Shown here: positions 1 to 64,000 of the stretch, piece by piece | How positions within the stretch are numbered: position 1 is the first letter of the stretch | Layout of the letters: each line of letters begins with the position of its first letter | Assembly: GCA_965213995.1 (NCBI GenBank) | Contig: OZ243929.1 | Coordinates: forward strand, 92,134-156,133 | Source of the DNA: Gammaproteobacteria bacterium | GTDB lineage: Bacteria; Pseudomonadota; Gammaproteobacteria; Steroidobacterales; Foliamicaceae | Direction of reading: 5' to 3' | DNA: 64,000 nt | Position numbers and translations under genes: made by a program | The notes under the pieces: generated by a model | The model's database searches: none | What the model saw: the letters and a program-made list of their open reading frames with translations, nothing else | What the model was told of the DNA's origin: nothing

Positions 1-135
1 GACGGAACGCCGCGCAAGCGGTTGGACCTCACACGGCTGGAACGGCTGGGCTGGCGGGCGCGCCGGACGCTTTCATCAGGGCTGGAAGACACCTATCGCT
101 GGTTTTTGGCCACCTGCGTCGAAACAGGGCGATAG
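1..135 (+). CDS. fcl: GDP-L-fucose synthase, 3' end only (gene starts left of window)
   Basis: Reads [24 protein letters not shown]...YRWFLATCVETGR*, near-identical to the last 44 codons of the complete gene at 17140..18099. Segment 1-235 duplicates 17957-18185. Confidence 0.6.
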   Translation, partial: DGTPRKRLDLTRLERLGWRARRTLSSGLEDTYRWFLATCVETGR

Positions 136-149
136 CCAGCGAATGTCCG

Positions 150-980
150 ATGATGACGGCGAGCCTGATCCGGTTCCTGAATGCGGCGACCCGCAAGGCT
201 GGCACGCGTCTCTCGCTGCTCGATGAGCTACTTCGGCAAGGGGGGGGCAGGAAGGGGAGGCTGGTCGCAGAGATTATGCGTCGTCCCTCGTTTGCCGAGG
301 ACTTCGTGCAACTTCTTTCTTTCGTCGATCCCCGGGAACCTGTTTTTCTCCTTGATGTCGGCGCTTATCACGGAGAGTTCACCGCCGAAGTCTTAAACTA
401 CTGGAAAGACGTTCGGGTCGTCGCGCTGGAGCCGGCCAAGGCGAGTTTCCGCAAGATTCAGCAACGATTCAAACATGACTCTCGAGTGCAATGCCTCAAC
501 TACGCAGCCAGCAACGATGACCGACAGAAGGAGTTGCTCATTGATGACAACCGGCCTTATTTGAATTCCTTTCATCGCTACCACGACGACTATGGGGTAG
601 CCTTTTCGGCCAGCCACACAGGAATCGAGAGCGTGGAGTGCCGGAAGCTCTCTTCGATCGTCACTCTGCCGTCGGATAGGACCGTAATCGTCAAGATCGA
701 TGTGCAGGGTCACGAAGCGTCGGTTGTCTCAAGTTCCCGCCGGTGGTTCCGAGAAGTTGATGCGGTGCTGTGCGAAGTTTCGTTCTGTCAGGAGTATAGG
801 GGTGTGGTTCCGAGCTTTGTTGATGTCGCGGCGGCACTGCGAGATCAGGAAATCTATCCCATCGGATTTCAAACCTGCGGAAGAAAGATATCAAACTATG
901 CCTTCGAGCGCGATGTGCTATTCGTCAAGAAATCCCGGCTGGATCGGATCTTATTCCATCGAACGCTTACCACCGGATAG
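150..980 (+). CDS. FkbM-family SAM-dependent methyltransferase
   Basis: 276-aa ORF. FLLDVGAYHGEF...VVALEP resembles the FkbM-type methyltransferase signature. A truncated paralogous 5' end lies at 18114..18183. Confidence 0.65.
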   Translation: MMTASLIRFLNAATRKAGTRLSLLDELLRQGGGRKGRLVAEIMRRPSFAEDFVQLLSFVDPREPVFLLDVGAYHGEFTAEVLNYWKDVRVVALEPAKASFRKIQQRFKHDSRVQCLNYAASNDDRQKELLIDDNRPYLNSFHRYHDDYGVAFSASHTGIESVECRKLSSIVTLPSDRTVIVKIDVQGHEASVVSSSRRWFREVDAVLCEVSFCQEYRGVVPSFVDVAAALRDQEIYPIGFQTCGRKISNYAFERDVLFVKKSRLDRILFHRTLTTG

Positions 981-1026
981 CATCGCTGCGAGCATTTGCT
1001 TCGCAACCCCCAAAAAGAGCGGGCCT

Positions 1027-2487
1027 TCAATGCTTTGCCTGCGTTGCGTCTCGAGCGTTGGCTGGTAACCGATCGGGTTGATGTTCCAGCATGGGCCTGA
1101 TCTTGCGCAGCACGGCGTCGGCAATCACGCGATAGCCTTCCGGCGAGTAGTGCGAGTAGGGATGGAAGAACATGTCCCCTGGTCGCCCCGTCTCCAAAAA
1201 AACGGCGTGGCCATCGACGACGGGCACGCCCAAGCGTTCGAACAGGTCGAGTGCCTCGTCGTACACGTCACGCATTCTTGGCATGTAATGCCGATGCTCG
1301 TTGCATTCGTTGCGCCAGGATTCAACGCTGCCGCAATAGCGCTCGGCGGCCGGCTGGTAAACCACCACTAGCTGACCGCCCCAGTTGTGGACCAGATTCC
1401 GTGCGGCGCTCAGCGTAGCCTCGGTCAGGGGGAATCCAGAGGGGGGGGAGGGATCCAAATTCCTGATGCCCAAGCGGGAGCGAATGGCGTGCAGCATAAG
1501 CAACTCGCCCAGTGCCTGAGCTGGGCCCATAAGCTCCTTACGGGCGCTTAGGTTTTTTAGAGCGGAATCGACTTCTTCCTGTAGCGCCTTGAGTCCAAAG
1601 GGGGCCTGTGCGGCCAAGTATCGTTGAAGCTCGGGGACTCGGGCCTCTGACACTGTGTCGCTCAAGTCGTTGCCCTCGAACCAGCCCCACACGACAATCC
1701 GAGGCTCCGCCATTGATGCGTACTCTATCAGCGCCGCCAAGCTGGTTAAGGAGCCTGCCCCTGAAATTCCCAAGTTGAGGGTCCGGGGGATTGATGTCCG
1801 TAAGCGGCCAGCCGTCGAGTCGGCGCGCCGCACACAGCCGCTATTCGTGAACGAGTCGCCAACCAACACCACATCCAAGGGGCCGGAGTCGTGCAGGCCG
1901 ATGGGATTGTTGAACCCGTACTCGTCGCTGAAATAGGGTTCGAACCGGCCCGATTCATTGCAGGATAAGGTTATTACTTCGGATATTCCGGCTAATGTGA
2001 TCAGCTGCGGCGAATCGGGTTGGGAGACATAGGCTCGGTTGTTCGGCGGACCCATAAAGGGAAATACGTCGGCAACTTCGTTGCGGCGCAGGTCGCGAAT
2101 GAAGTGCCAAATGTCGAGCTGACCGACCGGGCGGCCCGCCTGCTGGGCGAATTTGACTGCAACTGTTTCACTAATGAAGTGCTGCGCGGATCGACCTGCC
2201 AGAGACAACACCACCTCCGCAAACAGGACGACCGCCCCGCTGGAGGCGACCAGCAGGGCGACTTTGGACCGTGTCGGAGAAGGGAGGCGCAGTGACAACG
2301 CAAGCAGGATGGCCAACACAGTGCAGATGATGGCAGCAATGTCTTTGAATGACCCGGCGGCGGGCGGAAAAACCGCTACCCTACTTAAGCTAGTGTAAAT
2401 GTAAAGCGCGATAAGGGAGAAATAGGATGCTGCGAGCGCTAGGGTCACCTTGGGTAGCCAGCGCAGAAGATTTGCTACCTTCATCAT
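1027..2487 (-). CDS. Membrane-anchored SGNH/GDSL-like hydrolase-family protein (paralogue A)
   Basis: 486-aa ORF with N-terminal TM segments (LRWLPKVTLALAASYF, AAIICTVLAILLALSL), a GDS block (VVLVGDSFTNSG) and a C-terminal HYSPEGY block. Paralogue at 20664..22136; N-terminal scraps at 10340-10618, ~26260-26310 and ~30046-30097. Confidence 0.6.
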   Translation of the reverse strand: MMKVANLLRWLPKVTLALAASYFSLIALYIYTSLSRVAVFPPAAGSFKDIAAIICTVLAILLALSLRLPSPTRSKVALLVASSGAVVLFAEVVLSLAGRSAQHFISETVAVKFAQQAGRPVGQLDIWHFIRDLRRNEVADVFPFMGPPNNRAYVSQPDSPQLITLAGISEVITLSCNESGRFEPYFSDEYGFNNPIGLHDSGPLDVVLVGDSFTNSGCVRRADSTAGRLRTSIPRTLNLGISGAGSLTSLAALIEYASMAEPRIVVWGWFEGNDLSDTVSEARVPELQRYLAAQAPFGLKALQEEVDSALKNLSARKELMGPAQALGELLMLHAIRSRLGIRNLDPSPPSGFPLTEATLSAARNLVHNWGGQLVVVYQPAAERYCGSVESWRNECNEHRHYMPRMRDVYDEALDLFERLGVPVVDGHAVFLETGRPGDMFFHPYSHYSPEGYRVIADAVLRKIRPMLEHQPDRLPANARDATQAKH

Positions 2488-2532
2488 CGGGGGAGCTCCA
2501 TGGAATGGTAAGGGCGATTATAGTCACGGCGT

Positions 2533-2961
2533 ATGAGAGTCCAAAAACGCAAGTCTGGCCCGCTTAGTTCGAGCAGCGCCAACCGCTCCTTCGGATTGTT
2601 GCTTGCCGGCGTCCTCGCTGTGGCGGGCTTTTGGTCATGGATCGCCGCACGCTCCCTTTCGCCAGCGCCCAACGGCTGGGCGTTGGCGGGTGCCGCATCG
2701 GTGCTGGCGGCGGCGCTCCTAAGGCCGGGGCTGCTTGCTCCCGCCACGCGGGCTTGGCTTTTCCTCGGCCGTCTGATGCATCGGGTGGCCAGTCCGGTGG
2801 CCATGGGCATCGTCTTCTTCGGGGGGGTCACGCCGCTTGCGCTCGCGATGCGCCTGACTGGGAAAGACTCGATGCGGCGTCGATTTGAGCCGGCAACGCC
2901 CAGCTATTGGATCCGGCGTGCTCCCGCCCCCGATCCGGACACGATGAGAAACCAATTCTAG
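2533..2961 (+). CDS. SxtJ-like small membrane protein (paralogue A)
   Basis: 142-aa ORF with two hydrophobic helices (FGLLLAGVLAVAGFW; VAMGIVFFGGVTPLALAM). It lies next to a DUF5989-like mini-ORF and a carbamoyltransferase, as in sxtI-J-K-type neighbourhoods (family recalled from memory). Paralogue at 22310..22729. Confidence 0.5.
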   Translation: MRVQKRKSGPLSSSSANRSFGLLLAGVLAVAGFWSWIAARSLSPAPNGWALAGAASVLAAALLRPGLLAPATRAWLFLGRLMHRVASPVAMGIVFFGGVTPLALAMRLTGKDSMRRRFEPATPSYWIRRAPAPDPDTMRNQF

Positions 2962-2988
2962 CGCGCAGTATTGCGGTTCTCCAAGGCC

Positions 2989-4165
2989 TGTGCGGGTTCA
3001 CCACATATGGGACTTTTCGGGTTTGGCTGTCCTTTGTTTGCGAAGGTATTCCATCGGGGCGGGCAAGTCCAGCGCATAGTGCGGTCGGACATGGTTGTAG
3101 AAGCGCTGGTATTCGGCCAAGGCGGGACCGGCGTCCCTGACGGTCATTTCTCCTTGGTAGAGGCTCCAGAACTCGGTTCTGGAGCTGTCGTTGGCGCGCT
3201 CGACGACGCCGTTGAGCTGCGGGCATTTGGGCGGCAGGACGGCCAAGGGAGGCCGAGCGTTTCGCAGGCGTCCTCGAACCCGGCGCGGAACTCGCCGCCG
3301 CCGTCGACCTGGATCGAGCGCGGCGGATAGGGCAGGTCCTTGAGCACCGCTTCGAGGAAGCGTCGGCGTTGTTGGCGGTGGCCCTTGAATATGCCCGCGC
3401 CACCATCTGCTTGCCGAGCGGGCAGGTCGCCCTGAACTCCTTGAGGGTGCCGCCGTCGCGCGACACGCCCGTGTGGTCGATCTGGAGCCATTCCCCGGGC
3501 CGCCGGGCCTTCATGTGCCGGCGCCAGGGCACGGCGTGGCCCTTGGCGAAGCCGCGCCTGCGCTTGGCCTTGGCCCGCCCGCGCAGGAAGGCGCAGGGCC
3601 TGATCCGGCCGAGCCGCAAGCCCTTGGCGAGGATGCGCCCGACAGCGCCGTCCCTTCGCGGGCCAGCATCACCCGCAGTCGGCGCTTGCCCAGCGGCGGC
3701 ATGACCGTCGCAGATACCGGCGGCGCATCCTCCACACGGCCCGTTCCTGGGCCCGCGTCCAGCGCGAGGGGCTCGTGCGCCGGGGCTGGCGGCTTTTGGC
3801 CGCCAGGCCTTTCACGCCGAGGGCCCGGTGGCGCGCCCGCCAGCGGTAGCAGGTCGAGCGCGACCAGCCGATGGCGCGCAGTTCCAGATAGGTCTTGATC
3901 CTGCGCAGGCGCTCGAAGGCGTCGGCGGGCGTGGTATCGTCAACGCGTAGGCGCTTGATCCCAAGGGACTTGATCCGCATCGTTCGGCTCCTTTTGTTCT
4001 TTGAGAAAACACGAGGCTAGCCGAACCCGCGCCCCGGCGCTCGCCGGGGAGCGCCTCTTCCCCTCCGGTCGCTACGCTCCCTTCGGGGAAGAGGCGCTCC
4101 GCCCTCGCCCTGTCAGGGCGGAAACAACCTCTCCGTCACGTCCCACATGTGTCTGAACCCGCACA
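2989..4165 (-). mobile_element. IS481-family insertion sequence, degraded
   Basis: Terminal inverted repeats: TGTGCGGGTTCACCACATATGGGAC (2989-3013) and the reverse complement of TGTGCGGGTTCAGACACATGTGGGAC (4140-4165). They bracket a DDE transposase. The element sits in the spacer that is uninterrupted in the paralogous module (22730-22927). Confidence 0.75.
2998..3980 (-). pseudogene. IS481-type DDE transposase, multiple frameshifts
   Basis: The protein can only be read by joining several frames of the ORF track (3669..3980, 2828..3619, 3144..3491, 2998..3246). HTH-like N-terminus; C-terminal PQLNGVVERANDSSRTEFW is an rve-type integrase core. Confidence 0.7.
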
Positions 4166-4334
4166 CCCGGCTCCAGAGGCCTGCGCTGTTCGGGCGGAAG
4201 GCAGCTCAAGCTGCGGATGAAGGCAATGCGAAAACCGTTACCGGGGCGCTGAGCCAACGCCCTGCCTCCCGCTCTGGCTTAATCGCTGCAATCGTGGATA
4301 ATGCGGCTGGCGGAACGATGCTCTTGGAAATTTA

Positions 4335-4481
4335 ATGTTGCTGCGGGAACTCTGGCGTTACATGCGCGTGCGCAAGAAGTGGTGGCTGCTGCCGATCCTG
4401 CTTGCGCTGCTGCTGCTCGGCGGGCTGATCGTGCTGACCGAGGGAAGCGTTGTCGCGCCGTTCATCTACACCGTCTTCTAG
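4335..4481 (+). CDS. DUF5989/SxtK-like 48-aa membrane peptide (paralogue A)
   Basis: ATG at 4335. Reads MLLRELWRYMRVRKKWWLLPILLALLLLGGLIVLTEGSVVAPFIYTVF*. It ends 9 nt before the carbamoyltransferase start and is conserved at 22928..23074. It is below the ORF-track length cutoff as a stand-alone ORF. Confidence 0.6.
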   Translation: MLLRELWRYMRVRKKWWLLPILLALLLLGGLIVLTEGSVVAPFIYTVF

Positions 4482-4489
4482 CATCCCGT

Positions 4490-6325
4490 ATGCGTGTGCT
4501 CGGCATTTCGGCGTTTTACCATGACAGCGCCGCTGCCCTAGTCGTGGATGGCGAGGTGGTCGCCGCCGCCCAGGAGGAACGGTTCACCCGCCTGAAGCAC
4601 GACCGGTCATTTCCGCGCGGCGCCATTGCCTGCTGCTTAGGCATGGCGGGCCTGTCCTTGGACCAAATCGATCTCGTCGCCTTCTACGACAAGCCGTTCC
4701 TCACGTTCGAGCGCCTGCTTGAGACCTACCTGTCCTTCGCGCCCAGGGGGTTTCGGTCATTTTCGGCAGCCATGCCGACCTGGATGAAGGAGAAGCTGTT
4801 CCAAAAGCGCCTGCTGGGGCAGGCGTTGCGCGGCTTCGACTCCGATTTCGATAGCGAAGCGAAACTGGTGTTCGCCGAGCACCACCAGTCGCACGCGGCC
4901 AGCGCTTTTTTCCCGTCGCCGTTCGATTCGGCCGCCGTGCTCACCATCGACGGCGTCGGGGAATGGGCAACGACGACGCTCAGCTTGGGCGAAGGCAACC
5001 GAATTGAGGTGGTGCGCGAGCTGCACTTTCCGCATTCCCTTGGCCTGCTCTACAGCGCCTTCACGCAATATCTCGGCTTCCGGGTCAATTCCGGCGAGTA
5101 CAAGGTCATGGGGTTGGCGCCCTACGGCGAACCGCGGCACGCCCGCGCGATCCTCGACCGCCTGATTGATGTCAAGGAGGACGGCACCTTCCGCTTGGAT
5201 ATGAACTACTTCGGATACTGCACCGGGCTGCGGATGACCAACCGCCGCTTCGAGGCCCTGTTCGGCCAGCCCGCCCGCAGGCCCGGGGACCGGCTTGAGC
5301 CGTTCCATATGGATGTCGCCGCCTCGGTGCAGGCGGTCACCGAGGAGGTGGTTGAACGCCTGGGACGGTCGATTGCGAACGAGACGGGAGCCCGCAACCT
5401 GTGCCTTGCCGGCGGGGTTGCCCTCAACTGCGTCGCCAACGGCAGGCTGCTGCGCAGCCGCGCCTTCGAGAATGTCTGGATTCAACCGGCTGCGGGGGAT
5501 GCCGGAGGCAGCCTAGGCGCCGCCTTGGCGGCCTATCACCACCACTTGGGCCACCCCCGGCACCGGACGACAGGCGGCGACGGGATGCGGGGCGCCTATC
5601 TCGGCCCGGCATTCGACGACGAGACGGTCGCGGCGCGATTGACGCGGGCGGGGGCGCGCTTCCGCCGCCTAGAGGACGCGGAGCTATTGGAAAGCGCCGT
5701 CAACGCGCTGGCCAGCGGCTGGGCGCTGGGCTGGTTCCAAGGCCGGATGGAGTTCGGCCCCCGGGCGTTGGGAAACCGCTCGATCCTCGGCGACCCGCGC
5801 TCGCCGGCCATGCAGCGCTCCCTGAACCTGCGCGTCAAGTTTCGGGAAAGCTTCCGTCCCTTCGCGCCCTCGGTGCTGCGCGAGGACGTTGCGGACTGGT
5901 TCGAACTGGATATCGACAGCCCTTACATGCTGGTCGTGGCCGATGTCCGGCAGGAGCGCCGCCGACCCCTTTCCCAAGCGGACGAAGCGCTGGAGGGGGT
6001 GGGCCGAGTCAACGCCGTGCGCTCCGAGATTCCCGCCGTGACCCATGTGGACCATTCGGCGCGGATTCAGACGGTGGGACGGGACACCAACCCCAAGTAC
6101 CACGCGCTGCTATCCGCGTTCAAGCAGCGCACGGGCTGCCCGGTGCTGGTCAACACCTCGTTCAACGTGCGCGGCGAACCGATCGTGTGTGCGCCGGAGG
6201 ACGCGTTCCGCTGCTTCATGGGCACCGATATCGAGGCGCTGGCCGTGGGCAACTGCTTCCTGCTGAAGAACGAACAGGACGATGCGCTCCGGTGGGACTA
6301 CCGCCGCGAGTTCGCCCCGGACTGA
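4490..6325 (+). CDS. Carbamoyltransferase (NodU/CmcH/SxtI family), paralogue A
   Basis: Starts MRVLGISAFYHDSAAALVVDGEVVAAAQEERFTRLKHD (canonical family N-terminus) and runs ~611 aa. The start is an internal ATG of track ORF 4301..6325. Near-identical copy at 23083..24918. Confidence 0.9.
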   Translation: MRVLGISAFYHDSAAALVVDGEVVAAAQEERFTRLKHDRSFPRGAIACCLGMAGLSLDQIDLVAFYDKPFLTFERLLETYLSFAPRGFRSFSAAMPTWMKEKLFQKRLLGQALRGFDSDFDSEAKLVFAEHHQSHAASAFFPSPFDSAAVLTIDGVGEWATTTLSLGEGNRIEVVRELHFPHSLGLLYSAFTQYLGFRVNSGEYKVMGLAPYGEPRHARAILDRLIDVKEDGTFRLDMNYFGYCTGLRMTNRRFEALFGQPARRPGDRLEPFHMDVAASVQAVTEEVVERLGRSIANETGARNLCLAGGVALNCVANGRLLRSRAFENVWIQPAAGDAGGSLGAALAAYHHHLGHPRHRTTGGDGMRGAYLGPAFDDETVAARLTRAGARFRRLEDAELLESAVNALASGWALGWFQGRMEFGPRALGNRSILGDPRSPAMQRSLNLRVKFRESFRPFAPSVLREDVADWFELDIDSPYMLVVADVRQERRRPLSQADEALEGVGRVNAVRSEIPAVTHVDHSARIQTVGRDTNPKYHALLSAFKQRTGCPVLVNTSFNVRGEPIVCAPEDAFRCFMGTDIEALAVGNCFLLKNEQDDALRWDYRREFAPD

Positions 6326-6402
6326 GCGTCGGCTGGGCGGGTGACCGCATACAGCCTTGATCTCACTGGGACAGCAATGAAATGACCTGACTTCGTGGCA
6401 CA

Positions 6403-7764
6403 ATGCCGATGATGGCGCTGCTTGATGAAAACTACCGGGATGATGGTCGCCTGCGCGAACAGGATCGGGTTTTGGTGGCGGACTTCCTAGCGTATGAGGA
6501 CCGCGCCCAGATCACCGGGCGCGGGGTGCCGTTCTTCTCCGGGCGCGAGCCCGAGCTTGGTATCTTCCGCCAAGTTGTCAACGCTCTGTCGTGCGACCGG
6601 CGCGGCAATGCCTCGATCGTGGTGGAGGGGCCGCCCGGAGTGGGCAAGAGCGCTCTGATGTGCCAGTTCATGGAGGAAATGCGGGCCCTGCCGCCGACTG
6701 AGCGGCGGCGGTGGCTGCCTGTCCCGCTGTCCGCGGGCAGCGCGGAATCGCCGCCGGACATCGCCGACGCCATCGACGCGGCCATTGTTTTCCGGCTGGC
6801 AGCGGACCTGCTGGCATCGAAATCCGCCGAAGCCACCCTCTTGGAAAAGCTCGGCGACTATTGGGGCAAACTCGAACCTGCGAAGGCCAGGGCAAGGGCT
6901 AGGGAATTCTTGGACCGAGGCGGAAGCGTACTGGGTTTCTCTCTCGGCGCCTCGCGCGAGGGACCGCCGAGGTCCATCGCGCAGGCCGCCGCGCGGCGGC
7001 CCGCTTGGCAATCCTGGCAGATCGTGCTCCTGATCGACGAGGCGCAGGGCATCCGCCCCGGCGAGCCCCACGCGGGCGGCGGGACCTTAAGCGCCCTGCA
7101 CCAGGGCATCGTCAGGGCGCCGGTCTCGTTCTGCGCCTTCGGCCTGCCGGGAACGTTGCTGGCGCTGGGCGATGTCAGTGTTTCGCGTCTGTCCGGCGGA
7201 CGCGCCATCCACCTTAGGGGGCTCGACGACAGGGCCGCCGGACAGACGGTCGAGCGGTGCTTCAAGGCATTCGGCGTGCGCAATGGCGAGGCGTGGCGCG
7301 AGGCGATCCTGGCCCGCGCCGCCAACTGGCCGCAGCATCTGGCTGTGCACCTCAACGCCGCCATCCGCCAGCTTCGCGAGGCAAGCCCCGAGCGCATGGA
7401 TGCGGCAAGCGCCGACTTCGATGCGGCGATGCGCGAGGGCGACCAGGCGCGCGCAAGGTACTACGAGCAGCGCTTGGCGCGCCTGCGTCGCCGCCATGGC
7501 GGATTCGAGAAGCTGGCTAGGGAGCTTGTCCCGGCCTTGCTGGAACGCGGCGGACGGTTGCTCTACAGCGAGCTTTTCGATCTTGTGGAGAAACTCGGCC
7601 GACGAATTTTCGCGTCGCCCGGCACCAACGCCACGCAGTTCATCCGGGATGCCGAGCACAGCGGCTTCCTCGCGCCCGCGGACGACGAACACGCCTATTC
7701 CATGCCCATCCCCTCGTTCGCCCGACATCTGCTTGGCGACGACGGAGCCCGTACACCTCATTGA
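6403..7764 (+). CDS. P-loop NTPase (AAA_16/Orc1-like ATPase family), paralogue 1
   Basis: 453-aa ORF with Walker A GPPGVGKSALM and Walker B LLIDEAQG. Paralogue at 31546..32880. A 3' fragment lies at 20427..20651 and an internally deleted copy at 27032..27249. Confidence 0.7.
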   Translation: MPMMALLDENYRDDGRLREQDRVLVADFLAYEDRAQITGRGVPFFSGREPELGIFRQVVNALSCDRRGNASIVVEGPPGVGKSALMCQFMEEMRALPPTERRRWLPVPLSAGSAESPPDIADAIDAAIVFRLAADLLASKSAEATLLEKLGDYWGKLEPAKARARAREFLDRGGSVLGFSLGASREGPPRSIAQAAARRPAWQSWQIVLLIDEAQGIRPGEPHAGGGTLSALHQGIVRAPVSFCAFGLPGTLLALGDVSVSRLSGGRAIHLRGLDDRAAGQTVERCFKAFGVRNGEAWREAILARAANWPQHLAVHLNAAIRQLREASPERMDAASADFDAAMREGDQARARYYEQRLARLRRRHGGFEKLARELVPALLERGGRLLYSELFDLVEKLGRRIFASPGTNATQFIRDAEHSGFLAPADDEHAYSMPIPSFARHLLGDDGARTPH

Positions 7765-7790
7765 TAAAAGATGAAATATCAGACGTGCCA

Positions 7791-7817
7791 GTAGTGGGAA
7801 CAGTGGGGTTCCACTAC
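7791..7817 (+). terminator. Possible stem-loop terminator after the ATPase gene
   Basis: GTAGTGGGAAC / GTTCCACTAC imperfect inverted repeat ~27 nt after the stop at 7764, followed by a short T-containing stretch. It also marks the GC drop into the low-GC sugar cassette. Confidence 0.3.
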
Positions 7818-7879
7818 CCTTTAGGCGGCGAAGGTGACATTCTTGCTACGCTTGGACTTACCCCGATTCGGTGGGCAGT

Positions 7880-8914
7880 TTAGGGCTTTCTCCACTGGCG
7901 CTGAACATCGGCGCTGGTGCTGTCAACGTTCCTAGGCCATAAATGGTGGTTGGCGATATACCAATCTTTTGTTTGTTGCAACCCTTCTGGCAAGGATATG
8001 CGTGGGCGATAGCCGAGTGCGGCCACTTTGGCAATGGATGGGCATCGCTTATCCGTCTCACCGAGAGGGGCTTGCGATGGAACAAGTTCGGCCTGCCGAC
8101 CAAACAAAGCCATAACCTGCATCGCCAAATCCTTAATCGTCACCATATCCGTGGTGCCTACATGATAGATGCCACAGTGTTCTTCCTGTGTGAATGCCAA
8201 ATAGCTGCCGTCTGTGAAATCATCGATGTGAACGAAAGAACGGGTTTGGTTGCCATCGCCGCGGATGGGAAAACGGACATCTCCGCCAGTCGGTGTTTTT
8301 TCGACCATCGATGCTGCCCGCATCAGCAATTGCGGAATAACATGCTCAAAGCCCATATCTGCCCCATAAACATTATGCGGCCGCACAATCACAACCTGAC
8401 TGAAAACATCACGGCTATAATTCACCGCTAAAAGTTCGGTAGCAATTTTGCCACCACCATAGCTATAACGCGGATTCATCACGTCAGGCACAACCAACAT
8501 CGCGTGTTCATCTGTCGGCACGGTAGCAGGGCGCTGATAGACTTCTGACGAACTCATCGTCCAATAACGGCTAATTCCACGCGCAATGGCGACATCAAGG
8601 GTGTTCAAAGCCCCCTTGATACCGACTTCCAAAACCAAACGGGGCTTCTGGTAAAAGAATTCCGTGCCATTGACATAAGCCAAATGCGCTATCACATCGA
8701 TAGCCTCGGCGGCTCGATAGACCGCATCATAATCTCGAACATCACCATCAATCAATTCAATATCGGCAAGAACATCAGCCAAACGGCGCTTATGGCCGCG
8801 TGAATGGTCATCCAGCACCCTGACAGCCCACCCTTCTCGCAGCAATTTTTTGACCAGAGCACTGCCTAAAAAGCCGCTGCCGCCCGTCACCAGAATACGT
8901 CCCTTTGCCATCAA
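7880..8914 (-). CDS. NAD-dependent nucleotide-sugar epimerase/dehydratase (SDR)
   Basis: 344-aa ORF with an ILVTGGSGFLGSAL Rossmann motif and YSYGGGK (YxxxK). Visibly lower GC than its surroundings. It overlaps the upstream dehydrogenase by 4 nt. Confidence 0.8.
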   Translation of the reverse strand: MMAKGRILVTGGSGFLGSALVKKLLREGWAVRVLDDHSRGHKRRLADVLADIELIDGDVRDYDAVYRAAEAIDVIAHLAYVNGTEFFYQKPRLVLEVGIKGALNTLDVAIARGISRYWTMSSSEVYQRPATVPTDEHAMLVVPDVMNPRYSYGGGKIATELLAVNYSRDVFSQVVIVRPHNVYGADMGFEHVIPQLLMRAASMVEKTPTGGDVRFPIRGDGNQTRSFVHIDDFTDGSYLAFTQEEHCGIYHVGTTDMVTIKDLAMQVMALFGRQAELVPSQAPLGETDKRCPSIAKVAALGYRPRISLPEGLQQTKDWYIANHHLWPRNVDSTSADVQRQWRKP

Positions 8915-10275
8915 TGCGCTTTCCCTTCAGATTGGTTCAACACGCCCAAAGATAAAAGCGTCACATCCTTGCGGTACCGTTCTTTTTCGAAAGGCATGAC
9001 TGCCCAAACATCAAAAATCACCTTCGGCGTCGCCATGGTTGCGATAGCCGTATCAATATCAATCCATTGATAGCGCGTGTTATTTGTTGCGATGATAACT
9101 ATCGATGCATCCTTGAACCCTTCTTCGACAGAAACCGGCTCTATGCCGATATCATCCCTTATGATGTTATCTGGAACCGCAAAATCCTGTCCGCACAGAC
9201 GCGCATCAGGATAACGTTTACGTAATATATTGACCAAATCTATGGTTGGCGATGCCCGCACATCCGATATTTCGGGCCTACCCTTAAAAGCCATGCCCAT
9301 AACAGTAATTTTTTTTCCTGTTCCTGTGCCAAAATCACAAAAACGTTCGAGCTGGTCAAAAACATAACGCGGCATCGATTCATTGACGGCACGTCCATGG
9401 GCTATCAACTGCGGAAAATAGTCATAATGCCGCATCGATTCGACTAGAATGTGCGGATCTTTATGCAAACAGGGGCCTCCAACAAAACCAGGCAACGGTA
9501 TCTGTGTGCGTTGATAGCCCTTGTTGGCTGCATAAATGACTTCCCTGCCATCAAGCCCCGCCGCTGCGCACAATAACGCCACCTCATTGCCTATGGCAAA
9601 ATGCAAATCACGAAAGCTGTTGTCTAGCAACTTGATAATTTCTGCTGCCTCTAGGCTCGATACCCTTAACGTCGTCGGTGTTATGCGCTGAAAAAATATC
9701 GAGGCCCGCCATGCCGACAAGGCATTCAAACCGCCGACAATCTGAGGCAGGGAAAACAACTCTTCCATCGCATTGCCCTCAACAGTCCTTTCAGGACAAT
9801 AAGCAAGCATGAAGTCTTTTTTCGCCTGTTGCAAAACAGATAAGACGACCCGCCTTGTCGTTCCCAGCTGCACCGTTGAGCGTAAAATGACAAGCTCCTT
9901 CCCATCCAAATTGCCAGCAATATCTTCTGCTACCCGTTCAATCATATCCATACGTGGCTTGCCCTGCGCATTTAACGGAGTTCCCACCGTAATGATATAG
10001 ACCGATAACGCCGCATCAATGTCATCGATATGTTCAACAAAACGCAATGAGCCGCATGCACACACGCGCCGCATGCGAATGGCAAGACCTTTTTCATAAA
10101 AATGCGACTCGCCCTGCCGCAGCGATTCGATAATTGCCTTATCACGTTCGACCCCCCAAACGCGTAAACCGCATTCGGCTAACGCCACCGAGAGCGTTAA
10201 ACCGACATAGCCCATCCCGATGACACCAACGACAGAATCATTCTGTGATGAAAACATATCAATTTCTTCAAACAT
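8911..10275 (-). CDS. Nucleotide-sugar dehydrogenase (UDP-ManNAc/GlcNAc dehydrogenase-like)
   Basis: VGVIGMGYVGLTLSVALA NAD-binding motif, AYCPERTVEG and catalytic GGPCLHKDP. The start is uncertain (ATG 10275 or 10257; the track ORF begins at 10335). Lower GC. Confidence 0.8.
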   Translation of the reverse strand: MFEEIDMFSSQNDSVVGVIGMGYVGLTLSVALAECGLRVWGVERDKAIIESLRQGESHFYEKGLAIRMRRVCACGSLRFVEHIDDIDAALSVYIITVGTPLNAQGKPRMDMIERVAEDIAGNLDGKELVILRSTVQLGTTRRVVLSVLQQAKKDFMLAYCPERTVEGNAMEELFSLPQIVGGLNALSAWRASIFFQRITPTTLRVSSLEAAEIIKLLDNSFRDLHFAIGNEVALLCAAAGLDGREVIYAANKGYQRTQIPLPGFVGGPCLHKDPHILVESMRHYDYFPQLIAHGRAVNESMPRYVFDQLERFCDFGTGTGKKITVMGMAFKGRPEISDVRASPTIDLVNILRKRYPDARLCGQDFAVPDNIIRDDIGIEPVSVEEGFKDASIVIIATNNTRYQWIDIDTAIATMATPKVIFDVWAVMPFEKERYRKDVTLLSLGVLNQSEGKAH

Positions 10276-10339
10276 TTGTGCCCGATACCCGGTAGCAGTT
10301 TTCAGCGACCTTGCCCTTGATATTGACTCTATCAAAGAA

Positions 10340-10618
10340 CACCACCTCTACAAGCAGGACGGCTGCCCCGCTGGCGGCAACCAGTAGGGCGACATTGGAC
10401 TGTGCTGGAGAGAGCAGGCGCAGTGACAATGCAAGGAGGATGGCCAACACAGCGCAGATGAGGGCAGCAACATCTTTGAAGGACAAGCCAGTGGACATAA
10501 GAGCCGCTAGTTGATTTGGACCGCCGCGGAACGACCAAAGCGTGATGAAGGCGAAGCAGGACGCGGCGAGCGCCAAGATCGCCTTGGGCAGCCAGCGCAG
10601 CTTAAGCGGCCTCAACAT
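10340..10618 (-). pseudogene. 5' fragment of a third SGNH-like membrane protein paralogue
   Basis: MLRPLKLRWLPKAILALAAS...ALLVAASGAAVLLVEVV aligns to the first ~93 aa of 20664..22136. Homology stops where the low-GC cassette begins. Confidence 0.7.
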
Positions 10619-10745
10619 CTCACCGGATCCCAGTGCTCACTTTGTGGCCGCATTCTCATGCTCGCTCAGTCTCCCATCGAAGGGATGGCAAGCGAATACA
10701 CATCAGCGCGGTCTTTGGTGACGATTCCCTTGCCCACGAGCTCTC
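10619..10745 (-). pseudogene. 3' fragment of an ATPase paralogous to 30098..31288
   Basis: ~125 nt near-identical to 30098-30225 (..AIPSMG(D)WASMRMRPQSERWDPV..), abutting the SGNH fragment exactly as at 30046-30098. Confidence 0.65.
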
Positions 10746-10833
10746 ATAGAAGTGGTCGGGTGCGTTTGGACAGTTTGAGGGCAAGGCTAAGGATTGCTTT
10801 CGTGTTGGTTCATCGCCCTCGTTGGATGCTGCA

Positions 10834-11271
10834 TTATGCTTCGTTTCCGTTGGCCGGGTCAACCTGATTGCGGGCTGTCGCCATACCTCCCCCCCGCGCC
10901 GCGAAGTAGACCTCCGCGGGTGTCCGTCCGGACAGCGCCAAGTGCGGGCGCGCTTGGTTGTAGTGGTCCAGCCACGAGGCGATCACGCGGCGCGCATGGT
11001 GGCCCCCGACCAACTCCTCCAGGTACACCGCCTCGTACTTCAGCGACCGCCACAGCCGCTCCACCAGCCGAGCCGTCTCGCGGTCCGCTGAGTTGCCGCC
11101 GCCCCGGCCGAACACCTCCAGAAGCCTGTCGTGGGCCTCCGTCTTCCACTTGCCCACCTGGTTCGGGTTGACGCCGTGCCGGGCCGCGATCGAGCGCGCC
11201 GTCTCGTCGCCGCGCATGGCCTCCAGAACAACTTTCCGCTTGAAGTCCGGTGTGTACTTCCGCCTCTTCAT
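10834..11271 (-). mobile_element. IS3-family remnant (orfA N-terminus fused to orfB C-terminus by internal deletion)
   Basis: MKRRKYTPDFKRKVVLEAMRGDETARSIAARHGVNPNQVGKWK (IS3/IS911 OrfA HTH) joins directly to ERLWRSLKYEAVYL...HYNQARPHLALSGRTPAEVY (end of the integrase core). Confidence 0.7.
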
Positions 11272-11670
11272 GCCAGTCTCCTCGGTCTGAAAACTACCTT
11301 AGCAGACTGTCCAAATTTGCCTCACCTCCTCTCCTTTTGTTTGACGGATTCCATAAGTATAGTGACTTGACGATTTCGCCACACCCATGCAGCTTGACGG
11401 GAGCCCTCCCTCGATTCGATGTCCATTGCTCCATCCACCCCGCTGAGAATGCGCGTGGGTCGGGTAAACCCCGCGTCCTATCCGGCCAATAGCAGACAGC
11501 CGAAGTATCGGCGGTCAAAAGCTTAGCTTCACCAGCTTGAACCTACTTGCTAGGCCCGCATATCTCGCCAACGACGAGATCGGTTCGCCTATTCCTCGCC
11601 TCCTTTTCGAACCGCACTCGAAAGAGTGCGCCCATCTGACGGATAATGCGCACAAGGAATCATCGCAACC

Positions 11671-12529
11671 ATGTTGAAATCACTGCTGCGCCTGCGGCCC
11701 TTCATCGCGCCTTATCGCTGGCGGCTCTGCTTCGGCGTGGGCGCCTTCGGGCTGGCGAGGCTGTTCGAGGGATTGGCGCCCTTCTTCTTGGCCATGGGCA
11801 TCGACCGGATCGCCGCCGGGGACGGGGACGTGGCCCTGCCCGTGCTGGGCATCGGGGCGGCGGTGGCGGCCCGCTACCTGACGGTCACGACCGCCCGCTA
11901 TGCGGTGCGCACCGTCGGCCAACGGGTGGCCTTCGACCTTCGCCAGCGGCTGTACGACGACTTGCAGCGCCAAGGAGCGCGCTTTTTCAGTCGGCACAGC
12001 ATCGGCGACATGATGACCCGGGCGGTGGCCGACATCAGCCTCATTCAGCGGTTGATCGCCATGGGCACCATTCTGGTCATCATCCTGGCCTACGCCACGC
12101 TGGTCGGCTTCAGCTTCATGCTTTACTTCTCGCCGGCGCTCACCCTGCTGCTGCTGCCGCCCATGCCGTTCATCTACCACCATGCCAAGCGCCTGTCCCG
12201 GAAGATGGGTTCGGCGTCGATGGACGTGCAGAACCGCCTGTCGGAGCTGGCGGCGCAGACCCAATGGCCGCCTGGATGCCAACCCTGGCGGCGGCCTGCT
12301 CAGTCACCATTCTGGGTTACGGCGGACATCTGGTGCTGAGCGGCGAGCTGACGCCGGGCGCACCGCCATCCTCATCGCCCACCGGCTGCAGACCATCCAG
12401 GAAGCAGATCGGGTGCTGGTCCTCGACCAAGGGCGCATCGCCGAACTCGGCACCCACGAGGAGCTGCTGGCCCGCGGTGGCCTCTACCAGCGCCTGCACG
12501 CACTGCAGTTCCAAGAGGTCAACGGTTGA
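11671..12529 (+). pseudogene. ABC transporter permease/ATPase fusion, internally deleted and frameshifted
   Basis: The TMD N-terminus (MLKSLLRLRPFIAPYRWRL..., 11671..12339) continues in another frame into only the extreme NBD C-terminus ([36 protein letters not shown]). The Walker A/signature region is absent. Confidence 0.7.
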
Positions 12530-12616
12530 AGAGATCGGTTGGAGGGTATTGATTGCATATCATGTATCGCATATATTTCCTGCAACTACATATACGCAAG
12601 GCATTTAGGTAGTTCG

Positions 12617-13723
12617 ATGGCAGAGCAGATGATAGGGGCGCGGATGAAAGCGCTTCGGCAGGAACGTGGGCTATCGCAGGATGGCATGGCACGTGTATTC
12701 GGTTTCAAAGACCGACAGACGGTATCAGCCATCGAAACAGGCGTTCGACGCGTTTCAGCCACCGAACTACTGCAGGCGGCAGAAAAACTCCAAGTGTCGC
12801 TGGACTACTTCACGGATCCCTTCCGAGTAGATGGGGAGATTCGCTTTTCCTGGCGACAGAGTGGCGTGGGACGGTCGGAACTCGCCACTTACGAGAGGAT
12901 GGCTGGTAGTTGGGTGGGGGCGTATCGAACACTAAGTGCGCAGATCGGCAAGCGTTCGCCGCTGATGCGCAGGGCACTCGGACTGACTAGGGCAGCGAAA
13001 CTCAACGACGCGGTAGATGCCGGCGAGCGGTTCACCTCTGAATTCGAACTCGGCAAGGTTCCGGCACATCGACTGGCGGAGGTGATGCAGGAGCAACTCG
13101 GGATACTCGTACTCATGGTCGATGCCTACCAAGGTATTTCCGGTGCGGCGTGCCGCCTGCCGGAACTCGATGCAGTGTTAATCGCACGGCGCGAAGTAGC
13201 GGGTCGGCGCAACTTTGACCTTGCGCACGAGTTGTTCCACATCCTGACATGGGAGGCAATGCCGCCAGCGCACGTAGAGGAACCTGTCGACTCGGGGGGT
13301 AACCGCATCGAGCAACTTGCCAACAGCTTCGCCTCGGCATTGCTAATGCCAAAGGAGGTTGTCGAGTCTCTCGCCGCCTGGAGGCGGCTGGAGGGGGATG
13401 ACCTAATTGTAAACCTGAATGCCACAGCGGATGAATTGAGCGTAACATCATCGGCTTTGAGGTGGCGGCTGGTCACCTTGGGGCACTTGACTAATGCAAC
13501 AGCACGGGCGCTACCAGAAGCCCTGTTGCGGAACAACGGACGGAAGCAATCGGAAGAAGCACTAACGCCATTGTTCTCCCGCTCATTCTCCGAGGTTATG
13601 GCGACGGCGATCAAGCGGGGACACCTTTCGGTGCGGCGGGCAGCGAGACTGGTAGGGATGACGATCGAGGGACTGGATGAGCTGTTCACCGCCCACGGTC
13701 TCAAGTATACGCTTGAACTGTGA
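12617..13723 (+). CDS. XRE-family HTH fused to ImmA/IrrE (M78, DUF955) metallopeptidase
   Basis: MAEQMIGARMKALRQERGLSQDGMARVFGFKDRQTVSAIETG is a Cro/C1 HTH. HELFH (in LAHELFHILTW) is an HExxH zinc site. The start is an internal ATG of track ORF 12539..13723. Confidence 0.75.
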   Translation: MAEQMIGARMKALRQERGLSQDGMARVFGFKDRQTVSAIETGVRRVSATELLQAAEKLQVSLDYFTDPFRVDGEIRFSWRQSGVGRSELATYERMAGSWVGAYRTLSAQIGKRSPLMRRALGLTRAAKLNDAVDAGERFTSEFELGKVPAHRLAEVMQEQLGILVLMVDAYQGISGAACRLPELDAVLIARREVAGRRNFDLAHELFHILTWEAMPPAHVEEPVDSGGNRIEQLANSFASALLMPKEVVESLAAWRRLEGDDLIVNLNATADELSVTSSALRWRLVTLGHLTNATARALPEALLRNNGRKQSEEALTPLFSRSFSEVMATAIKRGHLSVRRAARLVGMTIEGLDELFTAHGLKYTLEL

Positions 13724-14265
13724 GTGGAGCGCTGGGCCCCGGAGCATCGGTGCTCGTGGACGCCAACGTGATCATCGAGTCGTATCGGATCAGGGCGTGG
13801 GGGGCACTGACAGGTGGATACCGCATCGAGACCGTTGAAGATTGCGTGACCGAAACGCAGACGGGCTTTCAGTTACGCCGGATGAAGCAATTGATCGCCC
13901 TCCCTCAGCTGCGGGCGTCGCTGGCGATGGAGTACTCGGTTAGCGATCATGAGCGGGCGGAACTGTTGGTTCAGATCGAGGGCATCGCACTGGACAAGGG
14001 CGAGGAATCGCTCTGGGCTCACGCGCTGGGTAGGGACGACAGTTGGTTCCTGTGTGGTCCGGACCGGGCAAGTCTGCGGTGCGGGGTCAGGCTTGGCTTG
14101 CAAGACAGGATCGTGTCTCTGGAGGCGTTGCTCCAAGGGGTCGGTCACCGGGCGAGGACTGCTCCGAAGCGCCATTATACGAGGCAATGGCAGGAGCTGG
14201 TACTGGTGGAGTTCGGCTTCGCTGAAAGAGAACGGAATTCTCGAGAGCAAAAGAGTCGATCGTGA
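13720..14265 (+). CDS. Hypothetical protein, PIN-like nuclease fold suspected
   Basis: 181-aa ORF whose GTG start overlaps the upstream stop (GTGA). VLVDANVIIE..., ...IALDKGEESLWAHAL... and ...FLCGPDRASL resemble the acidic PIN-domain motifs. By eye only. Confidence 0.45.
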   Translation: MSGALGPGASVLVDANVIIESYRIRAWGALTGGYRIETVEDCVTETQTGFQLRRMKQLIALPQLRASLAMEYSVSDHERAELLVQIEGIALDKGEESLWAHALGRDDSWFLCGPDRASLRCGVRLGLQDRIVSLEALLQGVGHRARTAPKRHYTRQWQELVLVEFGFAERERNSREQKSRS

Positions 14266-16682
14266 GAACCGATGAGGAACAGGTGGGTTGGCAGTTGACC
14301 TCGCTAGCGGTGAATACTGGATCGAAAACTAAAAGCAATGAGGACAATCGATTCGTGGATGATCTGTTGGCAGCCCTGCGCGGGTTCGACGCCTTGCGGG
14401 ACGGGGAAGCCGGAGGAGATGTGGTCAACCGACGCCTTATTGAGTCGATAGGACCGGAGTACGCGCCTAGGAGTCCCGCAGAAGAGCTGAGTGAAACACT
14501 GAGCAACGCACTCGCCAAACGGGGGATCGAACGGCTCTACCGGCATCAGGCGGAGGCGATATCACAGGCGATCGCAGGGAGAAACGTCGTCCTCCAGGCT
14601 CCTACAGCCAGCGGCAAGACACTCGCGTTCCAGATTCCGATGCTAGAGTCGCTGCTTGAGCCAGGCAAGCACGCACTGATGCTGTATCCCACCAAGGCAC
14701 TCGCACTGGACCAGCGGGATCAGTTGATGAAGCTAACGGGTGTCATGCCGGGACGACAGATCGACTCGTGGTGGTACGACGGGGATACGGACCACGAGCA
14801 CCGCACCGTGTTGCGGAAAAGGCCACCACCGATCCTAATCACGAATCCAGATATGCTGCATAACAGTTTTCTCGGTCACTCGGATCAATGGAAGACCTTC
14901 TATCGCGGACTTAAGTGGGTGATTGTCGACGAGATGCACGAGTATCGTGGTTACTTCGGTTCGAACGTGGCGATGATCCTGCGGCGCCTGTCGTACCACC
15001 TTGCCTGGCTTGGCATACGTCCGCAGTTTTTCCTGAGTTCGGCGACCTGCGCGAACGCAAAGGAACACGCGGAGAATCTGACGGGGCTTGAGTTCGTAGA
15101 GGTTAATGCCAGCGGCGGGATGCGCCCGCAACGGGAGTTCGTGTTCGTGCGACCCGACATACCGGACTACAAGTACTGGGATATTCTGAAGTTGCGGACC
15201 GTGCTGGCCGGGCTGGCCTGCGTTGCCCAGGGCAAGTCAGTGCTAGCGTTCTGTCCGACGCGCAAGTTCGCAGAAGAGTGCCATCCGATTGCGATGCGCG
15301 AACTCGACAAACGCGAGGAGGCAGGCGAGCCGCTGCCCGAACGATCCGCAGTCAGAGTCTTTCGGTCGGGCTTGGCCACGAGCGAGCGACACGAGGTGCA
15401 GAAGGGCCTGAGGAGCGGCGCAGTGCGGCTGGTATTCACGACGAACGCCTTGGAAATGGGCATCGACATCGGCGGCTTGGACGGCATCATATTGGCTGGC
15501 TTCCCAGACAGCATGATGTCGGCATGGCAGCGCATTGGGCGGGCTGGGCGTAGTTGGGATTCCGAGGCTTTCGTTCTGTATTTCGCACGCAACAACCCAC
15601 TAGATCGATTCTATGCCGCGAACTTGGACACCTGCTTGGACAAGCCCTTGGACGATCTGGTCGTGAACCCTGAGAACGAAGACCTCGTGGACAAGCATCT
15701 GCCCTCACTATTGTTCGAGACGCCGACCTTGACAGATGATGCCACAGTGCTCGGATCGGCGATGCATAAGGTGGCGCAAGAGAAGGTGCAACGGGGTGCG
15801 ACACCGGTCAAGACGGGAAAATGGCGCCCACACACCAGTGTGAATATCCGTGGCGGTGGCACTGGGATGTTCGTGCTGAAAGAAGGTGGCAAGGAAATCG
15901 GCACACTATCTGGACAACAACAGTTTCGGGAAGCATACCCGACGGCCATCTATATGCATGGGGGCCGTAGGTTCCGGGTTCGAGAGGTAGTTCAGACGGG
16001 CAGCAGTGGCGGGGAGATTGTGCTTGAGCCCGTAGACCCATGGCTACGGACCCATGCGTCAATTTTCACCTTCGTAAAAGAGCAGGATATCTTTGCTGGA
16101 CGGCGCTGGATCAAGAACGGGTCAGAGGTGAGCGCCTTCCATGGCAAGGTGCTGATTACAGAGTCACTGAACTCGGTACAGGAGTTGGACGAACGGACGG
16201 GAGAAGTGCTGGCAGAGCGGCCGCCAGCGAACAACTCCGCCCAGTTCAAAAACGCACACGCGTTCTGGGTGCAGGAACAGAGGCCATCGGCGGTGTCGTC
16301 ACCAGCCGTCAATGCGTTCCAACAGCTATTGCGCGTGGGTGCGTTGTTTTCGGTTCCCTTGGACGCGCATGACATTTTCCCCCATGCGGTAGCGAATGAA
16401 CAGAAGGCCTACATTATCGAGAGCTACCCGGGCGGAATCGGAATCGTAAAGAAGATCCTCGAAAGATGGGGATCTGTCCTGCGCGTGGGCGTGGACATCG
16501 CCAACGCCTGCGAGTGCGCGGACGGTTGCCCAAACTGCATCGTACCACCCCGGTCGGCCGACGACATGGACAAGGCGGGTGCCGTGGAATTCGCCGAAAC
16601 GCTACTGGCAGCGACTCGCGATACGCCAACCGGGGTATTTCGAAATGGGTTGTGGGAGCCTGTACCGTTAGGTCGTAGTTGA
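14262..16682 (+). CDS. DEAD/DEAH-box helicase with C-terminal DUF1998 (MZB-type, MrfA/YprA-like)
   Basis: 806 aa. Motif I LQAPTASGKTLAF, II VIVDEMHEY, III SATCAN, VI WQRIGRAGR, and a C-terminal Cys4 CECADGCPNC. The GTG start overlaps the upstream stop (GTGA). Confidence 0.85.
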   Translation: MRTDEEQVGWQLTSLAVNTGSKTKSNEDNRFVDDLLAALRGFDALRDGEAGGDVVNRRLIESIGPEYAPRSPAEELSETLSNALAKRGIERLYRHQAEAISQAIAGRNVVLQAPTASGKTLAFQIPMLESLLEPGKHALMLYPTKALALDQRDQLMKLTGVMPGRQIDSWWYDGDTDHEHRTVLRKRPPPILITNPDMLHNSFLGHSDQWKTFYRGLKWVIVDEMHEYRGYFGSNVAMILRRLSYHLAWLGIRPQFFLSSATCANAKEHAENLTGLEFVEVNASGGMRPQREFVFVRPDIPDYKYWDILKLRTVLAGLACVAQGKSVLAFCPTRKFAEECHPIAMRELDKREEAGEPLPERSAVRVFRSGLATSERHEVQKGLRSGAVRLVFTTNALEMGIDIGGLDGIILAGFPDSMMSAWQRIGRAGRSWDSEAFVLYFARNNPLDRFYAANLDTCLDKPLDDLVVNPENEDLVDKHLPSLLFETPTLTDDATVLGSAMHKVAQEKVQRGATPVKTGKWRPHTSVNIRGGGTGMFVLKEGGKEIGTLSGQQQFREAYPTAIYMHGGRRFRVREVVQTGSSGGEIVLEPVDPWLRTHASIFTFVKEQDIFAGRRWIKNGSEVSAFHGKVLITESLNSVQELDERTGEVLAERPPANNSAQFKNAHAFWVQEQRPSAVSSPAVNAFQQLLRVGALFSVPLDAHDIFPHAVANEQKAYIIESYPGGIGIVKKILERWGSVLRVGVDIANACECADGCPNCIVPPRSADDMDKAGAVEFAETLLAATRDTPTGVFRNGLWEPVPLGRS

Positions 16683-16756
16683 TCGGCGTGCTTGTTTTCC
16701 AACACCTTGTTTTCCAAGCAGTCGCCTGACCCGCGCAACCGGAGTGCAATCCCACC

Positions 16757-17100
16757 ATGACTGAGGCAAAGCCAGCGAGCAGCGGCGAAAAGTACCGAAC
16801 GGCGCTGGGCTTCAGCGCCATCAAGGACGGCGTGAAGTCGGCCTCGGGCAAACCGCGCCCGACCGGCGCCAAGCCCCCTTGGCTGCGGGTGCGGCTGGGT
16901 GGCGGGCCCCGATTTGAAGCCGTGTGCAGCACCGTTCGCAGCCACCGCCTGGCGACGGTCTGCGAGGAGTCCCGCTGCCCGAACATCGGCGAGTGCTGGG
17001 ACAACGGCACCGCCACCCTCATGCTGATGGGCAGCGTCTGCCCCCGCGCCTGCCGCTTCTGCTCCGTGGACACCGGCAACCCCAACGGTTGGGGCTGGAT
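16757..17100 (+). pseudogene. lipA: Lipoyl synthase, 5' fragment only
   Basis: ...[48 protein letters not shown] holds both LipA Cys clusters. Similarity then ends ~17100, just before the fcl start. Confidence 0.75.
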
Positions 17101-17139
17101 GCCGGCGAGCCGGCGGCGGCGGCTCCGTGTCGGCGCGGC

Positions 17140-18099
17140 ATGGCTGACCTCGACTACCCGCTCGACGGCAAGCGCGTTTTCGTCGCCGGACACGAAGGCA
17201 TGGTCGGCTCGGCCATCGTCCGCGCCCTTCGCGGCCACCGTCGCTGCGAGGTCTTGACGGCGCCGCGCCGGTCGCTCGACCTGCGCCGGCCCGGGCGGGT
17301 CGAATCCTGGATGCGCCGCAACCGTCCGCAGGCCGTGTTTTTGGCGGCCGCCCGCGTCGGCGGCATCTCGGCCAACCAAAGCCGTCCGGCGGAGTTCCTC
17401 CACGATAACCTTGCGATTGCGGCGGCGGTCGTCGAGGCTTGCCGCCAGGCGGCGGTCGGGAAGCTGCTGTTTCTGGGATCAAGCTGCATCTATCCGAGGC
17501 TCGCGCCGCAACCCATCAACGAGACGGCGTTGCTGACCGGTCCACTGGAGGCCACCAACGAGTGGTACGCGGTGGCGAAGATCGCCGGCCTCAAGCTCTG
17601 TGACGCCTACCGCCGACAGTACGGGTGCAACTTCGTGTCGCTTATGCCGACCAACCTCTACGGGCCGGGAGACAATTTCGACTTGGAGTCGGGCCATGTG
17701 ATCCCCGCGCTGATGCGCCGCATGCACGATGCGAAGACGGCCAGACGCGATTCGGTGGCGGTTTGGGGCTCCGGCGCGCCCCGGCGCGAGTTTCTGCATG
17801 TGGACGACCTGGCCGATGCCTGCCTGTTCCTGATGGAGCGGCACGCGGTTGAAGGCCCGGTCAATGTGGGCAGCGGCGAAGAGTTGTCCATTGCGGATTT
17901 GGCGGCGCTGGTGAAGGATGTTGTGGGCTTCCGCGGCAATGTCGCCTTCGATGCGTCGAAGCCCGACGGAACGCCGCGCAAGCGGTTGGACCTCGAACGG
18001 CTGGAAAGGCTGGGCTGGCGGGCGCGCCGGACGCTTCCCCTAGGGCTGGAAGAAACCTATCGATGGTTTTTGGCCAGCTGCGTTGAAACGGGGCGGTAG
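17140..18099 (+). CDS. fcl: GDP-L-fucose synthase (GDP-4-keto-6-deoxymannose 3,5-epimerase/4-reductase)
   Basis: [30 protein letters not shown]..., YAVAKIAG (YxxxK), ...[17 protein letters not shown]. The start is an internal ATG of track ORF 16924..18099. Confidence 0.85.
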
Positions 18100-18113
18100 C
18101 CGGTGAATGTCCG

Positions 18114-18183
18114 ATGATGACGGTGAGCCTGATCCGATTCCTGAATGCGGCGATCAGCAAGGTTGGCTTGCGTCTCTCGCTGC
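18114..18183 (+). pseudogene. 5' fragment of an FkbM methyltransferase paralogue
   Basis: MMTVSLIRFLNAAISKVGLRLSLL matches the first ~23 codons of 150..980. It is cut off at the IS481-IR-like sequence at 18184. Confidence 0.65.
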
Positions 18184-18201
18184 TTCAGACACATGTGGGA
18201 C
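18184..18201. repeat. Solo IS481-type inverted-repeat remnant
   Basis: TTCAGACACATGTGGGAC equals the inner 18 nt of the IS481 IR (compare 4140-4165 and 45171-45196). It marks the left edge of the low-GC island. Confidence 0.6.
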
Positions 18202-18558
18202 TGGGATCGTGATGATGGAGCCGTTGTTTCCGTCTGGTTGCGTCGGCGGCATTCGCATCTTCCTCCCAACACCAGGCATCCGTGCAGTCCCATTCGGCGA
18301 GTAGCGGGGCGCATTCGGCTGTCAGGCATTCAAGCCATTTGCCGTCGGTATGATGAGGCGAGTATTCCTCGATGACGGACATCGCCCCTTGCGCGCTCAG
18401 TTCTCGTTGTCATTTCGTGTCGTTGAGGATGCCGCACTTGGGACGGCGACGCGGGCGGCAGTATCTCATGCTGTGCATGTGAGACAATATCGGCAAGTCG
18501 ATGCCGTTCGTGTTGTCTTCACGAGCGCATAGCGGACCAACGCGCAAGGAAGGAAATT

Positions 18559-19275
18559 ATGGAAAGAGACCAAATCGCATCCAGGATAAGAGAAGAGATC
18601 GAAAAGTTCGTTGCCGATCATTGGGCCGCTACTAAGTCCGTTTGTTACCTAAGTTCGATCGGTATCCATCTGAACCATACGGTACCCAACAGCAACGAGG
18701 TTCTTGAGAAAGGCCTGAAAGAATTCCTTCGGCAAAATCCTATTGTGCAGGTGCTTCAGTTTCCGGGAGTGGAACAGAAAGTCGGTGCCGTGCCCCTTTC
18801 CGTTTCATTGCCAGACGACATCAAGCGGCTATTTTCGCGACATGGAGAAATATCAGCCGTGCGAAACCGGAATCTGTATTTGGATGAGTTCTGGGATGCC
18901 TTTGTTCGCCCGATTGAAGACCGTCCTCGTTATATTCTTATAGACCAAGCCGGAGGCATCAGTATTTACGAGGGATATCGAGATGATGAAGATCGTAACG
19001 CCTATGAGATCACATCTCAGGATTTGACCAATACGGCTGCCGATGAATCGATTGCGGATAAGGTGAAAGCAACGCACCGTGCAATTGACCGCTGGTTATA
19101 CAAGCACTCCTTGGAACGCTGCGTGTTTCTGCAACCGCCGCGTCAAAAACAAGGCGTTATGCGTGGCAGTCGCCTTTCGCTTCTCATTAGGGCGTTTGAT
19201 GGATTACCGCAGGAAGATCTGTCGAGAATCAAGGTTCCTCTCGACATCTTGACTAAGCTAAGTTCGAAGGGATGA
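18559..19275 (+). CDS. Hypothetical protein (no family recognised)
   Basis: 238-aa ORF with a strong RBS (AAGGAAGGA, 5 nt before the ATG). GC is visibly lower than the flanks. Its stop overlaps the next start (ATGA). Confidence 0.6.
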   Translation: MERDQIASRIREEIEKFVADHWAATKSVCYLSSIGIHLNHTVPNSNEVLEKGLKEFLRQNPIVQVLQFPGVEQKVGAVPLSVSLPDDIKRLFSRHGEISAVRNRNLYLDEFWDAFVRPIEDRPRYILIDQAGGISIYEGYRDDEDRNAYEITSQDLTNTAADESIADKVKATHRAIDRWLYKHSLERCVFLQPPRQKQGVMRGSRLSLLIRAFDGLPQEDLSRIKVPLDILTKLSSKG

Positions 19276-20120
19276 CAATCGAACATTACATCGTCTTTAT
19301 CGGCGCGAGCCAGCCATTGGCAGACGAGCTTTCCCTTTTGGAGGATCGAATTTCGAAATCTCGCGTAGTCGCCCCCGCCATGAAGAAAAATCAAACCGGA
19401 CTTACCGACGCAGCAATTGAACGGACCGCTAATGAACTGCACGACCAGTTGTCCGAGGATGATGACCCTTCACCAATTGCACGCCTTTATCTGTGGATGT
19501 ACAGGCCGATGGCTTCGCATCAATTCAAACGAGTGTGGCAGGCCTTTGGCCACGCCCCTTGGATTGAGACAATACCAACGTCCTATTTGCATAAGGCACG
19601 CCCTACTAGGGAGTGCTTGCAAAACAGGACAAATGAAATTCGTCCGCTATTGCACGAAGTATCACACTCTACCTACGCGCAGCGAAAGTCGTCTCCGCTT
19701 TCCTTACCCCTTCGCAACTTCAAGTCCACGGTTACCATGGACTTGAGAACCTACTGGTACAACGATCTCAGCAAAGAACAGCTATCCAATGAAATACGGC
19801 GACTAAAGACACTATACTCAAGAATGAAAAAATCAGCTAAGCAAGGCTATAGAGATGACAGGGCATTGATATTCCAACCAGCAAACGACAATCAATGCCA
19901 CGGCATGCCGCATCCTTCAGGATCTGAAAAGAAGGCCTTTCTTTGTGGAAGATTTCGTTACGGAGTGTCGCTTTTCCCCGGATTTCATTTCGATGTGTCG
20001 GCGGAAAAGTCCTCCACCATCCAATGTCATCTCTGGGGGCCATCCGGAGACCGGAGGCGGGCTCGCAACAGGACGTATGTCAATATTTTTCCTAATGACT
20101 ACATTCTCCCAGAACAATAG
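19272..20120 (+). CDS. Hypothetical protein (no family recognised)
   Basis: 282-aa ORF translationally coupled to 18559..19275. The C-terminal block is ...CGRFRYGVSLFPGFHFDVSAEKS...YVNIFPNDYI. Low GC. Confidence 0.6.
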   Translation: MTIEHYIVFIGASQPLADELSLLEDRISKSRVVAPAMKKNQTGLTDAAIERTANELHDQLSEDDDPSPIARLYLWMYRPMASHQFKRVWQAFGHAPWIETIPTSYLHKARPTRECLQNRTNEIRPLLHEVSHSTYAQRKSSPLSLPLRNFKSTVTMDLRTYWYNDLSKEQLSNEIRRLKTLYSRMKKSAKQGYRDDRALIFQPANDNQCHGMPHPSGSEKKAFLCGRFRYGVSLFPGFHFDVSAEKSSTIQCHLWGPSGDRRRARNRTYVNIFPNDYILPEQ

Positions 20121-20426
20121 AGGCGGAGTATGAGATTCATAGCTCCGCCGTCAATTCTGTCTGAGCTGTAGCCACGGATTCAACTACTTTGTAGTCGATC
20201 GCCGAGTGCGGCAATCTAGCCTCTATGATCATAGCTAGCGCGACACTTGTGCGGTCCCCTCTAACGTGCGCCACTCAGAATTCGCCGTTAAGAGCTTTCC
20301 GCCGAACAAAGCTAGTACGCACAGTATTCGATAATGCACTCTATTGTCAATGCGCTGTGCGGCTTCGCCAGGCCTGCCCGAAGGTCGGGGGCACCCTGAT
20401 CTTGCTCATGCAATATGCGGGCCAGG

Positions 20427-20651
20427 GGGCTTGTCCCGGCGCTGCTGGAACGCGGCGGCGGACTGCCTTACAGCGAGCTTTTCGACTTCGTGGAAGAACT
20501 TGGCGAGCGAATTTTCGCATCGTTCGGCACGAACGCCACGCAGTTCATCCGGGATGCCGAGCACAGCGGCTTCCTCGCGCCCGCGGACGACGAACACGCC
20601 TATTCCATGCCCATCCCCTCGTTCGCCCGATACCTGCTTGGCGACGGCTAG
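20427..20651 (+). pseudogene. 3' fragment of a P-loop ATPase paralogue
   Basis: LVPALLERGGGLPYSELFDFVEELGERIFASFGTNATQFIRDAEHSGFLAPADDEHAYSMPIPSFARYLLGDG aligns to the C-terminus of 6403..7764. Confidence 0.75.
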
Positions 20652-20663
20652 GCGGGAGGACAC

Positions 20664-22136
20664 CTACGGATGGCTTCTGGCCGGGGGTGTCGCAGCCGCC
20701 GCCGACCGGTCGGGATGCTGATCCAGCATGGGCCTGATCTCGCGCAGCACGGCGTCGGCAATTACGCGATAGCCTTCCGGCGAGTAGTGCGAATAGGGAT
20801 GGAAGAACATGTCCCCCGGTCGCCCCGTCTCCAAAAAAGCGGCGTGGCCATCGACGACGGGCACGCCCAAGCGTTCGAACAGGTCGAGTGCCTTGTCGCG
20901 CACGCCAAGCGTTCTTGGCATGTAATGCCGATGCTCGTTGCATTCGTTGTGCCAGGATTCGACGCTGCCGCAATAGCGCTCGGCGCTCGGCTGGTAAACC
21001 ACCACTAGCTGACCCCCCCCCCCCCCCCCCCAGTTGTGGACCAGATCCCGTGCGGCGCTCAGCGCAGCCTCGGTCGGGGCGAACCCGGAGCGGGTCGCGT
21101 TCGGATGAGTGATGATGCCCAAGCGCGACCGGGTCGCCCGCAGCATAAGCAGGTGGCCGATCTCCTTGGCTCGGCTTATAAGCACTATATTAGCTGTCTT
21201 GGCCCTTAGGGCGAAATCGATTTCTTCTTGCATCGCCCGGAGCCCAAAAGGGGCCCGCGCGGTTAGGTAGCGTCGAAGCTCGGGCTTTAAGGCTTCGACC
21301 ATTGCGTCCTTAATGTCGTTGCCCTCATAAAAGCCCCACACGACAATTCGAGGTCTCGCCATTGATGCGTACTCGATCAGCGCCGCCAAGCTGGTAAGAG
21401 GTCCTGCCCCGCTGATTCCCAAGTTGAGGGTTCGGGGGATTGATGTTCGGATGCGGCCCGCCACCGAGTCGGCGCGCGGCACACAGATGTTATGCATGAA
21501 CGAGTCGCCGGCCAACACCACATCCAAGGGTGCGGGGTCATGCAAGCCGAGGGGATTGTTGAACCCATGCTCGTCGCTGAAATAGGTTTCGAACTGGCCT
21601 GACTCGTTGCAGCCCACGGTTGTCACTTCGGATATGCCAGCGAGTGTGATCAGCTGCGGCCCATCGGGCTGGGAGATGTAGGCTTGGTTGCTTGGCGGGC
21701 CTAAGAAGGGAAATACGTCGGTGTTGTTGCGGCGCAAGTCGCGAATGAAGGCCCAAAAGCGTATCTCACCGACCGGGCGACCCGCCGCCTGTGCAAAGGA
21801 GACCAGTGTTTTTCCCCTAAAGCCTCGCGCCGTGTCATCCTGCAGACGCAACAAAACCTCCACAAGCAGGATGGCCGCCCCGCTGACGGCGACCAGCAGG
21901 GCGATGTTGGACCGTGTCGGAGAAGGGAGGCGCAGTGATAACGCAAGCAGGATGGCCAACACAGCGCAGCAGATGATGGAGGCAGCAATTAAGAACCAGT
22001 CGTTCCCTGTAGGATTTGCTGGCTGAACGAAATTGCTGAAGAAAAGCCAAAGCGCGATGAGGGCGAAGTAGAGCGCGGCGAGCGCCAGTATCGCCTTGGG
22101 CAGCCAGCGCAGCCTCGCTCTATTTGATGCTGCCAT
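20664..22136 (-). CDS. Membrane-anchored SGNH/GDSL-like hydrolase-family protein (paralogue B)
   Basis: 490-aa ORF with VVLAGDSFMHN and HYSPEGY blocks. It contains the C19 tract, read as Gly6. Confidence 0.6.
   Translation of the reverse strand: MAASNRARLRWLPKAILALAALYFALIALWLFFSNFVQPANPTGNDWFLIAASIICCAVLAILLALSLRLPSPTRSNIALLVAVSGAAILLVEVLLRLQDDTARGFRGKTLVSFAQAAGRPVGEIRFWAFIRDLRRNNTDVFPFLGPPSNQAYISQPDGPQLITLAGISEVTTVGCNESGQFETYFSDEHGFNNPLGLHDPAPLDVVLAGDSFMHNICVPRADSVAGRIRTSIPRTLNLGISGAGPLTSLAALIEYASMARPRIVVWGFYEGNDIKDAMVEALKPELRRYLTARAPFGLRAMQEEIDFALRAKTANIVLISRAKEIGHLLMLRATRSRLGIITHPNATRSGFAPTEAALSAARDLVHNWGGGGGGQLVVVYQPSAERYCGSVESWHNECNEHRHYMPRTLGVRDKALDLFERLGVPVVDGHAAFLETGRPGDMFFHPYSHYSPEGYRVIADAVLREIRPMLDQHPDRSAAAATPPARSHP
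21013..21031. repeat. Homopolymer C19 inside the SGNH paralogue B coding sequence
   Basis: gaCCCCCCCCCCCCCCCCCCCag. Paralogue A has gaccgccccag at the same place (1370s), a 12-nt in-frame difference (WGGQ versus WGGGGGGQ). Confidence 0.9.
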
Positions 22137-22309
22137 TGAGGGATATCGTTCCCATTGGCCAAGGGCGCGCGGTCGCTTTGGCGTTTAACGGCAATCCGAT
22201 TTGCCCGTGCTCCCACAAAGCGACAGGACTGCGGGCATTTGGTTGGGGGGGGCATGGCGAGGGTGCGATTTGTGCGGGTTTAGCGAAGTGTGCAATTATA
22301 TCGCCGCGC

Positions 22310-22729
22310 ATGAAAACCCGAAAAACTAAACTTGGTCCGAACGGCGCCGACCGCTCTTTTGGATTGCTGCTTGCCGTTGTCCTTGCTTTGGCGGGCTTTT
22401 GGCCATGGGTTGCCGCACGCTCCCTCATCGCCATGCCCAACGGCTGGGCGTTGGCGGGTGCCGCGGCGGCACTGGCGGCGGCGCTCCTGAGGCCGGGGCT
22501 GCTCGGTCCCGCCACACGGGCCTGGCTGTTCCTCGGTCGCCTGCTGCACCGGGTGTTTAGCCCGTTGGCCATGGGAATCATCTTCTTTCTAGTGGTGACG
22601 CCGCTCGCGCTCGCGATGCGCCTGACCGGGAGGGACCCGATGCGGCGCCGATTTGAGCCGGCAATGCCCAGCTATTGGATCCGTCGCGATCCCGCCCCCC
22701 AGCCGGATACGATGAGAAACCAGTTTTAG
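22310..22729 (+). CDS. SxtJ-like small membrane protein (paralogue B)
   Basis: MKTRKTKLGPNGADRSFGLLLAVVLALAGFW... aligns with 2533..2961. The start is an internal ATG of track ORF 22124..22729. Confidence 0.5.
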   Translation: MKTRKTKLGPNGADRSFGLLLAVVLALAGFWPWVAARSLIAMPNGWALAGAAAALAAALLRPGLLGPATRAWLFLGRLLHRVFSPLAMGIIFFLVVTPLALAMRLTGRDPMRRRFEPAMPSYWIRRDPAPQPDTMRNQF

Positions 22730-22927
22730 CGTTTGGCGCCGCGGTTCGCCAAGGCGTGTGCCATCCGGGCGGGGAAGTGGGGTGCTTCAGCGGATGTTCA
22801 GGCCGCGGATGAGGGCGGCGCGAAAGCTGTTCTCGGGGTGCCGAACCAACACCCTGCTTCCCGCTCTGACTTAATCGCCGCAATCGTGGATAATGCGGCT
22901 GGCGGAACGATGCACCTCGGAGGTTTC

Positions 22928-23074
22928 ATGTTGCTGCGGGAACTCTGGCTCTACATGCGCGTGCGCAAGAAGTGGTGGCTGCTGCCGATCCTGGTGGTGC
23001 TACTGCTGCTCGGCGGGCTGATCGTGCTGACCGAGGGAAGCGTTGTCGCGCCGTTCATCTACACCGTCTTCTAG
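22928..23074 (+). CDS. DUF5989/SxtK-like 48-aa membrane peptide (paralogue B)
   Basis: MLLRELWLYMRVRKKWWLLPILVVLLLLGGLIVLTEGSVVAPFIYTVF*, the C-terminal part of track ORF 22733..23074. Confidence 0.6.
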   Translation: MLLRELWLYMRVRKKWWLLPILVVLLLLGGLIVLTEGSVVAPFIYTVF

Positions 23075-23082
23075 CATCCCGT

Positions 23083-24918
23083 ATGCGCGTGCTCGGCATT
23101 TCGGCGTTTTACCATGACAGCGCCGCTGCCCTAGTCGTGGATGGCGAGGTGGTCGCCGCCGCCCAGGAGGAACGGTTCACCCGCCTGAAGCACGACCGGT
23201 CATTTCCGCGCGGCGCCATTGCCTGCTGCCTGGATGTGGCCGGCCTGTCGCTGGACCAAGTCGATCTCGTCGCCTTCTACGACAAGCCGTTCCTCACGTT
23301 CGAGCGCCTGCTTGAGACCTACCTGTCCTTCGCGCCCAGGGGGTTTCGGTCGTTTTCGGCAGCCATGCCGACCTGGATGAAGGAGAAGCTGTTCCAAAAG
23401 CGCCTGCTGGGGCAGGCGTTGCGCGGCTTCGACCCCGATTTCGATAGCGAAGCGAAACTGGTGTTCGCCGAGCACCACCAGTCGCACGCGGCCAGCGCTT
23501 TTTTCCCGTCGCCGTTCGATTCGGCCGCCGTGCTCACCATCGACGGCGTCGGGGAATGGGCAACGACGACGCTCAGCTTGGGCGAAGGCAACCGAATTGA
23601 GGTGGTGCGCGAGCTGCACTTTCCGCATTCCCTTGGCCTGCTCTACAGCGCCTTCACGCAATATCTCGGCTTCCGGGTCAATTCCGGCGAGTACAAGGTC
23701 ATGGGGTTGGCGCCCTACGGCGAACCGCGGCACGCCCGCGCGATCCTCGACCGCCTGATTGATGTCAAGGAGGACGGCACCTTCCGCTTGGATATGAACT
23801 ACTTCGGATACTGCACCGGGCTGCGGATGACCAACCGCCGCTTCGAGGCCCTGTTCGGCCAGCCCGCCCGCAGGCCCGGGGACCGGCTTGAGCCGTTCCA
23901 TATGGATGTCGCCGCCTCGGTGCAGGCGGTCACCGAGGAGGTGGTTGAACGCCTGGGACGGTCGATTGCGAACGAGACGGGAGCCCGCAACCTGTGCCTT
24001 GCCGGCGGGGTTGCCCTCAACTGCGTCGCCAACGGCAGGCTGTTGCGCAGCCGCGCCTTCGAGAATGTCTGGATTCAACCGGCTGCGGGGGATGCCGGAG
24101 GCAGCCTAGGCGCCGCCTTGGCGGCCTATCACCACCACTTGGGCCACCCCCGGCACCGGACGACAGGCGGCGACGGGATGCGGGGCGCCTATCTCGGCCC
24201 GGCATTCGACGACGAGACGGTCGCGGCGCGATTGGCGCGGGCGGGGGCGCGCTTCCGCCGCCTAGAGGACGCGGAGCTATTGGAAAGCGCCGTCAACGCG
24301 CTGGCCAGCGGCTGGGCGCTGGGCTGGTTCCAAGGCCGGATGGAGTTCGGCCCCCGGGCGTTGGGAAACCGCTCGATCCTCGGCGACCCGCGCTCGCCGG
24401 CCATGCAGCGCTCCCTGAACCTGCGCGTCAAGTTTCGGGAAAGCTTCCGTCCCTTCGCGCCCTCGGTGCTGCGCGAGGATGTTGCGGACTGGTTCGAACT
24501 GGATATCGACAGCCCTTACATGCTGGTCGTGGCCGATGTCCGGCAGGAGCGCCGCCGACCCCTTTCCCAAGCGGACGAAGCGCTGGAGGGGGTGGACCGA
24601 GTCAACGCCGTGCGCTCCGAGATTCCCGCCGTGACCCACGTGGACCATTCGGCGCGGATTCAGACGGTGGGACGGGACACCAACCCCAAGTACCACGCGC
24701 TGCTATCCGCGTTCAAGCAGCGCACGGGCTGCCCGGTGCTGGTCAACACCTCGTTCAACGTGCGCGGCGAACCGATCGTGTGCGCGCCGGAGGACGCGTT
24801 CCGCTGCTTCATGGGCACCGATATCGAGGCGCTGGCCGTGGGCAACTGCTTCCTGCTGAAGAACGAACAGGATGCAGCGCTCAGGCGCGACTACCGCCGC
24901 GAGTTCAAGCCGGACTGA
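23083..24918 (+). CDS. Carbamoyltransferase (NodU/CmcH/SxtI family), paralogue B
   Basis: MRVLGISAFYHDSAAALV...; differs from 4490..6325 by only a handful of residues. Confidence 0.9.
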   Translation: MRVLGISAFYHDSAAALVVDGEVVAAAQEERFTRLKHDRSFPRGAIACCLDVAGLSLDQVDLVAFYDKPFLTFERLLETYLSFAPRGFRSFSAAMPTWMKEKLFQKRLLGQALRGFDPDFDSEAKLVFAEHHQSHAASAFFPSPFDSAAVLTIDGVGEWATTTLSLGEGNRIEVVRELHFPHSLGLLYSAFTQYLGFRVNSGEYKVMGLAPYGEPRHARAILDRLIDVKEDGTFRLDMNYFGYCTGLRMTNRRFEALFGQPARRPGDRLEPFHMDVAASVQAVTEEVVERLGRSIANETGARNLCLAGGVALNCVANGRLLRSRAFENVWIQPAAGDAGGSLGAALAAYHHHLGHPRHRTTGGDGMRGAYLGPAFDDETVAARLARAGARFRRLEDAELLESAVNALASGWALGWFQGRMEFGPRALGNRSILGDPRSPAMQRSLNLRVKFRESFRPFAPSVLREDVADWFELDIDSPYMLVVADVRQERRRPLSQADEALEGVDRVNAVRSEIPAVTHVDHSARIQTVGRDTNPKYHALLSAFKQRTGCPVLVNTSFNVRGEPIVCAPEDAFRCFMGTDIEALAVGNCFLLKNEQDAALRRDYRREFKPD

Positions 24919-24927
24919 GTGCAGATA

Positions 24928-25568
24928 ATGGAGCGTGTGCGAAATTACCTGCAGTATGGATGTGGTTGGTCGGCACCGAAAGGCTGGAGAAATTTCGACG
25001 CGTCGCCCACGCTGCGCTTTGAGCGCCTGCCGCTGATAGGAAGGCTATACACCCGAAACAGCCAGCGATTTCCTGAGAATGTTGAGTACGGGGATATCGT
25101 AAAGGGCCTGCCGGTCGCCGAGGAATCGTTCCATGGTGTCTATTGCTCTCATGTGCTGGAGCACCTGTCCTTGGCCGACTTCAGGACGGCTTTGATCAAC
25201 ACATGGCGTATTCTGAGGCCTGGAGGGGGGGGGTATTTCGCCTCGTCCTGCCGGATTTGGAGCACATGGTTAACCGGTACATCGACGACTGTTCGGAAAG
25301 TGCTGCTCACACATTTATGACGGACACCGGGTTGGGGGCACTGAAGCGGGACCGCAGTTTACGCGGTTTCGTGGTCTCCTATATGGGCAATTCGAAACAT
25401 CTATGGATGTGGGACTTCAAATCCATCGCAGCGGAGCTTTCACGTGCCGGATTCACCGGCATCCGCAGGGCGGCCTTCGGCGACAGCCCGGATGCCGCCT
25501 TTTCGGAAGTGGAAGAAAAAGATCGGTGGGAGAACTGCCTTGGTGTCGAATGCAGAAGGCTTGCTTGA
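24928..25568 (+). pseudogene. Class I SAM methyltransferase disrupted (or phase-switched) at a G9 tract
   Basis: Frame 1 reads ...YCSHVLEHLSLADFRTALINTWRILRPGGG. The sequence continues sensibly only in another frame (VFRLVLPDLEHMVNRY...WENCLGVECRRLA). The switch is at G9 25225-25233; G10 or G7 would give one ORF. Confidence 0.7.
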
Positions 25569-25595
25569 TATCGCCTGCATTCGCTGAAGGGCAAT

Positions 25596-25697
25596 ATGGC
25601 AGGCATGTGGAGTATCCGCGTGTCAGGGAACTGGCGCGTTGTGTTTCGCTTCGAAGGCGACAAAGCAGTGGATGTGGACCTGATGGATTACCATTAG
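25596..25697 (+). pseudogene. higB: HigB-type toxin, C-terminal remnant
   Basis: MAGMWSIRVSGNWRVVFRFEGDKAVDVDLMDYH* matches the C-terminal third of the intact HigB at 53003..53302. Confidence 0.65.
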
Positions 25698-25714
25698 GCT
25701 AGTAAACTAGGAGG

Positions 25715-25981
25715 ATGGCGATTATGGCAATGCTGAATCCCTGTCATCCGGGCGAGACGTTGCGTGACGATCTTGCGGCGGAGGGGCTCACAGTGACTGA
25801 TGCGGCAGAGCGGCTCGGCTGCGCACGGCAGGCGCTGTCCGAGTTGCTCAACGGAAAAATCGGAATCTCTCCGGCGATGGCACTGGCGCTGGAGAGACTG
25901 GGATGGAGCGATGCAAGCTGCTGGATGCGTCTCCAGGCAGCCTACGATCTGGCCCAGGAACAGCGTCAACGTGCGGCTTGA
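25715..25981 (+). CDS. higA: HigA-type antitoxin (XRE HTH)
   Basis: 88 aa. HPGETLRDDLAAEGLTVTDAAERLGCARQALSELLNGKIGISPAMALALERL...[10 protein letters not shown] resembles 53315..53605. Confidence 0.75.
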   Translation: MAIMAMLNPCHPGETLRDDLAAEGLTVTDAAERLGCARQALSELLNGKIGISPAMALALERLGWSDASCWMRLQAAYDLAQEQRQRAA

Positions 25982-26025
25982 CCATGCCAGCGCTGGTTGG
26001 CCGTCCGTCACGCGGAAAGGGATGA

Positions 26026-26197
26026 ATGCGAGCAGTAGTCACGGGAGCAGGGGGGCATAGGGCACCATCTTGTCAGCCGCCTCAAGGACGAGGGCCATTG
26101 GATGCGGGGAGTGGACCTGAAGATGCCGGAGTTCGAGGGCAGCGCGGCGGACGAATTCCTGGTTGCGGATCTTCGGCGCTATGAAAACTGCGTCCGG
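26026..26197 (+). pseudogene. 5' fragment of an epimerase paralogue (copy of 27742..27913)
   Basis: Degenerate copy of MRAVVTGAGGFIGHHLVSRLKGEGHWVRGVDLKRPEFEGS..ADEFLVADLRRYENC with an in-frame stop (gggcatagggc). Confidence 0.7.
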
Positions 26198-26199
26198 GC

Positions 26200-26500
26200 T
26201 AGCCGATATTGCGGCATCATCGTTCGGAGCGCAAAAGTTGGATCAGGCTGGCCGGCGAGCGCCAAGATCGCCTTGGGCAGCCAGCGCAGCTTAAGCGGCC
26301 TCAACATCGCACCGTATCAGTTCCTCGCACACCGCCGCTTGGGCGCTGTGGAGATGTGCTGGCCACCCCTTGGAGAGGCCGGCGCGCAAACCCGCTAGGG
26401 CATCAATTTTCTTTCTGCCGGCCAGCAAAAAACAGTGCTCGGTCGCGATCTTTCGATTGGGCGATTTTTTCCGCAAGATTGGCATCAAACCGCATGGTTC
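26200..26500 (-). pseudogene. Mosaic of short fragments (flippase 3' end, SGNH 5' end, internally deleted ATPase of the 30098..31288 type)
   Basis: Segments match 29950-29975, 30050-30097, ~30490-30590 and ~31190-31290 in the same order but with large internal deletions. Confidence 0.6.
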
Positions 26501-26575
26501 AATTATGCCCGATACCAGTAGGGCGATGGGCGTTCGGCGCTATGTATAATCCGACGCGAGTTTTGGTGATGCCTC

Positions 26576-26959
26576 ATGCAGGATAACCCTTTAAATAGCC
26601 AGCCGTTTCCGGTGCCTAGCCGCTCCCAAGGCCCACTTTCCCAAGAAGACCAAGACGCTTGCGTTGAAGAGATCGTCAAGCGGATCGTGGCGGGGTTCAA
26701 TCCCAAGCGGATCTTTCTTTTCGGATCACGCGCCCGTGGCGACCACCATGCGGATAGCGATGTGGACCTGCTTGTGGAGGTGGAGGGGGGCGACCCATTC
26801 AAGCTGGGGGTGGACATGCGCAGGGCTGTATTCCGAAGCCCGCTGGGCAAGGACATCGTCGTCGTTCCCAAGGAGGACTGGGAGGGGCGTGCGAAGTCCA
26901 TGTTCGACATTGTGCGCTACGCTATGGGCGATAGGGCTGTGTGCCTTCATGAGCGATGA
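26576..26959 (+). CDS. Minimal nucleotidyltransferase (MNT-type, HEPN-partner antitoxin-like)
   Basis: RIFLFGSRARGDHHADSDVDLLVEV is a GS...DxD nucleotidyltransferase motif. An overlapping ATGA start of a partner gene (MSDDAPRA) is cut off after 8 codons at a recombination junction. Confidence 0.65.
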   Translation: MQDNPLNSQPFPVPSRSQGPLSQEDQDACVEEIVKRIVAGFNPKRIFLFGSRARGDHHADSDVDLLVEVEGGDPFKLGVDMRRAVFRSPLGKDIVVVPKEDWEGRAKSMFDIVRYAMGDRAVCLHER

Positions 26960-27031
26960 CGCGCCCCGGGCGACCGCATACAGCCTTGATCTCATTGGGA
27001 CAGCAATGAAATGACCTGACTTCGTGGCACA

Positions 27032-27249
27032 ATGCCGATGATGGCGCTGCTCGACGAAAACTACCGGGATGATGGTCGCCTGCGCGAACAGGATCGGGTT
27101 TTGGCGGCGGACTTCCTGGCGGACGAAGACCGTGCCCAGATCACCGGGCGCGCGCGAACTACTACCGGCAGCGCATCGCGCGGCTGACGCGCCGCAACAT
27201 CGAATTCGGCAATCTGGCAAGGAGGCTCGCTCCGCTTTTCGAGGGCCGC
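27032..27249 (+). pseudogene. Internally deleted P-loop ATPase paralogue
   Basis: The first ~42 codons (MPMMALLDENYRDDGRLREQDRVLAADFLADEDRAQITGR) join directly to ..ANYYRQRIARLTRRNIEFGNLARRLAPLFEGR (codons ~350-380 of 31546..32880). The junction lies in the shared string gggcgcgcgcg. Confidence 0.7.
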
Positions 27250-27741
27250 TCGGGAGGCAGCAGATCGCAAGGCTCCAAGCGCCACGGGTCGCCGTAGGTG
27301 ACTGCGATCCGCGAATTAACGACCGGGGCTGATTGGAATGCGGAATTGTATTGGGTAGCCACAAGCTGGCATCGATAGCTTTCACAATGGCATCTCACAA
27401 TTCAACGCCCTATGCCATGCGCCGCCCTTGAAAACCAGCCCTGCCGCGGCGAGGGTGGCAAGGACGATTATGAGGGGGTTGCCAAACCGTTCAGGCATAC
27501 AAGTGGCCCTTGGGAAGAACTGTGGGTGCTAGCATACACGCCTTTCTTTCTGCCCATTCCGTGATCCTATTCAGTCACACTTTCGGAGAGCGAGACGTGG
27601 CGGAAGGTAAGAAGAAAGCCCCAAGCATATCCCACCGCAAGGGTTAGAATAGCAAAGAATGCCTATGCTGGCGGCGAGTGTTATGCAGACCGCTCCGCCC
27701 GGGATTCCCGCAGGTGGCGTTCATCACGTGGAGAGGGATTA

Positions 27742-28695
27742 ATGCGAGCAGTAGTCACGGGGGCAGGGGGGTTCATCGGCCACCATCTTGTCAGCCGCCT
27801 TAAGGGCGAGGGCCATTGGGTGCGGGGAGTGGACCTGAAGAGGCCGGAGTTCGAGGGCAGCGTGGCGGACGAGTTCCTGGTTGCGGATCTTCGGCGCTAT
27901 GAAAACTGCGCCCGGGCGGTGGCTGGCGCAACCGATGTGTACCACCTTGTCGCCGACATGGGGGGCATCGGCTACATCACCGCTAACCATGCTCGGCTGA
28001 GTCGGAACAACACCCTGATCGACTGCCATATGCTGGAGGCGGCTGTCGCCGACGGAGCGGCGCGGCGCTACCTCTACACCAGCTCGGCGTCCGTCTATCC
28101 CAGTTTTTTGCAGGCGAGTGCCGACGCGACCTCGCTGCGGGAGGAGCAGGCGGTTCCGGCCGATCCCGAAAAGGGCTACGGATGGGAGAAGCTTTACGCG
28201 GAGCAACTCGCGTCCTACTACCGCGAGGAGCAGGGCCTCGACACGCGCATCGTTCGGTTCCACAACATTTACGGTCCGCTGACTGTTTACGACGGCGGCA
28301 AGGAAAAGGCGCCGGCGGCCATCCGCCGAAAGGTCGCGCAGGCCGGGGACGGCGAGGATATCGAGGTTTGGGGCGACGGTCGCCAGACGCGCAGCTTCTG
28401 CTATATCGACGACTGCATCGAGGGGCTGCGGCGCATCATGGAGTCGGGCCATGCGCTGCCGATCAATCTGGGAACGGAGGAGCTGGTCACGGTCGATGAA
28501 TTAGTCGATGCCGCCTGCGCGGCGGCGGGAAAGCGCTTGGGGCGGCGGTGCGACCGGTCCAAGCCTGAAGGCGTGCGCGGGCGCAACAGCGACAACGCGC
28601 GCTTGCGCGAGGTGATTGGCTGGCAGCCCGAAACGCCGCTTCGCGAAGGCATTGCGGCCACCTATCGATGGATCGCCGACCGCTTGGCGGAGTGA
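27742..28695 (+). CDS. NAD-dependent epimerase/dehydratase (GDP-mannose 3,5-epimerase-like)
   Basis: 317 aa. MRAVVTGAGGFIGHHLVSRLKGEGHWVRGVD, YGWEK (YxxxK). RBS GGAGAGGG before the ATG. Confidence 0.8.
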   Translation: MRAVVTGAGGFIGHHLVSRLKGEGHWVRGVDLKRPEFEGSVADEFLVADLRRYENCARAVAGATDVYHLVADMGGIGYITANHARLSRNNTLIDCHMLEAAVADGAARRYLYTSSASVYPSFLQASADATSLREEQAVPADPEKGYGWEKLYAEQLASYYREEQGLDTRIVRFHNIYGPLTVYDGGKEKAPAAIRRKVAQAGDGEDIEVWGDGRQTRSFCYIDDCIEGLRRIMESGHALPINLGTEELVTVDELVDAACAAAGKRLGRRCDRSKPEGVRGRNSDNARLREVIGWQPETPLREGIAATYRWIADRLAE

Positions 28696-28729
28696 CCAGG
28701 GGCATCCGAACGGACGGCCGCTTATCGCC

Positions 28730-29938
28730 TTGAAGCTCGTTATCCACGACTTCGCGGGCCATCCGTTCCCAATGCAGCTCGGCCGGACGCTGGCCCGGCG
28801 GGGGCACCGGGTGCATCATCTGCACTGCGAGTCGCTGGTTGGCGCCAAGGCCGATCTGGAGGTTGGGGAGAATGATCCGGCGGGGCTGGCTGTCGAGGGC
28901 GTGGGCGGCAGGCGCCCAATGGCCAAGGGCAGCCTTGTCCGCCGTCTGGCAATGGAGAACGCCTACGGGCGCCGTGCCGCCGCGAAGATAGCGGCGGCCA
29001 AGCCGGATGTCGTGCTGTGCGCCAACACGCCGCTCGACGCGTTGCGCTGGATTGTTCCCGCCTGCCGCCGTCGCGGCGCCGGATTCGTGAGCTGGCTTCA
29101 GGACCTCAACAGCGTGGCGGCCGCCGACATCCTGCCCCGCAAGATTCCCGTTTTCGGCGGGCTGGCGGCGCGGCGCTACCTGCGGCTGGAGCGTTCGCTG
29201 CTGCATCGCAGCGACCATATCGTGGCGATTTCGGAGGACTTCCAAAGCCACTTGGAGAGCATCGGCATCCCGGCGGGGGCGTGGAGCGTCATCCGCAACT
29301 GGGCGCCTCTCGACGAGCTGCCGATGCGCCCGCGCCGGAATCCTTGGGCTGAGCGCCACGGGCTGACCCATGGATTCAATATCGTTTACACCGGCAACCT
29401 CGGCCTCAAGCACAATCCCCAACTGCTGCTCGACTTGGCCCGGAACCCGCCGGCGCCCAACGCCCGGGTGGTGGTGGTGTCGGAGGGCATCGGCGCGGAC
29501 TGGCTCGCCCGCCGCAAGCGGGCGCTCGGCCTCGACAATCTGGCGCTGCTGCCGTTCCAGCCCTACGCGGCGCTGCCCGATGTCATGGCGGCCGCGGATA
29601 TCCTGCTGGCGCTGCTGGAGCCGCAGACGCAGCCGTACTGCGTGCCCAGCAAGGTGCTTTCATACTGCTGCGCCGGACGCGCCATCGTGCTCTCGGCGGA
29701 TGCCGGCAACCTCGCCAGCCGAATTGTCGCAGGGCAGGGCTGCGGCCGGGCGGTGGCGGCCGGCGACGGCGCGGCGGTCGCCGAGGCGGTTTCCGAACTC
29801 CTGCGGGACGACCGGGAACGGGAGGCTTGCGCCCGCCGCGCACGGCGCTACGCCGAGCAGTCCTTCGATATCGAACCCATCGCCTCCAGGTTCGAGGAGT
29901 TGCTGCTGCGGGTCGTCGAGCGGCGCCAGCAGGGCTAG
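28730..29938 (+). CDS. Glycosyltransferase family 4 (GT-B)
   Basis: KLVIHDFAGHPFPMQLGRTLARRGHRV..., C-terminal ...VPSKVLSYCCAGRAIV. The start is set at an in-frame TTG (28730) to avoid an 80-nt overlap; the track ORF starts at 28616, so the start is uncertain. Confidence 0.7.
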   Translation: MKLVIHDFAGHPFPMQLGRTLARRGHRVHHLHCESLVGAKADLEVGENDPAGLAVEGVGGRRPMAKGSLVRRLAMENAYGRRAAAKIAAAKPDVVLCANTPLDALRWIVPACRRRGAGFVSWLQDLNSVAAADILPRKIPVFGGLAARRYLRLERSLLHRSDHIVAISEDFQSHLESIGIPAGAWSVIRNWAPLDELPMRPRRNPWAERHGLTHGFNIVYTGNLGLKHNPQLLLDLARNPPAPNARVVVVSEGIGADWLARRKRALGLDNLALLPFQPYAALPDVMAAADILLALLEPQTQPYCVPSKVLSYCCAGRAIVLSADAGNLASRIVAGQGCGRAVAAGDGAAVAEAVSELLRDDREREACARRARRYAEQSFDIEPIASRFEELLLRVVERRQQG

Positions 29939-29949
29939 CCGATCCCACG

Positions 29950-30097
29950 GCATCATCGGGCGGGGCGCAAAAGTTGGATCAGGCCGGTTGGCGGACGCAG
30001 CGCCGCAACCGCCAGCGAGCTTGGCCGCTGGTCGAGAAACGTCAATGTTCGGCTAGCGCCAAGATCGCTTTGGGCAGCCAGCGCGGCTTAAGCGGCC
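29950..30097 (-). pseudogene. Junction scar: copy of the flippase 3' end plus the SGNH 5' end
   Basis: 29950-30045 matches 33153-33245 (the last ~30 codons of the flippase). 30046-30097 encodes MLRPLKPRWLPKAILALA, the start of an SGNH paralogue. Confidence 0.65.
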
Positions 30098-31288
30098 TCA
30101 ACATCCCACCGGATCCCAGCGCTCGCTTTGTGGCCGCATTCTCATGCTCGCCCAGTCTCCCATCGAAGGGATGGCGAGCGAATACACATCGGCGCGGTCT
30201 TTGGTGACGATTCCCTTGTCCACGAGCTCTTCATAGATGTCGGCGCTATCTTCGGTGGATATGCCAACCTTCGATTTCCCGAGCTTCGCGCTCGAAGCTA
30301 TGGTGTCGTAAATCAGGTCCCCCAACTCGACCGCGCCATCAAGCTCTCCCTTTCGCGAAATTGCCGCGATAATTCGGCATGACAACTTCTTGTCCCGATC
30401 CAACAGCCCCGATTCCACCCGTTCGTCATAATAGCGGAAGCGCCGCCCGTCGCTGCCGCGCTTGATACGGTCGGAATCCACCCGTTCAAAATTCCCATCA
30501 CACCGTATCAGTTCCTCGCACACCGCCGCTTGGGCGCTGTGGAGATGCGCTGGCCATCCCTTGGAGAGGTCGGCGCACAAATCCGCCAAGGCATCAATCC
30601 GATCCCCTTCCACACCCAACACTTTCGAGAGCATCATGCGGGACGAATGCACGCAGCACTCATGTTCAAGCGCGCCAATCTCACGAGTGGCATCCGCCGC
30701 CGGTCTGGATAGGCCGGGGATATTTTTTATCCGGTTTTTGGTTCGGCCCAATCCAGTGAGCAACACCACGCATGGCACTTCAATGCCTGTCTGATGGAGT
30801 GTGCGAAGCATGAGCTCGTGGGATTCCGGCAACGCGTGGGCTTCGTCGATATGAACGACTAGCGCCGCCCCTTTGCTTCTGGCGGAAGAAATCATATTGG
30901 CCACCGCATCGGTGAGCGGCTCGCCCAGAATGCGGTTGCAGCCTGCTTCCACTAAATCCTTGATCGCATTCGATGCTTTCCCCTTTAGCGAGGTTGCCGA
31001 ATCCTTGAAAGCCTTGGCAAGCCATTCCGCACTGAACGGGGTGGTCGGAGCCACTTGCGCAAAGACGGCTTTCCGCGAAAATTTTTTTTTGAGTTGGTGG
31101 CCTATTGAAGTTTTGCCGCATCCCGGAGCGCCTTGGAAAATACGGAGCACCGCTTGCTCCGAATCGGCGGCTTGCGCCAACCCCTTCGCAAATGAATCAA
31201 TTTCTTTCTGTCGGCCGGCAAAAAACAATGCTCGGTCGCGATCTTTCGATTGGGCGATTTTTTCCGCAAGATTGGCATCAAACCGCAT
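30098..31288 (-). CDS. P-loop NTPase (distant paralogue of the 6403/31546 ATPases)
   Basis: 396 aa. FFAGRQKEIDSF, Walker A GAPGCGKTSIG, Walker B VVHIDEAHAL, and later GWPAHLHSAQAAV and YSLAIPSMGDW blocks parallel GWPQHLAVYLNAAV / YSMPIPSFARHL in 31546..32880. Confidence 0.7.
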   Translation of the reverse strand: MRFDANLAEKIAQSKDRDRALFFAGRQKEIDSFAKGLAQAADSEQAVLRIFQGAPGCGKTSIGHQLKKKFSRKAVFAQVAPTTPFSAEWLAKAFKDSATSLKGKASNAIKDLVEAGCNRILGEPLTDAVANMISSARSKGAALVVHIDEAHALPESHELMLRTLHQTGIEVPCVVLLTGLGRTKNRIKNIPGLSRPAADATREIGALEHECCVHSSRMMLSKVLGVEGDRIDALADLCADLSKGWPAHLHSAQAAVCEELIRCDGNFERVDSDRIKRGSDGRRFRYYDERVESGLLDRDKKLSCRIIAAISRKGELDGAVELGDLIYDTIASSAKLGKSKVGISTEDSADIYEELVDKGIVTKDRADVYSLAIPSMGDWASMRMRPQSERWDPVGC

Positions 31289-31545
31289 GGTTCAATTATG
31301 CCCGATACCAGTAGGGCGATGGACGATCGGCGCCAAGAACCCATGACTTGCCCGCGCTTGTTAATGCGGTAAGCGAGGACAGCCAAGACCGCCTTTGGGA
31401 GCGGATTGAAGAAGGCGCGAGAAGCTTGCTTGATGAAGTGTGCCAGCGCTACCTGATTTACCGTTACCCTGTTGAAACGGGCGCCCACAGCACCCCACCA
31501 GAACCGGCCACGTGGGAGAATGAAATGACCTGACTTCGTGGCACA

Positions 31546-32880
31546 ATGCCGATGATGGCGCTGCTCGATGAAAACTACCGGGATGATGGTCGCCTGCGCG
31601 AACAGGATCGGGTTTTGGCGGCGGACTTTCTGGCGGACGAGGACCGTGCCCAGATCACCGGGCGCGGGGTGCCGTTCTTTTCCGGGCGCGAGTCCGAACT
31701 CAGCGTCTTCCGGCGGGTTGCCAACACCCTGTCGCGCGGCCGGCCCGGCAACGCTTCGATCGTGGTGGAGGGGCCGCCCGGCGTGGGCAAGAGCGCGCTG
31801 ATGTGCCAATTCATGGAGGAGATGCGGTCCCTGCCGCCGGCCGGGGAGCGGCGGTGGCTGCCCGTGCCGCTAGCCGCGGGCAGCGCGGAATCGCCGCCGG
31901 ACATCGCCGACGCGATCGACGCGGCCATTGTTTCCAAGCTGGCGGCGGACCTGCTGGCATCGGAATCCGCCGAAGCCACCCTCTTGGAAAGGCTCGGCGA
32001 CTATTGGGGCAAGCTCGAGCCGGGGAGGGCGAGGGCCAAGGCCAAGGAGTTCCTGGACCGGGGCGGAAGCGTGCTGGGCTTCTCGCTCGGCGCCTCGCGC
32101 GAGGGGCCGCCGAGGTCCATCGCGCAGGCCGCCGCCCGGCGTCCCGCTTGGCAGTCCTGGCAGATCGTGCTGATGATCGACGAGGCGCAAGGCATCAAGT
32201 CCGGCGAGCAGCATGCGGGGGCCGGGACTTTGAGCGCTTTGCACCAGGGCATCGTCAGGGCGCCGGTCTCGTTCTGCGCCTTCGGCCTGCCCGGAACGTT
32301 GCTGGCCTTGGGCGATGTGGGCGTTTCCCGTCTGGCGGATGGTCGGAGCATCCATCTTCGCGGCCTCGATAGCCGGGCCGCCGGACAGACGGTGGAGCGG
32401 TGCTTCAAAGCATTCGGCGTGCGCGGCGGCGCGGCGTGGCGCGAGGCGATTCTGGCCCGTGCCGCCAATTGGCCGCAGCATCTGGCCGTGTATCTCAACG
32501 CCGCCGTCCGCCAGCTCCGCGAGACAAGTCCGGAGCGCATGGATGCGGGAAGCGCCGGCTTCGAGGCGGCGATGCGCGAGGGCGACCGGGCGCGCGCGAA
32601 CTACTACCGGCAGCGCATCGCGCGGCTGACGCGCCGCAACATCGAATTCGGCAATCTGGCAAAGAGGCTCGCTCCGCTTTTCGAGGGCCGCGAATCACGG
32701 CTCCCCGCCGCCGACCTGACGACAGCCATCAGGGCGGCGTCGCCGGATTTGTCCGACGCGGATATCACGCGGTTCGTGCAGGATGCCGAGCACAGCGGAT
32801 TCCTAGTGCTCGCGGACGACGAATACGCCTATTCGATGCCCATCCCCTCGTTCGCCCGACACTTGCTCGGCAACGGATAG
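31546..32880 (+). CDS. P-loop NTPase (AAA_16/Orc1-like), paralogue 2
   Basis: 444 aa with GPPGVGKSALM and LMIDEAQG. Head-to-head with 30098..31288. Confidence 0.7.
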   Translation: MPMMALLDENYRDDGRLREQDRVLAADFLADEDRAQITGRGVPFFSGRESELSVFRRVANTLSRGRPGNASIVVEGPPGVGKSALMCQFMEEMRSLPPAGERRWLPVPLAAGSAESPPDIADAIDAAIVSKLAADLLASESAEATLLERLGDYWGKLEPGRARAKAKEFLDRGGSVLGFSLGASREGPPRSIAQAAARRPAWQSWQIVLMIDEAQGIKSGEQHAGAGTLSALHQGIVRAPVSFCAFGLPGTLLALGDVGVSRLADGRSIHLRGLDSRAAGQTVERCFKAFGVRGGAAWREAILARAANWPQHLAVYLNAAVRQLRETSPERMDAGSAGFEAAMREGDRARANYYRQRIARLTRRNIEFGNLAKRLAPLFEGRESRLPAADLTTAIRAASPDLSDADITRFVQDAEHSGFLVLADDEYAYSMPIPSFARHLLGNG

Positions 32881-33152
32881 ACGGGGAAACACTATGGATG
32901 GTTTCCGGCCAGAAGCGGCGTTTGACTTAGGGGAACCAGATGCGGCGAACCCGCACAGAGCTGTGTGTCCAAGTTCAGGCATATGTGGGATTTGCACCAA
33001 GTTTGACGTAGGGTTTGCTTGGCTGGCGTAGTGATGCTATGGCTCTTATTCACCATGGTCCGCCTCACCATAAGCTTAGCCGAGCGCACCCATCGTGCCT
33101 TGAAGGAGGCGGCCAGCGGTAATAGGCGGATCAGGACCAGCCGATGCCGAGG

Positions 33153-34430
33153 TCATTGGTCGGGGCGCAAAAGCCGGATCAGGCCGGTTGGCGGGCGCAG
33201 CGCCGCAACCGCCAGCGAGCTTGGCCGCTGGTCGAGAAACGTTAATGCCCGACGGGCGACCAGTGCGAACACCAGCCACTCGCCAATGGCCAGCGCCGCT
33301 GCGGCGCCGTCCGCGCCTAGGCCGGGCGCGAGCGCGGCGGCGGTGGCCAGCGCCAGCGCGGCGACCGGCGTGTAGGCCACCGCGATGCGCTGGCTGCGGT
33401 TCGCCGCCGTCAGCGCAGTGCCTGCGGCGGTCCACAGCAGCGTGGCTAAAGCGGCGGCGAGCAGGAACGCGAACAGCGGCTGGCGCGCGACGATCTCCCC
33501 GCCGGTCCAGAGCGCTGCCGCTTGGGGGCCGACCATCAGCAATGCCAGCAGAGCCGCCGTGCCGCACCAGAGCGCGAATTGCACTGCTTGGGTGTTCAGT
33601 TGCCGCAGCCGCGCGCGCTCGCCCTGTCCATGCGCGAACGTGGCCTCGACGCGCAGCGTGACGAATAGGATGCCGGCAAGATGCACCGGAGCCCGGGCCA
33701 GGAGGCGCAGCGTGGTGAAGACGGCTGCTGCGGCTGGGCCGACGATGGCGCTGATTACCACGACGGGGCCCTGAATCACCAAAGCGTTGCCGAGCGCCAG
33801 CCCCGAGAGGCCCAGCGATGCCGGGGCGAGGAGGCGCATCTCCGCGATGGAGGCCTCGGCCAGTCCTGGGCGCAGCCAAGGGCTGTGCCGCCGCGCCAGC
33901 GCGGCCACGCACGCGAGCCCCGCCAGCTCGGCGAGCGCCAAGGCTAGGGCCGCTTCGCCTGGTCCGCCTCCAAGGGCAATGGCCAACGCGGCCAAGGCGA
34001 AGCCGGTGGCGCGCGTCAGGGCGAGCACGAGGGCCAGCAGTCCGTACTGGCCCGCAGCGGTGAGGCCCGCCCCGAACAGCCCGGATTGCAGGTGCGCCAG
34101 CGCCGTAGCGATGAGCAGTGGCAGCACGATGCCGTCTTCGCCCAACTCGGCGAGTCCCAGCCAAGCAGCCAAGGGCGTGAAGCCGAACAGTGCGCCTCCC
34201 GCCGCCGCAGCCCCTAGGGACAGGCCGGTAACCAGCGCCCAAGCGCTTTGAAATCCCGCCCGGGCGCCCGCGATATCGCCGCGCGCCGCCCGCATTGCGG
34301 TTTCGTTGGCCATCGTGGCGGAATAGCCGAAATCGACCATCATGAACCAGCTCTGTAGCGCGATGGCGACGAGCCATTCCCCGTACAGGGCGATGCCCCA
34401 GAAGTGGAGGTGCAGAGGAACCCCGGCCAT
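33153..34430 (-). CDS. Polysaccharide flippase-like multi-pass membrane protein (MOP/Wzx type)
   Basis: Very hydrophobic Ala/Leu/Gly-rich ORF with many predicted TM helices in a polysaccharide gene context. The start is uncertain (ATG 34430 chosen; the track ORF starts at 34595 and overlaps the upstream gene). Confidence 0.55.
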   Translation of the reverse strand: MAGVPLHLHFWGIALYGEWLVAIALQSWFMMVDFGYSATMANETAMRAARGDIAGARAGFQSAWALVTGLSLGAAAAGGALFGFTPLAAWLGLAELGEDGIVLPLLIATALAHLQSGLFGAGLTAAGQYGLLALVLALTRATGFALAALAIALGGGPGEAALALALAELAGLACVAALARRHSPWLRPGLAEASIAEMRLLAPASLGLSGLALGNALVIQGPVVVISAIVGPAAAAVFTTLRLLARAPVHLAGILFVTLRVEATFAHGQGERARLRQLNTQAVQFALWCGTAALLALLMVGPQAAALWTGGEIVARQPLFAFLLAAALATLLWTAAGTALTAANRSQRIAVAYTPVAALALATAAALAPGLGADGAAAALAIGEWLVFALVARRALTFLDQRPSSLAVAALRPPTGLIRLLRPDQ

Positions 34431-34540
34431 TTGGATCGCAAAGCCGACTGCGTAGCCGGCGCCATGACCGCCGAGCCCGCGTCGAATTCTCAAATGCGGC
34501 GCGGGGCGCGTCGCCCCGGAGGATGCCGCCGGTCCGGGCC

Positions 34541-35905
34541 TCAAAGAGCGTTCCGGTCGCCGGCCAGCATCGGCACGCTTCGCGCCACGATCCACAGGTC
34601 CAGCCAGACCGACCAGCGGCTCACGTACCAGAGGTCGTGGTCAACCCGCCGTTGCATGTTCTCGACGGTGTCGGTTTTTCCCCGAAGCCCGTGGATTTGC
34701 GCCCAGCCGGTAATTCCCGGTTTGATTTTGTGCCGCAGCATATAGCCCGGAATCAGCCGCCGGTAGTGCTCGTTATGGTCAAGCGCGTGCGGCCGGGGGC
34801 CCACCACGGACATATCGCCGCGCAGCACATTGAAAAACTGCGGCAGCTCGTCTAAGGATGTGCGGCGAAGAAAGGCCCCGACCGGCGACAGCCGGGAGTC
34901 GTTGGCGCGCGCCTGCTGAATGTTCCGGCCATCTTGCATCACCGTCATGGTGCGGAACTTGAGAACGCGGATTGTGCTGCCGTCGATGCCGTGGCGGCGC
35001 TGCCGGAACAGCACGGGGCCGGGCGAGGTGAGCTTTACCGCGGCGGCGATCGCCAGCATCGGAACGGTGGCCACCGCCAGCACGGCGCAAGCGAGGATGA
35101 TGTCCTCGGCGCGCTTGATCCAGCCGTTAATGCCAACGAACGGCGTCTCGAAAACACTGACTAGGGGTTGGCTCCCGAGGCTTACCCATTGGGCATGCGC
35201 CAGCTCTTCGGTCAGGGGTGTCGGGACGATGTACACGTTCGCCGGCGTGTCGGAGAGCGCCGCGACAAGCTTGCGGGCGGACTCCTCCTCGCTCGGCGGA
35301 AGCGCGATGAACACCGCCGAGAACTCCCGCCGCGCGGCCCGCTCCACCAGCGCGGAGAAGTCGCCCAGCAGCGGCGCGGGCAATCCTTCCGGCGCGCCGC
35401 GCTCGGCGAAAAATCCCGCCATCGCCGCCGCCGGGGCGGCTTCGGACTGGAGAAGCCGAGCGAAACCGCTGGCCCGCGCGCCGCTGCCGGCAATGGCTAT
35501 TGGGGCTGTCTTGCGGGAGGATCGCATGAGGCGCGCGGCAAGATGGCGCGCGGCCCGCCAAGCGATCAGGCCGAAGGCCGCGAACACAGCCCACAAGCCG
35601 ATGCCCATCCGCGAGTAGTTCCCGGTCAGCTTGGTCATCCAGCTAATAACCAGCAGGCCGCCCAGCGCCAAAGCCCAAGCGATCAGGACGGTGCGGAACT
35701 CCCCGGTTAGCGTAGAGGCGCTGCGCCGCCCGCCGATGGCGGCGAGCAGGTAGAGCAACACGGCACCCACGCCGGCCAGCACATAAAGATCGGTGTTATC
35801 CAAATCGCGCAGCAGGTAGGCCAGCCAAAGCGCCGACACGATGGCCAGCACATCCCCGCACACGGCGGCGGCATCGGCGGCGGGCCGTTTTCGGGTCGGG
35901 ATCAT
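34541..35905 (-). CDS. Undecaprenyl-phosphate hexose-1-phosphate transferase (EPS priming sugar transferase, WbaP/EpsB type)
   Basis: N-terminal TM helices. The C-terminal PGPVLFRQRRHGIDGSTIRVLKFRTM...SLDELPQFFNVLRGDMSVVGPRPH is the canonical bacterial sugar-transferase domain. The start is set at MIPTRKRP (35905). Confidence 0.85.
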   Translation of the reverse strand: MIPTRKRPAADAAAVCGDVLAIVSALWLAYLLRDLDNTDLYVLAGVGAVLLYLLAAIGGRRSASTLTGEFRTVLIAWALALGGLLVISWMTKLTGNYSRMGIGLWAVFAAFGLIAWRAARHLAARLMRSSRKTAPIAIAGSGARASGFARLLQSEAAPAAAMAGFFAERGAPEGLPAPLLGDFSALVERAARREFSAVFIALPPSEEESARKLVAALSDTPANVYIVPTPLTEELAHAQWVSLGSQPLVSVFETPFVGINGWIKRAEDIILACAVLAVATVPMLAIAAAVKLTSPGPVLFRQRRHGIDGSTIRVLKFRTMTVMQDGRNIQQARANDSRLSPVGAFLRRTSLDELPQFFNVLRGDMSVVGPRPHALDHNEHYRRLIPGYMLRHKIKPGITGWAQIHGLRGKTDTVENMQRRVDHDLWYVSRWSVWLDLWIVARSVPMLAGDRNAL

Positions 35906-36201
35906 CGGCGCGGCCTTGCCATTGGCGGCCAAGGAGCCGCCAATGCGCCGTTGGCGGAAGCTTGGTGCGCTCTGTGCGGGCTCATAAACATACCGGAATC
36001 TGACTCGCGCGAATGGCGCGAAGTTTCGCGCCAGCGAAACTCCAACGCGCCTGCGGCGCAATCCCCGATGCGGTACGATGGCGCTGACTTTAGGAAACCG
36101 TACGCCATGCGCCACAATCCATTGCGTCCGCGTTGGCCGACGCACCCTTTCCGAGGAGCCGGCGCTTGACCGCGCCGCCCAAGCCGACAGCCACGCGCCC
36201 T

Positions 36202-37407
36202 ATGGACGGGCTCTTGGCGGCATTGCGCCTCGCCCTCCAGTTGGGCGACGGACGGGACGATGCGCGCGCCTGCGCGGGCATTGCGGACTGGGCGGCGGTG
36301 GCGCGGCTGGCAACGGGCCACCGGGTGCGGCCGCTGTTGCTCAAAGGGCTCGCCTCGGCTGCCGGCCGGGCACCCGAAAGCGGCCTTGAGGGGCGTCTTC
36401 GCAATCTCGCCGTCGCGCCTCGCATCCGCGGCCTGCGCCAACTCGCCGCGCTCGCGGAGATTTCCGAACGGCTGGCCGCAGGCGGCATCGATAGCATCGT
36501 GCTGAAAGGGTTGCCGCTCAGTCAGCAACTGCACGGCAATCCGCTGCTGCGCGAATCCATCGACATCGACCTGCTGGTCTCCCCGGAGCGTTTCGAGGAG
36601 GCGGCGGCAATCCTGCTCGAAACGGGCTGGCGCCGGGTTGGTCCGGACTTTGGGGAAACGCCGAGACGCAAGCAGTGGTACGACCGTTTGGTCCACGACT
36701 GCCCGTTCATCGGGCCTGGCGGCATTGTTGTGGAACTGCACCGCCGCCTTCTGGAAAATCCGTACCTGTTCAACGCACCTTTCGGACGCCTCTGGCAGGA
36801 GGGAAGGACGCAGACGGCGGGCGAACATGCCTACCGGGTGCTCGGCGATGGCCACTTGTTGTTCTACTTGGCCTTCCACGGCGCGGCTCACGGCTGGCAT
36901 CGGCTGAAATGGCTTTGCGATATCGCCGCCCTGCTGGCGGCAGCGGACGAGCAGTGGCTGGCGCGGTCGTCGGCGCGCTGTCCTCGGGGGCTGGCGACGG
37001 CACTTGGCTCGGCGCTCTGCCTGTGCGGGCAGGCCTTGCACACGGCGCCGCCTGCCGCCTTGCTCAAACTTGCGTCGGATGGAGCGCGGGCGCGGCTCAT
37101 TGCCCGCTTTGCTCGCCGCAAGTGGGCAGGCGAGCACACGCGGCAGCATTTGCGGGGATGGCGCCGAGTGCTGGTGGCGCTCGCGGACAGCTCCGCACGG
37201 TTTACTCTGAAAACGGATACTGGTTACATGCTGTTCGAGCTGGCCTCGCTGTTGGTCGCGCCCCGCGACTTCGACCGATTGAAACTGCCCGACCGCTGGC
37301 TCTGGCTGGCGCCGATTCTGCGCCCCGCGATTTGGATCGCCAAGGCGCTCGCAGGCCGTAGGGCGCACGGCGCCGCAGGCAATTCGGAACGCGGACGGTC
37401 GGCGTAG
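36202..37407 (+). CDS. Nucleotidyltransferase-family protein (PF14907-like)
   Basis: ...LKGLPLSQQLHGNPLLRESIDIDLLVSPERFEEAAAILLETGW...HGAAHGWHRLKWLCDIAALL resembles the uncharacterised NTP_transf_5 family often found next to PqqD/HPrK-like/AsnB-like genes. Confidence 0.55.
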   Translation: MDGLLAALRLALQLGDGRDDARACAGIADWAAVARLATGHRVRPLLLKGLASAAGRAPESGLEGRLRNLAVAPRIRGLRQLAALAEISERLAAGGIDSIVLKGLPLSQQLHGNPLLRESIDIDLLVSPERFEEAAAILLETGWRRVGPDFGETPRRKQWYDRLVHDCPFIGPGGIVVELHRRLLENPYLFNAPFGRLWQEGRTQTAGEHAYRVLGDGHLLFYLAFHGAAHGWHRLKWLCDIAALLAAADEQWLARSSARCPRGLATALGSALCLCGQALHTAPPAALLKLASDGARARLIARFARRKWAGEHTRQHLRGWRRVLVALADSSARFTLKTDTGYMLFELASLLVAPRDFDRLKLPDRWLWLAPILRPAIWIAKALAGRRAHGAAGNSERGRSA

Positions 37408-37599
37408 TTTCCTTGTTGTCATGGCGATGTTTGACGGAATCGAGGATGGCATCTCGGCGCAAACCCTAGTGCGATGCCATATTGAACGAATCGGAGCACC
37501 GGCACAAGACCGACGGCCAACCGCTCGCTGCCTTTCGCCGAGCGGGCAGGTTAATATGCGACGGTCTTATTGGCCTGCAACAACAAAGGCGCTGATCGA

Positions 37600-38967
37600 A
37601 TGTCGCCGTCAGCCGTGATTCTCGGCGCGCTCGTCGCCTTAGCGGCGGTCGCGCCCCTGCCTTTCGGAAGCGTGCCCGAATGGGCCGGCGGCATGCTGGC
37701 GGGCAGCGTCGGCGCCCTTCTTGCCGCTTGGGGCGCGCTGGCCCTGCGGGGGTCGGTTCGGCTTGTTCGGCCCCCGGCCTGGTTTTGGCTGGCGGCGGGG
37801 CTGTTTTTGGCGGCGCTGGGCTGGGGGGTCGCGCAAACGCTGACCGGCATCCCGGCTGCGCCGTACGCCTTCCGAGGGGAGGGCGCGGAGGCAATCGGGC
37901 CGGTGGCGCTGGACCCGGCCGCAGGCCAGGCCGCCGCCGTGCAAATCGCCGCTTGCGCCGGCGTTTTCTGGCTGGCGCTGCAAACCGGACGGGATGCGAA
38001 GCGCGCCGCTTGGGCGTTCGCGGCCCTCGGTTTCGCCGCTGCCTTGCACGCTCTGTACGGGCTGTTGGCGCATCTGTCGGGAACCAACACCATCCTATGG
38101 TTTGCCAAGACCGCCTACCACGATGTCGTGACGGGAACCTTCGTTAACCGCAACACCTTTGCCACCCACGCGGCTTTGGGGCTGCTCTGCCTTGCCGCGG
38201 CGTTGCGCGGGGCTTTCGGAACCGCCTCGGCCCAAACAGCGCCAGGCCGGGAGCGCTTGCGCCGGCTGGCGGCCGAAGCTCCGGCGCGCAAGGCGCTGCT
38301 GCTCGCCGCGGCGCTGCTGGTCGGCAACGCCATCCTGCTTTCGGAGTCCCGCGCCGGCGTCGCGGTCGCTTTGCTGGGGCTGACCGCGTTGCTGGCGATG
38401 CTCGCCCTGCGCGCGAGACGGCCGCTTCTTGCAGTGGCCGCGACGGCGGGCGTATTGGGTGCCGGATTGCTGTTCGCCACATTGGGGGAAGGGCTCGAAC
38501 GGCGGCTGTGGACGGCGGAAGAGGACTGGGAAGGCCGTCGGCAGATCGCCGCGGAGACTCTGGACGCCATCCATGCGGCGCCGCTGCGCGGCGTGGGGCT
38601 TGGCGGCTTCGAGGCGGCGCACCGGATGCATCGCGAAGCGGGCGGCGCGGTCCGCATCGAGCGGGCGCACAATGATTATTTGCAAACCGCGCTGGAACTG
38701 GGGGTGCCGGGCGCCTTGGCGTTTTTCACGTCACTCGGGACCTTGGCGTTCGCCTGCGCTTGGGGCGCGCTGCGGCGGCGGCGCAACGCCGTTTTTCCGG
38801 CTGCCGGGTTCGCCGCCTTCGTTTTGGTGGGGGCGCATTCCGTCGTGGACTTCAGCCTAAGGGTGCCGGCGGTGTCCGTGCTGTTCTCGCTGATGCTGGG
38901 CGTTGCGGTCGCGCAATCTTGGCGGGGGGGGGGGGGTGAAGAGAAGGACTGCTGTGTAACGCCGTAA
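37600..38967 (+). CDS. O-antigen ligase/polymerase-family membrane protein (Wzy_C-like)
   Basis: Polytopic membrane protein containing the ..ERAHNDYLQTALELGVPGALAF.. motif typical of the family. A G13 tract lies 10 codons before the stop. Confidence 0.75.
   Translation: MSPSAVILGALVALAAVAPLPFGSVPEWAGGMLAGSVGALLAAWGALALRGSVRLVRPPAWFWLAAGLFLAALGWGVAQTLTGIPAAPYAFRGEGAEAIGPVALDPAAGQAAAVQIAACAGVFWLALQTGRDAKRAAWAFAALGFAAALHALYGLLAHLSGTNTILWFAKTAYHDVVTGTFVNRNTFATHAALGLLCLAAALRGAFGTASAQTAPGRERLRRLAAEAPARKALLLAAALLVGNAILLSESRAGVAVALLGLTALLAMLALRARRPLLAVAATAGVLGAGLLFATLGEGLERRLWTAEEDWEGRRQIAAETLDAIHAAPLRGVGLGGFEAAHRMHREAGGAVRIERAHNDYLQTALELGVPGALAFFTSLGTLAFACAWGALRRRRNAVFPAAGFAAFVLVGAHSVVDFSLRVPAVSVLFSLMLGVAVAQSWRGGGGEEKDCCVTP
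38924..38936. repeat. Homopolymer G13 near the 3' end of the O-antigen-ligase-like gene
   Basis: tggcGGGGGGGGGGGGGtgaag, read as RGGGG. Confidence 0.9.
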
Positions 38968-39125
38968 ACCGCCGCCGGCCCGCACTGGTCGAATGCCAGC
39001 GCTTACCCAGCCATGCCCGGCTCCCGCTGCGCCCCGGATTTGATGACCCCGCTGGAATGCCTTAAGGTAAGCCAAGGCCGCCGAACTCGAAAAATCCTAT
39101 ATTTGGTGAACCCGCGCACCGCAGC

Positions 39126-39452
39126 TTGATGCCTGCCGGATCGGATAAAATAACTTGGATGAATGTTTCGGACTCCGCCCCTCTTGCGCGCAACGAAGCG
39201 GTCGTGTTCACCGAACTCGACGGCGATGTGGTGATGCTCGATGCCAAAGCTGGGCGCTACTACGAACTCGACTCCGTGGGCAGCCGCATCTGGACGCTGC
39301 TTGAGGATAAGCCCACCTTGGCGCAGTTGCGGGACGCGCTGGCGGTCGAGTTCGACGTTGGCGGCGAAGCCCTCCTTGAGGATATCCACCAATTTATGAG
39401 CGAGCTTGCCAAGCGCGGGCTCGTCGCCGAGGCTGGCGATGAAGCGGAGTGA
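39126..39452 (+). CDS. PqqD-family peptide chaperone (RRE; lasso B1-like)
   Basis: EAVVFTELDGDVVMLDAKAGRYYELDSVGSRIWTLLEDKPTLAQLRDALAVEFDVGGEALLEDIHQFMSELAKRGLV is a typical PqqD/RRE sequence pattern. Confidence 0.8.
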   Translation: MMPAGSDKITWMNVSDSAPLARNEAVVFTELDGDVVMLDAKAGRYYELDSVGSRIWTLLEDKPTLAQLRDALAVEFDVGGEALLEDIHQFMSELAKRGLVAEAGDEAE

Positions 39453-40044
39453 GCCGGTTTCCGCCGGCCCTAATCCGCCGCGCGTCCGCAAGCCGAAGGA
39501 AGGCGTGCGCCTGCTCGGCCCCGTGGATATCGCCCCCCTCGAAGCCATTCTCTCGCGCCTGACTGATAACGTCTGGCGCGCCGAGGACGAAAGCAAGCCG
39601 AACAAGTTCAGCTGCTTCCATCACACCCGCCATATGATTTTCCGCTTTAGCAGTTTCCGGGACGTCCGCGTTTTCCGCTCGCGCCCGGCCTGGCGCATCT
39701 GGAGCGGTTCGCTGCTGCCGGTAATGGCCGAGGCGAGCGCTGCCTACGGCTTCTCCGAACCGGTCTTTCCCAAGGCGATGTTCGCCCGGCTCGCCGCTGG
39801 CCACCGCATTGATGTCCACACCGACGGCTACAGCGCCGCCTGCCAAGCGCACAAGATCCACGTTCCGGTTCGCACCGAAGCCGCCGCCGTTATCGAGGTG
39901 GACGGCATCGAGCGCCATCTGCGCCAAGGGCACGCCTACGAGATCAACAACCTTATGTCGCACAGCGCCTTCAACGCCGGCGACCGCGACCGGGTGCATT
40001 TCATCTTCGAGGTGTTCGACGGATTCCCGCAGGGCGGCGGATGA
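39439..40044 (+). CDS. Aspartyl/asparaginyl beta-hydroxylase-family Fe(II)/2OG oxygenase
   Basis: ..GHRIDVHTDGY...HKIHVPVRT..IEVDG...LRQGHAYEINNLMSHSAFNAGDRDRVHFIFEV parallels the PF05118 core. The ATG at 39439 overlaps the PqqD gene end by 14 nt. Confidence 0.65.
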   Translation: MKRSEPVSAGPNPPRVRKPKEGVRLLGPVDIAPLEAILSRLTDNVWRAEDESKPNKFSCFHHTRHMIFRFSSFRDVRVFRSRPAWRIWSGSLLPVMAEASAAYGFSEPVFPKAMFARLAAGHRIDVHTDGYSAACQAHKIHVPVRTEAAAVIEVDGIERHLRQGHAYEINNLMSHSAFNAGDRDRVHFIFEVFDGFPQGGG

Positions 40045-40949
40045 AGGGCGGCGGCTGGTTCGCCACGTACGGGCTGCTCATTCGTTCCGAGTTGGCGCTG
40101 CCGCTATTCGCCCCCGCCGGGCCTGGCGAGCCGGATGCCGTCGTTCGCCTGGGCGCGGTGCCGGAGGCGCTGCCCCAACCCAGCCGCTCCCGGCGTTATT
40201 GGCAGGCGGCGCCCGGCGACTTCCTGCTGCGCTTCGGAGATGCGTTCCGCTGCCGCGTGACGGACGGCCGCGAAATCACGGTGCATCTCCTGGACGGCGG
40301 GCGCGAGCGGTTCCACTTTGCGAGTTCCGTCTGGACCGCCCTGCTGATGCAGCGCGGATTGCTGCCGCTCCACGCCAGCGCGGTATGGACGGAACAGGAC
40401 GGCGCCGTTCTTATCATGGGCGACTCCGGCGCCGGCAAATCGACGCTCGCCGCAGCGTTGATGGCTCGGGGCTTCAATATGCTCACCGACGATGTGGCCG
40501 CACTGAGCGCCGCTGCGGGTTCGCCGCCCCGCGTCGCGCCCGGCTATCCGAATCTGCGCCTGAAGGCCGATGCCTTGGAACAGGTCGCCACTCTGCCCAA
40601 CGGCATCGACGGCCTGACGCGGCACGGCACGGACAAGCATCTGCTGCCGGCGGAGAGGTTCGCCCGCAAGCCGCAGATTGTCCGTGCCGCCTATGTGCTC
40701 AAAAGAAGGACCGCCGAAGCGCTCGAACTGGAGAAAACGAGATCCGCCGAAGCCTTCCGAACCTTGACGCGTTTCATCCACCGCCCCGGGTACGTCCATG
40801 GATTGGGGCTTGTCGAGGCATACTTCAACATCTTGGCGAGCATCTCCGGGAAATTTCCGGTGACGCATGTGATCCGGCCCGCCGAGGGCATCAAGCCCCG
40901 CGCTTTGGCCCGCCGCATCGAATGCCATCTCGCCGACGGTTCCGTTTAG
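40041..40949 (+). CDS. HPr-kinase-like P-loop protein (HprK-related kinase; candidate precursor Ser kinase) copy 1
   Basis: LHASAVWTEQDGAVLIMGDSGAGKSTLAAALMARGFNMLTDDVAAL resembles the HprK C-terminal kinase core. ATGA overlap with the upstream oxygenase. Confidence 0.7.
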   Translation: MKGGGWFATYGLLIRSELALPLFAPAGPGEPDAVVRLGAVPEALPQPSRSRRYWQAAPGDFLLRFGDAFRCRVTDGREITVHLLDGGRERFHFASSVWTALLMQRGLLPLHASAVWTEQDGAVLIMGDSGAGKSTLAAALMARGFNMLTDDVAALSAAAGSPPRVAPGYPNLRLKADALEQVATLPNGIDGLTRHGTDKHLLPAERFARKPQIVRAAYVLKRRTAEALELEKTRSAEAFRTLTRFIHRPGYVHGLGLVEAYFNILASISGKFPVTHVIRPAEGIKPRALARRIECHLADGSV

Positions 40950-41121
40950 ATCGCGCCACAGCCTGCGTTCGCTCGCGTGAGCCGACTAAAGCATCATCCT
41001 TTGTTTGATCTGCGGCTTGATGCCGCCCTAGTTGCTAGCTAATAGGATCAGGAGAGAGGCAGATAGTTCACCGTCTCTTCAGGATAGGTACCTCTCCCGC
41101 TCATAGTGAATGATTCGATCG

Positions 41122-41246
41122 TCATTTCGGTGATGGCGGGAGTGGACCAAGGCCGTTTTTCGGGAAGAGCCGGATCGTCTTTACGATGATTGGATCGGGG
41201 GGGGGGGGGTAGCTAAGTTGCGATTCGCGGTCGACTGGCGCTTCAT
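41122..41246 (-). pseudogene. Poly-Pro-tract small ORF, type 1, out of frame as sequenced (candidate OFF state)
   Basis: RBS GAAGGAA, then ATG (41246) MKRQSTANRNLAT + C13. With C14 it would read ..PPPPDPIIVKTIRLFPKNGLGPLPPSPK*, as in the intact twin at 45887..46015. With C13 it stops after 4 codons. Confidence 0.4.
41197..41209. repeat. Homopolymer G13 (C13 on the coding minus strand)
   Basis: ggatcGGGGGGGGGGGGGtagctaagttgcgattc. The flanks are conserved with 45961-45978. Confidence 0.9.
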
Positions 41247-41367
41247 TGGGTATTCCTTCTTCGGAGAGACGGATGGGTCAGTTCCCCTATCATAGCAGAG
41301 TTCCGCATTTGCTGACTCTTGGGCAACGCGTTTGGAACGGCACAAGAAAACCCCGCAAGCGGCGGCG

Positions 41368-43308
41368 TCAGTCCGTCTGCCAGTCGAGGAAGCTCAGGGC
41401 GCGTACGATTTTTCCGGGTTGCCTGCGGTCGTCGGGCAGCCCGGCACTGGCTTCAAGGTAGGCGCGCAGCCTCGCCATGTCGAGGTAGCGGGCGCGGGCC
41501 GGCGTGTCGGAGCGGGCGGCGAGCCGTCCGGCAATCAAGGGCAGCGCCTCGCTCAAGCTATCGAAGCAGGGGCGGTGGCGCGCCGGGTCCGTCTTGTCGG
41601 TATGCTCCGCAACGCATGGGGGCAGCACGGATTTCAGGGACTGCCGGAAAAACCAGCGCGAACTGCGGCCGTAGCGGAACTGCTCGGGCGGCAATCCAAG
41701 GACGAATTCAATCAGGCGCCGGTCGAGCAGCGGATAGCGGTACTCGATGCCCGTTCGGGCGCCGCTCGCCGCCCAGTCCTGGATGCGCTGCTCGAGATGT
41801 CCGCTCCCCAGCCGTACCAGTTGCGTCTGCCGGACGCTGACCGGCCGGGCGGCGAGCCTGCCCTGCGGCGGGCGCCGATGCTTGCGGGCCAAGGCCGGAT
41901 GAACGAAGGATGGCCGCAGCATGCGGGGCCTTTGCCCCTTGAGCAGCGCGGAAACCGTATTCGAGGCACGGGGATGCACCAGCGGCAGAACCGCTTGGTG
42001 CGCCAGGAAGCGCCAGCTCCTCTGCCGTCGCCGCGCTTCCCTTAGCAGCTGGCGCCACCGCCCGCCCCGCAACAGCATGGGGTAGTAGTCCGCGCCGCTT
42101 GAGGAAGCGATTTCATCGCCGCCCCAGCCGGAAAGGATCACGCGCACATCCAATTCGGCGGCGCTGCGCTGCACCAGCGCCTCGTGCATCAGCACGCCTT
42201 GGTGGTCGGCCACCCGGGCGCCGTCGAGGCCGAGCCTTGCCAATGTGTGCTCCACCGAAACGGAGTGGTAGCGCGGATGGAGGCCCTCCTGCGCGCAAAC
42301 CGATTCGATCAGGCGGTATTCGGAAGCCTCGTTCTCGGGCTGGGAATCGTTTGGCGGCGGATGCCAGCACAGCGCGTGCAGCCGCCGGGCCGAAGGCCGC
42401 AGCTCGCGGGCCGCCAGCACGGCCACGCTCGACGAGTCCAGCCCGCCGCTCAGATGCGCGCCGACCGGCCCGGCGCCTTGCAGCCGGTCGCGCACGGCGC
42501 GGCGGTAGTGGTCGAGGAATTCCCGCTGGTAGTCCTGGTTCGACCCGCGGCCCGCGGCGGGCGCGTCCTCCGGGCGCCACCAGCGCCGCAAGCGCTCGCC
42601 TCGCCCGTTGGCGGCGATGCTGTGGCCGGGCGGCAGGCTGCGCACGGCGCGGAAGAAGGTGCTGTTCGTATCCGGCGTATTGCCCATGAGGTTAATGACG
42701 GCATGGGCCTCGTCCAGATCATCCTCCACGCCGGACGCGGCGAGCGCCGCTGCAATGTCGCTGGCGAAGACGAAGCGCCCGCCGCCCGCCAAGGCGTAAT
42801 AGAACGGACGGGCGCCCAGCGCATCGCGGGCGCAGAACAGCAGGCGCTTTGCGGGATCCCAAACCGCGAAGGCGTAGTCGCCGTGCAGCTGTAGGGGGCA
42901 GTTCTCGCCCCAGCGCCCGTAGGCCCGCAGGATCAGCCCGCAATCGGTTGCGCCGATGCTTTCCGCAGCGCCGAGGCCGAGGGCGCTGGCGAGTTCGGCG
43001 CGGTTGTCCAGCCGCGCGTCGGCCACGGCGATCAAGCCCCGGTCGGAGCATCGGGCTTGCCAAGCGTCTTCTTGCCCTTGTTCCCCGGCATCGGCCCGCA
43101 GCGCCCGGTATCCGAAGGAGACGGCGCCCCCGTTGATCCGCCCCGCGCGCCCTAGTCCCGGCAATTCGGCTAGCATCGCGCCGATAGGGTCCCGGTTCGG
43201 ATCCGGGTTCGCGGCATCGCCCGCTGCGCCCCGGTGGCATACCCCGCAAATTGTCCGCGCCAATGCTCGACTCCTATTTTCATCCCGCTTCTCATCGAAA
43301 CCGGGCAC
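41368..43308 (-). CDS. Asparagine-synthetase-like protein, lasso-cyclase type (copy 1)
   Basis: 646 aa. The N-terminus lacks Cys2 (..ARTICGVCHRG..). It has the ..LIAVADARLDNRAELASALG.. block and the SGGLDSS PP-loop motif. Confidence 0.75.
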   Translation of the reverse strand: MPGFDEKRDENRSRALARTICGVCHRGAAGDAANPDPNRDPIGAMLAELPGLGRAGRINGGAVSFGYRALRADAGEQGQEDAWQARCSDRGLIAVADARLDNRAELASALGLGAAESIGATDCGLILRAYGRWGENCPLQLHGDYAFAVWDPAKRLLFCARDALGARPFYYALAGGGRFVFASDIAAALAASGVEDDLDEAHAVINLMGNTPDTNSTFFRAVRSLPPGHSIAANGRGERLRRWWRPEDAPAAGRGSNQDYQREFLDHYRRAVRDRLQGAGPVGAHLSGGLDSSSVAVLAARELRPSARRLHALCWHPPPNDSQPENEASEYRLIESVCAQEGLHPRYHSVSVEHTLARLGLDGARVADHQGVLMHEALVQRSAAELDVRVILSGWGGDEIASSSGADYYPMLLRGGRWRQLLREARRRQRSWRFLAHQAVLPLVHPRASNTVSALLKGQRPRMLRPSFVHPALARKHRRPPQGRLAARPVSVRQTQLVRLGSGHLEQRIQDWAASGARTGIEYRYPLLDRRLIEFVLGLPPEQFRYGRSSRWFFRQSLKSVLPPCVAEHTDKTDPARHRPCFDSLSEALPLIAGRLAARSDTPARARYLDMARLRAYLEASAGLPDDRRQPGKIVRALSFLDWQTD

Positions 43309-43458
43309 CCGTTATTGTGCCAGTTGTTGGAGCAGCCCCGCCAGCATGCCAAGCAAATGCCAGCCTTGCCCCGCAGTAGAGGCCGCACCTGCAAGGGCGA
43401 CCCGAACCACAATTGCGCTCTCCCCCTATCGGGATTTGACGGCTAAATCTCAACCCGC

Positions 43459-43507
43459 ATCAATGGATGAAAATCAACCAAGGCTTGGTTGATTTTCATC
43501 CATTGAT
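43459..43507. promoter_or_regulatory. Perfect 24-bp inverted repeat (49-bp palindrome) in the divergent intergenic region
   Basis: ATCAATGGATGAAAATCAACCAAG g CTTGGTTGATTTTCATCCATTGAT. It is AT-rich, 50 nt upstream of the ATPase start at 43558 and 150 nt from the cyclase start. Confidence 0.5.
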
Positions 43508-43557
43508 CGGTATCATCCGTGCCTTGTTAGGCCGTATCGTCAGATCAGATTGCCACC

Positions 43558-44862
43558 ATGCCAGCTCGTCAATCCCCCAACACTCCGGCTCGGTTGTTTG
43601 AACGCCACATCGCCGACGCGGTTCGCGAGGCGTTGACGGATACCCCGGTCGTCTGTCTGCGCGGGCCGCGTCAGACCGGGAAAACCACGCTCGCCCAGCA
43701 CTTGGCAAACGGCTCGCCGCCGAGAGCCTATGTCACTCTCGACGACGATGCCACCCGCGCTGCCGCGCAGGCCGACCCCGTCGGGTTTCTGGCCGGATTG
43801 CCGGGGCCGACCACCATTGATGAGGTTCAGCGCGCGCCGGAACTCGCGCTCGCGCTGAAGGCGGCGGTGGATGCCGACCGCCGACCGGGGCGGTTTCTGC
43901 TCACCGGCTCAGCAGGCGGGCCGCTTTGGGCGCCGTTTGCCGAGGCATTGGTGGGAAGGATGGAAACGCACACGTTGTGGCCTCTGTCGCAGGGTGAAAT
44001 GGCTGGCGTGCGCGAGACCTTTGTCGAGCGCGCGTTTGCAGCAGACCTGTCCGCCATCGGCGCCCAGCATCCCAGCGGGCCGCCTCCGCAGGTTAGCCTC
44101 GAACCCGAAACGCCCCGGCAGTTGCTGGCCACGCGGCTTTGCGCAGGCGGCTTTCCAGAGGCGGTGGCCCGCAAAGCCCGCCGCCGCCACGCTTGGTTTG
44201 ATGCCTATGTCGAGGGGATCACCCAACGCGACATCCGTGACCTTGCCAGCATCGTGCGCGGCCCGGAACTGTCGCGTCTGCTCGCGATGCTCGCCAGCCG
44301 AGCCTCCCAGCCCGTCAACTTCGCCGATCTGTCGCGCTCGCTCAGCATTCCGCAAACCAGCCTGAAACGCTATGTCGCGCTGTTCGAGGCCACCTTCCTG
44401 ATCCGCTTCCTGCCCGCTTGGACGGCGAACATCGGCAAGCGGCTGGTCAAGGCGCCGAAACTCATCTTCAACGACCCTGGCTTGCTGGCGCATCTGCTCG
44501 CCACTGATCCTGACCGCCTCGACGCCAACCCGACCCTCTTCGGTCCGGCGCTGGAGAACCTGGTCGCGGCGGAGCTTGGCAAGCAGCTGGGATGGTCTGC
44601 AAAACAGTGCCGCCTGCACCACTTCCGCACCCACTCGGGCATCGAGGTGGACTTGGTGCTGGAAAGCTCCGCTGGCGATATCGTCGGCATCGAGGTCAAG
44701 GCTGGCGCCAGCCTGCGCCCGAACGCGGCGCGGGGGCTGCGCACGTTAGCCGGGCTTGCGGGCAACCAGTTTGCATGCGGCATCATCCTCTACGCCGGCA
44801 ATGCCTCGGTGCCGTTTGGCAATCGCATCCGCGCGCTGCCGATTGATGCGCTTTGGGCCTGA
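43558..44862 (+). CDS. AAA ATPase with DUF4143-type C-terminal domain
   Basis: 434 aa. VVCLRGPRQTGKTTLAQ Walker A. The C-terminal ...HFRTHSGIEVDLVLE..GDIVGIEVKAG is the restriction-endonuclease-like DUF4143 part. Confidence 0.8.
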   Translation: MPARQSPNTPARLFERHIADAVREALTDTPVVCLRGPRQTGKTTLAQHLANGSPPRAYVTLDDDATRAAAQADPVGFLAGLPGPTTIDEVQRAPELALALKAAVDADRRPGRFLLTGSAGGPLWAPFAEALVGRMETHTLWPLSQGEMAGVRETFVERAFAADLSAIGAQHPSGPPPQVSLEPETPRQLLATRLCAGGFPEAVARKARRRHAWFDAYVEGITQRDIRDLASIVRGPELSRLLAMLASRASQPVNFADLSRSLSIPQTSLKRYVALFEATFLIRFLPAWTANIGKRLVKAPKLIFNDPGLLAHLLATDPDRLDANPTLFGPALENLVAAELGKQLGWSAKQCRLHHFRTHSGIEVDLVLESSAGDIVGIEVKAGASLRPNAARGLRTLAGLAGNQFACGIILYAGNASVPFGNRIRALPIDALWA

Positions 44863-44905
44863 CCCGCGTAGTCCGCGAACAGCGATGGCATCCGCCGCCG
44901 GGCGG

Positions 44906-45700
44906 CTATGAATTCCGGCGGGAATCGGCGAAATCGTAGCCGAATTCCGCGATGAGCTTGCGCTCCCTCAGAGCGACCAGCTCCCGCAGCTCGTTGCTGT
45001 AGCGGCCCGTGAACCCCTTGCCGCGCGGGGAGGCGTTCGCGGGGGGTTCCAGTTTGAGGTAGGCGGCGATGTTTTTGGTGATCGGCGCCCCGGTTTCCTC
45101 GAACAGCAGCAGCGCCTCCTCGCGGAGATTCTCGAACCGGCCGTAAAGAATCCTCCGCTCCTGCTTGGGGTGTGCGGGTTCAGGCACATGTGGGACTGGG
45201 GTTGTTTCCGCCTTGGCGGAGCGGGGACGGAACATCAGGTCGAACAGCCAGCCGTAGTAGCCGGCGCCGTCGGGATAGCGGGAGAAGTCCTCCGACATGA
45301 GTCCGGGCCCCTGCCTGCGCCCCGGCCCCCTCGCGGCCGTCGTTTTGGGCGCTGCCGCCGCCAGGCGGCGCAGCAGCGCGCGGCTCTCGCCGCTGCCGTC
45401 CCCGAGATTGAGAAACCGCGCGACCGTGCGCTCGAAGTCCAGCGCGCCCTGCTCGGAGAGAACCTGAAAGACGTATTGCCGCTTGCGGCGGTAGTCCTGG
45501 TGCATGGACAGATACCAGTCCCAGGGATTGCGAACGAACCCGATGACGGGCAGGCGCGAGTGGGCGGTCGGCAGGTCTTCGAGGCGCCCGTGGTACTGAA
45601 TCATCCGCGCGCCCGGGAATTCCCCCAGGATCAGGTTGTTGAGGAAGGTGCCGCCGGTTCGGGAAACATGGATGAAGACGAAGTGGTCGGTGACGATCAT
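44906..45700 (-). CDS. Sulfotransferase-family protein (copy 1)
   Basis: MIVTDHFVFIHVSRTGGTFLNNLI is a PAPS-loop-like HxxxTGGT motif. The C-terminus is ..YGRFENLREEAL...AEFGYDF. An IS481-IR-like 26-mer lies in frame at 45171-45196. Confidence 0.6.
   Translation of the reverse strand: MIVTDHFVFIHVSRTGGTFLNNLILGEFPGARMIQYHGRLEDLPTAHSRLPVIGFVRNPWDWYLSMHQDYRRKRQYVFQVLSEQGALDFERTVARFLNLGDGSGESRALLRRLAAAAPKTTAARGPGRRQGPGLMSEDFSRYPDGAGYYGWLFDLMFRPRSAKAETTPVPHVPEPAHPKQERRILYGRFENLREEALLLFEETGAPITKNIAAYLKLEPPANASPRGKGFTGRYSNELRELVALRERKLIAEFGYDFADSRRNS
45171..45196. repeat. Solo IS481-type inverted-repeat copy inside the sulfotransferase ORF
   Basis: TGTGCGGGTTCAGGCACATGTGGGAC differs at one position from the IRR of the IS at 4140-4165 (reverse complement). 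Confidence 0.7.
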
Positions 45701-45886
45701 CGCAGCATCGCCCGTGGCGGATTCGCTTTGCCCGTTGCGGCTTCGGGCCTAGCCCCCGGAAACCTTGTGTCTTGTGTCCCGACCGCTAGCTAGCTGAATA
45801 AGCACTACTACGAAATTCAGGGTAGGCACAACACTCACCCGGCGGGGTCCCCAGAGGGAGCCCATTCATCGTGGAAGATCCGATCG

Positions 45887-46015
45887 TCATTTCGGTGATG
45901 GCGGGAGCGCGCCAAGGCCGTTTTTCGGGAAGAGCCGGATCGTCTTTACGATGTTGGATCGGGGGGGGGGGGGGGGGGTAAGTTGCGATTCCCTATCGGG
46001 CGCTTGATTTTTCAT
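45887..46015 (-). CDS. Poly-Pro-tract small ORF, type 1 (42 aa, in frame)
   Basis: RBS AAGGA, then ATG (46015) MKNQAPDRESQLT-PPPPP-RSNIVKTIRLFPKNGLGALPPSPK*. It is part of track ORF 45887..46078. ~100 nt 3' of the tract are near-identical to 41122-41196. Confidence 0.45.
   Translation of the reverse strand: MKNQAPDRESQLTPPPPPRSNIVKTIRLFPKNGLGALPPSPK
45961..45978. repeat. Homopolymer G18 (C18 on the coding strand)
   Basis: ggatcGGGGGGGGGGGGGGGGGGtaagttgcgattc. Confidence 0.9.
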
Positions 46016-46110
46016 TGGACTCATCCTTTCCGTCGACATAAGGATTGTTTTCCATGGTAACAGAGAATGACGGGGCACTGGGGGAGGCTATCGGGAGGAT
46101 GAATTGCCTG

Positions 46111-47253
46111 CTACGCCAGCCGCCCCAGCCACAGCGCATCCAGAAAGGCTTCCCAGGGCATCACCTCGATGCCGTCAACGAGGCGGCGCACAGGCTCCAA
46201 GCACACCAGCACATGGCGTTTGGCGATGCCTTCCTCCTCAAGCGCCGCAAGTCCGCGCCAGTCGCGGGCGCCGACGTTGGCCTTCGCCTTCACCTCGACA
46301 GCAATGCCCTGAAAAACGAAATCCACCTCGAATCCCGATTTCGACCGCCAGTAACCGGGCGGGTCAAGCTGGCGGTAGCTGCAGTACGCGGAAATTTCCT
46401 GGTGGATGAAGCTCTCGAAGGCTTCGCCGTATTCGGGCGTGCCCGGCGCCAAGCCTTGGCGGCCTTGCAGGTGCCGCGCCAATCCGATGTCGAACAAATA
46501 GTACTTCGAGGTGGAAACCGCCTTGCGCTTGCGGGTCTCCGTGATGGCCGGCATCTCGCGGGCGATGAACGTGTCCTTGAGGATGTCGTAGTAGGCTCTC
46601 GCCGTGGAGGCCGGCACCTGGGCGTCGTTCGCGAAGCTGGCGAAGTTGACCATCTGCCCGTGGGCCAAGGCTGCGGCGCGCAAAAAGCGGCTGAACGCGC
46701 CAACGTTGCGTGCCGCCGCTTCCGCCGCCACCTCTTCTTTGAGGTAGTCGCCGGCATAGGCGGCCAGATCCTCGCGGGGCGCGTCGGAGAAATAGATCGG
46801 CGGCAGCAAACCGTGCTCCAAGGCGCGATGCAGGTCGAAGCGCGCCCCCAGCTCATGCCGGGTGAAAGGGTGCAAGGCGCGGGACCGGGCGCGTCCGCCG
46901 AGCAGGTTCACGCCCTTGCGGCGCAGGCTGCGGGCGCTGGAGCCGGTCATCAGAAAGCGAACGCCATGCCGCTCGATCATCAGATGCACTTCGTTGAGCA
47001 GTTCCGGGAGTTTCTGGATATCGTCAATGACCACAAGGGAAGTTTCGGGCGTCAACGCCTCGCGGATCAGCGCCGGGTTGCGCGAGAGCCGGAGAAAGAG
47101 CGCTTGATCAAGCAGGTCGTAAACCGGGCAGCCGGCCAACTGCTGGCGGATCAGCGTGGACTTGCCGGTCTGGCGGGGGCCGAATAGGAAGCAGGACTTG
47201 CCTGCCAGCACTTCCGCAATCTGGAGATGGCGCGGCACATCGGAATGGATCAT
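46111..47253 (-). CDS. AAA ATPase with DUF4143-type C-terminal domain (second, diverged copy)
   Basis: 380 aa. FLFGPRQTGKSTLIRQ Walker A, VVIDDIQKLPELL, C-terminal ..YWRSKSGFEVDFVFQGIAVEVKAKA. Confidence 0.8.
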   Translation of the reverse strand: MIHSDVPRHLQIAEVLAGKSCFLFGPRQTGKSTLIRQQLAGCPVYDLLDQALFLRLSRNPALIREALTPETSLVVIDDIQKLPELLNEVHLMIERHGVRFLMTGSSARSLRRKGVNLLGGRARSRALHPFTRHELGARFDLHRALEHGLLPPIYFSDAPREDLAAYAGDYLKEEVAAEAAARNVGAFSRFLRAAALAHGQMVNFASFANDAQVPASTARAYYDILKDTFIAREMPAITETRKRKAVSTSKYYLFDIGLARHLQGRQGLAPGTPEYGEAFESFIHQEISAYCSYRQLDPPGYWRSKSGFEVDFVFQGIAVEVKAKANVGARDWRGLAALEEEGIAKRHVLVCLEPVRRLVDGIEVMPWEAFLDALWLGRLA

Positions 47254-47546
47254 TGGTGATAATCAGCAGAGCTATTGCTGATAATCATGACAATCAACAG
47301 CAGACCTGTCAATCACGCGGACCCGCCCCGCCGCCGGTGCGCGGCTCAGGTTCGAAATGTTTCTAGATCCCGCACATCACCAAAATTTTGGTAGTGTATC
47401 AGTTTGACTTTTCCCTCCGGCTTCCGCTGTTGGTACTGTCTCAGTTTGAAAATCACGGTGGTGGCTTGGCTCGAAGATCGTGCCTGCCGGCATGGGCCAG
47501 CCGGTCCCACAGGCCGCCCCTGGCCTGTGGGACCGGCTCCCTTTGG

Positions 47547-48197
47547 TCAGCGGATGCGCACCCCGTCCTCATAGAGATGGCCGTCCGGCTCGTTATAGCC
47601 GGAGGGCAGGCTGCGGCCGCAGCCCTCGCCACTCGACAAGAAGCTGCTGTTGCGGGTTTTCCTGACTGCATACGGCTTGGGGTTGCTCCTAATTTCATCA
47701 ACCCAGATGGCCATCATGCCGCTGCCGATGTTCCCGCCAAAGCCCTTGATCACGGCTCCGGTCCTGGGCCGGATATCCAGGGTGAGGTCCCGGTTCAAGG
47801 CTCCGGTTCCAAACGTGGCATAACCGCCTTCTCGACTCGGGGCGAGATTTTGCCACGCTCCACCCTCGCGCCGCCATTCCAGCTGGTTCCATTCAGTGGA
47901 TGGCTGGGTTTTGACTTCAATTCTGACGGTTGATCCGCCAAAGTCTCTGAAGGCGACGGCGGGATTGGTGGACGACAGGCGCAGATGCCAGCGCAAGTGG
48001 TCGCCGCCGCAGCCGCCCACGTGGTAGCCGTTGATGTTGCCGGTGACGGAGATCGTGCATGTTCCAGTTGTGCAGGCGTTCTGCGCCATCACCGCCGATG
48101 GCAGGGCCAGCGTCAGGGCCGCCAATGCGACGATGAGCGCTGTCCGGTGTCCAAGATGTGTTTTGTTCTGGGGGGGGGGGGGGGTGGAGCGGATCAT
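47547..48197 (-). CDS. Secreted protein of unknown function with an N-terminal poly-Pro tract
   Basis: 216 aa. MIRST-PPPP-QNKTHLGHRTALIVALAALTLALPSAVMA|QNACTTGTC... has a signal-peptide-like h-region and an AxA site. The C15 tract occupies codons 5-10. Confidence 0.6.
   Translation of the reverse strand: MIRSTPPPPQNKTHLGHRTALIVALAALTLALPSAVMAQNACTTGTCTISVTGNINGYHVGGCGGDHLRWHLRLSSTNPAVAFRDFGGSTVRIEVKTQPSTEWNQLEWRREGGAWQNLAPSREGGYATFGTGALNRDLTLDIRPRTGAVIKGFGGNIGSGMMAIWVDEIRSNPKPYAVRKTRNSSFLSSGEGCGRSLPSGYNEPDGHLYEDGVRIR
48170..48184. repeat. Homopolymer G15 (C15 on the coding strand)
   Basis: ttctGGGGGGGGGGGGGGGtggagcggatcat. Confidence 0.9.
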
Positions 48198-48317
48198 GGG
48201 GTTGTCTCCAATTGGTGAGAGCTCTCATTATACCGCCTTTGCCGTCGGAGTGAATTTCAAACTGATGCACTACCAAAGTTTTGCGATTCGAGGTAACTTG
48301 GGGTAACTTCGGTATAA

Positions 48318-49493
48318 ATGGATGCCCGAACCAACCCTTACGCCCCCGGAGCCGGCGCCCCCCCGCCCGAGCTGGCCGGACGCGATGAACTCATCGACGA
48401 GGCCGCCATTGCCTTGGATCGGATACGCAATGGCTTGGCGGCCAAGAGCCTGCTCATGGTGGGGCTCCGCGGCGTGGGCAAAACCGTGCTCTTGAACCGC
48501 ATCTTCCGGGATGCGGAATGCCGGGGCTTCACCACGCTCCTGCTCGAAGCGCCGGAAGGGCGCTCGCTGCCCGGCTTGCTGGCCGCGCCGCTGCACAGCG
48601 CCCTTGCGAAGATGAGCCGCCGTGCCGCTGCCGGCGATGCCGCAAGGCGGGCGCTCCGGGCGCTTGCCGGATTTGCGCGCGCCATGAAGGTCAATTTCGG
48701 CGACATCAGCATCGGCATCGATATCGAGGCAGAGCCGGGGTTTGCGGACAGCGGCCACTTGGACTTCGACCTGAGCGATCTGCTCGCTGCGGTGGGCGAA
48801 GCCGCAAAGGACCAGAACACCGCGTTCGCACTGTTTATCGACGAACTGCAATACGTTGAGGAAAGCCAGCTTGCCGCCTTGATCGCCGCCCTTCACCGCG
48901 CCGCCCAACGGCAACTCCCCGTCACGCTCATTGGCGCCGGGCTGCCCCAACTCGTAGCCCACGCGGCCGCCGCGAAATCATACGCCGAAAGATTGTTCCG
49001 CTTTCCCGAAATAGGCCCGCTGCCCGAGGATGCGGCCCGACACGCCCTTGAAGCGCCCGCCAGGAAGCGGAATGTGCTTTTTCATCCCGATGCCCTTTCG
49101 GCGATCGTGCGGCGCACGCAAGGCTATCCCTACTTCCTTCAAGAATGGGGCAAGCACAGTTGGGATTGCGCCGAGGCATCCCCGATCACAGCGCAAGATG
49201 TCGATGCGGCCACGGCGCAAGCCACCGCGGAACTGGATGCCAGCTTCTTCCGCGCCCGTTTTGATCGGCTGGCCCCGTCGGAAAAGCGCTATTTGCGGGC
49301 TATGGCGGAGCTGGGTCCGGGGCCGCACCGTTCGGGGGAAATCAGCGGGATGCTCGCCAAGGGCGTGGCAGTCGTCGCGCCGACTCGCGCCAAGCTCATC
49401 GCAAAAGGCATGATCCACAGTCCCGCCCACGGCGACACCGGCTTTACCGTGCCGCTGTTCGACGAATTCCTGCGGCGGGTGCTGCGGGATTGA
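48318..49493 (+). CDS. P-loop ATPase (Orc1/Arch_ATPase-like)
   Basis: 391 aa. LLMVGLRGVGKTVLLN Walker A, FALFIDELQY Walker B. Its stop overlaps the next ORF start (TTGA). Confidence 0.65.
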   Translation: MDARTNPYAPGAGAPPPELAGRDELIDEAAIALDRIRNGLAAKSLLMVGLRGVGKTVLLNRIFRDAECRGFTTLLLEAPEGRSLPGLLAAPLHSALAKMSRRAAAGDAARRALRALAGFARAMKVNFGDISIGIDIEAEPGFADSGHLDFDLSDLLAAVGEAAKDQNTAFALFIDELQYVEESQLAALIAALHRAAQRQLPVTLIGAGLPQLVAHAAAAKSYAERLFRFPEIGPLPEDAARHALEAPARKRNVLFHPDALSAIVRRTQGYPYFLQEWGKHSWDCAEASPITAQDVDAATAQATAELDASFFRARFDRLAPSEKRYLRAMAELGPGPHRSGEISGMLAKGVAVVAPTRAKLIAKGMIHSPAHGDTGFTVPLFDEFLRRVLRD

Positions 49494-50464
49494 CTCGCAA
49501 GCCTTTGCGAGCGGCGTCCGCGCCCGGGAGCGCTTCGGAGCAGCCGTTGCGCCATTACCAGGGCTACGGCCTGCGCTTGGAGTCGAGCGTCGATTTGCCG
49601 TGGCCCGCCGCCGCGCCGTGCCCCGGTGACGAAGCGGATCTGTCCGTTCGCGGCGGGGCGGTGCCGCAGGCGCTCGCATCGCCGGCGGACGAATGCGGCT
49701 TTTGGCAGACGGCGCCCGGCGCCCTGCTGCTGAATGCGCCCGGCATCGCCCGTTGCCTGGTCTGCGAATCCGGCCGGCTGATCCGCTTCGATCCGGCGGA
49801 GGACGGCGGCGGCGGCGCGGTGGCCGCGGCGCTTGAATCCGCGCTCGCCGCCTGCCTGCAGATGCGCGGCGTCCTGACCCTGCGCGCCAGCGCCGTCGCC
49901 ACGGCCGAGGGCGCGGCGGTGCTGGCCGGGCGCGCCGCGACCGGCAAATCGACCCTGGCCGCGGCCCTGGCGGACCTCGGATACCCGCTGTTGGCCGACG
50001 GCATCGTTGCCGTTGCTGTTGCCGGCAACGGCGGCGGGGCGCCGCGCGCCCTGCCCGGATTTCCAAACATGCGCCTGCAAAACCGCGCGCTGAAAATTCT
50101 GGACCCCTCTTGGCAGTCCGCCGCCGCCCCCCCGCGCCCCGAAACGAAAAGCCGCATGGTTCCCGCCCGCCGCTTCCACGGCGAAGCCATGCCGGTGCGC
50201 GCCGTTTATCTGCTCAACCGGAAGGCGGATGCCGAAATCGCATGCAAGCAGCTTTCCCAGACCCAGGCGTTCGCCGCTCTGACCGCGGCCACCTGCCGTT
50301 TGCGGTTCCTGCGCGGCTTGGGCGCCGAGCGCGGCCATTTCCGCGCCGTCGCATCCGTCGCCAAGCGCGCGCCGGTGGAGCGCCTCACCTGGCCTGCCGC
50401 CGCCTGCGCGCCGCCGACCGCGGCCGATTGGATGGCTCAACGCCTGCCGCCGCCGTGCCCTTGA
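49490..50464 (+). CDS. HPr-kinase-like P-loop protein, copy 2
   Basis: LRASAVATAEGAAVLAGRAATGKSTLAAALADLGYPLLADGIVAV parallels 40041..40949. The putative TTG start is uncertain. Confidence 0.65.
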   Translation: MTRKPLRAASAPGSASEQPLRHYQGYGLRLESSVDLPWPAAAPCPGDEADLSVRGGAVPQALASPADECGFWQTAPGALLLNAPGIARCLVCESGRLIRFDPAEDGGGGAVAAALESALAACLQMRGVLTLRASAVATAEGAAVLAGRAATGKSTLAAALADLGYPLLADGIVAVAVAGNGGGAPRALPGFPNMRLQNRALKILDPSWQSAAAPPRPETKSRMVPARRFHGEAMPVRAVYLLNRKADAEIACKQLSQTQAFAALTAATCRLRFLRGLGAERGHFRAVASVAKRAPVERLTWPAAACAPPTAADWMAQRLPPPCP

Positions 50465-51324
50465 TTCTGCTCGCCTCCTACCCCAAGTCCGGCAACACCT
50501 GGATGCGTGCGCTGCTGTCCAACTACCTGAGCGAAGGCGAGGAGCCGGTTTTCGTCAACGCGCTGGTGAACAGCCCCATCCTCAGCCGCCACGAGTTCGA
50601 CGAGCGGCTGGGGCTTGCGTCCGCGGCCCTGACCGACGGCGAAATCCTGCGGCTGCGTCCGCGCCTCAACGAATCGCTGGCGGCCGAAGCCGCCGACGCT
50701 GCCGTGCCCGTCTTCGCGAAGACGCACGAGCGCTTTCCGCGCCTGCCGGACGGGGCGGCGCTGTACGCCGAGCCGATGTTTTCCGGCGCGGTCTGCATGG
50801 TGCGCAACCCGCTGGATGTCGCCGTCTCCTACGCGCATCACCTGCAATGCGACCTCGACCGCGCCGTCGCAACGATGGGCGATGCCGAGGCCATGCTCGC
50901 GCCCGAGCGCAACCGCATCCACGCCGCGCTTCCGAGCCATGTTTGCGACTGGAGCGGCAATGTCCTGAGTTGGCTTGAGCAAACGGAATTGCCGCTGCGA
51001 ACGATACGCTACGAGGATATGCACGCGAACCCCGAAGCCGCGCTGGAGGCGGTGGCCGCTTTCGCGGGCTTGCGCCGCGATTCCGCCCGCCTGGCCCGGG
51101 CCGTGGACCACTCGCGCTTCGAGCGGCTGCGCGAGCAGGAGGCGCGCCACGGGTTCTGGGAGCGCCAGCCCACGGCGCCGAGCTTCTTCAGGGGCGGCCG
51201 GGTGGGCGACGGGCGCGGCGCGCTGAGCCCGGAGCAGATTCGGCGGATTGCGGACCGGCACCGCCCGGCCATGGCCCGGCTGGGCTACCTGGAGGAGGCC
51301 GAGCGCTTCCTCGCTGACTGTTGA
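50461..51324 (+). CDS. PAPS-dependent sulfotransferase (copy 2)
   Basis: The TTG start overlaps the upstream stop (TTGA). It opens immediately with LILLASYPKSGNTWMRALLSNYL (5'-PSB loop PKSGNTW) and continues ..RYEDMHANPEA.. An N-terminal scrap of a paralogue lies at 58362..58408. Confidence 0.75.
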   Translation: MILLASYPKSGNTWMRALLSNYLSEGEEPVFVNALVNSPILSRHEFDERLGLASAALTDGEILRLRPRLNESLAAEAADAAVPVFAKTHERFPRLPDGAALYAEPMFSGAVCMVRNPLDVAVSYAHHLQCDLDRAVATMGDAEAMLAPERNRIHAALPSHVCDWSGNVLSWLEQTELPLRTIRYEDMHANPEAALEAVAAFAGLRRDSARLARAVDHSRFERLREQEARHGFWERQPTAPSFFRGGRVGDGRGALSPEQIRRIADRHRPAMARLGYLEEAERFLADC

Positions 51325-51378
51325 TCTGGGCGGATTCGCTTTGACCGCCGCATTTGGCCGCCAGTCAACGGCCAGATA

Positions 51379-52338
51379 TCAGATCATGTTGTCGAAATAG
51401 GCGATGGTTTTCTTCAGGCCCTCGCCAAGCGCGATGGACGGCTCCCAGCCCAGCTTCTCCTTGGCCAGCGTGATGTCGGGACAACGCCGGACGGGGTCGT
51501 CCTCTGGCAGCTCCTGGTAGACGAGTTTGGACTTGGTGCCCGTCAGCTCGATCACCTGTTCTGCGAGTTCCTTGATGGAGAACTCCGCGGGATTGCCCAG
51601 ATTGACCGGCCCGGTCAACTCGTCGGGCGCATCCATCAGCCGCCGGAAACCTTCGATCAAATCGTCCACGTAACAAAATGAACGGGTTTGGCTGCCGTCG
51701 CCGTGGATAGTGATGTCGTCGCCCTTGAGAGCCTGGACGATGAAATTGGACACCACCCGCCCGTCACCGGGATGCATCCGGGGGCCATAGGTGTTGAAGA
51801 CCCGGGCCACCCGGATATTCAGATTGTGTTGGCGGCGATAGTCGAAGAACAGGGTTTCCGCGCAGCGCTTGCCCTCGTCATAACAGCCCCGGCGGCCGAT
51901 GGGATTGACGTTGCCCTTGTAATCCTCGGTCTGGGGGTGGATGTCCGGATCTCCGTAAACCTCGCTGGTGGAAGCCTGGAATATCTTTGCCCGGACCCGC
52001 TTGGCCAGCCCCAGCATGTTGATCGCGCCGTGCACGCTGGTCTTGATCGTCTGCACGGGATCGTACTGGTAATGCACCGGAGACGCCGGGCAGGCGAGAT
52101 TATAGATCTCGTCGACTTCGATATAGAGGGGGAATGTCACGTCATGGCGCATCAGCTCGAAATGGGGGGAATCGAACAGGCCGAGGAGGTTGTCCTTGGC
52201 GCCGGTGAAGTAGTTATCGACGCACAGGACATCGTGCCCTTCGGCAACCAGGCGCTCGCAGAGGTGAGAACCGAGAAAACCGGCCCCTCCGGTCACCAGG
52301 ATGCGTTTTTTATGGAGCTTATATCGATTGCTTGACAT
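51379..52338 (-). CDS. uxs: UDP-glucuronate decarboxylase (UDP-xylose synthase)
   Basis: 319 aa. [44 protein letters not shown]. Confidence 0.85.
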
Positions 52339-52561
52339 AGGCTAATCGTTCCCGCAATAAGGATTAATGTGGGCAATCAACCCCGTATCAACCCCGCCTT
52401 CCGCGCCCTTCGCTGCTGGTTGCTTCAATTCCAGCCTGAGTGAGAGTCGCTCCAGCGCGGGCGCCTACCGGCTGCGGGGCGCGTTTCCGCCGCTTTGCGT
52501 TGACCGGAGGCTAATCTTGCGGGTCGAAGGGCGCGACCAAGGTCAACCGCCGCCTTCAAGA

Positions 52562-52747
52562 TCAGGAAACACCATAATCTTGGAATTCCGAGTTGAGGGA
52601 GTTTCTCTTTGGGCCAGAGAATGTCTCATCTAGGCCAACCGTTTTGACGGTCGGCGGGTGCCAGGGACGTTTACGGGATTCGCCGCTGCGGTTGCCGGTG
52701 GAGTTGCGCCGATTCTGGGGGGGGGGGGGGGTGGTTGTGGTGGGCAT
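52562..52747 (-). CDS. Candidate lasso-type precursor peptide with N-terminal poly-Pro tract (type 2, in frame)
   Basis: ATG at 52747. MPTTTT-PPPP-QNRRNSTGNRSGESRKRPWHPPTVKTVGLDETF|SGPKRNSLNSEFQDYGVS*. The leader block is conserved with 57928..58126 and 63044..63235, the C-terminus is variable and the last residue is Ser. Part of track ORF 52562..52780. Confidence 0.5.
   Translation of the reverse strand: MPTTTTPPPPQNRRNSTGNRSGESRKRPWHPPTVKTVGLDETFSGPKRNSLNSEFQDYGVS
52717..52731. repeat. Homopolymer G15 (C15 on the coding strand)
   Basis: gattctGGGGGGGGGGGGGGGtggttgtggtgggcat. Confidence 0.9.
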
Positions 52748-53002
52748 GGCGGAAGAATCCTCGCTCGGTTCAGGGTTCACGAAGAGCCAATCATATCACG
52801 CGAGGGCATCCACGCAGCGCTCTCGGCAAGTCATCCGGCCTAACCGTGCGGCGGGCGGTCTGGCGCGGGACTCGGTGAAGGCATCGGTGGCGCGTGTCGC
52901 CGAAAGCCTGCGGGCCGACCGAGCGGGTCGGAAAATTCTCCGTTTGCTAATCGCATTTTCATTCGCATGTTGTGAACAGGTCAGTGTTTTCCAAAATGAT
53001 AG

Positions 53003-53302
53003 GTGAGAGGTTACACTTACCGCGTGATACTGAGCTTTCGCCACAAGGGCCTCAAGCTGCTGTTCGAAAAGGGCGACCGGAGAAAAGTGCAATCGGAGTT
53101 CGCGGATAAAATCGAGCGGATACTGGCCCGCCTCGAGGAGTCCTCGACCGTTGACAACATGGACATCCCCGGTTTCCGATTGCACCGGTTGAGAGAAAAC
53201 CTCGCGGGCCGCTGGGCGGTCTCGGTGTCCGGCAATTGGCGGGTGGTCTTCAGATTCGAGGAGGGCCGCGCCAGCGAAGTGGACCTGTTGGACTACCATT
53301 AG
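53003..53302 (+). CDS. higB: HigB-type (RelE superfamily) toxin
   Basis: ..VILSFRHKGLKLLFEKGDRRKV...FRLHRLRENLAGRWAVSVSGNWRVVFRFEEGRASEVDLLDYH. The true start is probably the in-frame GTG at 53024. Confidence 0.75.
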   Translation: MRGYTYRVILSFRHKGLKLLFEKGDRRKVQSEFADKIERILARLEESSTVDNMDIPGFRLHRLRENLAGRWAVSVSGNWRVVFRFEEGRASEVDLLDYH

Positions 53303-53314
53303 GAGCAATCAGCG

Positions 53315-53605
53315 ATGGCTATGAAGAACCCGCCCCATCCGGGCCTCTCCGTAAGGCGCGATTGCCTGGAGCCTTTGGGGCTGAACATCACGGGAGCGGC
53401 CAAGCAACTCGGCGTCAGCCGAAAGCAGCTTTCCGATATCGTGAACTGCCGTGCCGGCATTTCCCCGGAAATGGCCATCCGGCTTGACAAGGCGTTTGGA
53501 GGCGGCGCCGAAACCTGGCTGAGGCTCCAAGCGGCTTATGACCTGGCGCGGGCAATGAAGCGCGCGGATCAATTCAAAGTGCGGAGGTTGCGGCCGGCGG
53601 CATGA
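53315..53605 (+). CDS. higA: HigA-type antitoxin (XRE HTH)
   Basis: [77 protein letters not shown]. Confidence 0.8.
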
Positions 53606-54404
53606 TCCGGTAGCCGAAGTGCTCCAGCAAATCGGCGCGGCTGCCGAATACGCGGTTGAACGCCTCGATTTTCGCGGCGTCGAGCCGGTCGATTTGCCGG
53701 CGGTTCATGTTGGCGAGCATCTCGTCGTACATCCCGTCCTTCACCCGCAGGCGCTGGCGCAGCTTGAGGTCGCGCAGTTCGGGAACCAGCGCGCGGATCC
53801 GCTCCTCGACCTCATGCGGCGCATCGCACATGTCCTCGTAGGTGAAAAAAGCCCCCCGGCCGCCGTGCCGCTCCAGGTTCCGGCGCTGCAGTTCCATGCA
53901 GGCGACGACATGCCGCGCGGCCGCGGAGGGGAGGTCGCCGCCGAAGCGGACGGCCTTCCGGGGCTGGTTCCTGCAAATGCCTTCGCACACGGCGTAGGGG
54001 TTGCGCACCATGAACAGGAACTTGGCGTTCGGAAAGTGCCGCGCGAGCTCGTCCACATGCAGCAGGAAATGCGGCGTCTTGGTGTAGAACACGGAGGCGG
54101 CGGGGTCGCGGGCGAACGCCTGGAAGTGCCAGGCTTTGCGTGTGCGCGGCCAGTCGTAGGCGTCCGGGTCGGCCAGACGGCTCCGCCATTCGGGCTCGCT
54201 CCAGATCAGCCCGCCGTGCTTGAGCGTGGTGGGGCCGGCGAAGCCGAGCGCGAACTGGCCTTCCCGCGGCAGGTTCCAGGTTGCCTTGCTGGTCGCCATC
54301 GCCTCCTTGAGGAAACTGGAGCCGCTGTTGTTCGGCGCGATGCCGAAAAGGTGCGTGCGAACGGCGCGCTCGAGGTCGTGCATCGCCCCGTACGCCGCGC
54401 TCAT
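53574..54404 (-). CDS. Sulfotransferase-family protein (copy 3)
   Basis: ATG at 54404 overlaps the GT8 stop (ATGA). ..[18 protein letters not shown].. (P-loop-like), ..[15 protein letters not shown]... It is the C-terminal part of track ORF 53574..55349. The assignment is tentative. Confidence 0.5.
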
Positions 54405-55396
54405 GGCGGCTTCCCCGCCTGTTCGCCGCCGCCAACACCGGCAGGCCCGCCGAAGGCGCGCGTCGCCAAGGCGGGCCAGGCCCGTCGGAGATGCGCGTCG
54501 TTCAGGCAGGCCAGCCACGCCTCGTGCCACCAGGCATAGGCCGGATGGGGGGCGAAAGCGGGGTCGCCGTCGGTCCAGCGCAGCATGGCGGCGGCGCTCC
54601 AGGGCTTGACCGGGCCGGTGAAGTGCAGCACCTTCGCGTCCTTCGGCGCCAGCCCCTCGCGCGCCAGAATCGCCTCCCTCATGTGCAGCGGATAGTTGTA
54701 AGTCGAACTGACCAGGCTTTGCCGTCCCGCGAAGTGCTGGTTCAGCAGGAACTGGTCGTTGGTGTGGACCGTGTCCGTGCCGCGCCAGGCGTCCGGCGCG
54801 ACCCGGCCCAGCAGCTCCGCGTAGGCGCGCTCGCCCGTCAGGCGCTCGTCGATAAGCAAAAACCCGGAATTGAACGTCCGCTCCAGCGCGCCTTTCGCCC
54901 CCGCAAGGGCGGGGCTGGCGAGCGGCTGGAACGAGACGGCATCGCGGCATCCTCCTGCCATGGACACGGAATCCCCGCAGCAGATCAGCGCCTCCCGGCG
55001 GTCGAAGAGTTCCCAGACCGGGCCGCGGAACAGGAGGTCGCTGTCGCAATAGAGCACCTTGCGGTAGCCGGCGATGCGGAACGCCTCCAGGCAGTGGAAG
55101 CTGGAAAGCCACCGCCGCTTCGCCAATGGCCAGCCGGCGAAGGCGGCCAGGCGGCGTCGCAGCGCGGGGCGCACCGGCTCCGGCCGCAGCGCCGGACAGG
55201 CTCGCGCCAGCGCCGCGCGGCGCTTGGCGGACAGTCCGTTGTGGAACAGCAGCATCCCGCCGCAAAAGCCGGGATGCTGCTGTAGAAACGAATGGGCGGC
55301 GACGATGGCGCCGGGCAGGAATTTCTCGGTGGCGGCCAGCGCGATGCAAACGTCCGCTCCGCGGCCGGCCGGGATGCCTGGCGGCTTAGAAGTCAA
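54401..55396 (-). CDS. Glycosyltransferase family 8-like
   Basis: 331 aa. ..VCIALAATEKFLPGAIVAAHSF.., ..VLYCDSDLLF.. (DxD), ..FNSGFLLID... It overlaps the cyclase-2 stop by 11 nt. Confidence 0.6.
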   Translation of the reverse strand: MTSKPPGIPAGRGADVCIALAATEKFLPGAIVAAHSFLQQHPGFCGGMLLFHNGLSAKRRAALARACPALRPEPVRPALRRRLAAFAGWPLAKRRWLSSFHCLEAFRIAGYRKVLYCDSDLLFRGPVWELFDRREALICCGDSVSMAGGCRDAVSFQPLASPALAGAKGALERTFNSGFLLIDERLTGERAYAELLGRVAPDAWRGTDTVHTNDQFLLNQHFAGRQSLVSSTYNYPLHMREAILAREGLAPKDAKVLHFTGPVKPWSAAAMLRWTDGDPAFAPHPAYAWWHEAWLACLNDAHLRRAWPALATRAFGGPAGVGGGEQAGKPP

Positions 55397-57263
55397 GGAA
55401 CTGCAACGCCTGGATCAAGGGCCTGGGGCGCAGGTGGCGGCGAATGCGGGCAGGGTCGAAGTCGCCCAGCAGTTCAAGGTCGCGCGTCAGGCGGCCCAGG
55501 TTCAGGTAGCGGCCGCGCGCCGTTCCCGCGCCGCCGCCGGCGATCATCGAGCGCGCTTGCGCCAAGGTTTCGGCAAGCGCGTCCCTATAGGCCCGGTACC
55601 GAGCGGGGTCCGTTTTGTCGCGGTTCCGCAGCACCAGTTCGGGCAGCACTTCGCGCTGGGAACGCCGCATCAGCCGCCGGCTTTCGGGGCCGCGGAGGAA
55701 CTGCTCCGGCGGCAGCGCCAGGACGAATTCCAGCAGCCGGCGGTCCAGCAGCGGATAGCGGTACTCGATTCCCAGCCGCGCCCCGCTCGCGGCCCAGCCT
55801 TCGATGCGCCTGTCGATATAGCCGCTCGCAAGCAGGCCGAGCTGGACCGCTCGCGCGCCGGCCACCGGGACCGTCGGCGGCATGGGCAGCAGGCGGGCGC
55901 GGCGGGCGAAATCGGGGTGCAGGTAGCGGCCCGTCGGCGGCAGCGGCGTCTTGCCTTGGCGCAGCCGCCAAAGCGTGTCCCTCAAGGTTCTCACCGGTTC
56001 CATGGCTTGGACAAACGGCAGCGCCGCGCAGCGCGCGATGCCGAGCAGGGGAAAGCGGCGGTGCCCGAACTCGCGCCGCAGCGCCGCGAGCCGGCCTTTG
56101 CGCAAGAGGTCGGGGTGGTAGCCGCGGCCGCTGAACGAGACCCCCTCGTCGCCGCCCCAGCCGGACAGCAGCACGCCCACGCCCTGCGCCGCTGCCGAAC
56201 GCTGCACGGGGCATTCGTTGAGGTGGTAGCTGTCGTGCCGGGTCACATCGCGGCGCAAGGTCGCCAGCATATCGGCGGCAGTGGGCGGGCAGTGGTGGAC
56301 CTCCAGGCCCTCCTGGGCCGCGACCGCTTCGACAAGGCGGTATTCGCCGCCGGGAGCGGCGTCGCGGCTCCCCTCCGCCGCCTCGGGCAGCCAGGTGAAC
56401 GCAGGCGGGGCAGGGCGGCCCGCGGCCCGCAGCGCCCGGGCCGCGAGCGCCGAAACGCAGGAGGAGTCGAGGCCGCCGCTCAGATGCACGCCCACGCGGC
56501 GGGGGCCGCCCGCGCGATCCGCCACCGCGGCGGCGCACAGCGCGAGGCAGGCCTCGGCGGCTTCGCCGTCGTCGATGCGGCCAAGCGCGGGAATCCGCTC
56601 CGGATGCCACCAGCGCCGCACGCGCCAGCCGCCGGCTTGTGCCAATAGCAAGTGGCCCGGCGGCAGGCGCCGCACCGCGCGGTGGAACGTGCGTTCGCCG
56701 AACGGCCAGAAAATGTGGCGGGCAAGCCAGGAGGCGGTCGCGTCCTCGTCCAGGTCCGCCTCCACGCCGGGCGCCGCGAGCACCGCGTTCACGTCGCTGG
56801 CGAACACGATGCGGTCCGCCGCGGCGGCGTAGTAGAGCGGCCGGGCGCCAATGTGGTCCCGGGCAATAAGCAGCCGGCGGCGTTCGGCGTCCCACGCGGC
56901 GAAAGCGTAATCGCCGTACAGCCGCTGCGGACACTCCGCGCCCCATTTGCGCCAGGCGCGCAAAATCAACTCCGCGTCCGTCAGCGGCTCGTCCTTTCGT
57001 TCGGAAACGCCCAGCGCGGCGCGCAACTCGTCGCGCCCGTCGATGCGGGCGCTTGCGACCACCCAATCGCCCGCGCCGCCGCGCGCGCAGCAGGCCGCGC
57101 CGTCCGCCGCCTCATGCCCGCGCCAGCCCAAGCGGGCCGCTTCCGCCGTCCAGGCCGCGGTGGCATCTGTTCGGCGCCCCGGCAGGGCGGCCACCATGGC
57201 ATCGAGCGCCGCCGCGCCGGGGTCGCCGCGCAAGGCTTGGATTCCGCAGATCATGCTGGCCAT
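55386..57263 (-). CDS. Asparagine-synthetase-like protein, lasso-cyclase type (copy 2)
   Basis: 625 aa. MASMICGIQ (no Cys2), ..VVASARIDGRDELRAALG.., SGGLDSS PP-loop. The first ~147 codons are duplicated at 63523-63965. Confidence 0.75.
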   Translation of the reverse strand: MASMICGIQALRGDPGAAALDAMVAALPGRRTDATAAWTAEAARLGWRGHEAADGAACCARGGAGDWVVASARIDGRDELRAALGVSERKDEPLTDAELILRAWRKWGAECPQRLYGDYAFAAWDAERRRLLIARDHIGARPLYYAAAADRIVFASDVNAVLAAPGVEADLDEDATASWLARHIFWPFGERTFHRAVRRLPPGHLLLAQAGGWRVRRWWHPERIPALGRIDDGEAAEACLALCAAAVADRAGGPRRVGVHLSGGLDSSCVSALAARALRAAGRPAPPAFTWLPEAAEGSRDAAPGGEYRLVEAVAAQEGLEVHHCPPTAADMLATLRRDVTRHDSYHLNECPVQRSAAAQGVGVLLSGWGGDEGVSFSGRGYHPDLLRKGRLAALRREFGHRRFPLLGIARCAALPFVQAMEPVRTLRDTLWRLRQGKTPLPPTGRYLHPDFARRARLLPMPPTVPVAGARAVQLGLLASGYIDRRIEGWAASGARLGIEYRYPLLDRRLLEFVLALPPEQFLRGPESRRLMRRSQREVLPELVLRNRDKTDPARYRAYRDALAETLAQARSMIAGGGAGTARGRYLNLGRLTRDLELLGDFDPARIRRHLRPRPLIQALQFLDF

Positions 57264-57298
57264 TCAGTCTTCCGGGAGCGCTTCCAGGCACCGTTCGA
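56821..57298. repeat. Near-identical duplication, copy 1 (copy 2 = 63523..64000, runs off the window)
   Basis: The cyclase-2 5' end plus 35 nt upstream is repeated with only a few substitutions. Confidence 0.9.
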
Positions 57299-57424
57299 TT
57301 GCATCGGCCAACAGCAGCGGATGCCGATCCGGATTAGGAGAAAAGGCTATAGCACAGCGCACCCAACCAACTCCCACGGCGCCGCGGTGCGGGGCAACTG
57401 CAAAGCGGCCCCACATCCGTAATG

Positions 57425-57528
57425 AGGATGCGTTCCCCGCTCTCGAAAACACGGCGCGCTTTCTCGGCCTGCGCCTCGTCGTCCCTCAACAAGTAGCGGA
57501 GCAAGACATTGGCATCGACTGCGATCAC
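57425..57528 (-). pseudogene. vapC: VapC-type PIN toxin, N-terminal remnant
   Basis: The GTG at 57528 overlaps the antitoxin stop (GTGA). VIAVDANVLLRYLLRDDEAQAEKARRVFESGERILITDV; the sense then breaks at ~57425. Confidence 0.6.
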
Positions 57529-57761
57529 CGCGTTTGAGTTCTTTTGCTTTCCATCGCGCACTGAAGCGATTGCTCATCCGAAACCGCTTCGTCCGACCGA
57601 AGATGAGCAAGGCACCCCCAAGCGCTGCCGGGCTGCTGGCGGACTATGGTGATGCGTCCGTCGGCGACGAAACTTCGGCATTCATCGCCTAGCTCCATGC
57701 CAGCCAGACGACACTGGCTGGCCGGTAGCGTCAACTGCCGCTTGGCGCCGACTTTAGGCAC
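57525..57761 (-). CDS. AbrB/SpoVT-family antitoxin (VapB/MazE-like)
   Basis: 78 aa. MPKVGAKRQLTLPASQCRLAGMELGDECRSFVADGRITIV is a swapped-hairpin AbrB-type N-terminus. Confidence 0.6.
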   Translation of the reverse strand: MPKVGAKRQLTLPASQCRLAGMELGDECRSFVADGRITIVRQQPGSAWGCLAHLRSDEAVSDEQSLQCAMESKRTQTR

Positions 57762-57927
57762 GGCGACCTCCCGGAAACTTTGCGTGTTTGGGAAAAGCCA
57801 TTGTGCCTATTTCCTTACTTGTAATAATGGGCAAAGAAAAAGCGCAGCACACAAGACCAGCGCCGCGAGCATCTCGCTCCGCCCTTGGCGGGGAGCGGCC
57901 TGCCAAAAGCCTCTACGGCGCAAGTTC

Positions 57928-58126
57928 CTAGCTTTGTTCTTCTCCAAGAAAGAATCCATATGATGGGGATTCCTCCTGAACGGCATTAAATCTGGGGGAG
58001 CCTCGCGTCTCAGTCAGTTCAACCGTTTTGACGGTCGGCGGGCGCCAGGAGCGTTTGCGGGGTTCGCCGCTACGGTTGTCGGCGGAGTTGCCCGAATTCT
58101 GGGGGGGGGGGGGGGGTATTTGACAT
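57928..58126 (-). pseudogene. Candidate lasso-type precursor (type 2), out of frame by 1 nt at the tract (candidate OFF state)
   Basis: RBS GAGGAAG, then ATG (58126) MSNT + C16. With C15 it reads PPPPQNSGNSADNRSGEPRKRSWRPPTVKTVELTETR|GSPRFNAVQEESPSYGFFLGEEQS*. As sequenced it stops after ~18 codons. Confidence 0.45.
58101..58116. repeat. Homopolymer G16 (C16 on the coding strand)
   Basis: gaattctGGGGGGGGGGGGGGGGtatttgacat. Confidence 0.9.
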
Positions 58127-58361
58127 GAGGGCTTCCTCGTTTCTTGGTTCAGGAAGTCTGAATGGTATTTTCAAAGAGGCATCCGCGCAAGTCATCCGAT
58201 CTCAGTCATCCGATCTCAGTGCGCGGCGAGCGAAACGACCGGCGCAGATTTTCAGGCATCGGTTTCATGCTAGATTGCCGATCATGGCGCTGGTCAATAT
58301 GAAAACCACGGGTGAGATGGGGGCCAAGGGCCGCTGAAGCCAAACTGATGCCTCGCCGACG

Positions 58362-58408
58362 ATGCCCCTGATCCTGCTCGCTTCCTACCCCAAGTCCGGC
58401 AACACTTC
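58362..58408 (+). pseudogene. 5' scrap of a PAPS sulfotransferase paralogue
   Basis: MPLILLASYPKSGNT matches the start of 50461..51324. It is cut at ~58409, next to the IS30 remnant. Confidence 0.6.
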
Positions 58409-58483
58409 TTGACTTCGACGGTTAAATCACGCAAGTAATTGATTTTATTGAGTCGCCGCTTCCACTCCGAAGTGCAACGCTTG

Positions 58484-59074
58484 TTAGACGGTGATTTTTC
58501 TCCTGATGTGGAGGGCAGCATAGCATCGGGTGGAGCTCGGACGGCGCCTTTCGGAGCGAGGGCGCAGCCCGAACGGAGAAAGGCGCCGTCCGAGCCCGGT
58601 TTTCTCCGGTGCTGCGCCCCGGCAGAGGCGCCGGGCCGCGACCCGGGCGCGGCGGCGCGCCTTCCTGCCCCGCCGACGAAGGTGACGGTGCAGCGTCCCG
58701 CCACTCGCCCGATCCTCCCAGACTTGGCGGTATATCCACGTCTTGCCCACCGACGGACCGCCCTCAAGGCGCAAACGCCCAGCGATCTGCTCAGGACTCC
58801 ACTTCAGCCGCAGCTTCCCCTCGATCCGGCCCCGCAACTCCGCCGTCAGCTTGCGCGGACGCGACGACGCCTCGCGCCGGCGAGCCTCCGACAGCCGCTG
58901 CGCCTGCTTCATCCGGTAGCCCCGAAGCCCGCCGTTGCGGCGCAACTCCCGGCTCGCCGTAGAGGCCGAAACCCCCAGCACACGCGCAACCCCCCGAATC
59001 GACTCGCCGCTTTTCCTCAGCGCGTAAATCTGGCATCGTGACCCGTAGGTCAGGTGACGGTAGCCTCTGGCCAT
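58484..59074 (-). pseudogene. IS30-family transposase, N-terminal part only
   Basis: MARGYRHLTYGSRCQIYALRKSGESIRGVARVLGVSASTASRELRRN...KWSPEQIAGRLRLEG is the IS30 HTH region. The catalytic DDE region is absent, and an 18-bp-stem hairpin (58535-58595) interrupts the 3' part. Confidence 0.7.
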
Positions 59075-59172
59075 CGAACACCCTCCTTCTTCCAATATCG
59101 GAGAGTATCGCCGTCACTTGGCCTCCTTCTCAAATCATCCGTTGCACTTCATAGTGGAACGGGCGACACTAC

Positions 59173-59469
59173 TCAATCAACTCGACGCCGCTTATCCAAC
59201 CAAGAAGGCAATTCCGTGAGTTGGCCTTTCGTTCGCTTCCTCTCACGAATAATTTTCGCATCGGACCACCACCCTGCTTCAATGATCTGGCCCTCGCGTA
59301 TCCAATAGTGTGATCGGCAAGGTATTTGCCAGTTACCAACAGAGGGATGCATTGAAACGGATTCTCCATTGAAAATCACACACCAGTGTTTCGGCCCCAG
59401 TTTCAAGGATACCCGTGTGCCACAGCCACAGCCGCAAAGATGCGCGCTTGTTCGATACTTCAAACTCAC
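59173..59469 (-). CDS. DUF6527-like small Cys-rich protein
   Basis: 98 aa. ..HLCGCGCGTRVSLKL..WCVIFNGESVSMHPSVGNWQIPCRSHYWIREGQII matches my recollection of the DUF6527 pattern (CxCGCG ... PSxG ... CxSHYxI). Last gene of the Ubl/E1 operon. Confidence 0.55.
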   Translation of the reverse strand: MSLKYRTSAHLCGCGCGTRVSLKLGPKHWCVIFNGESVSMHPSVGNWQIPCRSHYWIREGQIIEAGWWSDAKIIRERKRTKGQLTELPSWLDKRRRVD

Positions 59470-59521
59470 ATAGAGCTTGCCTAGTTCGAGAGTGGCGGGG
59501 ATGTTTTCAACGAGTTCAAGT

Positions 59522-60733
59522 TCAATTTTTATCGCTGCGATCCTTTATTGCACCATCGTAGCCTACCCAACGGCCAGACGCCACATGCAGTTTCATGCGC
59601 CTATGCCGGGGCTTGTCCAGATAGAAGCCGATTGACTGCTTCCAGGCGATGACGGCGAGCGTGGCGTTCAGCGCATTCATATCTCCGGTCTGTATCGCAA
59701 CTTCGTAAATGTCCTCGCCCAAATCCTTGCCGGGAGTTCGCTTTGCCAGATTGAGTCGTTTTTGATAATCATCATCGCTTGCGCTTCGCGTCACTCTAGC
59801 CGATGCAGTCAACCCATCGGGATAGCGATGCATGTCTATACCGGAGTCGATGAAGTTGACGCGCAATTCCGCTAACCCCGTCAAAATCTCGTGCCGGTCC
59901 GGGCCGCGATCAATGGCTACGAACACCATCGTCCTGTCCCTCAGCTGAGTTAAGTTCGATTTCTGGACACGAAGCGCCTTGCCAGTGATGTTCCGATTGG
60001 TGCGGCTCGCATAGATCCTTGCTAGATACTCGGCTTTGTTCTGACCTTCCTCGACTATGTGCTGACTAACCACCCCCGGCCATCGGAGCTGCGTATGCTG
60101 ACTAATCAAATCATCATCATATATGACGATACTTCCCACATTGCATTTAGAGATCAAATCAACGATAAATCCCCCGGTTCCGCCAGCACCGATGACAGCA
60201 AGTTTCTCCTGCCTGAACAATTGATCAAGGCCACCAATCGCGCTTCGGGTCAAACCGGTCTCCTGATCGACCATGTTGTTCCCATCAGTAATTGTCCCCG
60301 TTCCCCTTACATCCCGTTGCCATTTCTTGCCGGTTTGACGAGCGATGAATCTGGCATAGGCAAGAATTTTCTGGCCGTAGTTTGGATATCCGCTTCCCGG
60401 CGGCTTTCTGGACATGCCGCAGATGCTCACCTGGCCATTCGGCCAGCTTCGCGAGGAAGTGTCATGAATCAACTCATTGTCCAAGGGCATGCCGTCCGCT
60501 GAATATGGTTTTTCTTCAGCCACCCAATAGACGGTATGGTCACTCGGGGGGGCGATCTTTCCGCCTACCCGCTCTAGATGGCAAATCAGGCGGCCATGCG
60601 CCACACCGCCGTCGCGCTGCCGATACGGAAGCGGCCCGACTGTAAGAACGTCGCCCTCAATCTCGTAATCCAAGCCATTCTGGACTACCCGATCAAGACC
60701 TCCTTCATGATTTGTCAGTGTAGCTGACATCAA
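59522..60733 (-). CDS. ThiF/E1-like adenylyltransferase with a ~170-aa N-terminal extension
   Basis: 403 aa. KLAVIGAGGTGGFIVDLISKCNVGSIVIYDDD is the E1 Rossmann/ATP motif. The N-terminal extension carries conserved-looking Cys (..LICHLE.., ..VSICGMS..). Confidence 0.75.
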   Translation of the reverse strand: MMSATLTNHEGGLDRVVQNGLDYEIEGDVLTVGPLPYRQRDGGVAHGRLICHLERVGGKIAPPSDHTVYWVAEEKPYSADGMPLDNELIHDTSSRSWPNGQVSICGMSRKPPGSGYPNYGQKILAYARFIARQTGKKWQRDVRGTGTITDGNNMVDQETGLTRSAIGGLDQLFRQEKLAVIGAGGTGGFIVDLISKCNVGSIVIYDDDLISQHTQLRWPGVVSQHIVEEGQNKAEYLARIYASRTNRNITGKALRVQKSNLTQLRDRTMVFVAIDRGPDRHEILTGLAELRVNFIDSGIDMHRYPDGLTASARVTRSASDDDYQKRLNLAKRTPGKDLGEDIYEVAIQTGDMNALNATLAVIAWKQSIGFYLDKPRHRRMKLHVASGRWVGYDGAIKDRSDKN

Positions 60734-60947
60734 TAATCATACCCTTGGTGCAGGTTAGAATCCCACCCTCCACCAATTCCTTATCAGCACCCGTCTCGGA
60801 ATCCCGATAATCGACTTCCCATTCAATCGTTGTGCTATGCGTCACATCAGGAAACGCCTCGCAAATCAACTCTTCATAGGTCATGTTGCGTTTCACAGAG
60901 ACTTCGGTGCCATTGAGCACAATGTGCACACCTTCATTTGTATTCAC
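60705..60947 (-). CDS. Ubiquitin-like (multiubiquitin-family-like) small protein
   Basis: The GTG at 60947 is preceded by GGAGGG (11 nt after the upstream stop). (M)NTNEGVHIVLNGTEVSVKRNMTYEELICEAF... is an ~80-aa beta-grasp-like pattern. The track ORF (to 61046) would overlap the upstream gene by 88 nt. Confidence 0.55.
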   Translation of the reverse strand: MNTNEGVHIVLNGTEVSVKRNMTYEELICEAFPDVTHSTTIEWEVDYRDSETGADKELVEGGILTCTKGMIIDVSYTDKS

Positions 60948-60958
60948 TATTTTCCCTC

Positions 60959-61843
60959 CTATCCGATGTATTTCAATTCGGAACGCTGCACCGTTCCACC
61001 GCTGAGGCTCATTCGGGCCAACACCCACTGGGCCATTTTTTGCCAATGCCTCGTTTCGTTTTCTGTTAGCCGTGGTCCAAGTGTGATGTCCATTTTCTTC
61101 AGCGAAGTTCCCACCTGTATCGGCCTTTCGATAAATGTTCTCAACCTGCCACTGGTTGCGTCCAAGCGAACCCCCTTTCCTCTCGCCGCAAGAATTGCGC
61201 CGCTTTCGTCACCCAGAAAGCAGGCCAGTCGAACCTCGCGTTCTGACTCGTAGTCGGTGTGCTTATGTTTTGCCTCTAGCCGCATTCTGCGTTTCCGAAT
61301 CATTTCCCGATCCGATTGACTTTTCCCGTGATCTGCCTGACTTTGCAATAAGGATTCAGCTTCGCGCTTGATATTGTCTGTATCCTTAGTATATTCCACT
61401 TGTATGATCTCCAAGCCATCAATTCGCTGGAGATGTGCGGCATCCCACCAAGTCGTAATCGCGACTCCCTTCCCGTCATCTCCGTAGGCACGCCACATAT
61501 CCAGCCGATTAGCCGCCTCACCCTTTTTGCCGCTTTGGGGCTCGGTGCCGCACATCAAAAAGCTGTCGTCTGGCACTGTGTCTCTGCGTCTTTCGCCGGA
61601 CTTGCTCATCGTCACGTCAGATACGTATTCAGCGATCGTCTGCTCCGTGGGATCATTCATCCCCGAGCGACTGTACAAGCGCAGCGTAACATCGGGTGGG
61701 CCTTTCAGCCGGTCCTTTCTGTCAGATGACAGCTCTCTCAGCCATCCATCGAGTATCGAAGCCGCAGCCGCCTGACTCGTGAAATGTGTAATTCCCGTGA
61801 GCAAGATCTCCTCTTGCCCCTCTTTAGCGTTTTTCTGCGCCAT
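60959..61843 (-). CDS. DUF2971-like protein
   Basis: 294 aa. ..GITHFTSQAAAASIL.. and ..SGMNDPTEQ.. resemble the (Y)HYTS / NDPxE motifs of DUF2971. First gene of the operon. Confidence 0.5.
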   Translation of the reverse strand: MAQKNAKEGQEEILLTGITHFTSQAAAASILDGWLRELSSDRKDRLKGPPDVTLRLYSRSGMNDPTEQTIAEYVSDVTMSKSGERRRDTVPDDSFLMCGTEPQSGKKGEAANRLDMWRAYGDDGKGVAITTWWDAAHLQRIDGLEIIQVEYTKDTDNIKREAESLLQSQADHGKSQSDREMIRKRRMRLEAKHKHTDYESEREVRLACFLGDESGAILAARGKGVRLDATSGRLRTFIERPIQVGTSLKKMDITLGPRLTENETRHWQKMAQWVLARMSLSGGTVQRSELKYIG

Positions 61844-61941
61844 CGATACCTTCCGAGTACTGCTACCAAATCGGTGAATGATTATGCATCATTCACATCA
61901 GTAATCCTCAATTCAAGCAAGTTCCCTATAAGCTCTTGCTT

Positions 61942-62700
61942 TTACTGATTGTTCTGCAGTTTCACCCGGTACGCCAGATGCTGCATACAGGCGAACGCCA
62001 TGAAGGCGATGGCCAGATGGGCGCGGATGCGTTTCGGGGTCCAGTGGAAGATGGGCCGCACCTTCAGGTCGTGCTTGTTGACGCGAAAGCCGTGCTCCAC
62101 CCGCCACAGGCCGCGGTAGCGCTCCCACAGCTCGGGCCGCGGACATTGGTGGCCGCGCCGCGCAAGCCGTCCCAGCGGGCGGCCTCGGCGATCTTGTCCG
62201 GGGCGACCTCCCAGCGGCCTTCGCCGCGCATCCGCAAGAATCGGCCCATTCCCTTCGGCAACAGGGATTTTGGCTTGCCGCTCTTGTTGAGCTTGTCCAG
62301 CAATCGCTTGACCCCCCGCTGCCGATCCTTTTTGCCCTTGGCCGCCCGTTTCGGACTGTGCGCCACCACGATGCGCCGGCCGCAGTGGCGGAACACGGCG
62401 ACTTTGCCGCCCGCCTCCATCGCCGCCGCCCCCGGTAACGGCCCGTTTCCACAATCCGCTCCTTCAATGGCTTCGGCAGCGACTGCAAACGCGCCCCGAC
62501 GATGTAGCGGTGCCCTTCGGATTCCAGACCGGCCAGGTTATCCCCGCCGAACATCCCCGCGTCGGCCACGCACACCGCCTCGAGCCCCGGATGCCGCTCG
62601 CGCATCTCCGCCATCATCGGCAAAAAGGTCCTGTCCTCGTATTGCGCGCCGGGGAACACCCCGTACCCCACCGGCCCGCCCCGCGCATGTCAAGCATCAA
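61942..62700 (-). mobile_element. IS1634/IS4-type transposase, 3' part, frameshifted
   Basis: Readable across three frames: ..GYGVFPGAQYEDRTFLPMM..VCVADAGMFGGDNL.., ..FRHCGRRIVVAHSPKRAAK.., ..YRGLWRVEHGFRVNKHDLKVRPIFHWTPKRIRAHLAIAFMAF... The N-terminal half is missing. Confidence 0.6.
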
Positions 62701-63043
62701 TAATCACTAGGCAGAACAAAACGGGTCCCGGAAACCCGCCAGGAAAACCCGAACAAAATCAAACGGGTACGAAAATGGAAATCGCGGTCAGGCGGCTAAA
62801 CCGTCGAAGTCATGATGACGTCCGGCTCCGCGCCGAAAGGGGCCGGGTGGAACGGAACGGCGATTTCGGAATGGAAGATCAGCTCGTAGGCGGTGTTTGC
62901 GGCAACGGCTCCGGTGCGGTCACTGGGCTTTTCCTCAAGGACGGTGTTCATGCCCTGTCATGCTGTTGAAAGTAGCTGGCACCTGATGGCACCAGTCTCC
63001 CCATGGTCCGACATGATGGGGCCCGAACAGGACACCAAGCCAA

Positions 63044-63235
63044 TCAGGAATCCTGCAAAAAGTATTCACCAAATTCGGTTGATAAGCTCGAATTATCACC
63101 AGATCGGGTCTCCCCTAGGTTGACCGTTTTGACGGTCGGCGGGCGCCAGGAGCGTTTGCGGGGTTTCTCTAGAAATTCAGGGGGGGGGGGGGGGGGGGGG
63201 GTAAGGTTGCGATTCTTGTTAGGCCGGGATCTCAT
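63044..63235 (-). CDS. Candidate lasso-type precursor, hybrid (type-1 N-terminus + type-2 leader/core), in frame
   Basis: RBS AGGAGG, 9 nt, then ATG (63235). MRSRPNKNRNLT-PPPPPPP-EFLEKPRKRSWRPPTVKTVNLGETR|SGDNSSLSTEFGEYFLQDS*. Part of track ORF 63044..63289. Confidence 0.5.
   Translation of the reverse strand: MRSRPNKNRNLTPPPPPPPEFLEKPRKRSWRPPTVKTVNLGETRSGDNSSLSTEFGEYFLQDS
63180..63201. repeat. Homopolymer G22 (C22 on the coding strand)
   Basis: aaattcaGGGGGGGGGGGGGGGGGGGGGGtaaggttgcgattc. Confidence 0.9.
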
Positions 63236-63392
63236 TCGACTGTACCTCCTTTCGGGAGTTGGCGTTGGCAAGAGCGTCAACTGTAACAAACCCCCGCGAT
63301 ATGTAAACTACCCGCAAGCTGCGGCCTCAGTCCGTCGGCTCGCCGATGAAGATCGGTGCGCGCGCGCCAAGCCGTTTCGTCGCCGGGAGCTT

Positions 63393-63965
63393 TCAGGCCC
63401 GCTCCACCTCGAACGCCGCCAAGTTGCGGTCGGACTTGCTGAATTCGACGGCGACCAGGTGGATCGGCTCGCCCAAGGCGCGGTACTTCCCGGCGTAGTC
63501 CCTGGCTTTCAACTGCGCCATCGCGGCGGCGTAGTAGAGCGGCCGGGCGCCAATGTGGTCCCGGGCAAGAAGCAGCCGGCGGCGTTCGGCGTCCCACGCG
63601 GCGAAAGCGTAATCGCCGTACAGCCGCTGCGGACACTCCGCGCCCCATTTGCGCCAGGCGCGCAAAATCAATTCCGCGTCCGTCAGCGGCTCGTCCTTTC
63701 GTTCGGAAACGCCCAGCGCGGCGCGCAACTCGTCGCGCCCGTCGATGCGGGCGCTTGCGACCACCCAATCGCCCTCGCCGCCGCGCGCGCAGCAGGCCGC
63801 GCCGTCCGCCGCCTCATGCCCGCGCCAGCCCAAGCGGGCCGCTTCCGCCGTCCAGGCCGCGGTGGCATCTGTTCGGCGCCCGGGCAGGGCGGCCACCATG
63901 GCATCGAGCGCCGCCGCGCCGGGGTCGCCGCGCAAGGCTTGGATTCCGCAGATCATGCTGGCCAT
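63393..63965 (-). pseudogene. Chimeric ORF: first ~147 codons of the cyclase fused to the C-terminal tail of an unrelated (PD-(D/E)XK / AAA-ATPase-like C-terminal type) gene
   Basis: Identical to cyclase 2 up to ..ARPLYYAAA, then MAQLKARDYAGKYRALGEPIHLVAVEFSKSDRNLAAFEVERA*. The junction is at ~63523. Confidence 0.7.
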
Positions 63966-64000
63966 TCAGTCTTCCGGGAGCGCTTCCAGGCACCGTTCGA
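63523..64000. repeat. Near-identical duplication, copy 2 (copy 1 = 56821..57298)
   Basis: See 56821..57298. It extends to the window edge. Confidence 0.9.

Follow-up and report, generated by a model that had tools for sequence, protein, structure and literature searches.

To our knowledge, switching genes on and off through the length of a repeat tract is a device known from pathogens, and not from natural-product genes or free-living bacteria of high GC-content. Homopolymeric runs can also act at the level of RNA: the transcription hybrid spans about 9 bp, transcriptional slippage on runs of nine A or T adds up to six extra nucleotides, and this process may rescue frameshifted genes in insect endosymbionts (Buchnera, Blochmannia). 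The locus analyzed here lies in a 64,000-nt stretch of DNA (hereafter, the window; GC-content of 62.8%) from an uncultured marine bacterium. It encodes a PqqD-family chaperone and a lasso-cyclase-like AsnB enzyme, both of which score under the cut-offs of the corresponding lasso models. In this host, peptide genes and some secreted and sugar-modifying genes are probably flipped at random, gene by gene. From sequence comparisons, we estimate a probability of roughly 70% that the long G/C tracts of the window form a real contingency-locus system, in which fast length change by slipped-strand mispairing would turn peptide genes ON and OFF.

G/C tracts and peptide modules in the window

A run scan of the window recovered eight G/C runs of 13–22 nt, all at the coordinates given in the preliminary description: a C19 (21013-21031), two G13 (38924-38936, plus strand, and 41197-41209), a G18 (45961-45978), two G15 (48170-48184 and 52717-52731), a G16 (58101-58116) and a G22 (63180-63201), along with a shorter G9 (25225-25233, plus strand). 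The window contains no G/C run of 10–12 nt and no A/T run longer than 9 nt, and none of the tracts of at least 13 nt lies in its first 21 kb. Runs of this size are expected 0.026 times per window under an iid model (Poisson P(≥8) of about 4 × 10−18) and about 0.007 times under a first-order Markov model, and the longest run averaged 9.8 nt over 200 shuffles. The claim that these tracts are far more numerous than expected by chance (8 versus ~0.03) is therefore confirmed.

Six of the tracts, on the minus strand, are located 4–13 codons past an ATG with a Shine-Dalgarno sequence and are read as proline runs; the preliminary description had placed them within the first 4–14 codons. Five open paralogous peptides of ~60 aa (KRxW family), none of which belongs to a Pfam or NCBIfam family, and the sixth opens a 216-aa protein with a signal peptide. 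Two tracts (41197 and 58101) had been reported as not matching the frame of the conserved peptide that follows; this holds for both, but the number is three, since 45961 is out of frame as well.

The gene at 63044..63235 (minus strand, 63 aa, called protein P0009) is in frame, or ON, with C22, and reads MRSRPNKNRNL-T-Pro7-EFLEKPRKRSWRPPTVKTVNLGETR followed by SGDNSSLSTEFGEYFLQDS. A putative sigma-70-like promoter, a consensus match only, is found at 63280..63307 (minus strand; TTTACA-16-TACAGT, with TG before the -10 hexamer). The gene at 52562..52747 (minus strand, 61 aa, called protein P0004) is also ON, with C15, and reads MPTTTT-Pro4-Q-NRRNSTGNRSGESRKRPWHPPTVKTVGLDETF followed by SGPKRNSLNSEFQDYGVS. 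The three other modules, all on the minus strand, are OFF. At 57928..58126, ATG-TCA-AAT-A precedes C16, and the conserved frame (NSGNSADNRSGEPRKRSWRPPTVKTVELTETR followed by GSPRFNAVQEESPSYGFFLGEEQS) would be joined with C15 or C18. At 45786..46015, the ATG, 12 codons and an A precede C18, and the conserved frame (IQHRKDDPALPEKRPWRAPAITEMTIGSSTM followed by NGLPLGTPPGECCAYPEFRSSAYSAS) requires C16 or C19. At 41048..41246, MKRQSTANRNLA and an A precede C13, and the conserved frame (SNHRKDDPALPEKRPWSTPAITEMTIESFTM followed by SGRGTYPEETVNYLPLS) requires C12 or C15. Finally, the 216-aa secreted protein (47547..48197, minus strand), which has no Pfam or NCBIfam match, begins with MIRS-T-Pro4-Q, with C15 in frame, followed by the signal peptide; a putative sigma-70-like promoter with 10/12 matches lies at 48227..48254 (minus strand; TTCACT-16-TATAAT).

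The two other long runs present little or no switch logic. The tract at 21013, a poly-G when read along the sense strand, falls in frame around codon 368 of a gene (490 aa) of the AlgX/SGNH-like polysaccharide O-acetyltransferase type (20664..22136, minus strand; Pfam ALGX), where it turns a W-G-G motif conserved in 12/12 homologues into W-G6. The run is G7 in the 97–98% identical relative L017, which indicates that the run in the window has been expanded by 12 nt without loss of frame. The G13 at 38924 is separated by 10 codons from the stop that ends a Wzy_C-family gene (37570-38967), and a length change there affects the C-terminal tail only. A class-I SAM methyltransferase gene has its frame broken by the G9 at 25225, in line with the frameshift noted previously; L017 has an 11-nt run at this site and an intact 211-aa gene call.

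Conservation and length variation among relatives

The peptide module recurs about 35 times in about eight or more related MAG assemblies (Ca. Azotimanducaceae-like Pseudomonadales), a handful of assemblies that apparently come from one project; the JGI contig collection yielded no copy. Across the window and the related loci, a C-tract is located 1–14 codons past an ATG with a Shine-Dalgarno sequence in 35 of 36 distinct family copies, a count that sets aside one dubious alternative-ATG call at 20 codons, and the sense strand is C-rich for nearly all tracts. The leader of the peptides is conserved (K-R-x-W-x-x-P-(T/A)-(V/I)...T-x), the otherwise variable core contains an invariant E-x3-Y, and the peptides end in Ser; W..P.[VI], E-x3-Y and the terminal Ser were present in 33/33 complete copies. 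Invariant residues are encoded by synonymous codons, and third codon positions are the most variable. These features mark the peptide sequences as genuine genes.

No more than 9 of the 34 peptide copies are ON, a proportion close to the random fraction of one third (p = 0.47). Adaptive switching is consistent with this proportion, but free drift or blurring of the frame would fit it equally well. The full conserved frame is nevertheless kept in all OFF copies (25) except one, and a few copies are decaying (one has a stop where the invariant Tyr is encoded, another an internal deletion). The conserved frames and synonymous variation of OFF copies imply that expression is frequent enough for selection to act on them.

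Judging by megabase contigs and by records with names of the type contig_N, the compared assemblies look long-read, and individual tract lengths, hence ON/OFF calls, may be off by 1–2 nt. With identical 32+32-nt flanks, orthologous tracts measured 13, 14, 19 and 22 nt at the 63180 site and 15, 17, 18 and 21 nt at the 45961 site, and the other sets gave 11, 17, 20 and 26 nt, 14 and 23 nt, and 12 and 26 nt. The preliminary description had considered that lengths might be invariant between related strains; instead, they differ by up to 14 nt. Copies related to the 58101 module range from C10 to C27. Relative to L001 (99.1–99.7% identical), the window differs in length at 4/5 shared tract sites: the 52717 site is C14, and thus OFF, in L001 (99.7% identical there), the 41197 site is C14 and the 38924 site is G15, whereas the 48170 site is likewise C15. 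The 41197 peptide is ON in L010 (C22) and has an ON orthologue in P0010. Over 19.5 kb, the window and L001 are separated by seven indel events, of which a single one, the gain or loss of a 3-nt codon in the core of a peptide, lies outside the tracts. More generally, indels between relatives of 97–99% identity fall nearly all within G/C runs.

Probable contingency loci and alternative explanations

Under the contingency-locus reading, most of the tracts are part of a recurrent, portable 5′ module (its own promoter-like region, Shine-Dalgarno sequence, ATG, 1–14 codons and a poly-C of 10–28 nt), which is joined to lineage-restricted RiPP precursors of ~60 aa and to a few signal-peptide proteins. 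Slipped-strand mispairing in replication would change the length of the homopolymeric runs very fast. With the tract between start codon and leader, any length change other than by multiples of three would turn translation of the precursor ON or OFF, and might act on downstream tailoring genes by polarity, while a 3-nt change would only add or remove one proline in a segment of the peptide presumed to be discarded. Out of all its peptides and cassettes, a population would then express a random and combinatorial selection, possibly with adaptive value. The other G/C runs of this glycan/peptide-modification island (AlgX-like acetyltransferase, methyltransferase, Wzy_C 3′ end and SxtJ-like gene) share this instability. 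The between-genome lengths, the confinement of indels to G/C runs and the frame-shifting positions all argue for this reading, which the preliminary description had put forward.

It is possible, though we consider it unlikely, that the DNA does not switch and that the frame is instead blurred by slippage of the RNA polymerase and/or by +1/-1 ribosomal slippage on CCC-C proline codons, such that every allele (10–28 nt), irrespective of its length, would yield mixed frames and lowered expression, and the tract would throttle expression in a manner that depends on EF-P or tRNA modification. The random ON fraction together with intact OFF copies is consistent with this, as are the length of all tracts, which exceeds the transcription hybrid, the restoration of two OFF copies of the window (41197 and 58101) by a +1 shift, the precedent on A/T runs and the slow decoding of polyproline. 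However, bacterial transcriptional slippage is documented for A/T runs, and we found no support in this literature for C/G runs; blurring also leaves the large between-genome length differences unexplained, and it is compatible with DNA slippage, on top of which it could act. With a similarly tentative standing, the tracts might serve mainly as recombination joints, whose 10–28 bp of identity would allow the swapping of 5′ modules and downstream cassettes, with length variation as a side effect. In six pairs, upstream flanks of 45 nt that are 93–100% identical meet unrelated downstream sequence at the tract, and many pairs present the converse, although some of the latter are register artefacts of the ungapped comparison. 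The alignment of L003 with the window stops at a tract, with a secreted-protein gene on one side and a peptide on the other, cassettes of 94–99% identity occur in different orders among MAGs, and a module duplication in L001 flanks an inserted toxin-antitoxin cassette. Breakpoints are nevertheless also found inside the conserved leader (L002 chimera), which indicates that the tract is not the sole joint. Recombination has no need of a reading-frame site right after the start codon, and it can coexist with switching.

A neutral by-product of expansion-biased slippage, due for instance to weak mismatch repair in the lineage or island and devoid of selected function, seems less probable still. 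It would account for the 12-nt expansion inside the W-G-G motif, the tract at 38924 without obvious effect, the broken methyltransferase, the random frames and the few degenerate copies, but not for the placement of the tract within the first ~14 codons in 35/36 family copies and in secreted-protein genes too, for its absence from the first 21 kb of the window, for the nearly constant C-rich sense strand or for the intact frames and synonymous variation of OFF copies. The polyproline itself, for instance as a stiff spacer at the N-terminus or as a checkpoint of translation that requires EF-P, is very unlikely to be what matters, although the remark in the preliminary description that consecutive Pro codons right after initiation would make translation EF-P dependent is reasonable. 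Polyproline is decoded slowly and stalls ribosomes (PMC5009743), and ON copies carry Pro4-Pro9 directly after the start; however, about three quarters of the copies are out of frame, the proline count varies between orthologues, two tracts encode Gly rather than Pro, and the tract-less relative P0136 is without a Pro run. The artefact contemplated in the preliminary description (assembly, basecalling or two-colour poly-G reads), or one due to polishing, is the most improbable of all. The apparent long-read origin of the assemblies and the lack of copies in the JGI collection could be seen in its favor, and consensus error over long homopolymers could plausibly account for the differences of 1–2 nt that separate L001 from the window. 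It does not explain the existence of the tracts, which occupy homologous positions with conserved coding flanks in at least eight independent assemblies; moreover, length differences reach 9–14 nt, in-frame versions link the upstream ATG exactly to the conserved peptide frame, and read-end poly-G is not expected inside conserved ORFs of megabase contigs.

Biosynthetic neighborhood of the peptides

The enzymes encoded near the peptides support the proposal, already made from the window, that KRxW-family peptides are RiPP precursors, which appear to be lasso-like without being canonical lasso precursors. About 190 nt downstream of the 38924 tract, three plus-strand genes encode a PqqD-family peptide chaperone (39126-39452; best NCBIfam match lasso PqqD chaperone, 59 bits for a cut-off of 80), an Asp/Arg-hydroxylase-like protein (39406-40044) and an HprK-related kinase-like protein (40041-40949; HprK_rel_A, 43 bits for a cut-off of 200). 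In 7/7 copies of one peptide subtype, a PqqD gene lies no more than ~30 nt downstream. Directly upstream of the 41197 peptide, an AsnB-like enzyme (41368..43308, minus strand) best matches the lasso peptide isopeptide-bond-forming cyclase NF033535 (314 bits for a cut-off of 525), relative to 173 bits for the asparagine synthase model; the lasso cyclase model is the top match of the AsnB-like enzymes (288–314 bits). Downstream of the 58101 peptide, a minus-strand cassette of three genes (53574..57263) encodes an AsnB/lasso-cyclase-like protein (55386-57263), a GT8 glycosyltransferase (54401-55396) and a Sulfotransfer_3 protein (53574-54404), and this cassette is found 94–99% identical at different positions in other MAGs. 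The plus strand further encodes a PF14907 (NTP_transf_5) nucleotidyltransferase (36133..37407), a second HprK-related-kinase-like protein (49547-50464) and a Sulfotransfer_1 protein (50455-51324). The C-terminal Ser of the peptides, the HprK-like kinase and PF14907 also point to RiPP-like precursors.

The neighborhood of the tract-less relative P0136 (L018) points in the same direction. On a short-read contig of 56% GC, it lies in a cluster of PF14907, Sulfotransfer_3, precursor, AsnB-like and hydroxylase genes. The presence of a tract-less precursor within a matching enzyme set indicates that the tract was added, in this lineage specifically, to a biosynthetic system that is older. One further length-polymorphic run, G8 at 22245..22252 (plus strand), is located near the 5′ end of an SxtJ-like gene and measures 10 nt in L017.

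Homopolymeric tracts and their length variation

The window has a GC-content of 62.8% and contains eight poly-G or poly-C runs of at least 13 nt; their positions, and that of a G9 at 25225, agree with those of the preliminary description. All other G/C runs measure 9 nt or less, leaving the 10–12 nt class empty. The expected number of runs of at least 13 nt is 0.026 per window under an independent-nucleotide model and about 0.007 under a first-order Markov model, and 200 shuffles gave a mean longest run of 9.8 nt, which bears out the earlier estimate that these tracts exceed chance. All eight fall within 43 kb, and the first 21 kb of the window are tract-free.

On the minus (sense) strand, six of the tracts read as poly-C; these start 4–13 codons past an ATG with a Shine-Dalgarno sequence, as previously reported. 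Five of them open short ORFs, which past the tract have paralogous frames that encode ~60-aa precursor peptides, here termed the KRxW family, with the shared pattern ...K-R-(P/S)-W-x-x-P-(T/A)-(V/I)-x-x-x-x-(L/I)-x-x-T-x followed by a variable core with E-x3-Y and a terminal Ser. The tract places the ATG in frame with the conserved peptide (ON) at 63180 (C22) and 52717 (C15), and out of frame (OFF) at 58101 (C16; 15 or 18 needed), 41197 (C13; 12 or 15 needed) and 45961 (C18; 16 or 19 needed), so that three copies are OFF rather than the two initially counted. The sixth tract, at 48170 (C15, minus strand), is in frame and opens a 216-aa signal-peptide protein of no known family. The two remaining tracts are a G19 at 21013, which lies on the sense strand, in frame, in the middle of an AlgX/SGNH-like gene, and a G13 at 38924, which lies in a Wzy_C-family gene, 10 codons short of its stop, and ~190 nt upstream of a PqqD gene. 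The G9 at 25225 does break the frame of a methyltransferase gene, as had been proposed.

We compared tract lengths across 36 distinct peptide copies from the window and a set of related loci. A C-tract was found in 35 of the 36, measuring 10–27 nt (median 15) and positioned 1–14 codons past the start, bar one dubious alternative-ATG call at 20 codons; the longest tract among the other modules (promoter-like region, Shine-Dalgarno sequence, ATG, a few codons and poly-C) reaches 28 nt. Sets of copies with identical 32+32-nt flanks carry tracts of 13, 14, 19 and 22 nt; 15, 17, 18 and 21 nt; 11, 17, 20 and 26 nt; 14 and 23 nt; and 12 and 26 nt, differences that far exceed plausible consensus error. 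Between the window and a close relative (locus L001, 99.1–99.7% identity over 19.5 kb), length differs at four of five shared tract sites, and every indel event but one lies inside a tract, the exception being a 3-nt change in a peptide core.

Length variation also affects runs outside the peptide genes. Site 21013 is a G7 in a relative of 97–98% identity (L017), the window having 12 nt more, in frame; since W-G-G is conserved at this site in 12 of 12 aligned homologues, a short codon run has grown to W-G6 in the window. In the same relative, site 25225 is an 11-nt run with the methyltransferase gene called intact at 211 aa, and the run at 22245 measures 10 nt (8 nt in the window). Instability is thus general to the G/C runs of this island and extends beyond the peptide modules.

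If the tracts were produced by sequencing or assembly, they would not be expected at homologous sites in at least eight assemblies, inside conserved ORFs on megabase contigs, and we reject this reading as regards their existence. We hold with high confidence that the tracts are real and hypervariable. Their exact lengths are less certain because the assemblies look long-read (contig_N record names, large contigs), and single ON/OFF calls and differences of ±1–2 nt call for caution; a literature search found no publication citing these accessions. Module-type runs also occur in a short, presumably more stable state: near 26805 (minus strand), a short module start reads ATGTCCA, C5 and AG in the window, with C7 in L017.

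The tract-led peptides and their enzyme context

The W..P.[V/I] motif, E-x3-Y and the C-terminal Ser were present in all 33 complete copies; 32 of 33 have T-[R/F/M] ahead of the core, which begins with S, A or G in 26 of 32. In one subtype, all seven copies of the precursor are followed by a PqqD gene within ~30 nt. The PqqD protein of the window has a PqqD domain and best matches the lasso PqqD model NF033536 (59 bits, cut-off 80), and the best NCBIfam match of the AsnB-like enzymes is the lasso cyclase NF033535, at 288–314 bits and under the 525-bit cut-off (asparagine synthase, 171–173 bits; PEP-CTERM amidotransferase, 130–137 bits). Further enzyme genes encode two HprK-related kinase-like proteins, a PF14907 nucleotidyltransferase, three sulfotransferases, a GT8 glycosyltransferase and an Asp/Arg-hydroxylase-like protein.

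This gene set resembles that of lasso peptide clusters with tailoring genes, of the paeninodin and pseudomycoidin type (PMC8498205). Common to both are an Asn-synthetase-like enzyme whose best match is the lasso cyclase, a PqqD-family chaperone, genes for a PF14907 nucleotidyltransferase, a sulfotransferase and a hydroxylase, HPr-kinase homologues alongside a precursor with an invariant C-terminal Ser, a leader aromatic-x-x-P-x-aliphatic motif, and a conserved Thr before a variable core. In the published lasso systems, the HPr-kinase homologue phosphorylates the C-terminal Ser of the precursor and a nucleotidyltransferase glycosylates the phosphate group; genes for sulfotransferases and Fe/2OG hydroxylases are also found (PMC8498205). 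In contrast, all enzyme matches here are under curated cut-offs, there are many precursors per genome, and the peptides carry an extra invariant E-x3-Y. A lasso precursor has Thr at −2, a core starting with G, A, S or C, and Asp or Glu at core positions 7–9, and it is the position of the acidic residue that departs from this rule: the invariant Glu is at core position 9 in 3 copies, 10 in 4, 11 in 19 and 12 in 6. No B2 transglutaminase-like leader peptidase was recognized among the Pfam-annotated genes of the window and of five related loci (L001, L015, L016, L017 and L018), where several domain-less proteins remain. Together with the absence of PqqD from L018, a locus with a distant relative of the peptides, these differences led us to reject a canonical lasso identity.

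Two other systems share parts of this gene set. With PQQ biosynthesis the likeness is limited to E-x3-Y in a small peptide and a PqqD-family partner; the cross-linked Glu and Tyr of PqqA have the same E-x3-Y spacing. The peptides here are longer than PqqA and hypervariable around the motif. Neither a radical-SAM PqqE nor a PqqB or PqqC domain was detected in the window or related loci, and the peptides gave no PqqA Pfam match even at E ≤ 10. This is therefore not a PQQ system. The HPr-rel-A system, which combines an HprK-related kinase A (TIGR04352) with a PqqD-family chaperone (TIGR04353), is usually located near exopolysaccharide loci. Here too, a kinase and a PqqD-family protein lie beside EPS-type genes (a WcaJ-type priming transferase, Wzy_C and a flippase-like gene), but the scores are far under the cut-offs of both models (HprK_rel_A, 42.7 and 33.8 bits against 200 for the kinase-like proteins; PqqD_rel_X, 26.9 bits against 35), and the proteins are not assigned to that system here.

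The distant relative, P0136, is a 47-aa precursor that reads ...KKPWSAPTVKTL...EETR/GGGVFGPGGDDGFYFS and lies on a short-read contig of 56% GC (Logan SRR19328826), with no tract. Its compact cluster (L018, 7787–12991) comprises PF14907, Sulfotransfer_3, the precursor, an AsnB-like enzyme and an Asp/Arg hydroxylase, whose identity to the window counterparts is 26–44%; no PqqD or kinase gene was found in it. The presence of a tract-less peptide in the same enzyme set indicates that the peptide–enzyme association is old and that the tract is a lineage-specific addition, and this cluster may represent a minimal form of this uncharacterized RiPP system. A possible role of the AsnB-like enzyme is to activate the invariant Glu, either for amidation or to form a ring, and the C-terminal Ser could be phosphorylated and possibly glycosylated. 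On balance we lean towards a RiPP identity for the peptides. The Sulfotransfer_3 gene adjoins the precursor in L018. Tyrosine sulfation of E-x3-Y was considered and found unsupported: the only PDB match of Sulfotransfer_3 is the CurM sulfotransferase (E = 3.6e-4), and no tyrosylprotein sulfotransferase was matched.

Frame state and the proposed switch

Relative to the nearest Shine-Dalgarno sequence and ATG, 9 of 34 copies are ON, a proportion not distinguishable from one third (P = 0.47), and of the 25 OFF copies 24 retain the full conserved frame. Within the leader block, synonymous codons encode the invariant residues and most variation falls at third positions. This codon usage suggests that the peptides are translated and under selection although most copies are momentarily out of frame, a combination that a fast switch predicts. 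A decaying minority was also observed (L002 4068–4230 and L009 6462–6610): in one copy the invariant Tyr codon is a stop, whereas the orthologue P0005 reads through at this site, and an internal deletion removes part of the leader and core of a second.

The main rival, or an additional mechanism, is a blurring of the frame at the level of RNA or the ribosome, instead of or on top of a genomic switch. It fits the same pattern, as it also accounts for selected peptides with most genomic copies out of frame. Transcriptional slippage is known to rescue frames at homopolymers, as in the poly-A runs of Buchnera and Blochmannia and in dnaX, and these systems share with ours a long homopolymer in the ORF and many genomic copies that are out of frame yet otherwise intact. 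They rely, however, on A/T runs of ~9–12 nt, whereas the runs here are C/G and measure 10–28 nt. A review of recoding documents slippage for A/T runs and describes polyproline as hard to decode, but does not document slippage on C/G runs (PMC5009743).

The preferred reading, to which we assign a probability of roughly 0.7, is that the poly-C tracts are contingency-type switches on RiPP precursor and other genes; taken separately, functional ON/OFF switching appears likely. Slipped-strand mispairing at the tract would change its length, and any change by a non-multiple of three would turn ON or OFF the translation of the affected gene, be it for a precursor or for a secreted protein. In-frame changes would alter only the number of Pro residues in a presumably discarded part upstream of the leader, which makes this position a good site for a switch. 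Polarity on downstream tailoring genes is possible, the gap from the peptide stop to the next gene ranging from 29 nt to >600 nt. With 4–9 Pro near the start, translation should depend on EF-P. Because CCC-C contexts are +1 slippery sites, OFF may mean low rather than zero expression.

Homopolymeric-tract phase variation is a textbook device by which host-adapted pathogens vary their surface antigens: examples are the poly-G tracts of Campylobacter jejuni (capsule, LOS and flagellar glycosylation; ~8–13 nt), the surface genes of Neisseria and Haemophilus, and the poly-C of Bordetella fim. The loci described here share several features of these systems at the sequence level: a beyond-chance G:C mononucleotide run just inside the 5' end of an ORF, a frame effect of length with apparent ON and OFF states both seen, length polymorphism among close relatives with conserved flanks, and clustering in surface-glycan and secreted-product loci. 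In contrast to the classical loci, tract length is much greater (median 15, up to 28 nt) and the tracts are far denser, the host belongs to an uncultured high-GC marine Pseudomonadales lineage rather than being a host-restricted pathogen, small RiPP-type precursor genes make up the main targets, and the putative switch is a reusable module with its own promoter-like region.

The mechanism class is thus well known; what is new is the ecology and GC-content of the host, the length and density of the tracts, a reusable module that marks homology breakpoints, and a multi-copy RiPP-type precursor family as main target. If confirmed, these observations would extend the device to uncultured high-GC marine bacteria, with tract lengths and a local density beyond the classical cases, and would constitute the first case found of RiPP precursor genes under homopolymeric-tract control, as no paper joining phase variation with RiPP precursors was found in the literature searched. 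Natural-product output would then vary stochastically and combinatorially within a population, and the position of the module at homology breakpoints would suggest a link between hypermutation and cassette shuffling.

Mosaic structure and distribution of the module

The 130 nt upstream of the modules fall into a few types, each with a −35/−10-like pair identified by eye (TTGCGY-N16/17-TAnnAT). A strict promoter scan supported two of the six module promoters (48254..48227 and 63307..63280), and the by-eye sites of the remaining modules score under its threshold. Homology often ends exactly at the tract: in six pairs, the upstream flanks are 93–100% identical and the downstream sequences unrelated, including one pair in which the same 5' module precedes a KRxW peptide in one genome and a signal-peptide protein in the other. 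The converse pattern is common, although some of these pairs are register artefacts of ungapped comparison. Cassettes of 94–99% identity were found in different order in MAGs labelled as different taxa (window 53594–57520 and 48272–51346; L002–L014), which points to exchange or shuffling in the recent past; AsnB-like/GT8/sulfotransferase and AAA_16/kinase-like/sulfotransferase are two such cassettes. A chimeric peptide gene (L002 5680–6355) is ~90% identical to the 58101 copy in its 5' part and 93.5% identical to the 63180 copy in its 3' part, with the junction in the conserved leader. In L001 (11276–12928), a ~770-bp duplication of the 45961 peptide module (window 45483–46255) has produced copies with C17 and C15 that flank an inserted FitA-like/PIN toxin-antitoxin cassette absent from the window. 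Together with the breaks at the tract, the chimera, the reordered cassettes and this duplication suggest that the tract, and also the conserved leader, may act as recombination joints.

When one genome per species was scanned, only five complete MAG chromosomes, whose accession numbers neighbour one another, carried the peptide family; their labels are Ca. Azophilus sp. (Ca. Azotimanducaceae, Pseudomonadales), Gammaproteobacteria, Pseudomonadales (two) and Pseudohongiella. The protein collection added a few more ENA assemblies with the family; the window itself sits on a 2.48-Mb contig. An exhaustive HMMER search of 1.84 billion representatives returned the family itself and P0136 and nothing more, two scans of JGI metagenomes (241 million records), one for an exact core-DNA pattern and the other for a protein pattern, yielded no family copy, and no family in Pfam or NCBIfam matches the peptides. 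Within the window, Rfam gave zero matches at the gathering threshold, and an exact-product look-up of three window proteins returned no identical record, probably owing to start-codon or residue differences. Only 10 family members are called as proteins among 5.8 billion, and with most copies out of frame such loci are likely missed or mis-annotated; the tracts may also cause breaks in short-read assemblies. Together, the peptides and their conserved enzymes constitute an uncharacterized biosynthetic system that is open to heterologous expression.

A more speculative proposal, which we regard as rather doubtful at present, is that the module (promoter, Shine-Dalgarno sequence, ATG and poly-C) is portable and has spread through marine Pseudomonadales as both a stochastic translational switch and a recombination joint. 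The outcome would be a reshuffled and phase-variable set of peptides from a lasso-like RiPP class not described before, with E-x3-Y and a C-terminal Ser and with tailoring by AsnB-like, hydroxylase, sulfotransferase and nucleotidyltransferase enzymes; a free-living bacterium would in this way hedge its bets on natural-product output.

Several additional features of the modules and the island were observed. A GGATG pentamer occupies the spacer between the −35-like and −10-like hexamers in at least three otherwise unrelated 5' module types, on the minus strand ~60–80 nt upstream of the ATGs at 58126 and 52747 and also in L002–L016 modules; it could be a regulator or methyltransferase site. In the 45961-type module (45979–46015, minus strand), the sequence that encodes 'NRNL', an N-terminal motif of sister modules, is out of frame with the ATG and lies beside an A5 run, which points to conservation at the DNA rather than the peptide level; the string GAATCGCAAC(C)TTA is conserved right before the tract. 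A hairpin sequestering the Shine-Dalgarno sequence in the 5' UTRs (CTTCCT...AGGAAG) was dropped because the predicted folds differ by module type and are mostly no better than shuffles (z-scores −2.05 to +0.9). Across 44906–47253, 53003–53605 and 58000–62700, the island is interleaved with toxin-antitoxin pairs (HigB/HTH, 53003–53605), AAA_14/DUF4143 and AAA_16 ATPases and a DDE transposase fragment (61913–62671), and a low-GC patch (51–58%) carries DUF2971 and DUF6791/ThiF genes, which gives the region the appearance of a hotspot for genes of mobile or defence type. Finally, the window encodes two carbamoyltransferase paralogues (4301–6325 and 22972–24918), and the L017 counterpart of the latter is flanked by SxtJ-like and DUF5989 small genes.

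Follow-up and report, generated by a model that had tools for sequence, protein, structure and literature searches.

Evidence for a lasso-type, kinase-class RiPP locus with poly-C-bearing precursor genes in a gammaproteobacterium

A stretch of gammaproteobacterial DNA in which AsnB-like, kinase-like and sulfotransferase genes are interleaved with polysaccharide genes raises the question of whether these enzymes mature a ribosomal peptide or serve the polysaccharide pathway around them. The window, that is, the whole stretch analyzed here, covers 64 kb of a 2.48-Mb contig. Its region of interest encodes a single PqqD leader-binding protein and a single intact HprK-like kinase, together with an Asp/Asn-hydroxylase-family oxygenase, two full AsnB-like cyclases plus one truncated copy and, as tailoring candidates, a GT8, a PF14907 protein and two sulfotransferases whose assignment is confirmed. 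We consider it probable that this region belongs to a widespread but so far unannotated family of RiPP loci, lasso type and kinase class, and that a shared 'service' set is combined here with several precursor/cyclase satellites. The original prediction had proposed a lasso-like pathway, and this reading is supported by a lasso cyclase model as the best model, a B2 peptidase in the sister locus L003 and precursor genes in the window. Its gene calls also held, with the exception of a sulfotransferase at 44906-45700.

The minus strand of the window carries five precursor genes that had not been seen before, here named A to E. Precursor A (41048-41246), 159 nt from the cyclase gene C1, reads MKRQSTANRNLAT, a C13 run (41197-41209), then RKDDPALPEKRPWSTPAITEMTIESFTMS/GRGTYPEETVNYLPLS; in this assembly the parts on either side of the run are in different frames, but the gene is one continuous ORF in L003 (C21; predicted protein P0126) and L005 (C22). 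Precursor B (45786-46015; MKNQAPDRESQLT, C18 run at 45961-45978, then EKRPWRAPAITEMTIGSSTMNGLPLGTPPGECCAYPEFRSSAYSAS) is out of frame here, while both L003 copies are in frame (C10 and C16). Precursor C (52562-52747; C15 run at 52717-52731; MPTTTTPPPPQNRRNSTGNRSGESRKRPWHPPTVKTVGLDETFS/GPKRNSLNSEFQDYGVS) is in frame and corresponds to predicted protein P0132. Precursor D (57928-58126; MSNT, C16 run at 58101-58116, then EPRKRSWRPPTVKTVELTETR/GSPRFNAVQEESPSYGFFLGEEQS) lies 665 nt upstream of C2 and is out of frame here, and precursor E (63044-63235; C22 run at 63180-63201; MRSRPNKNRNLTPPPPPPPEFLEKPRKRSWRPPTVKTVNLGETRS/GDNSSLSTEFGEYFLQDS), 89 nt from the C3 fragment, is in frame and has a strong Shine-Dalgarno site. 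The five leaders are of a variant lasso type, K/R-K/R-P-W-x-x-P-x-I/V, with Thr two to three residues before a nearly invariant Gly, and each core has a Glu that hardly varies, followed four residues on by a Tyr, and ends in Ser. The family consensus is poly-Pro, KKPW-x-x-P-T-I, T-x-S-G and E-x3-Y-x-P-x-S(COOH). A profile search gives 147 matches in 66 of 82 loci, in which W and P are invariant and G, E and Y at least 90% conserved; Ser ends 110 of 124 unique precursor tails, compared with 10% of all small ORFs. This precursor family is so far unannotated.

The AsnB-like genes lie where the original prediction placed them (41368-43308 and 55386-57263, with a truncated copy at 63393-63965), all on the minus strand. 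For the ATP-dependent cyclase C1, the ORF 41368-43308 has a likelier start at 43263, as called in relatives, giving 41368-43263 and MARTICGV. C2 (55386-57263; MASMICGI..) is 45% identical to C1. C3 (63393-63965) follows C2 closely over its first 152 aa before passing into unrelated sequence, and duplicates the 5′ end of C2 (63522-64000 versus 56820-57298, 99.2% identical). Among NCBIfam models, the lasso cyclase model NF033535 is the best family for C1 and C2 (313.6 and 288 bits, against 173 and 171 for asparagine synthase and 137 and 130 for EPS amidotransferase) as well as for related proteins from five lineages (overall range 288-406 bits), with all scores under the curated cut-off of 525 bits. 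C1 keeps the SGGLDSS PP-loop, and both proteins carry the predicted A-R-(L/I)-D-(N/G)-R motif. As had also been stated, position 2 is not Cys, nor does start correction bring a Cys to the N-terminus. The match to E. coli AsnB is local only, at 36 bits, remote from the solved enzyme, and alignment places Ala in both proteins at the sites of its glutaminase residues Asn74 and Glu76. It is highly improbable that these proteins act in the polysaccharide pathway around them as glutamine-dependent amidotransferases (making amidated uronic acids, for example) and build a sulfated exopolysaccharide with the sulfotransferases and GT8 beside an unrelated PqqD/kinase set. Epimerases, UDP-glucose dehydrogenase, carbamoyltransferases, AlgX-like proteins, Bac_transf and Wzy_C are indeed abundant in the window, Poly_export and BBP2_2 adjoin the cluster in relatives, and partial matches to the XrtA/PEP-CTERM amidotransferase model occur. 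However, the EPS amidotransferase score of 137 bits falls short of both its cut-off (817) and the lasso cyclase score, the intact glutaminase that the original prediction named as its counter-case is not what was found, and a precursor lies within 3 kb of 61 of 87 AsnB-like genes (~70%) in 80 related loci from several phyla.

Granted a cyclase acting on a peptide, the ring it would close does not always fall within the known size range. If core numbering starts at the invariant Gly, Asp or Glu occupies positions 7-9 in only 65 of 101 cores, and the first candidate ring acceptor of window cores B, C and D is at position 10. Thr stands at -3 from this Gly in 58 of 101 precursors. Of two rules, Thr(-2) and ring size, one must be relaxed. 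The region belongs to the same class as known kinase-class lasso clusters, but the inferred rings of about one third of the precursor family have 10-11 residues, compared with a known range of 7-9 (PMC10368454). One consequence could be that the parts are of lasso type and the product is not a threaded lasso: the AsnB-like enzyme would close a larger, unthreaded head-to-side-chain macrolactam of 10-11 residues, or otherwise modify the conserved Glu, for example by amidation, leaving the heavily decorated tail as the functional part. The first acidic residue at core positions 10-12 in 36 of 101 precursors speaks for such a product, as do the absence of an RRE or B2 within 10 kb of many cyclase/precursor modules and a Cys-Gly near the cyclase N-terminus that is at least 90% conserved and without known role in lasso cyclases. 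We nevertheless regard it as quite unlikely, as complete loci carry the full lasso tool-kit (RRE, B2 passing a curated model, a cyclase whose nearest model is that of lasso cyclases), 7-9 fits two thirds of the cores, and the fixed 8-residue tail with its bulky Tyr has the look expected of a plug and tail. A lasso fold is not readable from sequence.

The genes of the PqqD protein, the oxygenase and the intact kinase lie on the plus strand. The PqqD-family leader-binding protein (RRE, B1; 39126-39452) scores 61.2 bits against Pfam PqqD (gathering cut-off 23), with lasso_PqqD_Bac as its best NCBIfam match at 59.4 bits, under the lasso-specific cut-off of 80. Its gene overlaps by 14 nt that of the Asp/Asn beta-hydroxylase-family oxygenase (39439-40044; Asp_Arg_Hydrox, 45 bits), which in turn shares an ATGA overlap with the gene of the HprK-like peptide kinase K1 (40041-40949), so that the oxygenase gene is translationally coupled on both sides, as originally described. 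K1 matches its HMMs weakly (Pfam 28.3 bits, under the cut-off of 33.3), but its catalytic motif HASAVWTEQDGAVLIMGDSGAGKSTLAAALMARGFNMLTDD is intact and follows the full pattern H-x16-G-x2-G-x-G-K-S-x15-D-D. This is the motif described for lasso kinases, in which mutagenesis showed an H/G-x2-G-x-G-K-S/D-D type motif to be needed (PMC10368454); the known target of this kinase class is a C-terminal Ser (PMC8498205, PMC9266682). The second kinase-like protein that had been called, K2 (49490-50464, plus strand), keeps the P-loop and has lost the catalytic His and second Asp. Its gene shares a TTGA overlap with the upstream AAA_16 gene (48318-49493) and, separately, overlaps the sulfotransferase gene ST1 (50455 versus 50464). 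A further HprK-like gene remnant (62799-62957, minus strand) was recovered by hmmsearch with the family profile (E 6e-5).

The poly-Pro segment of the precursors is encoded by a pure C run within the reading frame, 13-22 nt long in the window and 9-27 nt across the family, which in each window precursor sits between the start codon and the leader. Its length sets whether the leader is in frame with the start codon. In 1.71 Mb, 90 of 144 C/G runs of at least 9 nt lie on the coding strand at most 150 nt upstream of the W codon of a precursor, and no possible start codon separates run and W codon in 69 of 81 cases. Between strains that are 96-99.6% identical, the run measures 13, 21, 17, 22 and 16 nt in precursor A and 18, 10/16, 17/15, 21 and 17 nt in precursor B. 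Roughly 37 family precursors are in frame and 43 out of frame (~46% in frame if every in-frame ATG counts). This pattern suggests that slipped-strand (or ribosomal) frame switching may turn each precursor on or off independently. Homopolymer lengths are unreliable in long-read or short-read assemblies, so that individual on/off calls may partly reflect consensus error. Taken further, the runs would be translated poly-proline spacers, stably in frame in living cells, with all frame differences due to assembly errors and no switching at all. The in-frame fraction is close to random, as noisy consensus would also yield, and many assemblies contain Met-polyPro-leader-core ORFs that gene callers recognize as intact. 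Even so, we hold this to be unlikely, if worth keeping in mind: lengths from 10 to 22 nt beside near-identical flanks far exceed the one or two bases of a typical error, in-frame variants from independent assemblies differ by 12 nt (P0121 with 8 Pro, P0124 with 4), and the runs are exclusively CCC while outside the runs all four Pro codons are used in these genes (CCG 163, CCC 107, CCT 86, CCA 42). G/C runs of such length are known as hypermutable in contingency loci.

Two parts of a lasso pathway are missing from the window, as the original prediction had cautioned: neither a B2 leader peptidase nor an ABC exporter was found anywhere in the 64 kb. In L003, which is 99.2-99.6% identical to the window over the shared part, the protein next to the PqqD gene passes the lasso B2 model NF033537 (76.7 bits, cut-off 33); L015 also carries a protein passing it, Pfam Transglut_core3 is recorded in L001, and ABC exporters are present in many related loci. 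The window instead has a junction at 38924-39141 (blastn break points L001 15951/19750, L003 14131/17926), where sister strains hold a 3.8-kb segment encoding the lasso B2 peptidase, Poly_export, a BBP2_2 porin and a 158-aa ORF. Since the sister strain keeps B2 next to its PqqD gene, the window strain has lost or replaced this segment. With B2, exporter and Wza/porin pair absent from the window and precursors A, B and D out of frame, the locus is either partly dead or dependent on genes elsewhere in the genome. Whether it is a non-functional relic in this strain, whatever the family does elsewhere, is a question of some weight, and we judge it doubtful rather than remote. In addition to these absences, the truncated cyclase, the kinase remnant, a transposase fragment, the degenerate K2 and the DUF4143 genes, AAA_16 genes and HigBA pair inserted between modules favor a relic, and the 'duplicated, partly decayed modules' originally described are borne out. 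By contrast, every large enzyme gene is an intact ORF with 96-100% identity to its sister-strain counterparts, and precursors C and E are in frame and have good ribosome-binding sites. The window is also a small part of its contig, and the sister genome L079 keeps a second PqqD and a B2 fragment ~50 kb away.

The remaining enzymes are candidates for decorating the peptide. ST1 (50455-51324, plus strand; Sulfotransfer_1, PAPS-dependent, 77.6 bits) is paired with K2, as called; across the family, 36 of 81 kinases adjoin or are fused to a Sulfotransfer_1-type enzyme. ST3 (53574-54404; Sulfotransfer_3, 48.4 bits) is the last gene of a minus-strand D-C2-GT8-ST3 operon, whose AsnB-like, GT8 (54401-55396; 55.6 bits) and sulfotransferase genes had been recognized. 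The 264-aa protein at 44906-45700 (minus strand), directly downstream of precursor B and conserved in L001-L011, may be a remote sulfotransferase, the call that did not hold: it has no match in Pfam, NCBIfam or PDB sequences, hhalign against the Sulfotransfer_1 relatives of the locus is weak (P 0.0085), and its single-sequence AlphaFold model, with a pLDDT of 34, is too poor to be used. PAPS-loop-like motifs, seen by eye, are the sole support for that call. The nucleotidyltransferase-family protein PF14907 (NTP_transf_5; 36133-37407, plus strand; 172.6 bits), also foreseen, stands here without a fused B2 domain, whereas it adjoins or is fused with B2 in L012, L015, L039, L040, L046, L061, L065 and L078. 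For the sulfotransferases, GT8 and hydroxylase, any target named is a guess, and polysaccharide is an alternative substrate.

Polysaccharide genes flank this set. A priming sugar transferase (Bac_transf + CoA_binding_3; 34541-36145, minus strand; 212 bits) has homologues adjoining peptide genes in L001/L003, L037, L039, L046 and L061. Directly upstream of the PqqD gene, an O-antigen-ligase-like Wzy_C membrane protein (37570-38967, plus strand; 69.5 bits), with a G13 run at the 3′ end of its gene (38924-38936), has the same neighborhood in L039, L046 and L014; it is only 86% identical to L003, while the peptide genes are 99.5% identical. Polysaccharide-export genes repeatedly adjoin peptide genes, also in distant lineages, and synteny of B2/PF14907 with Poly_export and BBP2_2 is conserved in L001/L003, L039, L046 and L061.

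In the lasso-type pathway that we favor, the shared leader would first be bound by PqqD, and the kinase would phosphorylate the linear precursor at its C-terminal Ser, as in paeninodin and the proteobacterial SyanK, where Ser phosphorylation was shown. The oxygenase would hydroxylate an Asn or Asp, and the B2 Cys-peptidase would remove the leader. The cyclase would then adenylate the conserved Glu and close a macrolactam with the new N-terminus, after which PF14907, GT8 and the sulfotransferases would decorate the tail with a phospho-Ser-linked sugar, at the conserved Tyr, or both. Export of the product would fall to an ABC pump, with the Wza-like outer-membrane pair Poly_export/BBP2_2, found beside B2 in relatives, as its probable partner. 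The peptides of this region would be small, ribosomal and of lasso type and, as the enzyme families predict, phosphorylated and probably also sulfated, hydroxylated and glycosylated.

The window has a high G+C content, and its genes were picked from the ORF list via a third-position G+C filter and then scanned with Pfam and NCBIfam. Two full-length AsnB-like genes stand after these scans, C1 (41368-43263, with 43263 as the likelier start, matching relatives) and C2 (55386-57263), along with a truncated third copy, C3′ (63393-63965). The top model for both full-length proteins is the NCBI lasso cyclase NF033535, at 314 and 288 bits, respectively, both below its cut-off of 525, and relatives from a cyanobacterium, an alphaproteobacterium, an acidobacterium, and two gammaproteobacteria likewise score best on this model (324-406 bits). 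The alternative is that these proteins are glutamine-hydrolysing asparagine synthetases or EPS amidotransferases. Aligned with E. coli AsnB, they keep the PP-loop SGGLDSS. In the same alignment, Ala occupies both the Asn74 and the Glu76 column, within a nearly invariant A-D-A-R-L-D motif, and the E. coli AsnB match among solved structures is local only, at 36 bits. Scores on the asparagine synthase model (173 and 171 bits) fall below its curated cut-off of 267, as do those on the EPS amidotransferase model (137 and 130 bits; cut-off 817), with a further comparison at 136 against 570 bits. Moreover, 2-5 residues precede the conserved Cys-Gly in almost all of 120 homologues, so that an amidotransferase, which would need an N-terminal nucleophile Cys and the Asn74/Glu76 glutamine site, is very unlikely. 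With a lasso cyclase model scoring best, the glutamine site lost, and the Cys in a non-terminal position, the lasso-like reading of the original prediction therefore survives; start correction did not bring back an intact glutaminase domain. After its 2-5 leading residues the family does retain Cys-Gly-(I/V/L), in which C and G each reach 90% conservation or more, despite the loss of the glutamine-site residues, an arrangement that resembles the pro-peptide form of an Ntn amidotransferase.

Candidate substrates for these cyclases form a family of small genes. A 150-nt repeat (41096-41233 and 45861-45998) is the 5′ part of two minus-strand genes, precursors A (41048-41246) and B (45786-46015). 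The repeat was considered as an RNA element or MITE and rejected as such, since it belongs to these two genes; an Rfam scan of 36-64 kb returned no match at E ≤0.1. Also rejected was a reading of the precursors as short ORFs from an internal ATG (MTIESFTM...), because the conserved W-x-x-P lies upstream of that ATG and the sister strains keep one continuous ORF with an upstream start and a Shine-Dalgarno site. In two of these strains, L003 and L005, each continuous precursor gene has a Shine-Dalgarno site ahead of its ATG and encodes some 12 residues followed by poly-Pro, a leader that hardly varies, and a divergent core ending in Ser. Searching 82 loci with a profile built from A and B gives 147 small ORFs, spread over 66 of them; the window has three further precursors, all on the minus strand (C, 52562-52747; D, 57928-58126; E, 63044-63235). 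The family consensus is x-K-K-P-W-x-x-P-T-I-R-x7-T-x-S-G-x7-E-x3-Y-x-P-x-S, where W and P are invariant and the conservation of G, E, and Y is 90% or higher. Ser is the C-terminal residue in 110 of 124 unique family tails, compared with 10% of all small ORFs, and all five window precursors end in it; lasso kinases, one of them proteobacterial, use a C-terminal Ser as substrate (PMC8498205, PMC9266682). Of 87 AsnB-like genes, 61 have a precursor gene no more than 3 kb away. Neither Pfam nor NCBIfam holds a model for these precursors, the few picked by gene callers are unnamed or "hypothetical," a metagenome scan with a leader-region 23-mer gave no match, and no literature report of the family was found.

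In its form and spacing, the leader motif W-x-x-P-x-(I/V/L), with its invariant W and P, resembles the YxxPxL of lasso leaders (PMC10368454). The lasso rules used for comparison place YxxPxL at -17 to -12, Thr at -2, Gly, Ala, Ser, or Cys as the first core residue, and Asp or Glu at core position 7-9. An invariant Gly follows W by 15-18 residues, and by exactly 17 in 45 of 101 precursors. When this Gly is taken as residue 1, 65 of 101 cores have their first usable acidic residue at 7-9 and the rest have it at 10-12; among the window cores, A (E7/E8) and E (E9) fit the 7-9 range, C and D have E10, and B has E10 unless cleavage lies nine residues later. Thr occupies position -3 from the invariant Gly in 58 of 101 precursors, a position that becomes -2 if the core begins one residue earlier, in which case each ring grows by one. 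The conserved Glu lies at an almost constant distance from the C-terminus, while the spacing between Gly and Glu varies. Because not all of these ring and Thr positions fit the rules for lasso peptides, we file the locus as one that works like a lasso pathway and that may be a strict member.

Of some 130 distinct precursor genes, 81 encode their poly-Pro by a C run of 9-27 nt without interruption, and across 1.71 Mb of loci, 90 of 144 C/G runs of at least 9 nt lie no more than 150 nt upstream of a precursor W codon on the coding strand. No start codon occurs between run and W codon in 69 of the 81, which places the run inside the ORF, and all four Pro codons are used elsewhere in the same genes, which makes the homopolymer a DNA-level feature and not a codon bias. 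Run lengths vary widely among near-identical strains and among independent assemblies of the same gene, and about half of the precursor copies are out of frame as assembled; the exact lengths in assemblies are uncertain, but not that the runs exist, where they lie, or that they vary. As assembled, the window has a broken reading frame in precursors A (C13), B (C18), and D (C16) and a continuous one in C (C15) and E (C22). Homopolymeric G/C tracts in surface genes of Neisseria, Haemophilus, Campylobacter, and Helicobacter are contingency loci. Two features of such loci, a G/C run of at least 9 nt in the 5′ coding region and length polymorphism among close strains, are both found here, and the likeness extends to a long homopolymer just past the start codon and a reading frame that depends on its length. 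The known tracts, however, belong to surface proteins, LOS/capsule enzymes, and restriction systems, whereas those described here would sit in RiPP precursors, for which a literature search found no report of homopolymer tracts. From these sequence features, we infer that changes in run length may switch the precursor frame by slipped-strand mispairing; ribosomal slippage on CCC-C and a dependence on EF-P are alternatives or additions to slipped-strand switching.

Other runs occur in the same DNA. A 216-aa ORF on the minus strand (47547-48197), which has no Pfam match, starts MIRSTPPPPQ.. and continues into a signal-peptide-like stretch, and its poly-Pro is a pure C15 run (48170-48184) directly after the ATG; gating by poly-C may thus extend beyond peptide precursors in this genome. 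A 19-nt homopolymer (21013-21031) lies inside an AlgX-like ORF (20664-22136).

The window is ordered as a single service set followed by modules A/C1, B/U264, AAA_16-K2-ST1, C, D/C2-GT8-ST3, and C3′/E. Within the service set, the PqqD gene (39126-39452), coding for the leader-binding protein B1 or RRE, was confirmed at 61.2 bits on Pfam PqqD (cut-off 23.4), and its protein reaches 59.4 bits on the lasso-specific NCBIfam model, below the cut-off of 80. It is followed by an Asp/Asn-hydroxylase-family gene (39439-40044) and the HprK-like gene K1 (40041-40949), each as first described, and the translational couplings proposed among these three genes are real. The scans also agree with earlier calls of a PF14907 nucleotidyltransferase gene, now placed at 36133-37407, of a GT8 (54401-55396) and a Sulfotransfer_3 gene (ST3, 53574-54404) next to C2, and of a second kinase-like gene, K2 (49490-50464), adjoining a Sulfotransfer_1 gene (ST1, about 50455-51324). 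The one call that could not be confirmed is a further sulfotransferase at 44906-45700: Pfam (E up to 5), NCBIfam, a PDB sequence search, and profile-profile comparison gave this 264-aa protein (U264) no firm identity, and a single-sequence AlphaFold model, at pLDDT 34, was unusable.

K1 carries the complete His / G-x2-G-x-G-K-S / D-D motif, as do 56 of 81 family kinases, and these catalytic residues are those defined for lasso kinases (PMC10368454). K2 lacks the His and the second Asp and retains the P-loop. Of the 81 kinase-like genes, 36 have Sulfotransfer_1 as a partner or fused domain, and 12 of these 36 are without the full motif, and the motif-deficient proteins may act as adaptors instead of kinases. 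Assignment of the kinase and PqqD genes to the HPr-rel-A system was rejected, as the scores are 42.7 bits on its kinase model TIGR04352 (cut-off 200) and 26.9 bits on its PqqD model TIGR04353 (cut-off 35).

As the original prediction stated, the window contains neither a B2 leader peptidase (no tblastn match; best family HMM E-value 0.48) nor any detectable ABC exporter homologue, and no B2 domain was found fused to its PF14907 protein. Four look-ups of exact window protein sequences, aimed at the DNA past the window ends, had no match on record. Sister strains show where B2 would have been. L001 holds the closest homologue (98% identity), and there a Transglut_core3 gene lies divergent from the PqqD gene and is followed by Poly_export and a BBP2_2 porin. 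L003, a Pseudomonadales MAG with 99.2-99.6% DNA identity to window positions 39141-51634, carries the same segment, and its B2 protein scores 76.7 bits on the lasso B2 model NF033537 (cut-off 33). In the window, about 200 nt (38924-39141) replace this 3.8-kb B2 segment, and Wzy_C and Bac_transf are just 86-87% identical to their L003 counterparts. The divergence of this polysaccharide arm from L003, against 99.2-99.6% for the peptide genes, argues that recombination swapping the arm removed B2. A G13 run (38924-38936) lies near the 3′ end of Wzy_C, right where the window lacks the B2 segment. The sister strains have rearrangements of their own (L001, 13471-13731; L003, 5548-6154 and 7092-8355): a cyclase 3′ end is duplicated around an inserted CbiA-type ATPase segment, and precursor B is tandemly duplicated with the 5′ part of the 264-aa gene, the two copies having C runs of 10 and 16.

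Related loci show how the system is organized when complete. Locus L039 runs Bac_transf, Wzy_C, precursor, PqqD, Sulfotransfer_3, GT8, fused kinase-Sulfotransfer_1, precursor, and hydroxylase, and then cyclase, ABC, precursors, PF14907, B2, Poly_export, and BBP2_2. B2 or PF14907 adjoins Poly_export and BBP2_2 in four lineages, and three loci have a PF14907-B2 fusion. This recurring synteny with export genes makes the polysaccharide genes more likely parts of the system than chance neighbours. Species-representative genomes contain 445 cyclase relatives, many genomes having four to seven or more paralogues, often in precursor-cyclase-GT8-Sulfotransfer_3 modules without their own RRE. The number of paralogues and the RRE-less modules together suggest that one RRE/B2 set serves several modules via the shared leader.

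Among the closest described systems are the paeninodin-type clusters, including SyanK/SyanA of Sphingobium yanoikuyae (Zhu et al., 2016, reviewed in PMC8498205, PMC9266682). They are alike in their split B1/B2, AsnB-like cyclase, HprK-like kinase motif, and a precursor ending in Ser, the phosphorylation site. Putative sulfotransferase and nucleotidyltransferase neighbours have been noted for such clusters, the nucleotidyltransferase sometimes being fused to B2 (PMC8498205, PMC9266682), as it is here in loci L040, L065, and L078. In contrast to the paeninodin type, the leader here has W in place of the Y of YxxPxL, poly-Pro is encoded by a pure C run, and the tail is a conserved E-x3-Y-x-P-x-S. 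Further differences are the several cyclase/precursor satellites per genome, the GT8 and Sulfotransfer_3 operons, the Asp/Asn-hydroxylase-family oxygenase, and the linked polysaccharide-export genes. RaxX, a tyrosine-sulfated RiPP, is a precedent for sulfating a conserved Tyr in a ribosomal peptide. Sulfated lasso peptides are absent from a 2026 review (PMC13352647), and a literature search turned up no account of one. For hydroxylation of a tail residue of a linear lasso precursor, the precedent is the canucin hydroxylase CanE, an Fe/2-oxoglutarate enzyme of a family other than that of the oxygenase here (PMC8498205).

Kinase-class lasso clusters are known in Firmicutes and Proteobacteria, with phospho-glycosylation in pseudomycoidin of Bacillus pseudomycoides, where the C-terminal Ser is phosphorylated and hexoses are then joined to the phosphate by a nucleotidyltransferase-family protein (PMC8498205, PMC9266682). 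By analogy, PsmK and PsmN of that pathway could model the roles of K1 and the PF14907 protein, PsmN being likened to the latter by description. Pseudomycoidin can also mature without a leader peptidase (PMC9266682, PMC8498205), which is relevant to a window lacking B2. It is, however, a Firmicutes peptide with one precursor, and sulfotransferases, hydroxylase, GT8, and export porins are not described for it. The Bradymonas BsfK cluster has a proteobacterial-type set of A, B1, B2, C, D, kinase, and nucleotidyltransferase; B1 speeds phosphorylation and leader removal, and departures from the Thr(-2) rule are recorded (PMC10368454). It differs in that BsfK phosphorylates ring Ser3, the precursor ends in Asp, and the ring joins Gly1 to Asp8 (PMC10368454).

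Outside the genes above, the window forms a polysaccharide island interrupted by mobile or defence-type genes; the island has methyltransferase, AlgX-like, carbamoyltransferase, epimerase, UDP-glucose dehydrogenase, GT4, Bac_transf, and Wzy_C genes. The island contains segmental duplications (4206-6326 and 22798-24919; 1068-2326 and 20705-21969; 6376-7494 and 31519-32637), and its duplicated genes are 97% (carbamoyltransferase), 82% (AlgX-like), and 88% (AAA_16) identical. AAA_14/DUF4143 and AAA_16 ATPase genes are scattered through the window (43558-44862, 46111-47253, 48318-49493, 30098-31288, 31546-32880, and 6403-7764) and also adjoin peptide genes in L001, L002, L003, and L005; the AAA_16 gene at 48318-49493 is translationally coupled to K2. 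At 12539-16682, an HTH_3/Peptidase_M78 protein precedes a 181-aa ORF and a helicase of the DEAD-box type that bears an MrfA Zn-binding (MZB) domain; the group looks like a defence or mobile-element module. IS remnants (HTH_38, 58484-59095; DDE_Tnp_1 fragment, 61913-62671) flank genes for DUF6791-ThiF and DUF2971 proteins (59522-61843), which may be a further defence-type insert between peptide modules two and three. Between precursor C and the Sulfotransfer_3 gene lies a toxin-antitoxin pair (53003-53605) of a HigB-like and an HTH protein, and the antitoxin ORF shares bases, on the opposite strand, with the 3′ end of the sulfotransferase gene.

Sulfated, hydroxylated, and glycosylated members of the kinase-class lasso peptides had until now been guessed from gene neighbours. 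The present analysis supplies precursors for a large unannotated family, with a consensus and two complete reference loci (L039 and L003), and the poly-C runs account for the failure of gene callers and genome-mining tools to find them. The predicted acceptors at positions 10-11 would, if real, push back the limits of the lasso fold. We tentatively propose, as a possibility we hold to be on the unlikely side, that marine, probably sponge-associated bacteria of several phyla hold a repertoire of lasso-like peptides, each gated by its own poly-C tract and exported by capsule-type machinery as interface molecules. If so, the set of peptides that a clonal population expresses would keep changing; the peptides would differ in their decoration (phospho-glycosylated, Tyr-sulfated, hydroxylated), and some would have macrolactam rings spanning 10-11 residues locked by bulky tail groups. 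These peptides would leave via an ABC pump, a Wza-like channel, and a porin, and the Wzy_C/Bac_transf neighbours would provide a glycan for the C-terminal Ser or join it there. To our knowledge, there is no earlier case of a natural-product repertoire gated by contingency-type switching, and a conserved, hypermutable homopolymer in precursors across several phyla would amount to such gating. The peptides would then serve as variable surface or host-interface molecules instead of classical antibiotics.

What the first reader, a model, noticed from the sequence alone, without database searches (positions are those of the whole stretch)
52562..52747. Family of small ORFs with a conserved lasso-like leader, hypervariable Ser-terminated cores and a poly-Pro tract after the start codon
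Seen: three minus-strand mini-ORFs (52562..52747, 57928..58126, 63044..63235) share a nearly invariant block and then diverge completely.
- Copy 52: ..SGESRKRPWHPPTVKTVGLDETF|SGPKRNSLNSEFQDYGVS*
- Copy 58 (tract -1 nt): ..SGEPRKRSWRPPTVKTVELTETR|GSPRFNAVQEESPSYGFFLGEEQS*
- Copy 63: ..LEKPRKRSWRPPTVKTVNLGETR|SGDNSSLSTEFGEYFLQDS*
A conserved N-terminal part with a variable C-terminal part is the classic RiPP leader/core signature. Counting back from the bar gives Thr at -2, Leu -5, Val -7, Val -10, Pro -12/-13 and Trp -15. That is the aromatic/Pro/hydrophobic/Thr(-2) spacing known for lasso leaders bound by PqqD-type RREs (established knowledge). All three cores start with Ser or Gly and end in Ser, the residue phosphorylated by the HPr-kinase-like enzyme in paeninodin-type lasso pathways. 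Kinase-like genes, sulfotransferases, an RRE and cyclase-like genes all lie within 15 kb.
Odd point: the first acidic residue is at core position 10-11, not the canonical 7-9. So either the cleavage site is offset by 1-2 residues or the macrolactam is non-canonical. These peptides fall below normal gene-calling thresholds.
Basis: partly seen in the sequence, partly recalled or inferred. Interest (0 to 1): 0.85.

Follow-up and report, generated by a model that had tools for sequence, protein, structure and literature searches.

The report
Switchable lasso-type peptide precursor gene family
The window holds five (not three) tiny genes for precursors of lasso-type modified peptides, each with a highly unstable run of C bases just after its start codon that can switch that gene on or off, and their ring-forming residue sits where no known lasso peptide has it.

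Summary
Five minus-strand mini-ORFs share a WxxPx(V/I) leader, Thr at -2, a C-terminal Ser and an invariant E-x3-Y core motif. Three belong to family 1 and two to a second family at 41048..41246 and 45786..46015.

Lasso-type genes surround them: a PqqD RRE whose closest solved relative is the lasso B1 protein TbiB1, two AsnB-like cyclases, HPr-kinase-like genes, three sulfotransferase types, GT8, an Asp/Asn hydroxylase and NTP_transf_5. No B2 protease lies in the window, but a bona fide lasso B2 sits in the orthologous loci of sister genomes.

About 40 copies occur in seven related marine gammaproteobacterial MAG contigs. More distant relatives keep the same gene association.

Two features are new:
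- The "poly-Pro" is a hypermutable poly-C tract of 10-29 nt. Its length differs between copies with identical flanks, shows no 3n bias, and leaves the nearest ATG in frame in only a third of copies. This is the signature of phase variation, and two of the five window copies are ON.
- The invariant Glu lies at core position 9-12, not the canonical 7-9, so lasso topology is unproven.

Verdict: a new variant of kinase-type lasso pathways. Interest is high.

The parts
63044..63235 (-). Precursor A63, family 1 (MRSRPNKNRNLT-P7-EFLEKPRKRSWRPPTVKTVNLGETR|SGDNSSLSTEFGEYFLQDS). In frame (ON).
63180..63201 (-). Poly-C tract C22 in A63. Copies with identical flanks have C13, C14 and C19 in other genomes.
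57928..58126 (-). Precursor A58, family 1 (..KRSWRPPTVKTVELTETR|GSPRFNAVQEESPSYGFFLGEEQS). The ATG is 1 nt out of frame (OFF).
58101..58116 (-). Poly-C tract C16 in A58.
52562..52747 (-). Precursor A52, family 1 (MPTTTT-P4-QN..SRKRPWHPPTVKTVGLDETF|SGPKRNSLNSEFQDYGVS). In frame (ON).
52717..52731 (-). Poly-C tract C15 in A52.
45786..46015 (-). Precursor A45, family 2 (..PEKRPWRAPAITEMTIGSSTM|NGLPLGTPPGECCAYPEFRSSAYSAS). All upstream ATGs are 2 nt out of frame (OFF).
45961..45978 (-). Poly-C tract C18 in A45. The L002 copy with near-identical flanks has C13.
41048..41246 (-). Precursor A41, family 2 (..PEKRPWSTPAITEMTIESFTM|SGRGTYPEETVNYLPLS). The ATG is 1 nt out of frame (OFF). It is the only window copy with Glu at canonical position 8/9.
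41197..41209 (-). Poly-C tract C13 in A41. The L002 copy with near-identical flanks has C17.
39126..39452 (+). PqqD-family RRE (lasso B1-like).
   Evidence: Pfam PqqD 1.2e-16. Best NCBIfam model is lasso_PqqD_Bac at 59 bits, below the cutoff of 80. Best PDB match is TbiB1 5v1u, E 2e-13.
39406..40044 (+). Asp/Asn beta-hydroxylase-like tailoring enzyme.
   Evidence: Pfam Asp_Arg_Hydrox 1.4e-11
40041..40949 (+). HPr-kinase-like kinase (HprK2).
41368..43308 (-). AsnB-like cyclase 2.
   Evidence: NF033535 lasso cyclase 313.6 bits (cutoff 525) against asparagine synthase 173 bits
44906..45700 (-). 264-aa protein with no Pfam family; probably a divergent sulfotransferase. In many other genomes it is fused to Asp/Asn hydroxylase.
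   Evidence: Forty-nine of the top 50 fold matches are sulfotransferases, but all are weak (best E 0.013, TM up to 0.44). HVSRTGGT and RNPWDW motifs were read by eye.
49490..50464 (+). HPr-kinase-like kinase (HprK3).
50455..51324 (+). Sulfotransferase (Sulfotransfer_1).
53574..54404 (-). Sulfotransferase (Sulfotransfer_3).
54401..55396 (-). GT8 glycosyltransferase.
55386..57263 (-). AsnB-like cyclase 1, 98.9% identical to the L001 orthologue.
57267..57338 (-). C-terminal remnant of an HprK-like gene upstream of cyclase 1.
62811..62951 (-). N-terminal fragment (aa 1-47) of HprK1 downstream of A63. The gene breaks off here, and a DDE transposase ORF (61913..62671) lies just beyond.
63522..63965 (-). 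Duplicated 5' part of cyclase 1 (aa 1-148; 99% DNA identity to 56820..57119).
36133..37407 (+). NTP_transf_5 nucleotidyltransferase. This kind of enzyme adds hexose to the phospho-Ser of pseudomycoidin.
   Evidence: PMC8498205
37570..38967 (+). Wzy_C (O-antigen-ligase-like) membrane protein. It sits next to NTP_transf_5 here and in L001, and carries a G13 tract near its 3' end.
34541..36145 (-). Undecaprenyl-phosphate glucose phosphotransferase (Bac_transf). It also sits next to NTP_transf_5 in the distant locus L023.

Best explanation
The five mini-ORFs are precursor genes of a lasso-type (split-B, kinase-bearing, paeninodin-like) RiPP pathway.

**Proposed maturation (inferred)**
1. The WxxPx(V/I)xx(V/M) part of the leader is bound by a PqqD-type RRE.
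2. A B2 cysteine protease, encoded outside this window, cuts after the invariant Thr(-2)-x.
3. An AsnB-like cyclase activates the invariant core Glu (the E of E-x3-Y) and joins it to the new N-terminus. The N-terminus is usually Ser-Gly.
4. The near-invariant C-terminal Ser is phosphorylated by the HprK-like kinases.
5. Further decoration follows from the nucleotidyltransferase, GT8, three kinds of sulfotransferase and a hydroxylase.

**The poly-C switch (partly shown, partly inferred)**
- Each precursor carries a hypermutable poly-C tract between its start codon and its leader.
- Slipped-strand changes in tract length put that precursor in or out of frame.
- A cell lineage would therefore express a shifting subset of a repertoire of about 6-8 core types from shared enzymes.

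**Shown versus inferred**
- Shown: the gene family, its conservation pattern, its gene neighbourhood, the tract-length polymorphism and the frame states.
- Inferred: the cleavage site, the ring chemistry, the modifications and the switching within a population.
For: **Gene neighbourhood**
- The same association holds in 7 related contigs: PqqD lies directly after the precursor at least 10 times, and A-HprK-Cyc-GT8-ST3 operons recur.
- B2 in L001 passes the curated lasso B2 cutoff. B2 is also present in L007, L012 and L023.
- The PqqD is closest to the lasso B1 protein TbiB1.
- More distant relatives, with cyclases 46-79% identical, keep cyclase, sulfotransferases and other lasso-type tailoring genes together. 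Where a precursor was found (all but L023), it keeps a W..P leader, a Ser/Gly start, Glu/Asp at position 10-12 and a C-terminal Ser. Thr(-2) becomes Val in L022.

**Peptide features**
- E-x3-Y is present in 41 of 42 cores.
- pN/pS is 0.5 only in the proposed frame.

**Poly-C tracts**
- 55 unique tracts of 9-29 nt were tabulated.
- Tracts with identical 36-nt flanks differ in length: C22/C13/C14/C19, C28/C17, C14/C23 and C16/C26.
- Length mod 3 is 14:23:18, so there is no 3n preference.
- The nearest ATG is in frame in 15 of 45 copies, which is the chance value of one third.
- A paralogue pair in L019 differs only by a 12-nt C insertion after ATGTCAACC.
- An independent JGI contig also has a tract.
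- Other tracts in the window sit in surface or polysaccharide genes, the classic targets of phase variation (PMC8437040).

**Literature**
HprK homologues phosphorylate the C-terminal Ser of lasso precursors, and a nucleotidyltransferase adds hexose to that phosphate (PMC8498205).
Against: - Only 10 of 42 cores have any Asp/Glu at position 7-9, the range in all known lasso peptides (PMC8498205, PMC10368454).
- Core residue 1 is sometimes Asn, Thr or Asp, which is atypical for a macrolactam N-terminus.
- Neither a B2 gene nor an exporter was found in the window. Not every ORF was scanned for an exporter.
- The cyclases and PqqD score below NCBI's curated lasso cutoffs.
- The kinase gene next to cyclase 1 is broken in this window.
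- Tract lengths come from consensus assemblies. Homopolymer errors could account for single-nt frame differences, though not for 9-nt differences.
- No read-level or expression data were available.
- All precursor tracts are poly-C on the sense strand, which could mean poly-Pro itself is selected.
Confidence: 0.6

Rival explanations
1. These are canonical lasso peptides with a shifted cleavage site. The protease cuts 1-2 residues later (after Ser-Gly), as the canonical Y(-17)xxP(-14)xL(-12) register would predict. That moves the invariant Glu from position 9-12 to 7-10.
For: - The W-to-Thr spacing is 13-14 residues instead of 15 (PMC10368454). Counting 17 residues from Trp lands after 'SG'.
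- Gly at core position 2 is more conserved (36 of 42) than residue 1.
Against: - After such a cut the N-terminal residue would mostly be Pro, or else Asp, Ser, Thr, Gln or Arg. Pro has no primary amine.
- About a quarter of cores would still have Glu at position 10.
- Thr would no longer be at -2, although it is the invariant leader residue.
Confidence: 0.12
2. This is a distinct RiPP class that reuses lasso-like enzymes. The AsnB-like enzyme activates the invariant Glu but couples it to another nucleophile, for example the Tyr four residues on or an added amine. The product would be a small side-chain ring or an amide rather than a threaded lasso.
For: - The fixed E-x3-Y spacing contrasts with the variable distance from the N-terminus to Glu (9-12).
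- The cyclases score below the lasso family cutoff.
- The acceptor lies outside position 7-9.
Against: - A true lasso B2 protease and a B1 are conserved in the clusters. That implies the N-terminus must be freed.
- The conserved small Ser-Gly start is typical of ring nucleophiles.
Confidence: 0.15
3. The poly-Pro is a translated, functional part of the leader, for example an EF-P-dependent translational brake or a rigid spacer. Out-of-frame copies would then be assembly errors or decaying pseudogenes, not a switch.
For: - All precursor tracts are C on the sense strand.
- All six copies with the MSYDS.. N-terminus are in frame.
- 28 of 45 copies have some ATG in frame against about 21 expected.
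- Called proteins P0002-P0010 contain 3-9 Pro.
Against: - Tract length shows no 3n preference.
- The nearest ATG is in frame at exactly the chance rate.
- Length differences of 5-11 nt between copies with identical flanks are too large for homopolymer error.
- Paralogues and distant relatives work without any tract.
- Tracts also lie inside unrelated surface genes, there read as poly-Gly.
Confidence: 0.2
4. The blocks are untranslated repeated DNA, such as relics of a mobile element or an RNA element.
For: - The region is full of IS fragments, toxin-antitoxin modules and duplications.
- Three of the five window copies are out of frame.
Against: - pN/pS is 0.5 only in the peptide frame.
- The frame is open from the leader to a stop in every copy.
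- Thr(-2), E-x3-Y and the terminal Ser persist across otherwise dissimilar cores.
- There is no Rfam match.
- The copies are fixed neighbours of RRE and cyclase genes.
Confidence: 0.03

Closest known systems
Paeninodin-type phosphorylated lasso peptides (Paenibacillus dendritiformis; also the Sphingobium yanoikuyae cluster)
   Same: - Split B1 (PqqD) and B2, an AsnB-like cyclase and an HPr-kinase homologue.
- The precursor ends in Ser, the residue the kinase phosphorylates on the linear precursor.
- Thr at -2.
- Sulfotransferase and nucleotidyltransferase genes have been noted in such clusters (PMC8498205, PMC5067487).
   Different: - The ring acceptor there is at position 7-9; here the invariant Glu is at 9-12.
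- Here there are many paralogous precursors per genome, three sulfotransferase types, GT8, a hydroxylase, Wzy_C and Bac_transf neighbours, and a poly-C tract in each precursor.
Pseudomycoidin (Bacillus pseudomycoides) and BsfA (Bradymonas sediminis) kinase-type lasso systems
   Same: - A kinase plus a nucleotidyltransferase decorate a Ser. In pseudomycoidin this gives hexose on the phospho-Ser.
- Leaders carry YxxPxL-type motifs.
- Non-Thr residues at -2 occur in this group. Val(-2) is seen here in L022 (PMC8498205, PMC10368454).
   Different: - BsfK phosphorylates Ser3, and the ring is Gly1-Asp8.
- Neither system has a homopolymer tract, multiple sulfotransferases or a fixed E-x3-Y motif.
Simple-sequence contingency loci (poly-G/C tracts in the 5' coding regions of Campylobacter, Neisseria and Haemophilus surface genes)
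   Same: - A long G/C homopolymer lies just after the start codon.
- Its length differs between otherwise identical alleles, with no 3n constraint.
- Roughly one third of copies are ON.
- Companion tracts sit in polysaccharide and surface genes (PMC8437040, PMC5380846).
   Different: - The targets there are enzymes and surface proteins of pathogens.
- No paper in the searched library links phase variation to a RiPP precursor.
- The tracts here are much longer (up to 29 nt), and the organism is an uncultured marine gammaproteobacterium.
RaxX/RaxST sulfated RiPP of Xanthomonas (from memory, not tested)
   Same: It is a ribosomal peptide with a leader, and a PAPS-dependent sulfotransferase modifies a conserved Tyr next to acidic residues.
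   Different: - RaxX has no RRE, cyclase or kinase, and its leader is removed by a peptidase-containing transporter.
- Tyr sulfation here is only a guess based on the invariant Tyr and the abundance of sulfotransferases.

Membership tests
Lasso peptide pathway | PqqD-type RRE (B1, or the N-terminal domain of B) | tested here: met
   - 39126..39452: Pfam PqqD 1.2e-16.
- Closest PDB chain is TbiB1, E 2e-13.
- The NCBIfam lasso PqqD model is the best hit but falls below its cutoff (59 against 80 bits).
Lasso peptide pathway | B2 leader peptidase (transglutaminase-like Cys protease) | tested here: not met
   - Not in the 64-kb window: tblastn with the L001 B2 found nothing at E<=1e-3, and Pfam scans of the candidate ORFs found none.
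- Present in the orthologous loci L001, L007 and L012 and in the distant L023.
- The L001 protein passes NF033537 (75.5 against 33 bits).
Lasso peptide pathway | AsnB-like macrolactam cyclase (C) | tested here: inconclusive
   - Two full genes are present.
- The best NCBIfam model is the lasso cyclase NF033535, at 313.6 and 288 bits. Both are below the cutoff of 525 but well above asparagine synthase at about 172 bits.
- No lasso cyclase matched in the PDB by sequence.
Lasso peptide pathway | Leader with a YxxPxL-type RRE motif and Thr at the penultimate position | tested here: met
   - WxxPx(V/I) and Thr(-2) are present in all 40 copies of this clade.
- The spacing is 1-2 residues shorter than the canonical -17..-12 register (PMC10368454).
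Lasso peptide pathway | Asp/Glu acceptor at core position 7-9, with a small residue (G/A/S/C) at position 1 | tested here: not met
   - The invariant Glu lies at position 9 (4 cores), 10 (6), 11 (20) or 12 (11).
- Only 10 of 42 cores have any D/E at 7-9.
- Residue 1 counts are S 32, N 4, A 2, T 2, G 1 and D 1.
Lasso peptide pathway | Threaded lariat topology of the product | not testable with these tools
   This needs MS/MS, NMR or ion mobility on the expressed product.
Paeninodin-type (kinase) subgroup | An HPr-kinase homologue in the cluster and a precursor ending in Ser | tested here: met
   - HprK-like genes at 40041..40949 and 49490..50464, plus two remnants.
- 38 of 40 copies end in Ser, and the two exceptions are damaged.
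- Phosphorylation itself was not tested.
Simple-sequence contingency (phase-variable) locus | A long homopolymer inside the 5' coding region whose length sets the reading frame | tested here: met
   - C13-C22 tracts lie between the ATG and the leader in all five copies.
- There is no start codon between the tract and the leader in the copies checked by eye (52 and 63).
- Two copies are in frame and three are out.
Simple-sequence contingency (phase-variable) locus | Tract-length polymorphism between otherwise identical alleles, without a 3n constraint | tested here: met
   - Identical 36-nt flanks carry C13 to C22, C17/C28, C14/C23 and C16/C26.
- Length mod 3 is 14:23:18.
Simple-sequence contingency (phase-variable) locus | Reversible switching within one population at high frequency | not testable with these tools
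   This needs raw reads or culture. Only consensus assemblies were available.

The most novel reading that the evidence does not exclude
This is a phase-variable repertoire of a new lasso-like topology class.

- The macrolactam rings have 9-12 residues, larger than any known lasso.
- A very short loop (E-x3-Y) follows the ring.
- The rings are held shut, or given their function, by bulky post-cyclization groups. Candidates are glycosyl-sulfate on the invariant Tyr (from the GT8-sulfotransferase pair, which is fused in L022) and a phospho-glycan on the C-terminal Ser (from the kinase, the nucleotidyltransferase and possibly a Wzy_C-type transferase fed by the adjacent Bac_transf).
- Each of about 6-8 core types is switched on or off independently by its own poly-C tract.
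- Portable promoter-ATG-tract cassettes move between precursor genes and secreted-protein genes by recombination at the tract.

The result would be a stochastic, combinatorial coat or secretome of decorated peptides in uncultured marine, possibly host-associated, bacteria.
Probability: 0.15. Interest if true: 0.92.

Novelty: new variant of a known kind. Interest (0 to 1): 0.78.

Why it matters
**A possible new level of control over peptide natural products**
- If the poly-C tracts switch, this may be the first case of contingency-locus control of RiPP precursors. No such link turned up in the searched library.
- A bacterium would be varying which natural-product peptides it makes by slipped-strand mutation rather than by regulation.

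**A challenge to lasso genome mining**
- An invariant acceptor Glu at position 9-12 breaks the 7-9 rule that defines lasso peptides and that genome-mining scores appear to rely on (my recollection, not checked here).
- That may be why this widespread clade has gone unannotated. There are hundreds of cyclase homologues at 45-55% identity, yet almost no called precursors.

**New chemistry to test**
- The cluster offers untested tailoring chemistry for lasso-type peptides: sulfation, GT8 glycosylation and a new sulfotransferase-like family often fused to Asp/Asn hydroxylase.
- All of it is directly testable by heterologous expression.

Tried and rejected
- **Plasmid search.** Megablast of 38900..60000 against plasmids matched only the UDP-glucuronate decarboxylase gene at 75-79% identity. 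It gave no clue to the origin.
- **Metagenome scan.** The family-1 DNA pattern found nothing in JGI metagenomes. The pattern was too strict, because it required K-R-x-W. A JGI contig with K-A-P-W copies was later found through the cyclase.
- **Search for B2 in the window.** tblastn and Pfam at E up to 10 on the unknown ORFs found none. The 264-aa ORF I suspected is not a protease. It looks like a divergent sulfotransferase (weak fold scores).
- **Rescuing a canonical 7-9 ring.** Moving the cleavage site by +1 or +2 residues fits no single register for all cores (and reasoning).
- **RNA element.** Rfam at gathering threshold found nothing in the window.
- **Promoter and terminator scans.** A sigma-70-like site was found only upstream of A63 and of the secreted-protein gene, which is not informative.
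- **Paeninodin paper.** PMC4919450 is not held, so paeninodin's leader register could not be checked. My remembered sequence was not used as evidence.
- **HPr-rel-A and SynChlorMet systems.** I considered both and rejected them. Their models match only weakly (27-45 bits against cutoffs of 35-200).
Full report
**1. The observation**

The three reported minus-strand mini-ORFs exist at the stated coordinates.
- A52 (52562..52747) is in frame from its ATG and encodes 61 aa.
- A63 (63044..63235) is in frame from its ATG and encodes 63 aa.

The three share a 62-nt block at 77-87% identity. The window is 62.8% GC.

It contains eight C/G homopolymers of at least 13 nt, where 0.03 are expected by chance.
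- A41 (41048..41246)
- A45 (45786..46015), with the leader ..PEKRPW(S/R)(T/A)PAITEMTI..

A leader HMM run over all six frames finds exactly these five copies (E 6e-13 to 2e-10; the next hit is 0.006). The frame carries a coding signal. Pooled pN/pS of the leader block is 0.50 in the proposed frame against 0.92 and 1.18 in the shifted frames.

**2. The neighbourhood**

Pfam and NCBIfam scans give two gene sets.

Around the family-2 peptides:
- NTP_transf_5 (36133..37407) and Wzy_C (37570..38967)
- PqqD (39126..39452)
- an Asp/Asn beta-hydroxylase (39406..40044)
- an HPr-kinase-like gene (40041..40949)
- A41
- an AsnB-like gene (41368..43308)
- a 264-aa protein (44906..45700)
- A45

Around the family-1 peptides:
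- a second HprK-like gene (49490..50464) with Sulfotransfer_1 (50455..51324)
- A52
- Sulfotransfer_3 (53574..54404), GT8 (54401..55396) and an AsnB-like gene (55386..57263)
- A58
- IS and toxin-antitoxin debris
- A63

The two AsnB-like proteins score 314 and 288 bits on NCBI's lasso-cyclase model. That is below its cutoff of 525 but about twice their asparagine-synthase score.

The PqqD's closest solved relative is the lasso B1 protein TbiB1 (5v1u, E 2e-13).

The 264-aa protein has no Pfam family. A model built from 35 homologues (pLDDT 77) matches almost only sulfotransferases, though weakly (best E 0.013). The protein carries HVSRTGGT and RNPWDW motifs. In many genomes it is fused to an Asp/Asn hydroxylase.

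No B2 protease is in the window. The kinase that should precede cyclase 1 survives only as fragments at 57267..57338 and 62811..62951. The first 148 codons of cyclase 1 are duplicated at 63522..63965. The island is therefore rearranged.

**3. Relatives elsewhere**

A profile search of 5.8 billion proteins found only ten called homologues. All have Pro runs after the start and a C-terminal Ser.

A degenerate DNA pattern for K-R-x-W-x-P-P-T-V-K-T-V hit 16 loci. They lie on only five chromosomes among 185,579 species genomes. All five are MAGs labelled Ca. Azophilus, Pseudomonadales, Pseudohongiella or Gammaproteobacteria. Ca. Azophilus belongs to Ca. Azotimanducaceae, also known as HTCC2089 (PMC12625764).

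Together with two contigs found through the proteins (L001, L002), this gives 40 unique copies: 33 of family 1 and 7 of family 2.

The gene association holds everywhere:
- PqqD follows the 'ALDQTF' type of precursor at least ten times.
- Other types precede HprK-cyclase-GT8-Sulfotransfer_3 operons that are 97-99% identical to the window's.
- A Transglut_core3 protein lies a few kb away in L001 and L007, and a 42%-identical paralogue in L012.
- The L001 protein passes the curated lasso-B2 cutoff (75.5 against 33 bits).

The cyclase has hundreds of homologues at 45-55% identity. Some come from MAGs labelled Acidobacteria and Gemmatimonadetes.

Six such loci were read (L019-L023 and L025). Each keeps the cyclase with sulfotransferases, plus varying subsets of HprK, GT8, NTP_transf_5, hydroxylase, PqqD, B2 and Bac_transf.

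In five of the six (all but L023, where none was identified), a small precursor has a W..P.(V/I) leader, a Ser/Gly start, an acidic residue at position 10-12 and a C-terminal Ser.

**4. Anatomy of the peptides**

Thr at -2 of the proposed cleavage site is invariant in this clade. It is Val in L022, a variant known in kinase-type lasso systems (PMC10368454).

Trp, Pro and Val/Ile reproduce the YxxPxL RRE motif. However, Trp lies 13-14 residues before Thr(-2), against 15 in the canonical register (PMC10368454).

The cores are not hypervariable. They fall into 6-8 types that are conserved between genomes.

Across all types, 41 of 42 cores contain E-x3-Y. That Glu sits at core position 9 (4 cores), 10 (6), 11 (20) or 12 (11). 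Only 10 of 42 cores have any Asp/Glu at position 7-9, the range of every known lasso peptide (PMC8498205). Shifting the cleavage site by one or two residues does not produce a consistent canonical register.

**5. The poly-C tract**

The tract lies between a start codon and the leader. Some start codons have a Shine-Dalgarno-like sequence, clearest at A63. In the copies checked, no start codon lies downstream of the tract before the leader, so the tract must be translated.

Evidence that the tract is hypermutable:
- Among 55 unique tracts, copies with identical 36-nt flanks differ widely in length. Examples are C22 in the window against C13, C14 and C19 elsewhere, and the pairs C28/C17, C14/C23 and C16/C26.
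- Length mod 3 is 14:23:18, so there is no 3n preference.
- The nearest ATG is in frame in 15 of 45 copies, exactly the chance rate. Some 5' modules carry two overlapping ATGs in different frames, which raises 'any ATG in frame' to 28 of 45.
- In L019 two paralogues differ only by a 12-nt C insertion after ATGTCAACC. Distant relatives lack the tract altogether. The tract is therefore dispensable for leader function.
- An independent JGI contig has C10, and a genome whose cyclase is only 48% identical has C22.
- The same promoter-ATG-tract module precedes a precursor in one genome and a signal-peptide protein in another. Pre-tract N-termini are also shuffled relative to post-tract sequences. 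This suggests recombination at the tract.

Other tracts in the window lie in:
- a secreted protein, after its ATG (47547..48197)
- an AlgX-like gene (21013..21031)
- the 3' end of the Wzy_C gene

Surface genes are the classic targets of simple-sequence phase variation (PMC8437040, PMC5380846). No paper in the searched library links phase variation to RiPP precursors, and none describes sulfated lasso peptides.

**6. Interpretation**

Best explanation (confidence 0.6): these are precursors of a kinase-type, split-B lasso-like pathway. The leader is bound by PqqD and cut after Thr-x. The invariant Glu is joined to the new N-terminus by the AsnB-like enzyme. The C-terminal Ser is phosphorylated, and the peptide is further glycosylated, sulfated and hydroxylated. 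Each precursor is gated by its own hypermutable tract. In this window two are ON and three are OFF.

The cleavage site, ring chemistry, modifications and within-population switching are all inferred.

Rivals:
- a shifted cleavage site that restores a canonical ring (0.12)
- a different crosslink made by a lasso-like enzyme (0.15)
- a functional translated poly-Pro, with frame breaks being errors or pseudogenes (0.20)
- untranslated repeats (0.03)

**7. Verdict**

One defining feature, the acceptor at position 7-9, was tested and not met. Another, B2, is absent from the window though present in the orthologous loci. The system most likely works like a lasso pathway.

Novelty: a new variant of a known kind. 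Interest: 0.78.

Noticed in passing
window 21013..21031, inside ORF 20664..22136(-): A 19-nt homopolymer (G on the coding strand) lies in the middle of a 490-aa membrane protein with an AlgX-like SGNH domain. It is read in frame as GGGGGG. This may be a phase-variable polysaccharide-modifying gene.
   Followed up: partly
window 38924..38936 (Wzy_C gene 37570..38967); L001 2284..2297: A G13/G14 tract sits about 30-110 nt before the stop of the O-antigen-ligase-like gene. Its position is conserved in a sister genome. A length change would alter only the C-terminal tail.
   Followed up: partly
window 47547..48197(-), tract 48170..48184: - A 216-aa secreted protein (signal peptide, no Pfam family) has a C15 tract right after its ATG and is in frame.
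- A weakly similar protein (27% identity) in L002 and signal-peptide ORFs in L013 and L018 also carry tracts.
- In L018 the upstream module is identical to that of a precursor gene in L003.
   Followed up: partly
window 4301..6325(+) and 22972..24918(+): Two carbamoyltransferase genes appear to be recent duplicates, since they share identical embedded ORFs. They lie within a large polysaccharide island of glycosyltransferases, epimerases and a WcaJ-like priming transferase.
   Followed up: no
window 44906..45700(-): - This 264-aa protein belongs to a widespread family with no Pfam model: 314 homologues, many at 55-66% identity.
- About half of the listed homologues are 430-aa fusions with an Asp/Asn beta-hydroxylase domain.
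- The fold model points weakly to a sulfotransferase.
   Followed up: yes
window 59522..61843(-): A ThiF/E1-like protein with DUF6791 (403 aa) lies next to a DUF2971 protein (294 aa). They sit between IS fragments and look like inserted cargo, possibly a defence module.
   Followed up: no
window 53003..53605(+), 57400..57800(-), 43558..44862(+), 46111..47253(-): A HigB/HigA pair, a remnant that by eye looks like an AbrB-type antitoxin plus a PIN toxin between A58 and cyclase 1, and two DUF4143 ATPase genes interrupt the peptide clusters. The island is a mosaic with frequent insertions.
   Followed up: no
window 52468..52542(-): Just downstream of A52 there is a weak leader-like stretch (..PWSRPSTRKISL.., HMM E 0.006). 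It may be the relic of a sixth precursor.
   Followed up: no
L022 5656..7482 and 11817..13679; L021 5658..7535; L023 14718..16589: In distant relatives the tailoring genes are fused: GT8 with Sulfotransfer_3, and the HprK/ScmC-like kinase with Sulfotransfer_1. This suggests that glycosylation and sulfation, and phosphorylation and sulfation, act in sequence.
   Followed up: no
P0138, window A45, L002, L017: The two-Cys core NGLPLGTPPGECCAYP is conserved behind quite different leaders. This is unusual for a RiPP core and hints at a specific target or a disulfide-stabilised fold.
   Followed up: no
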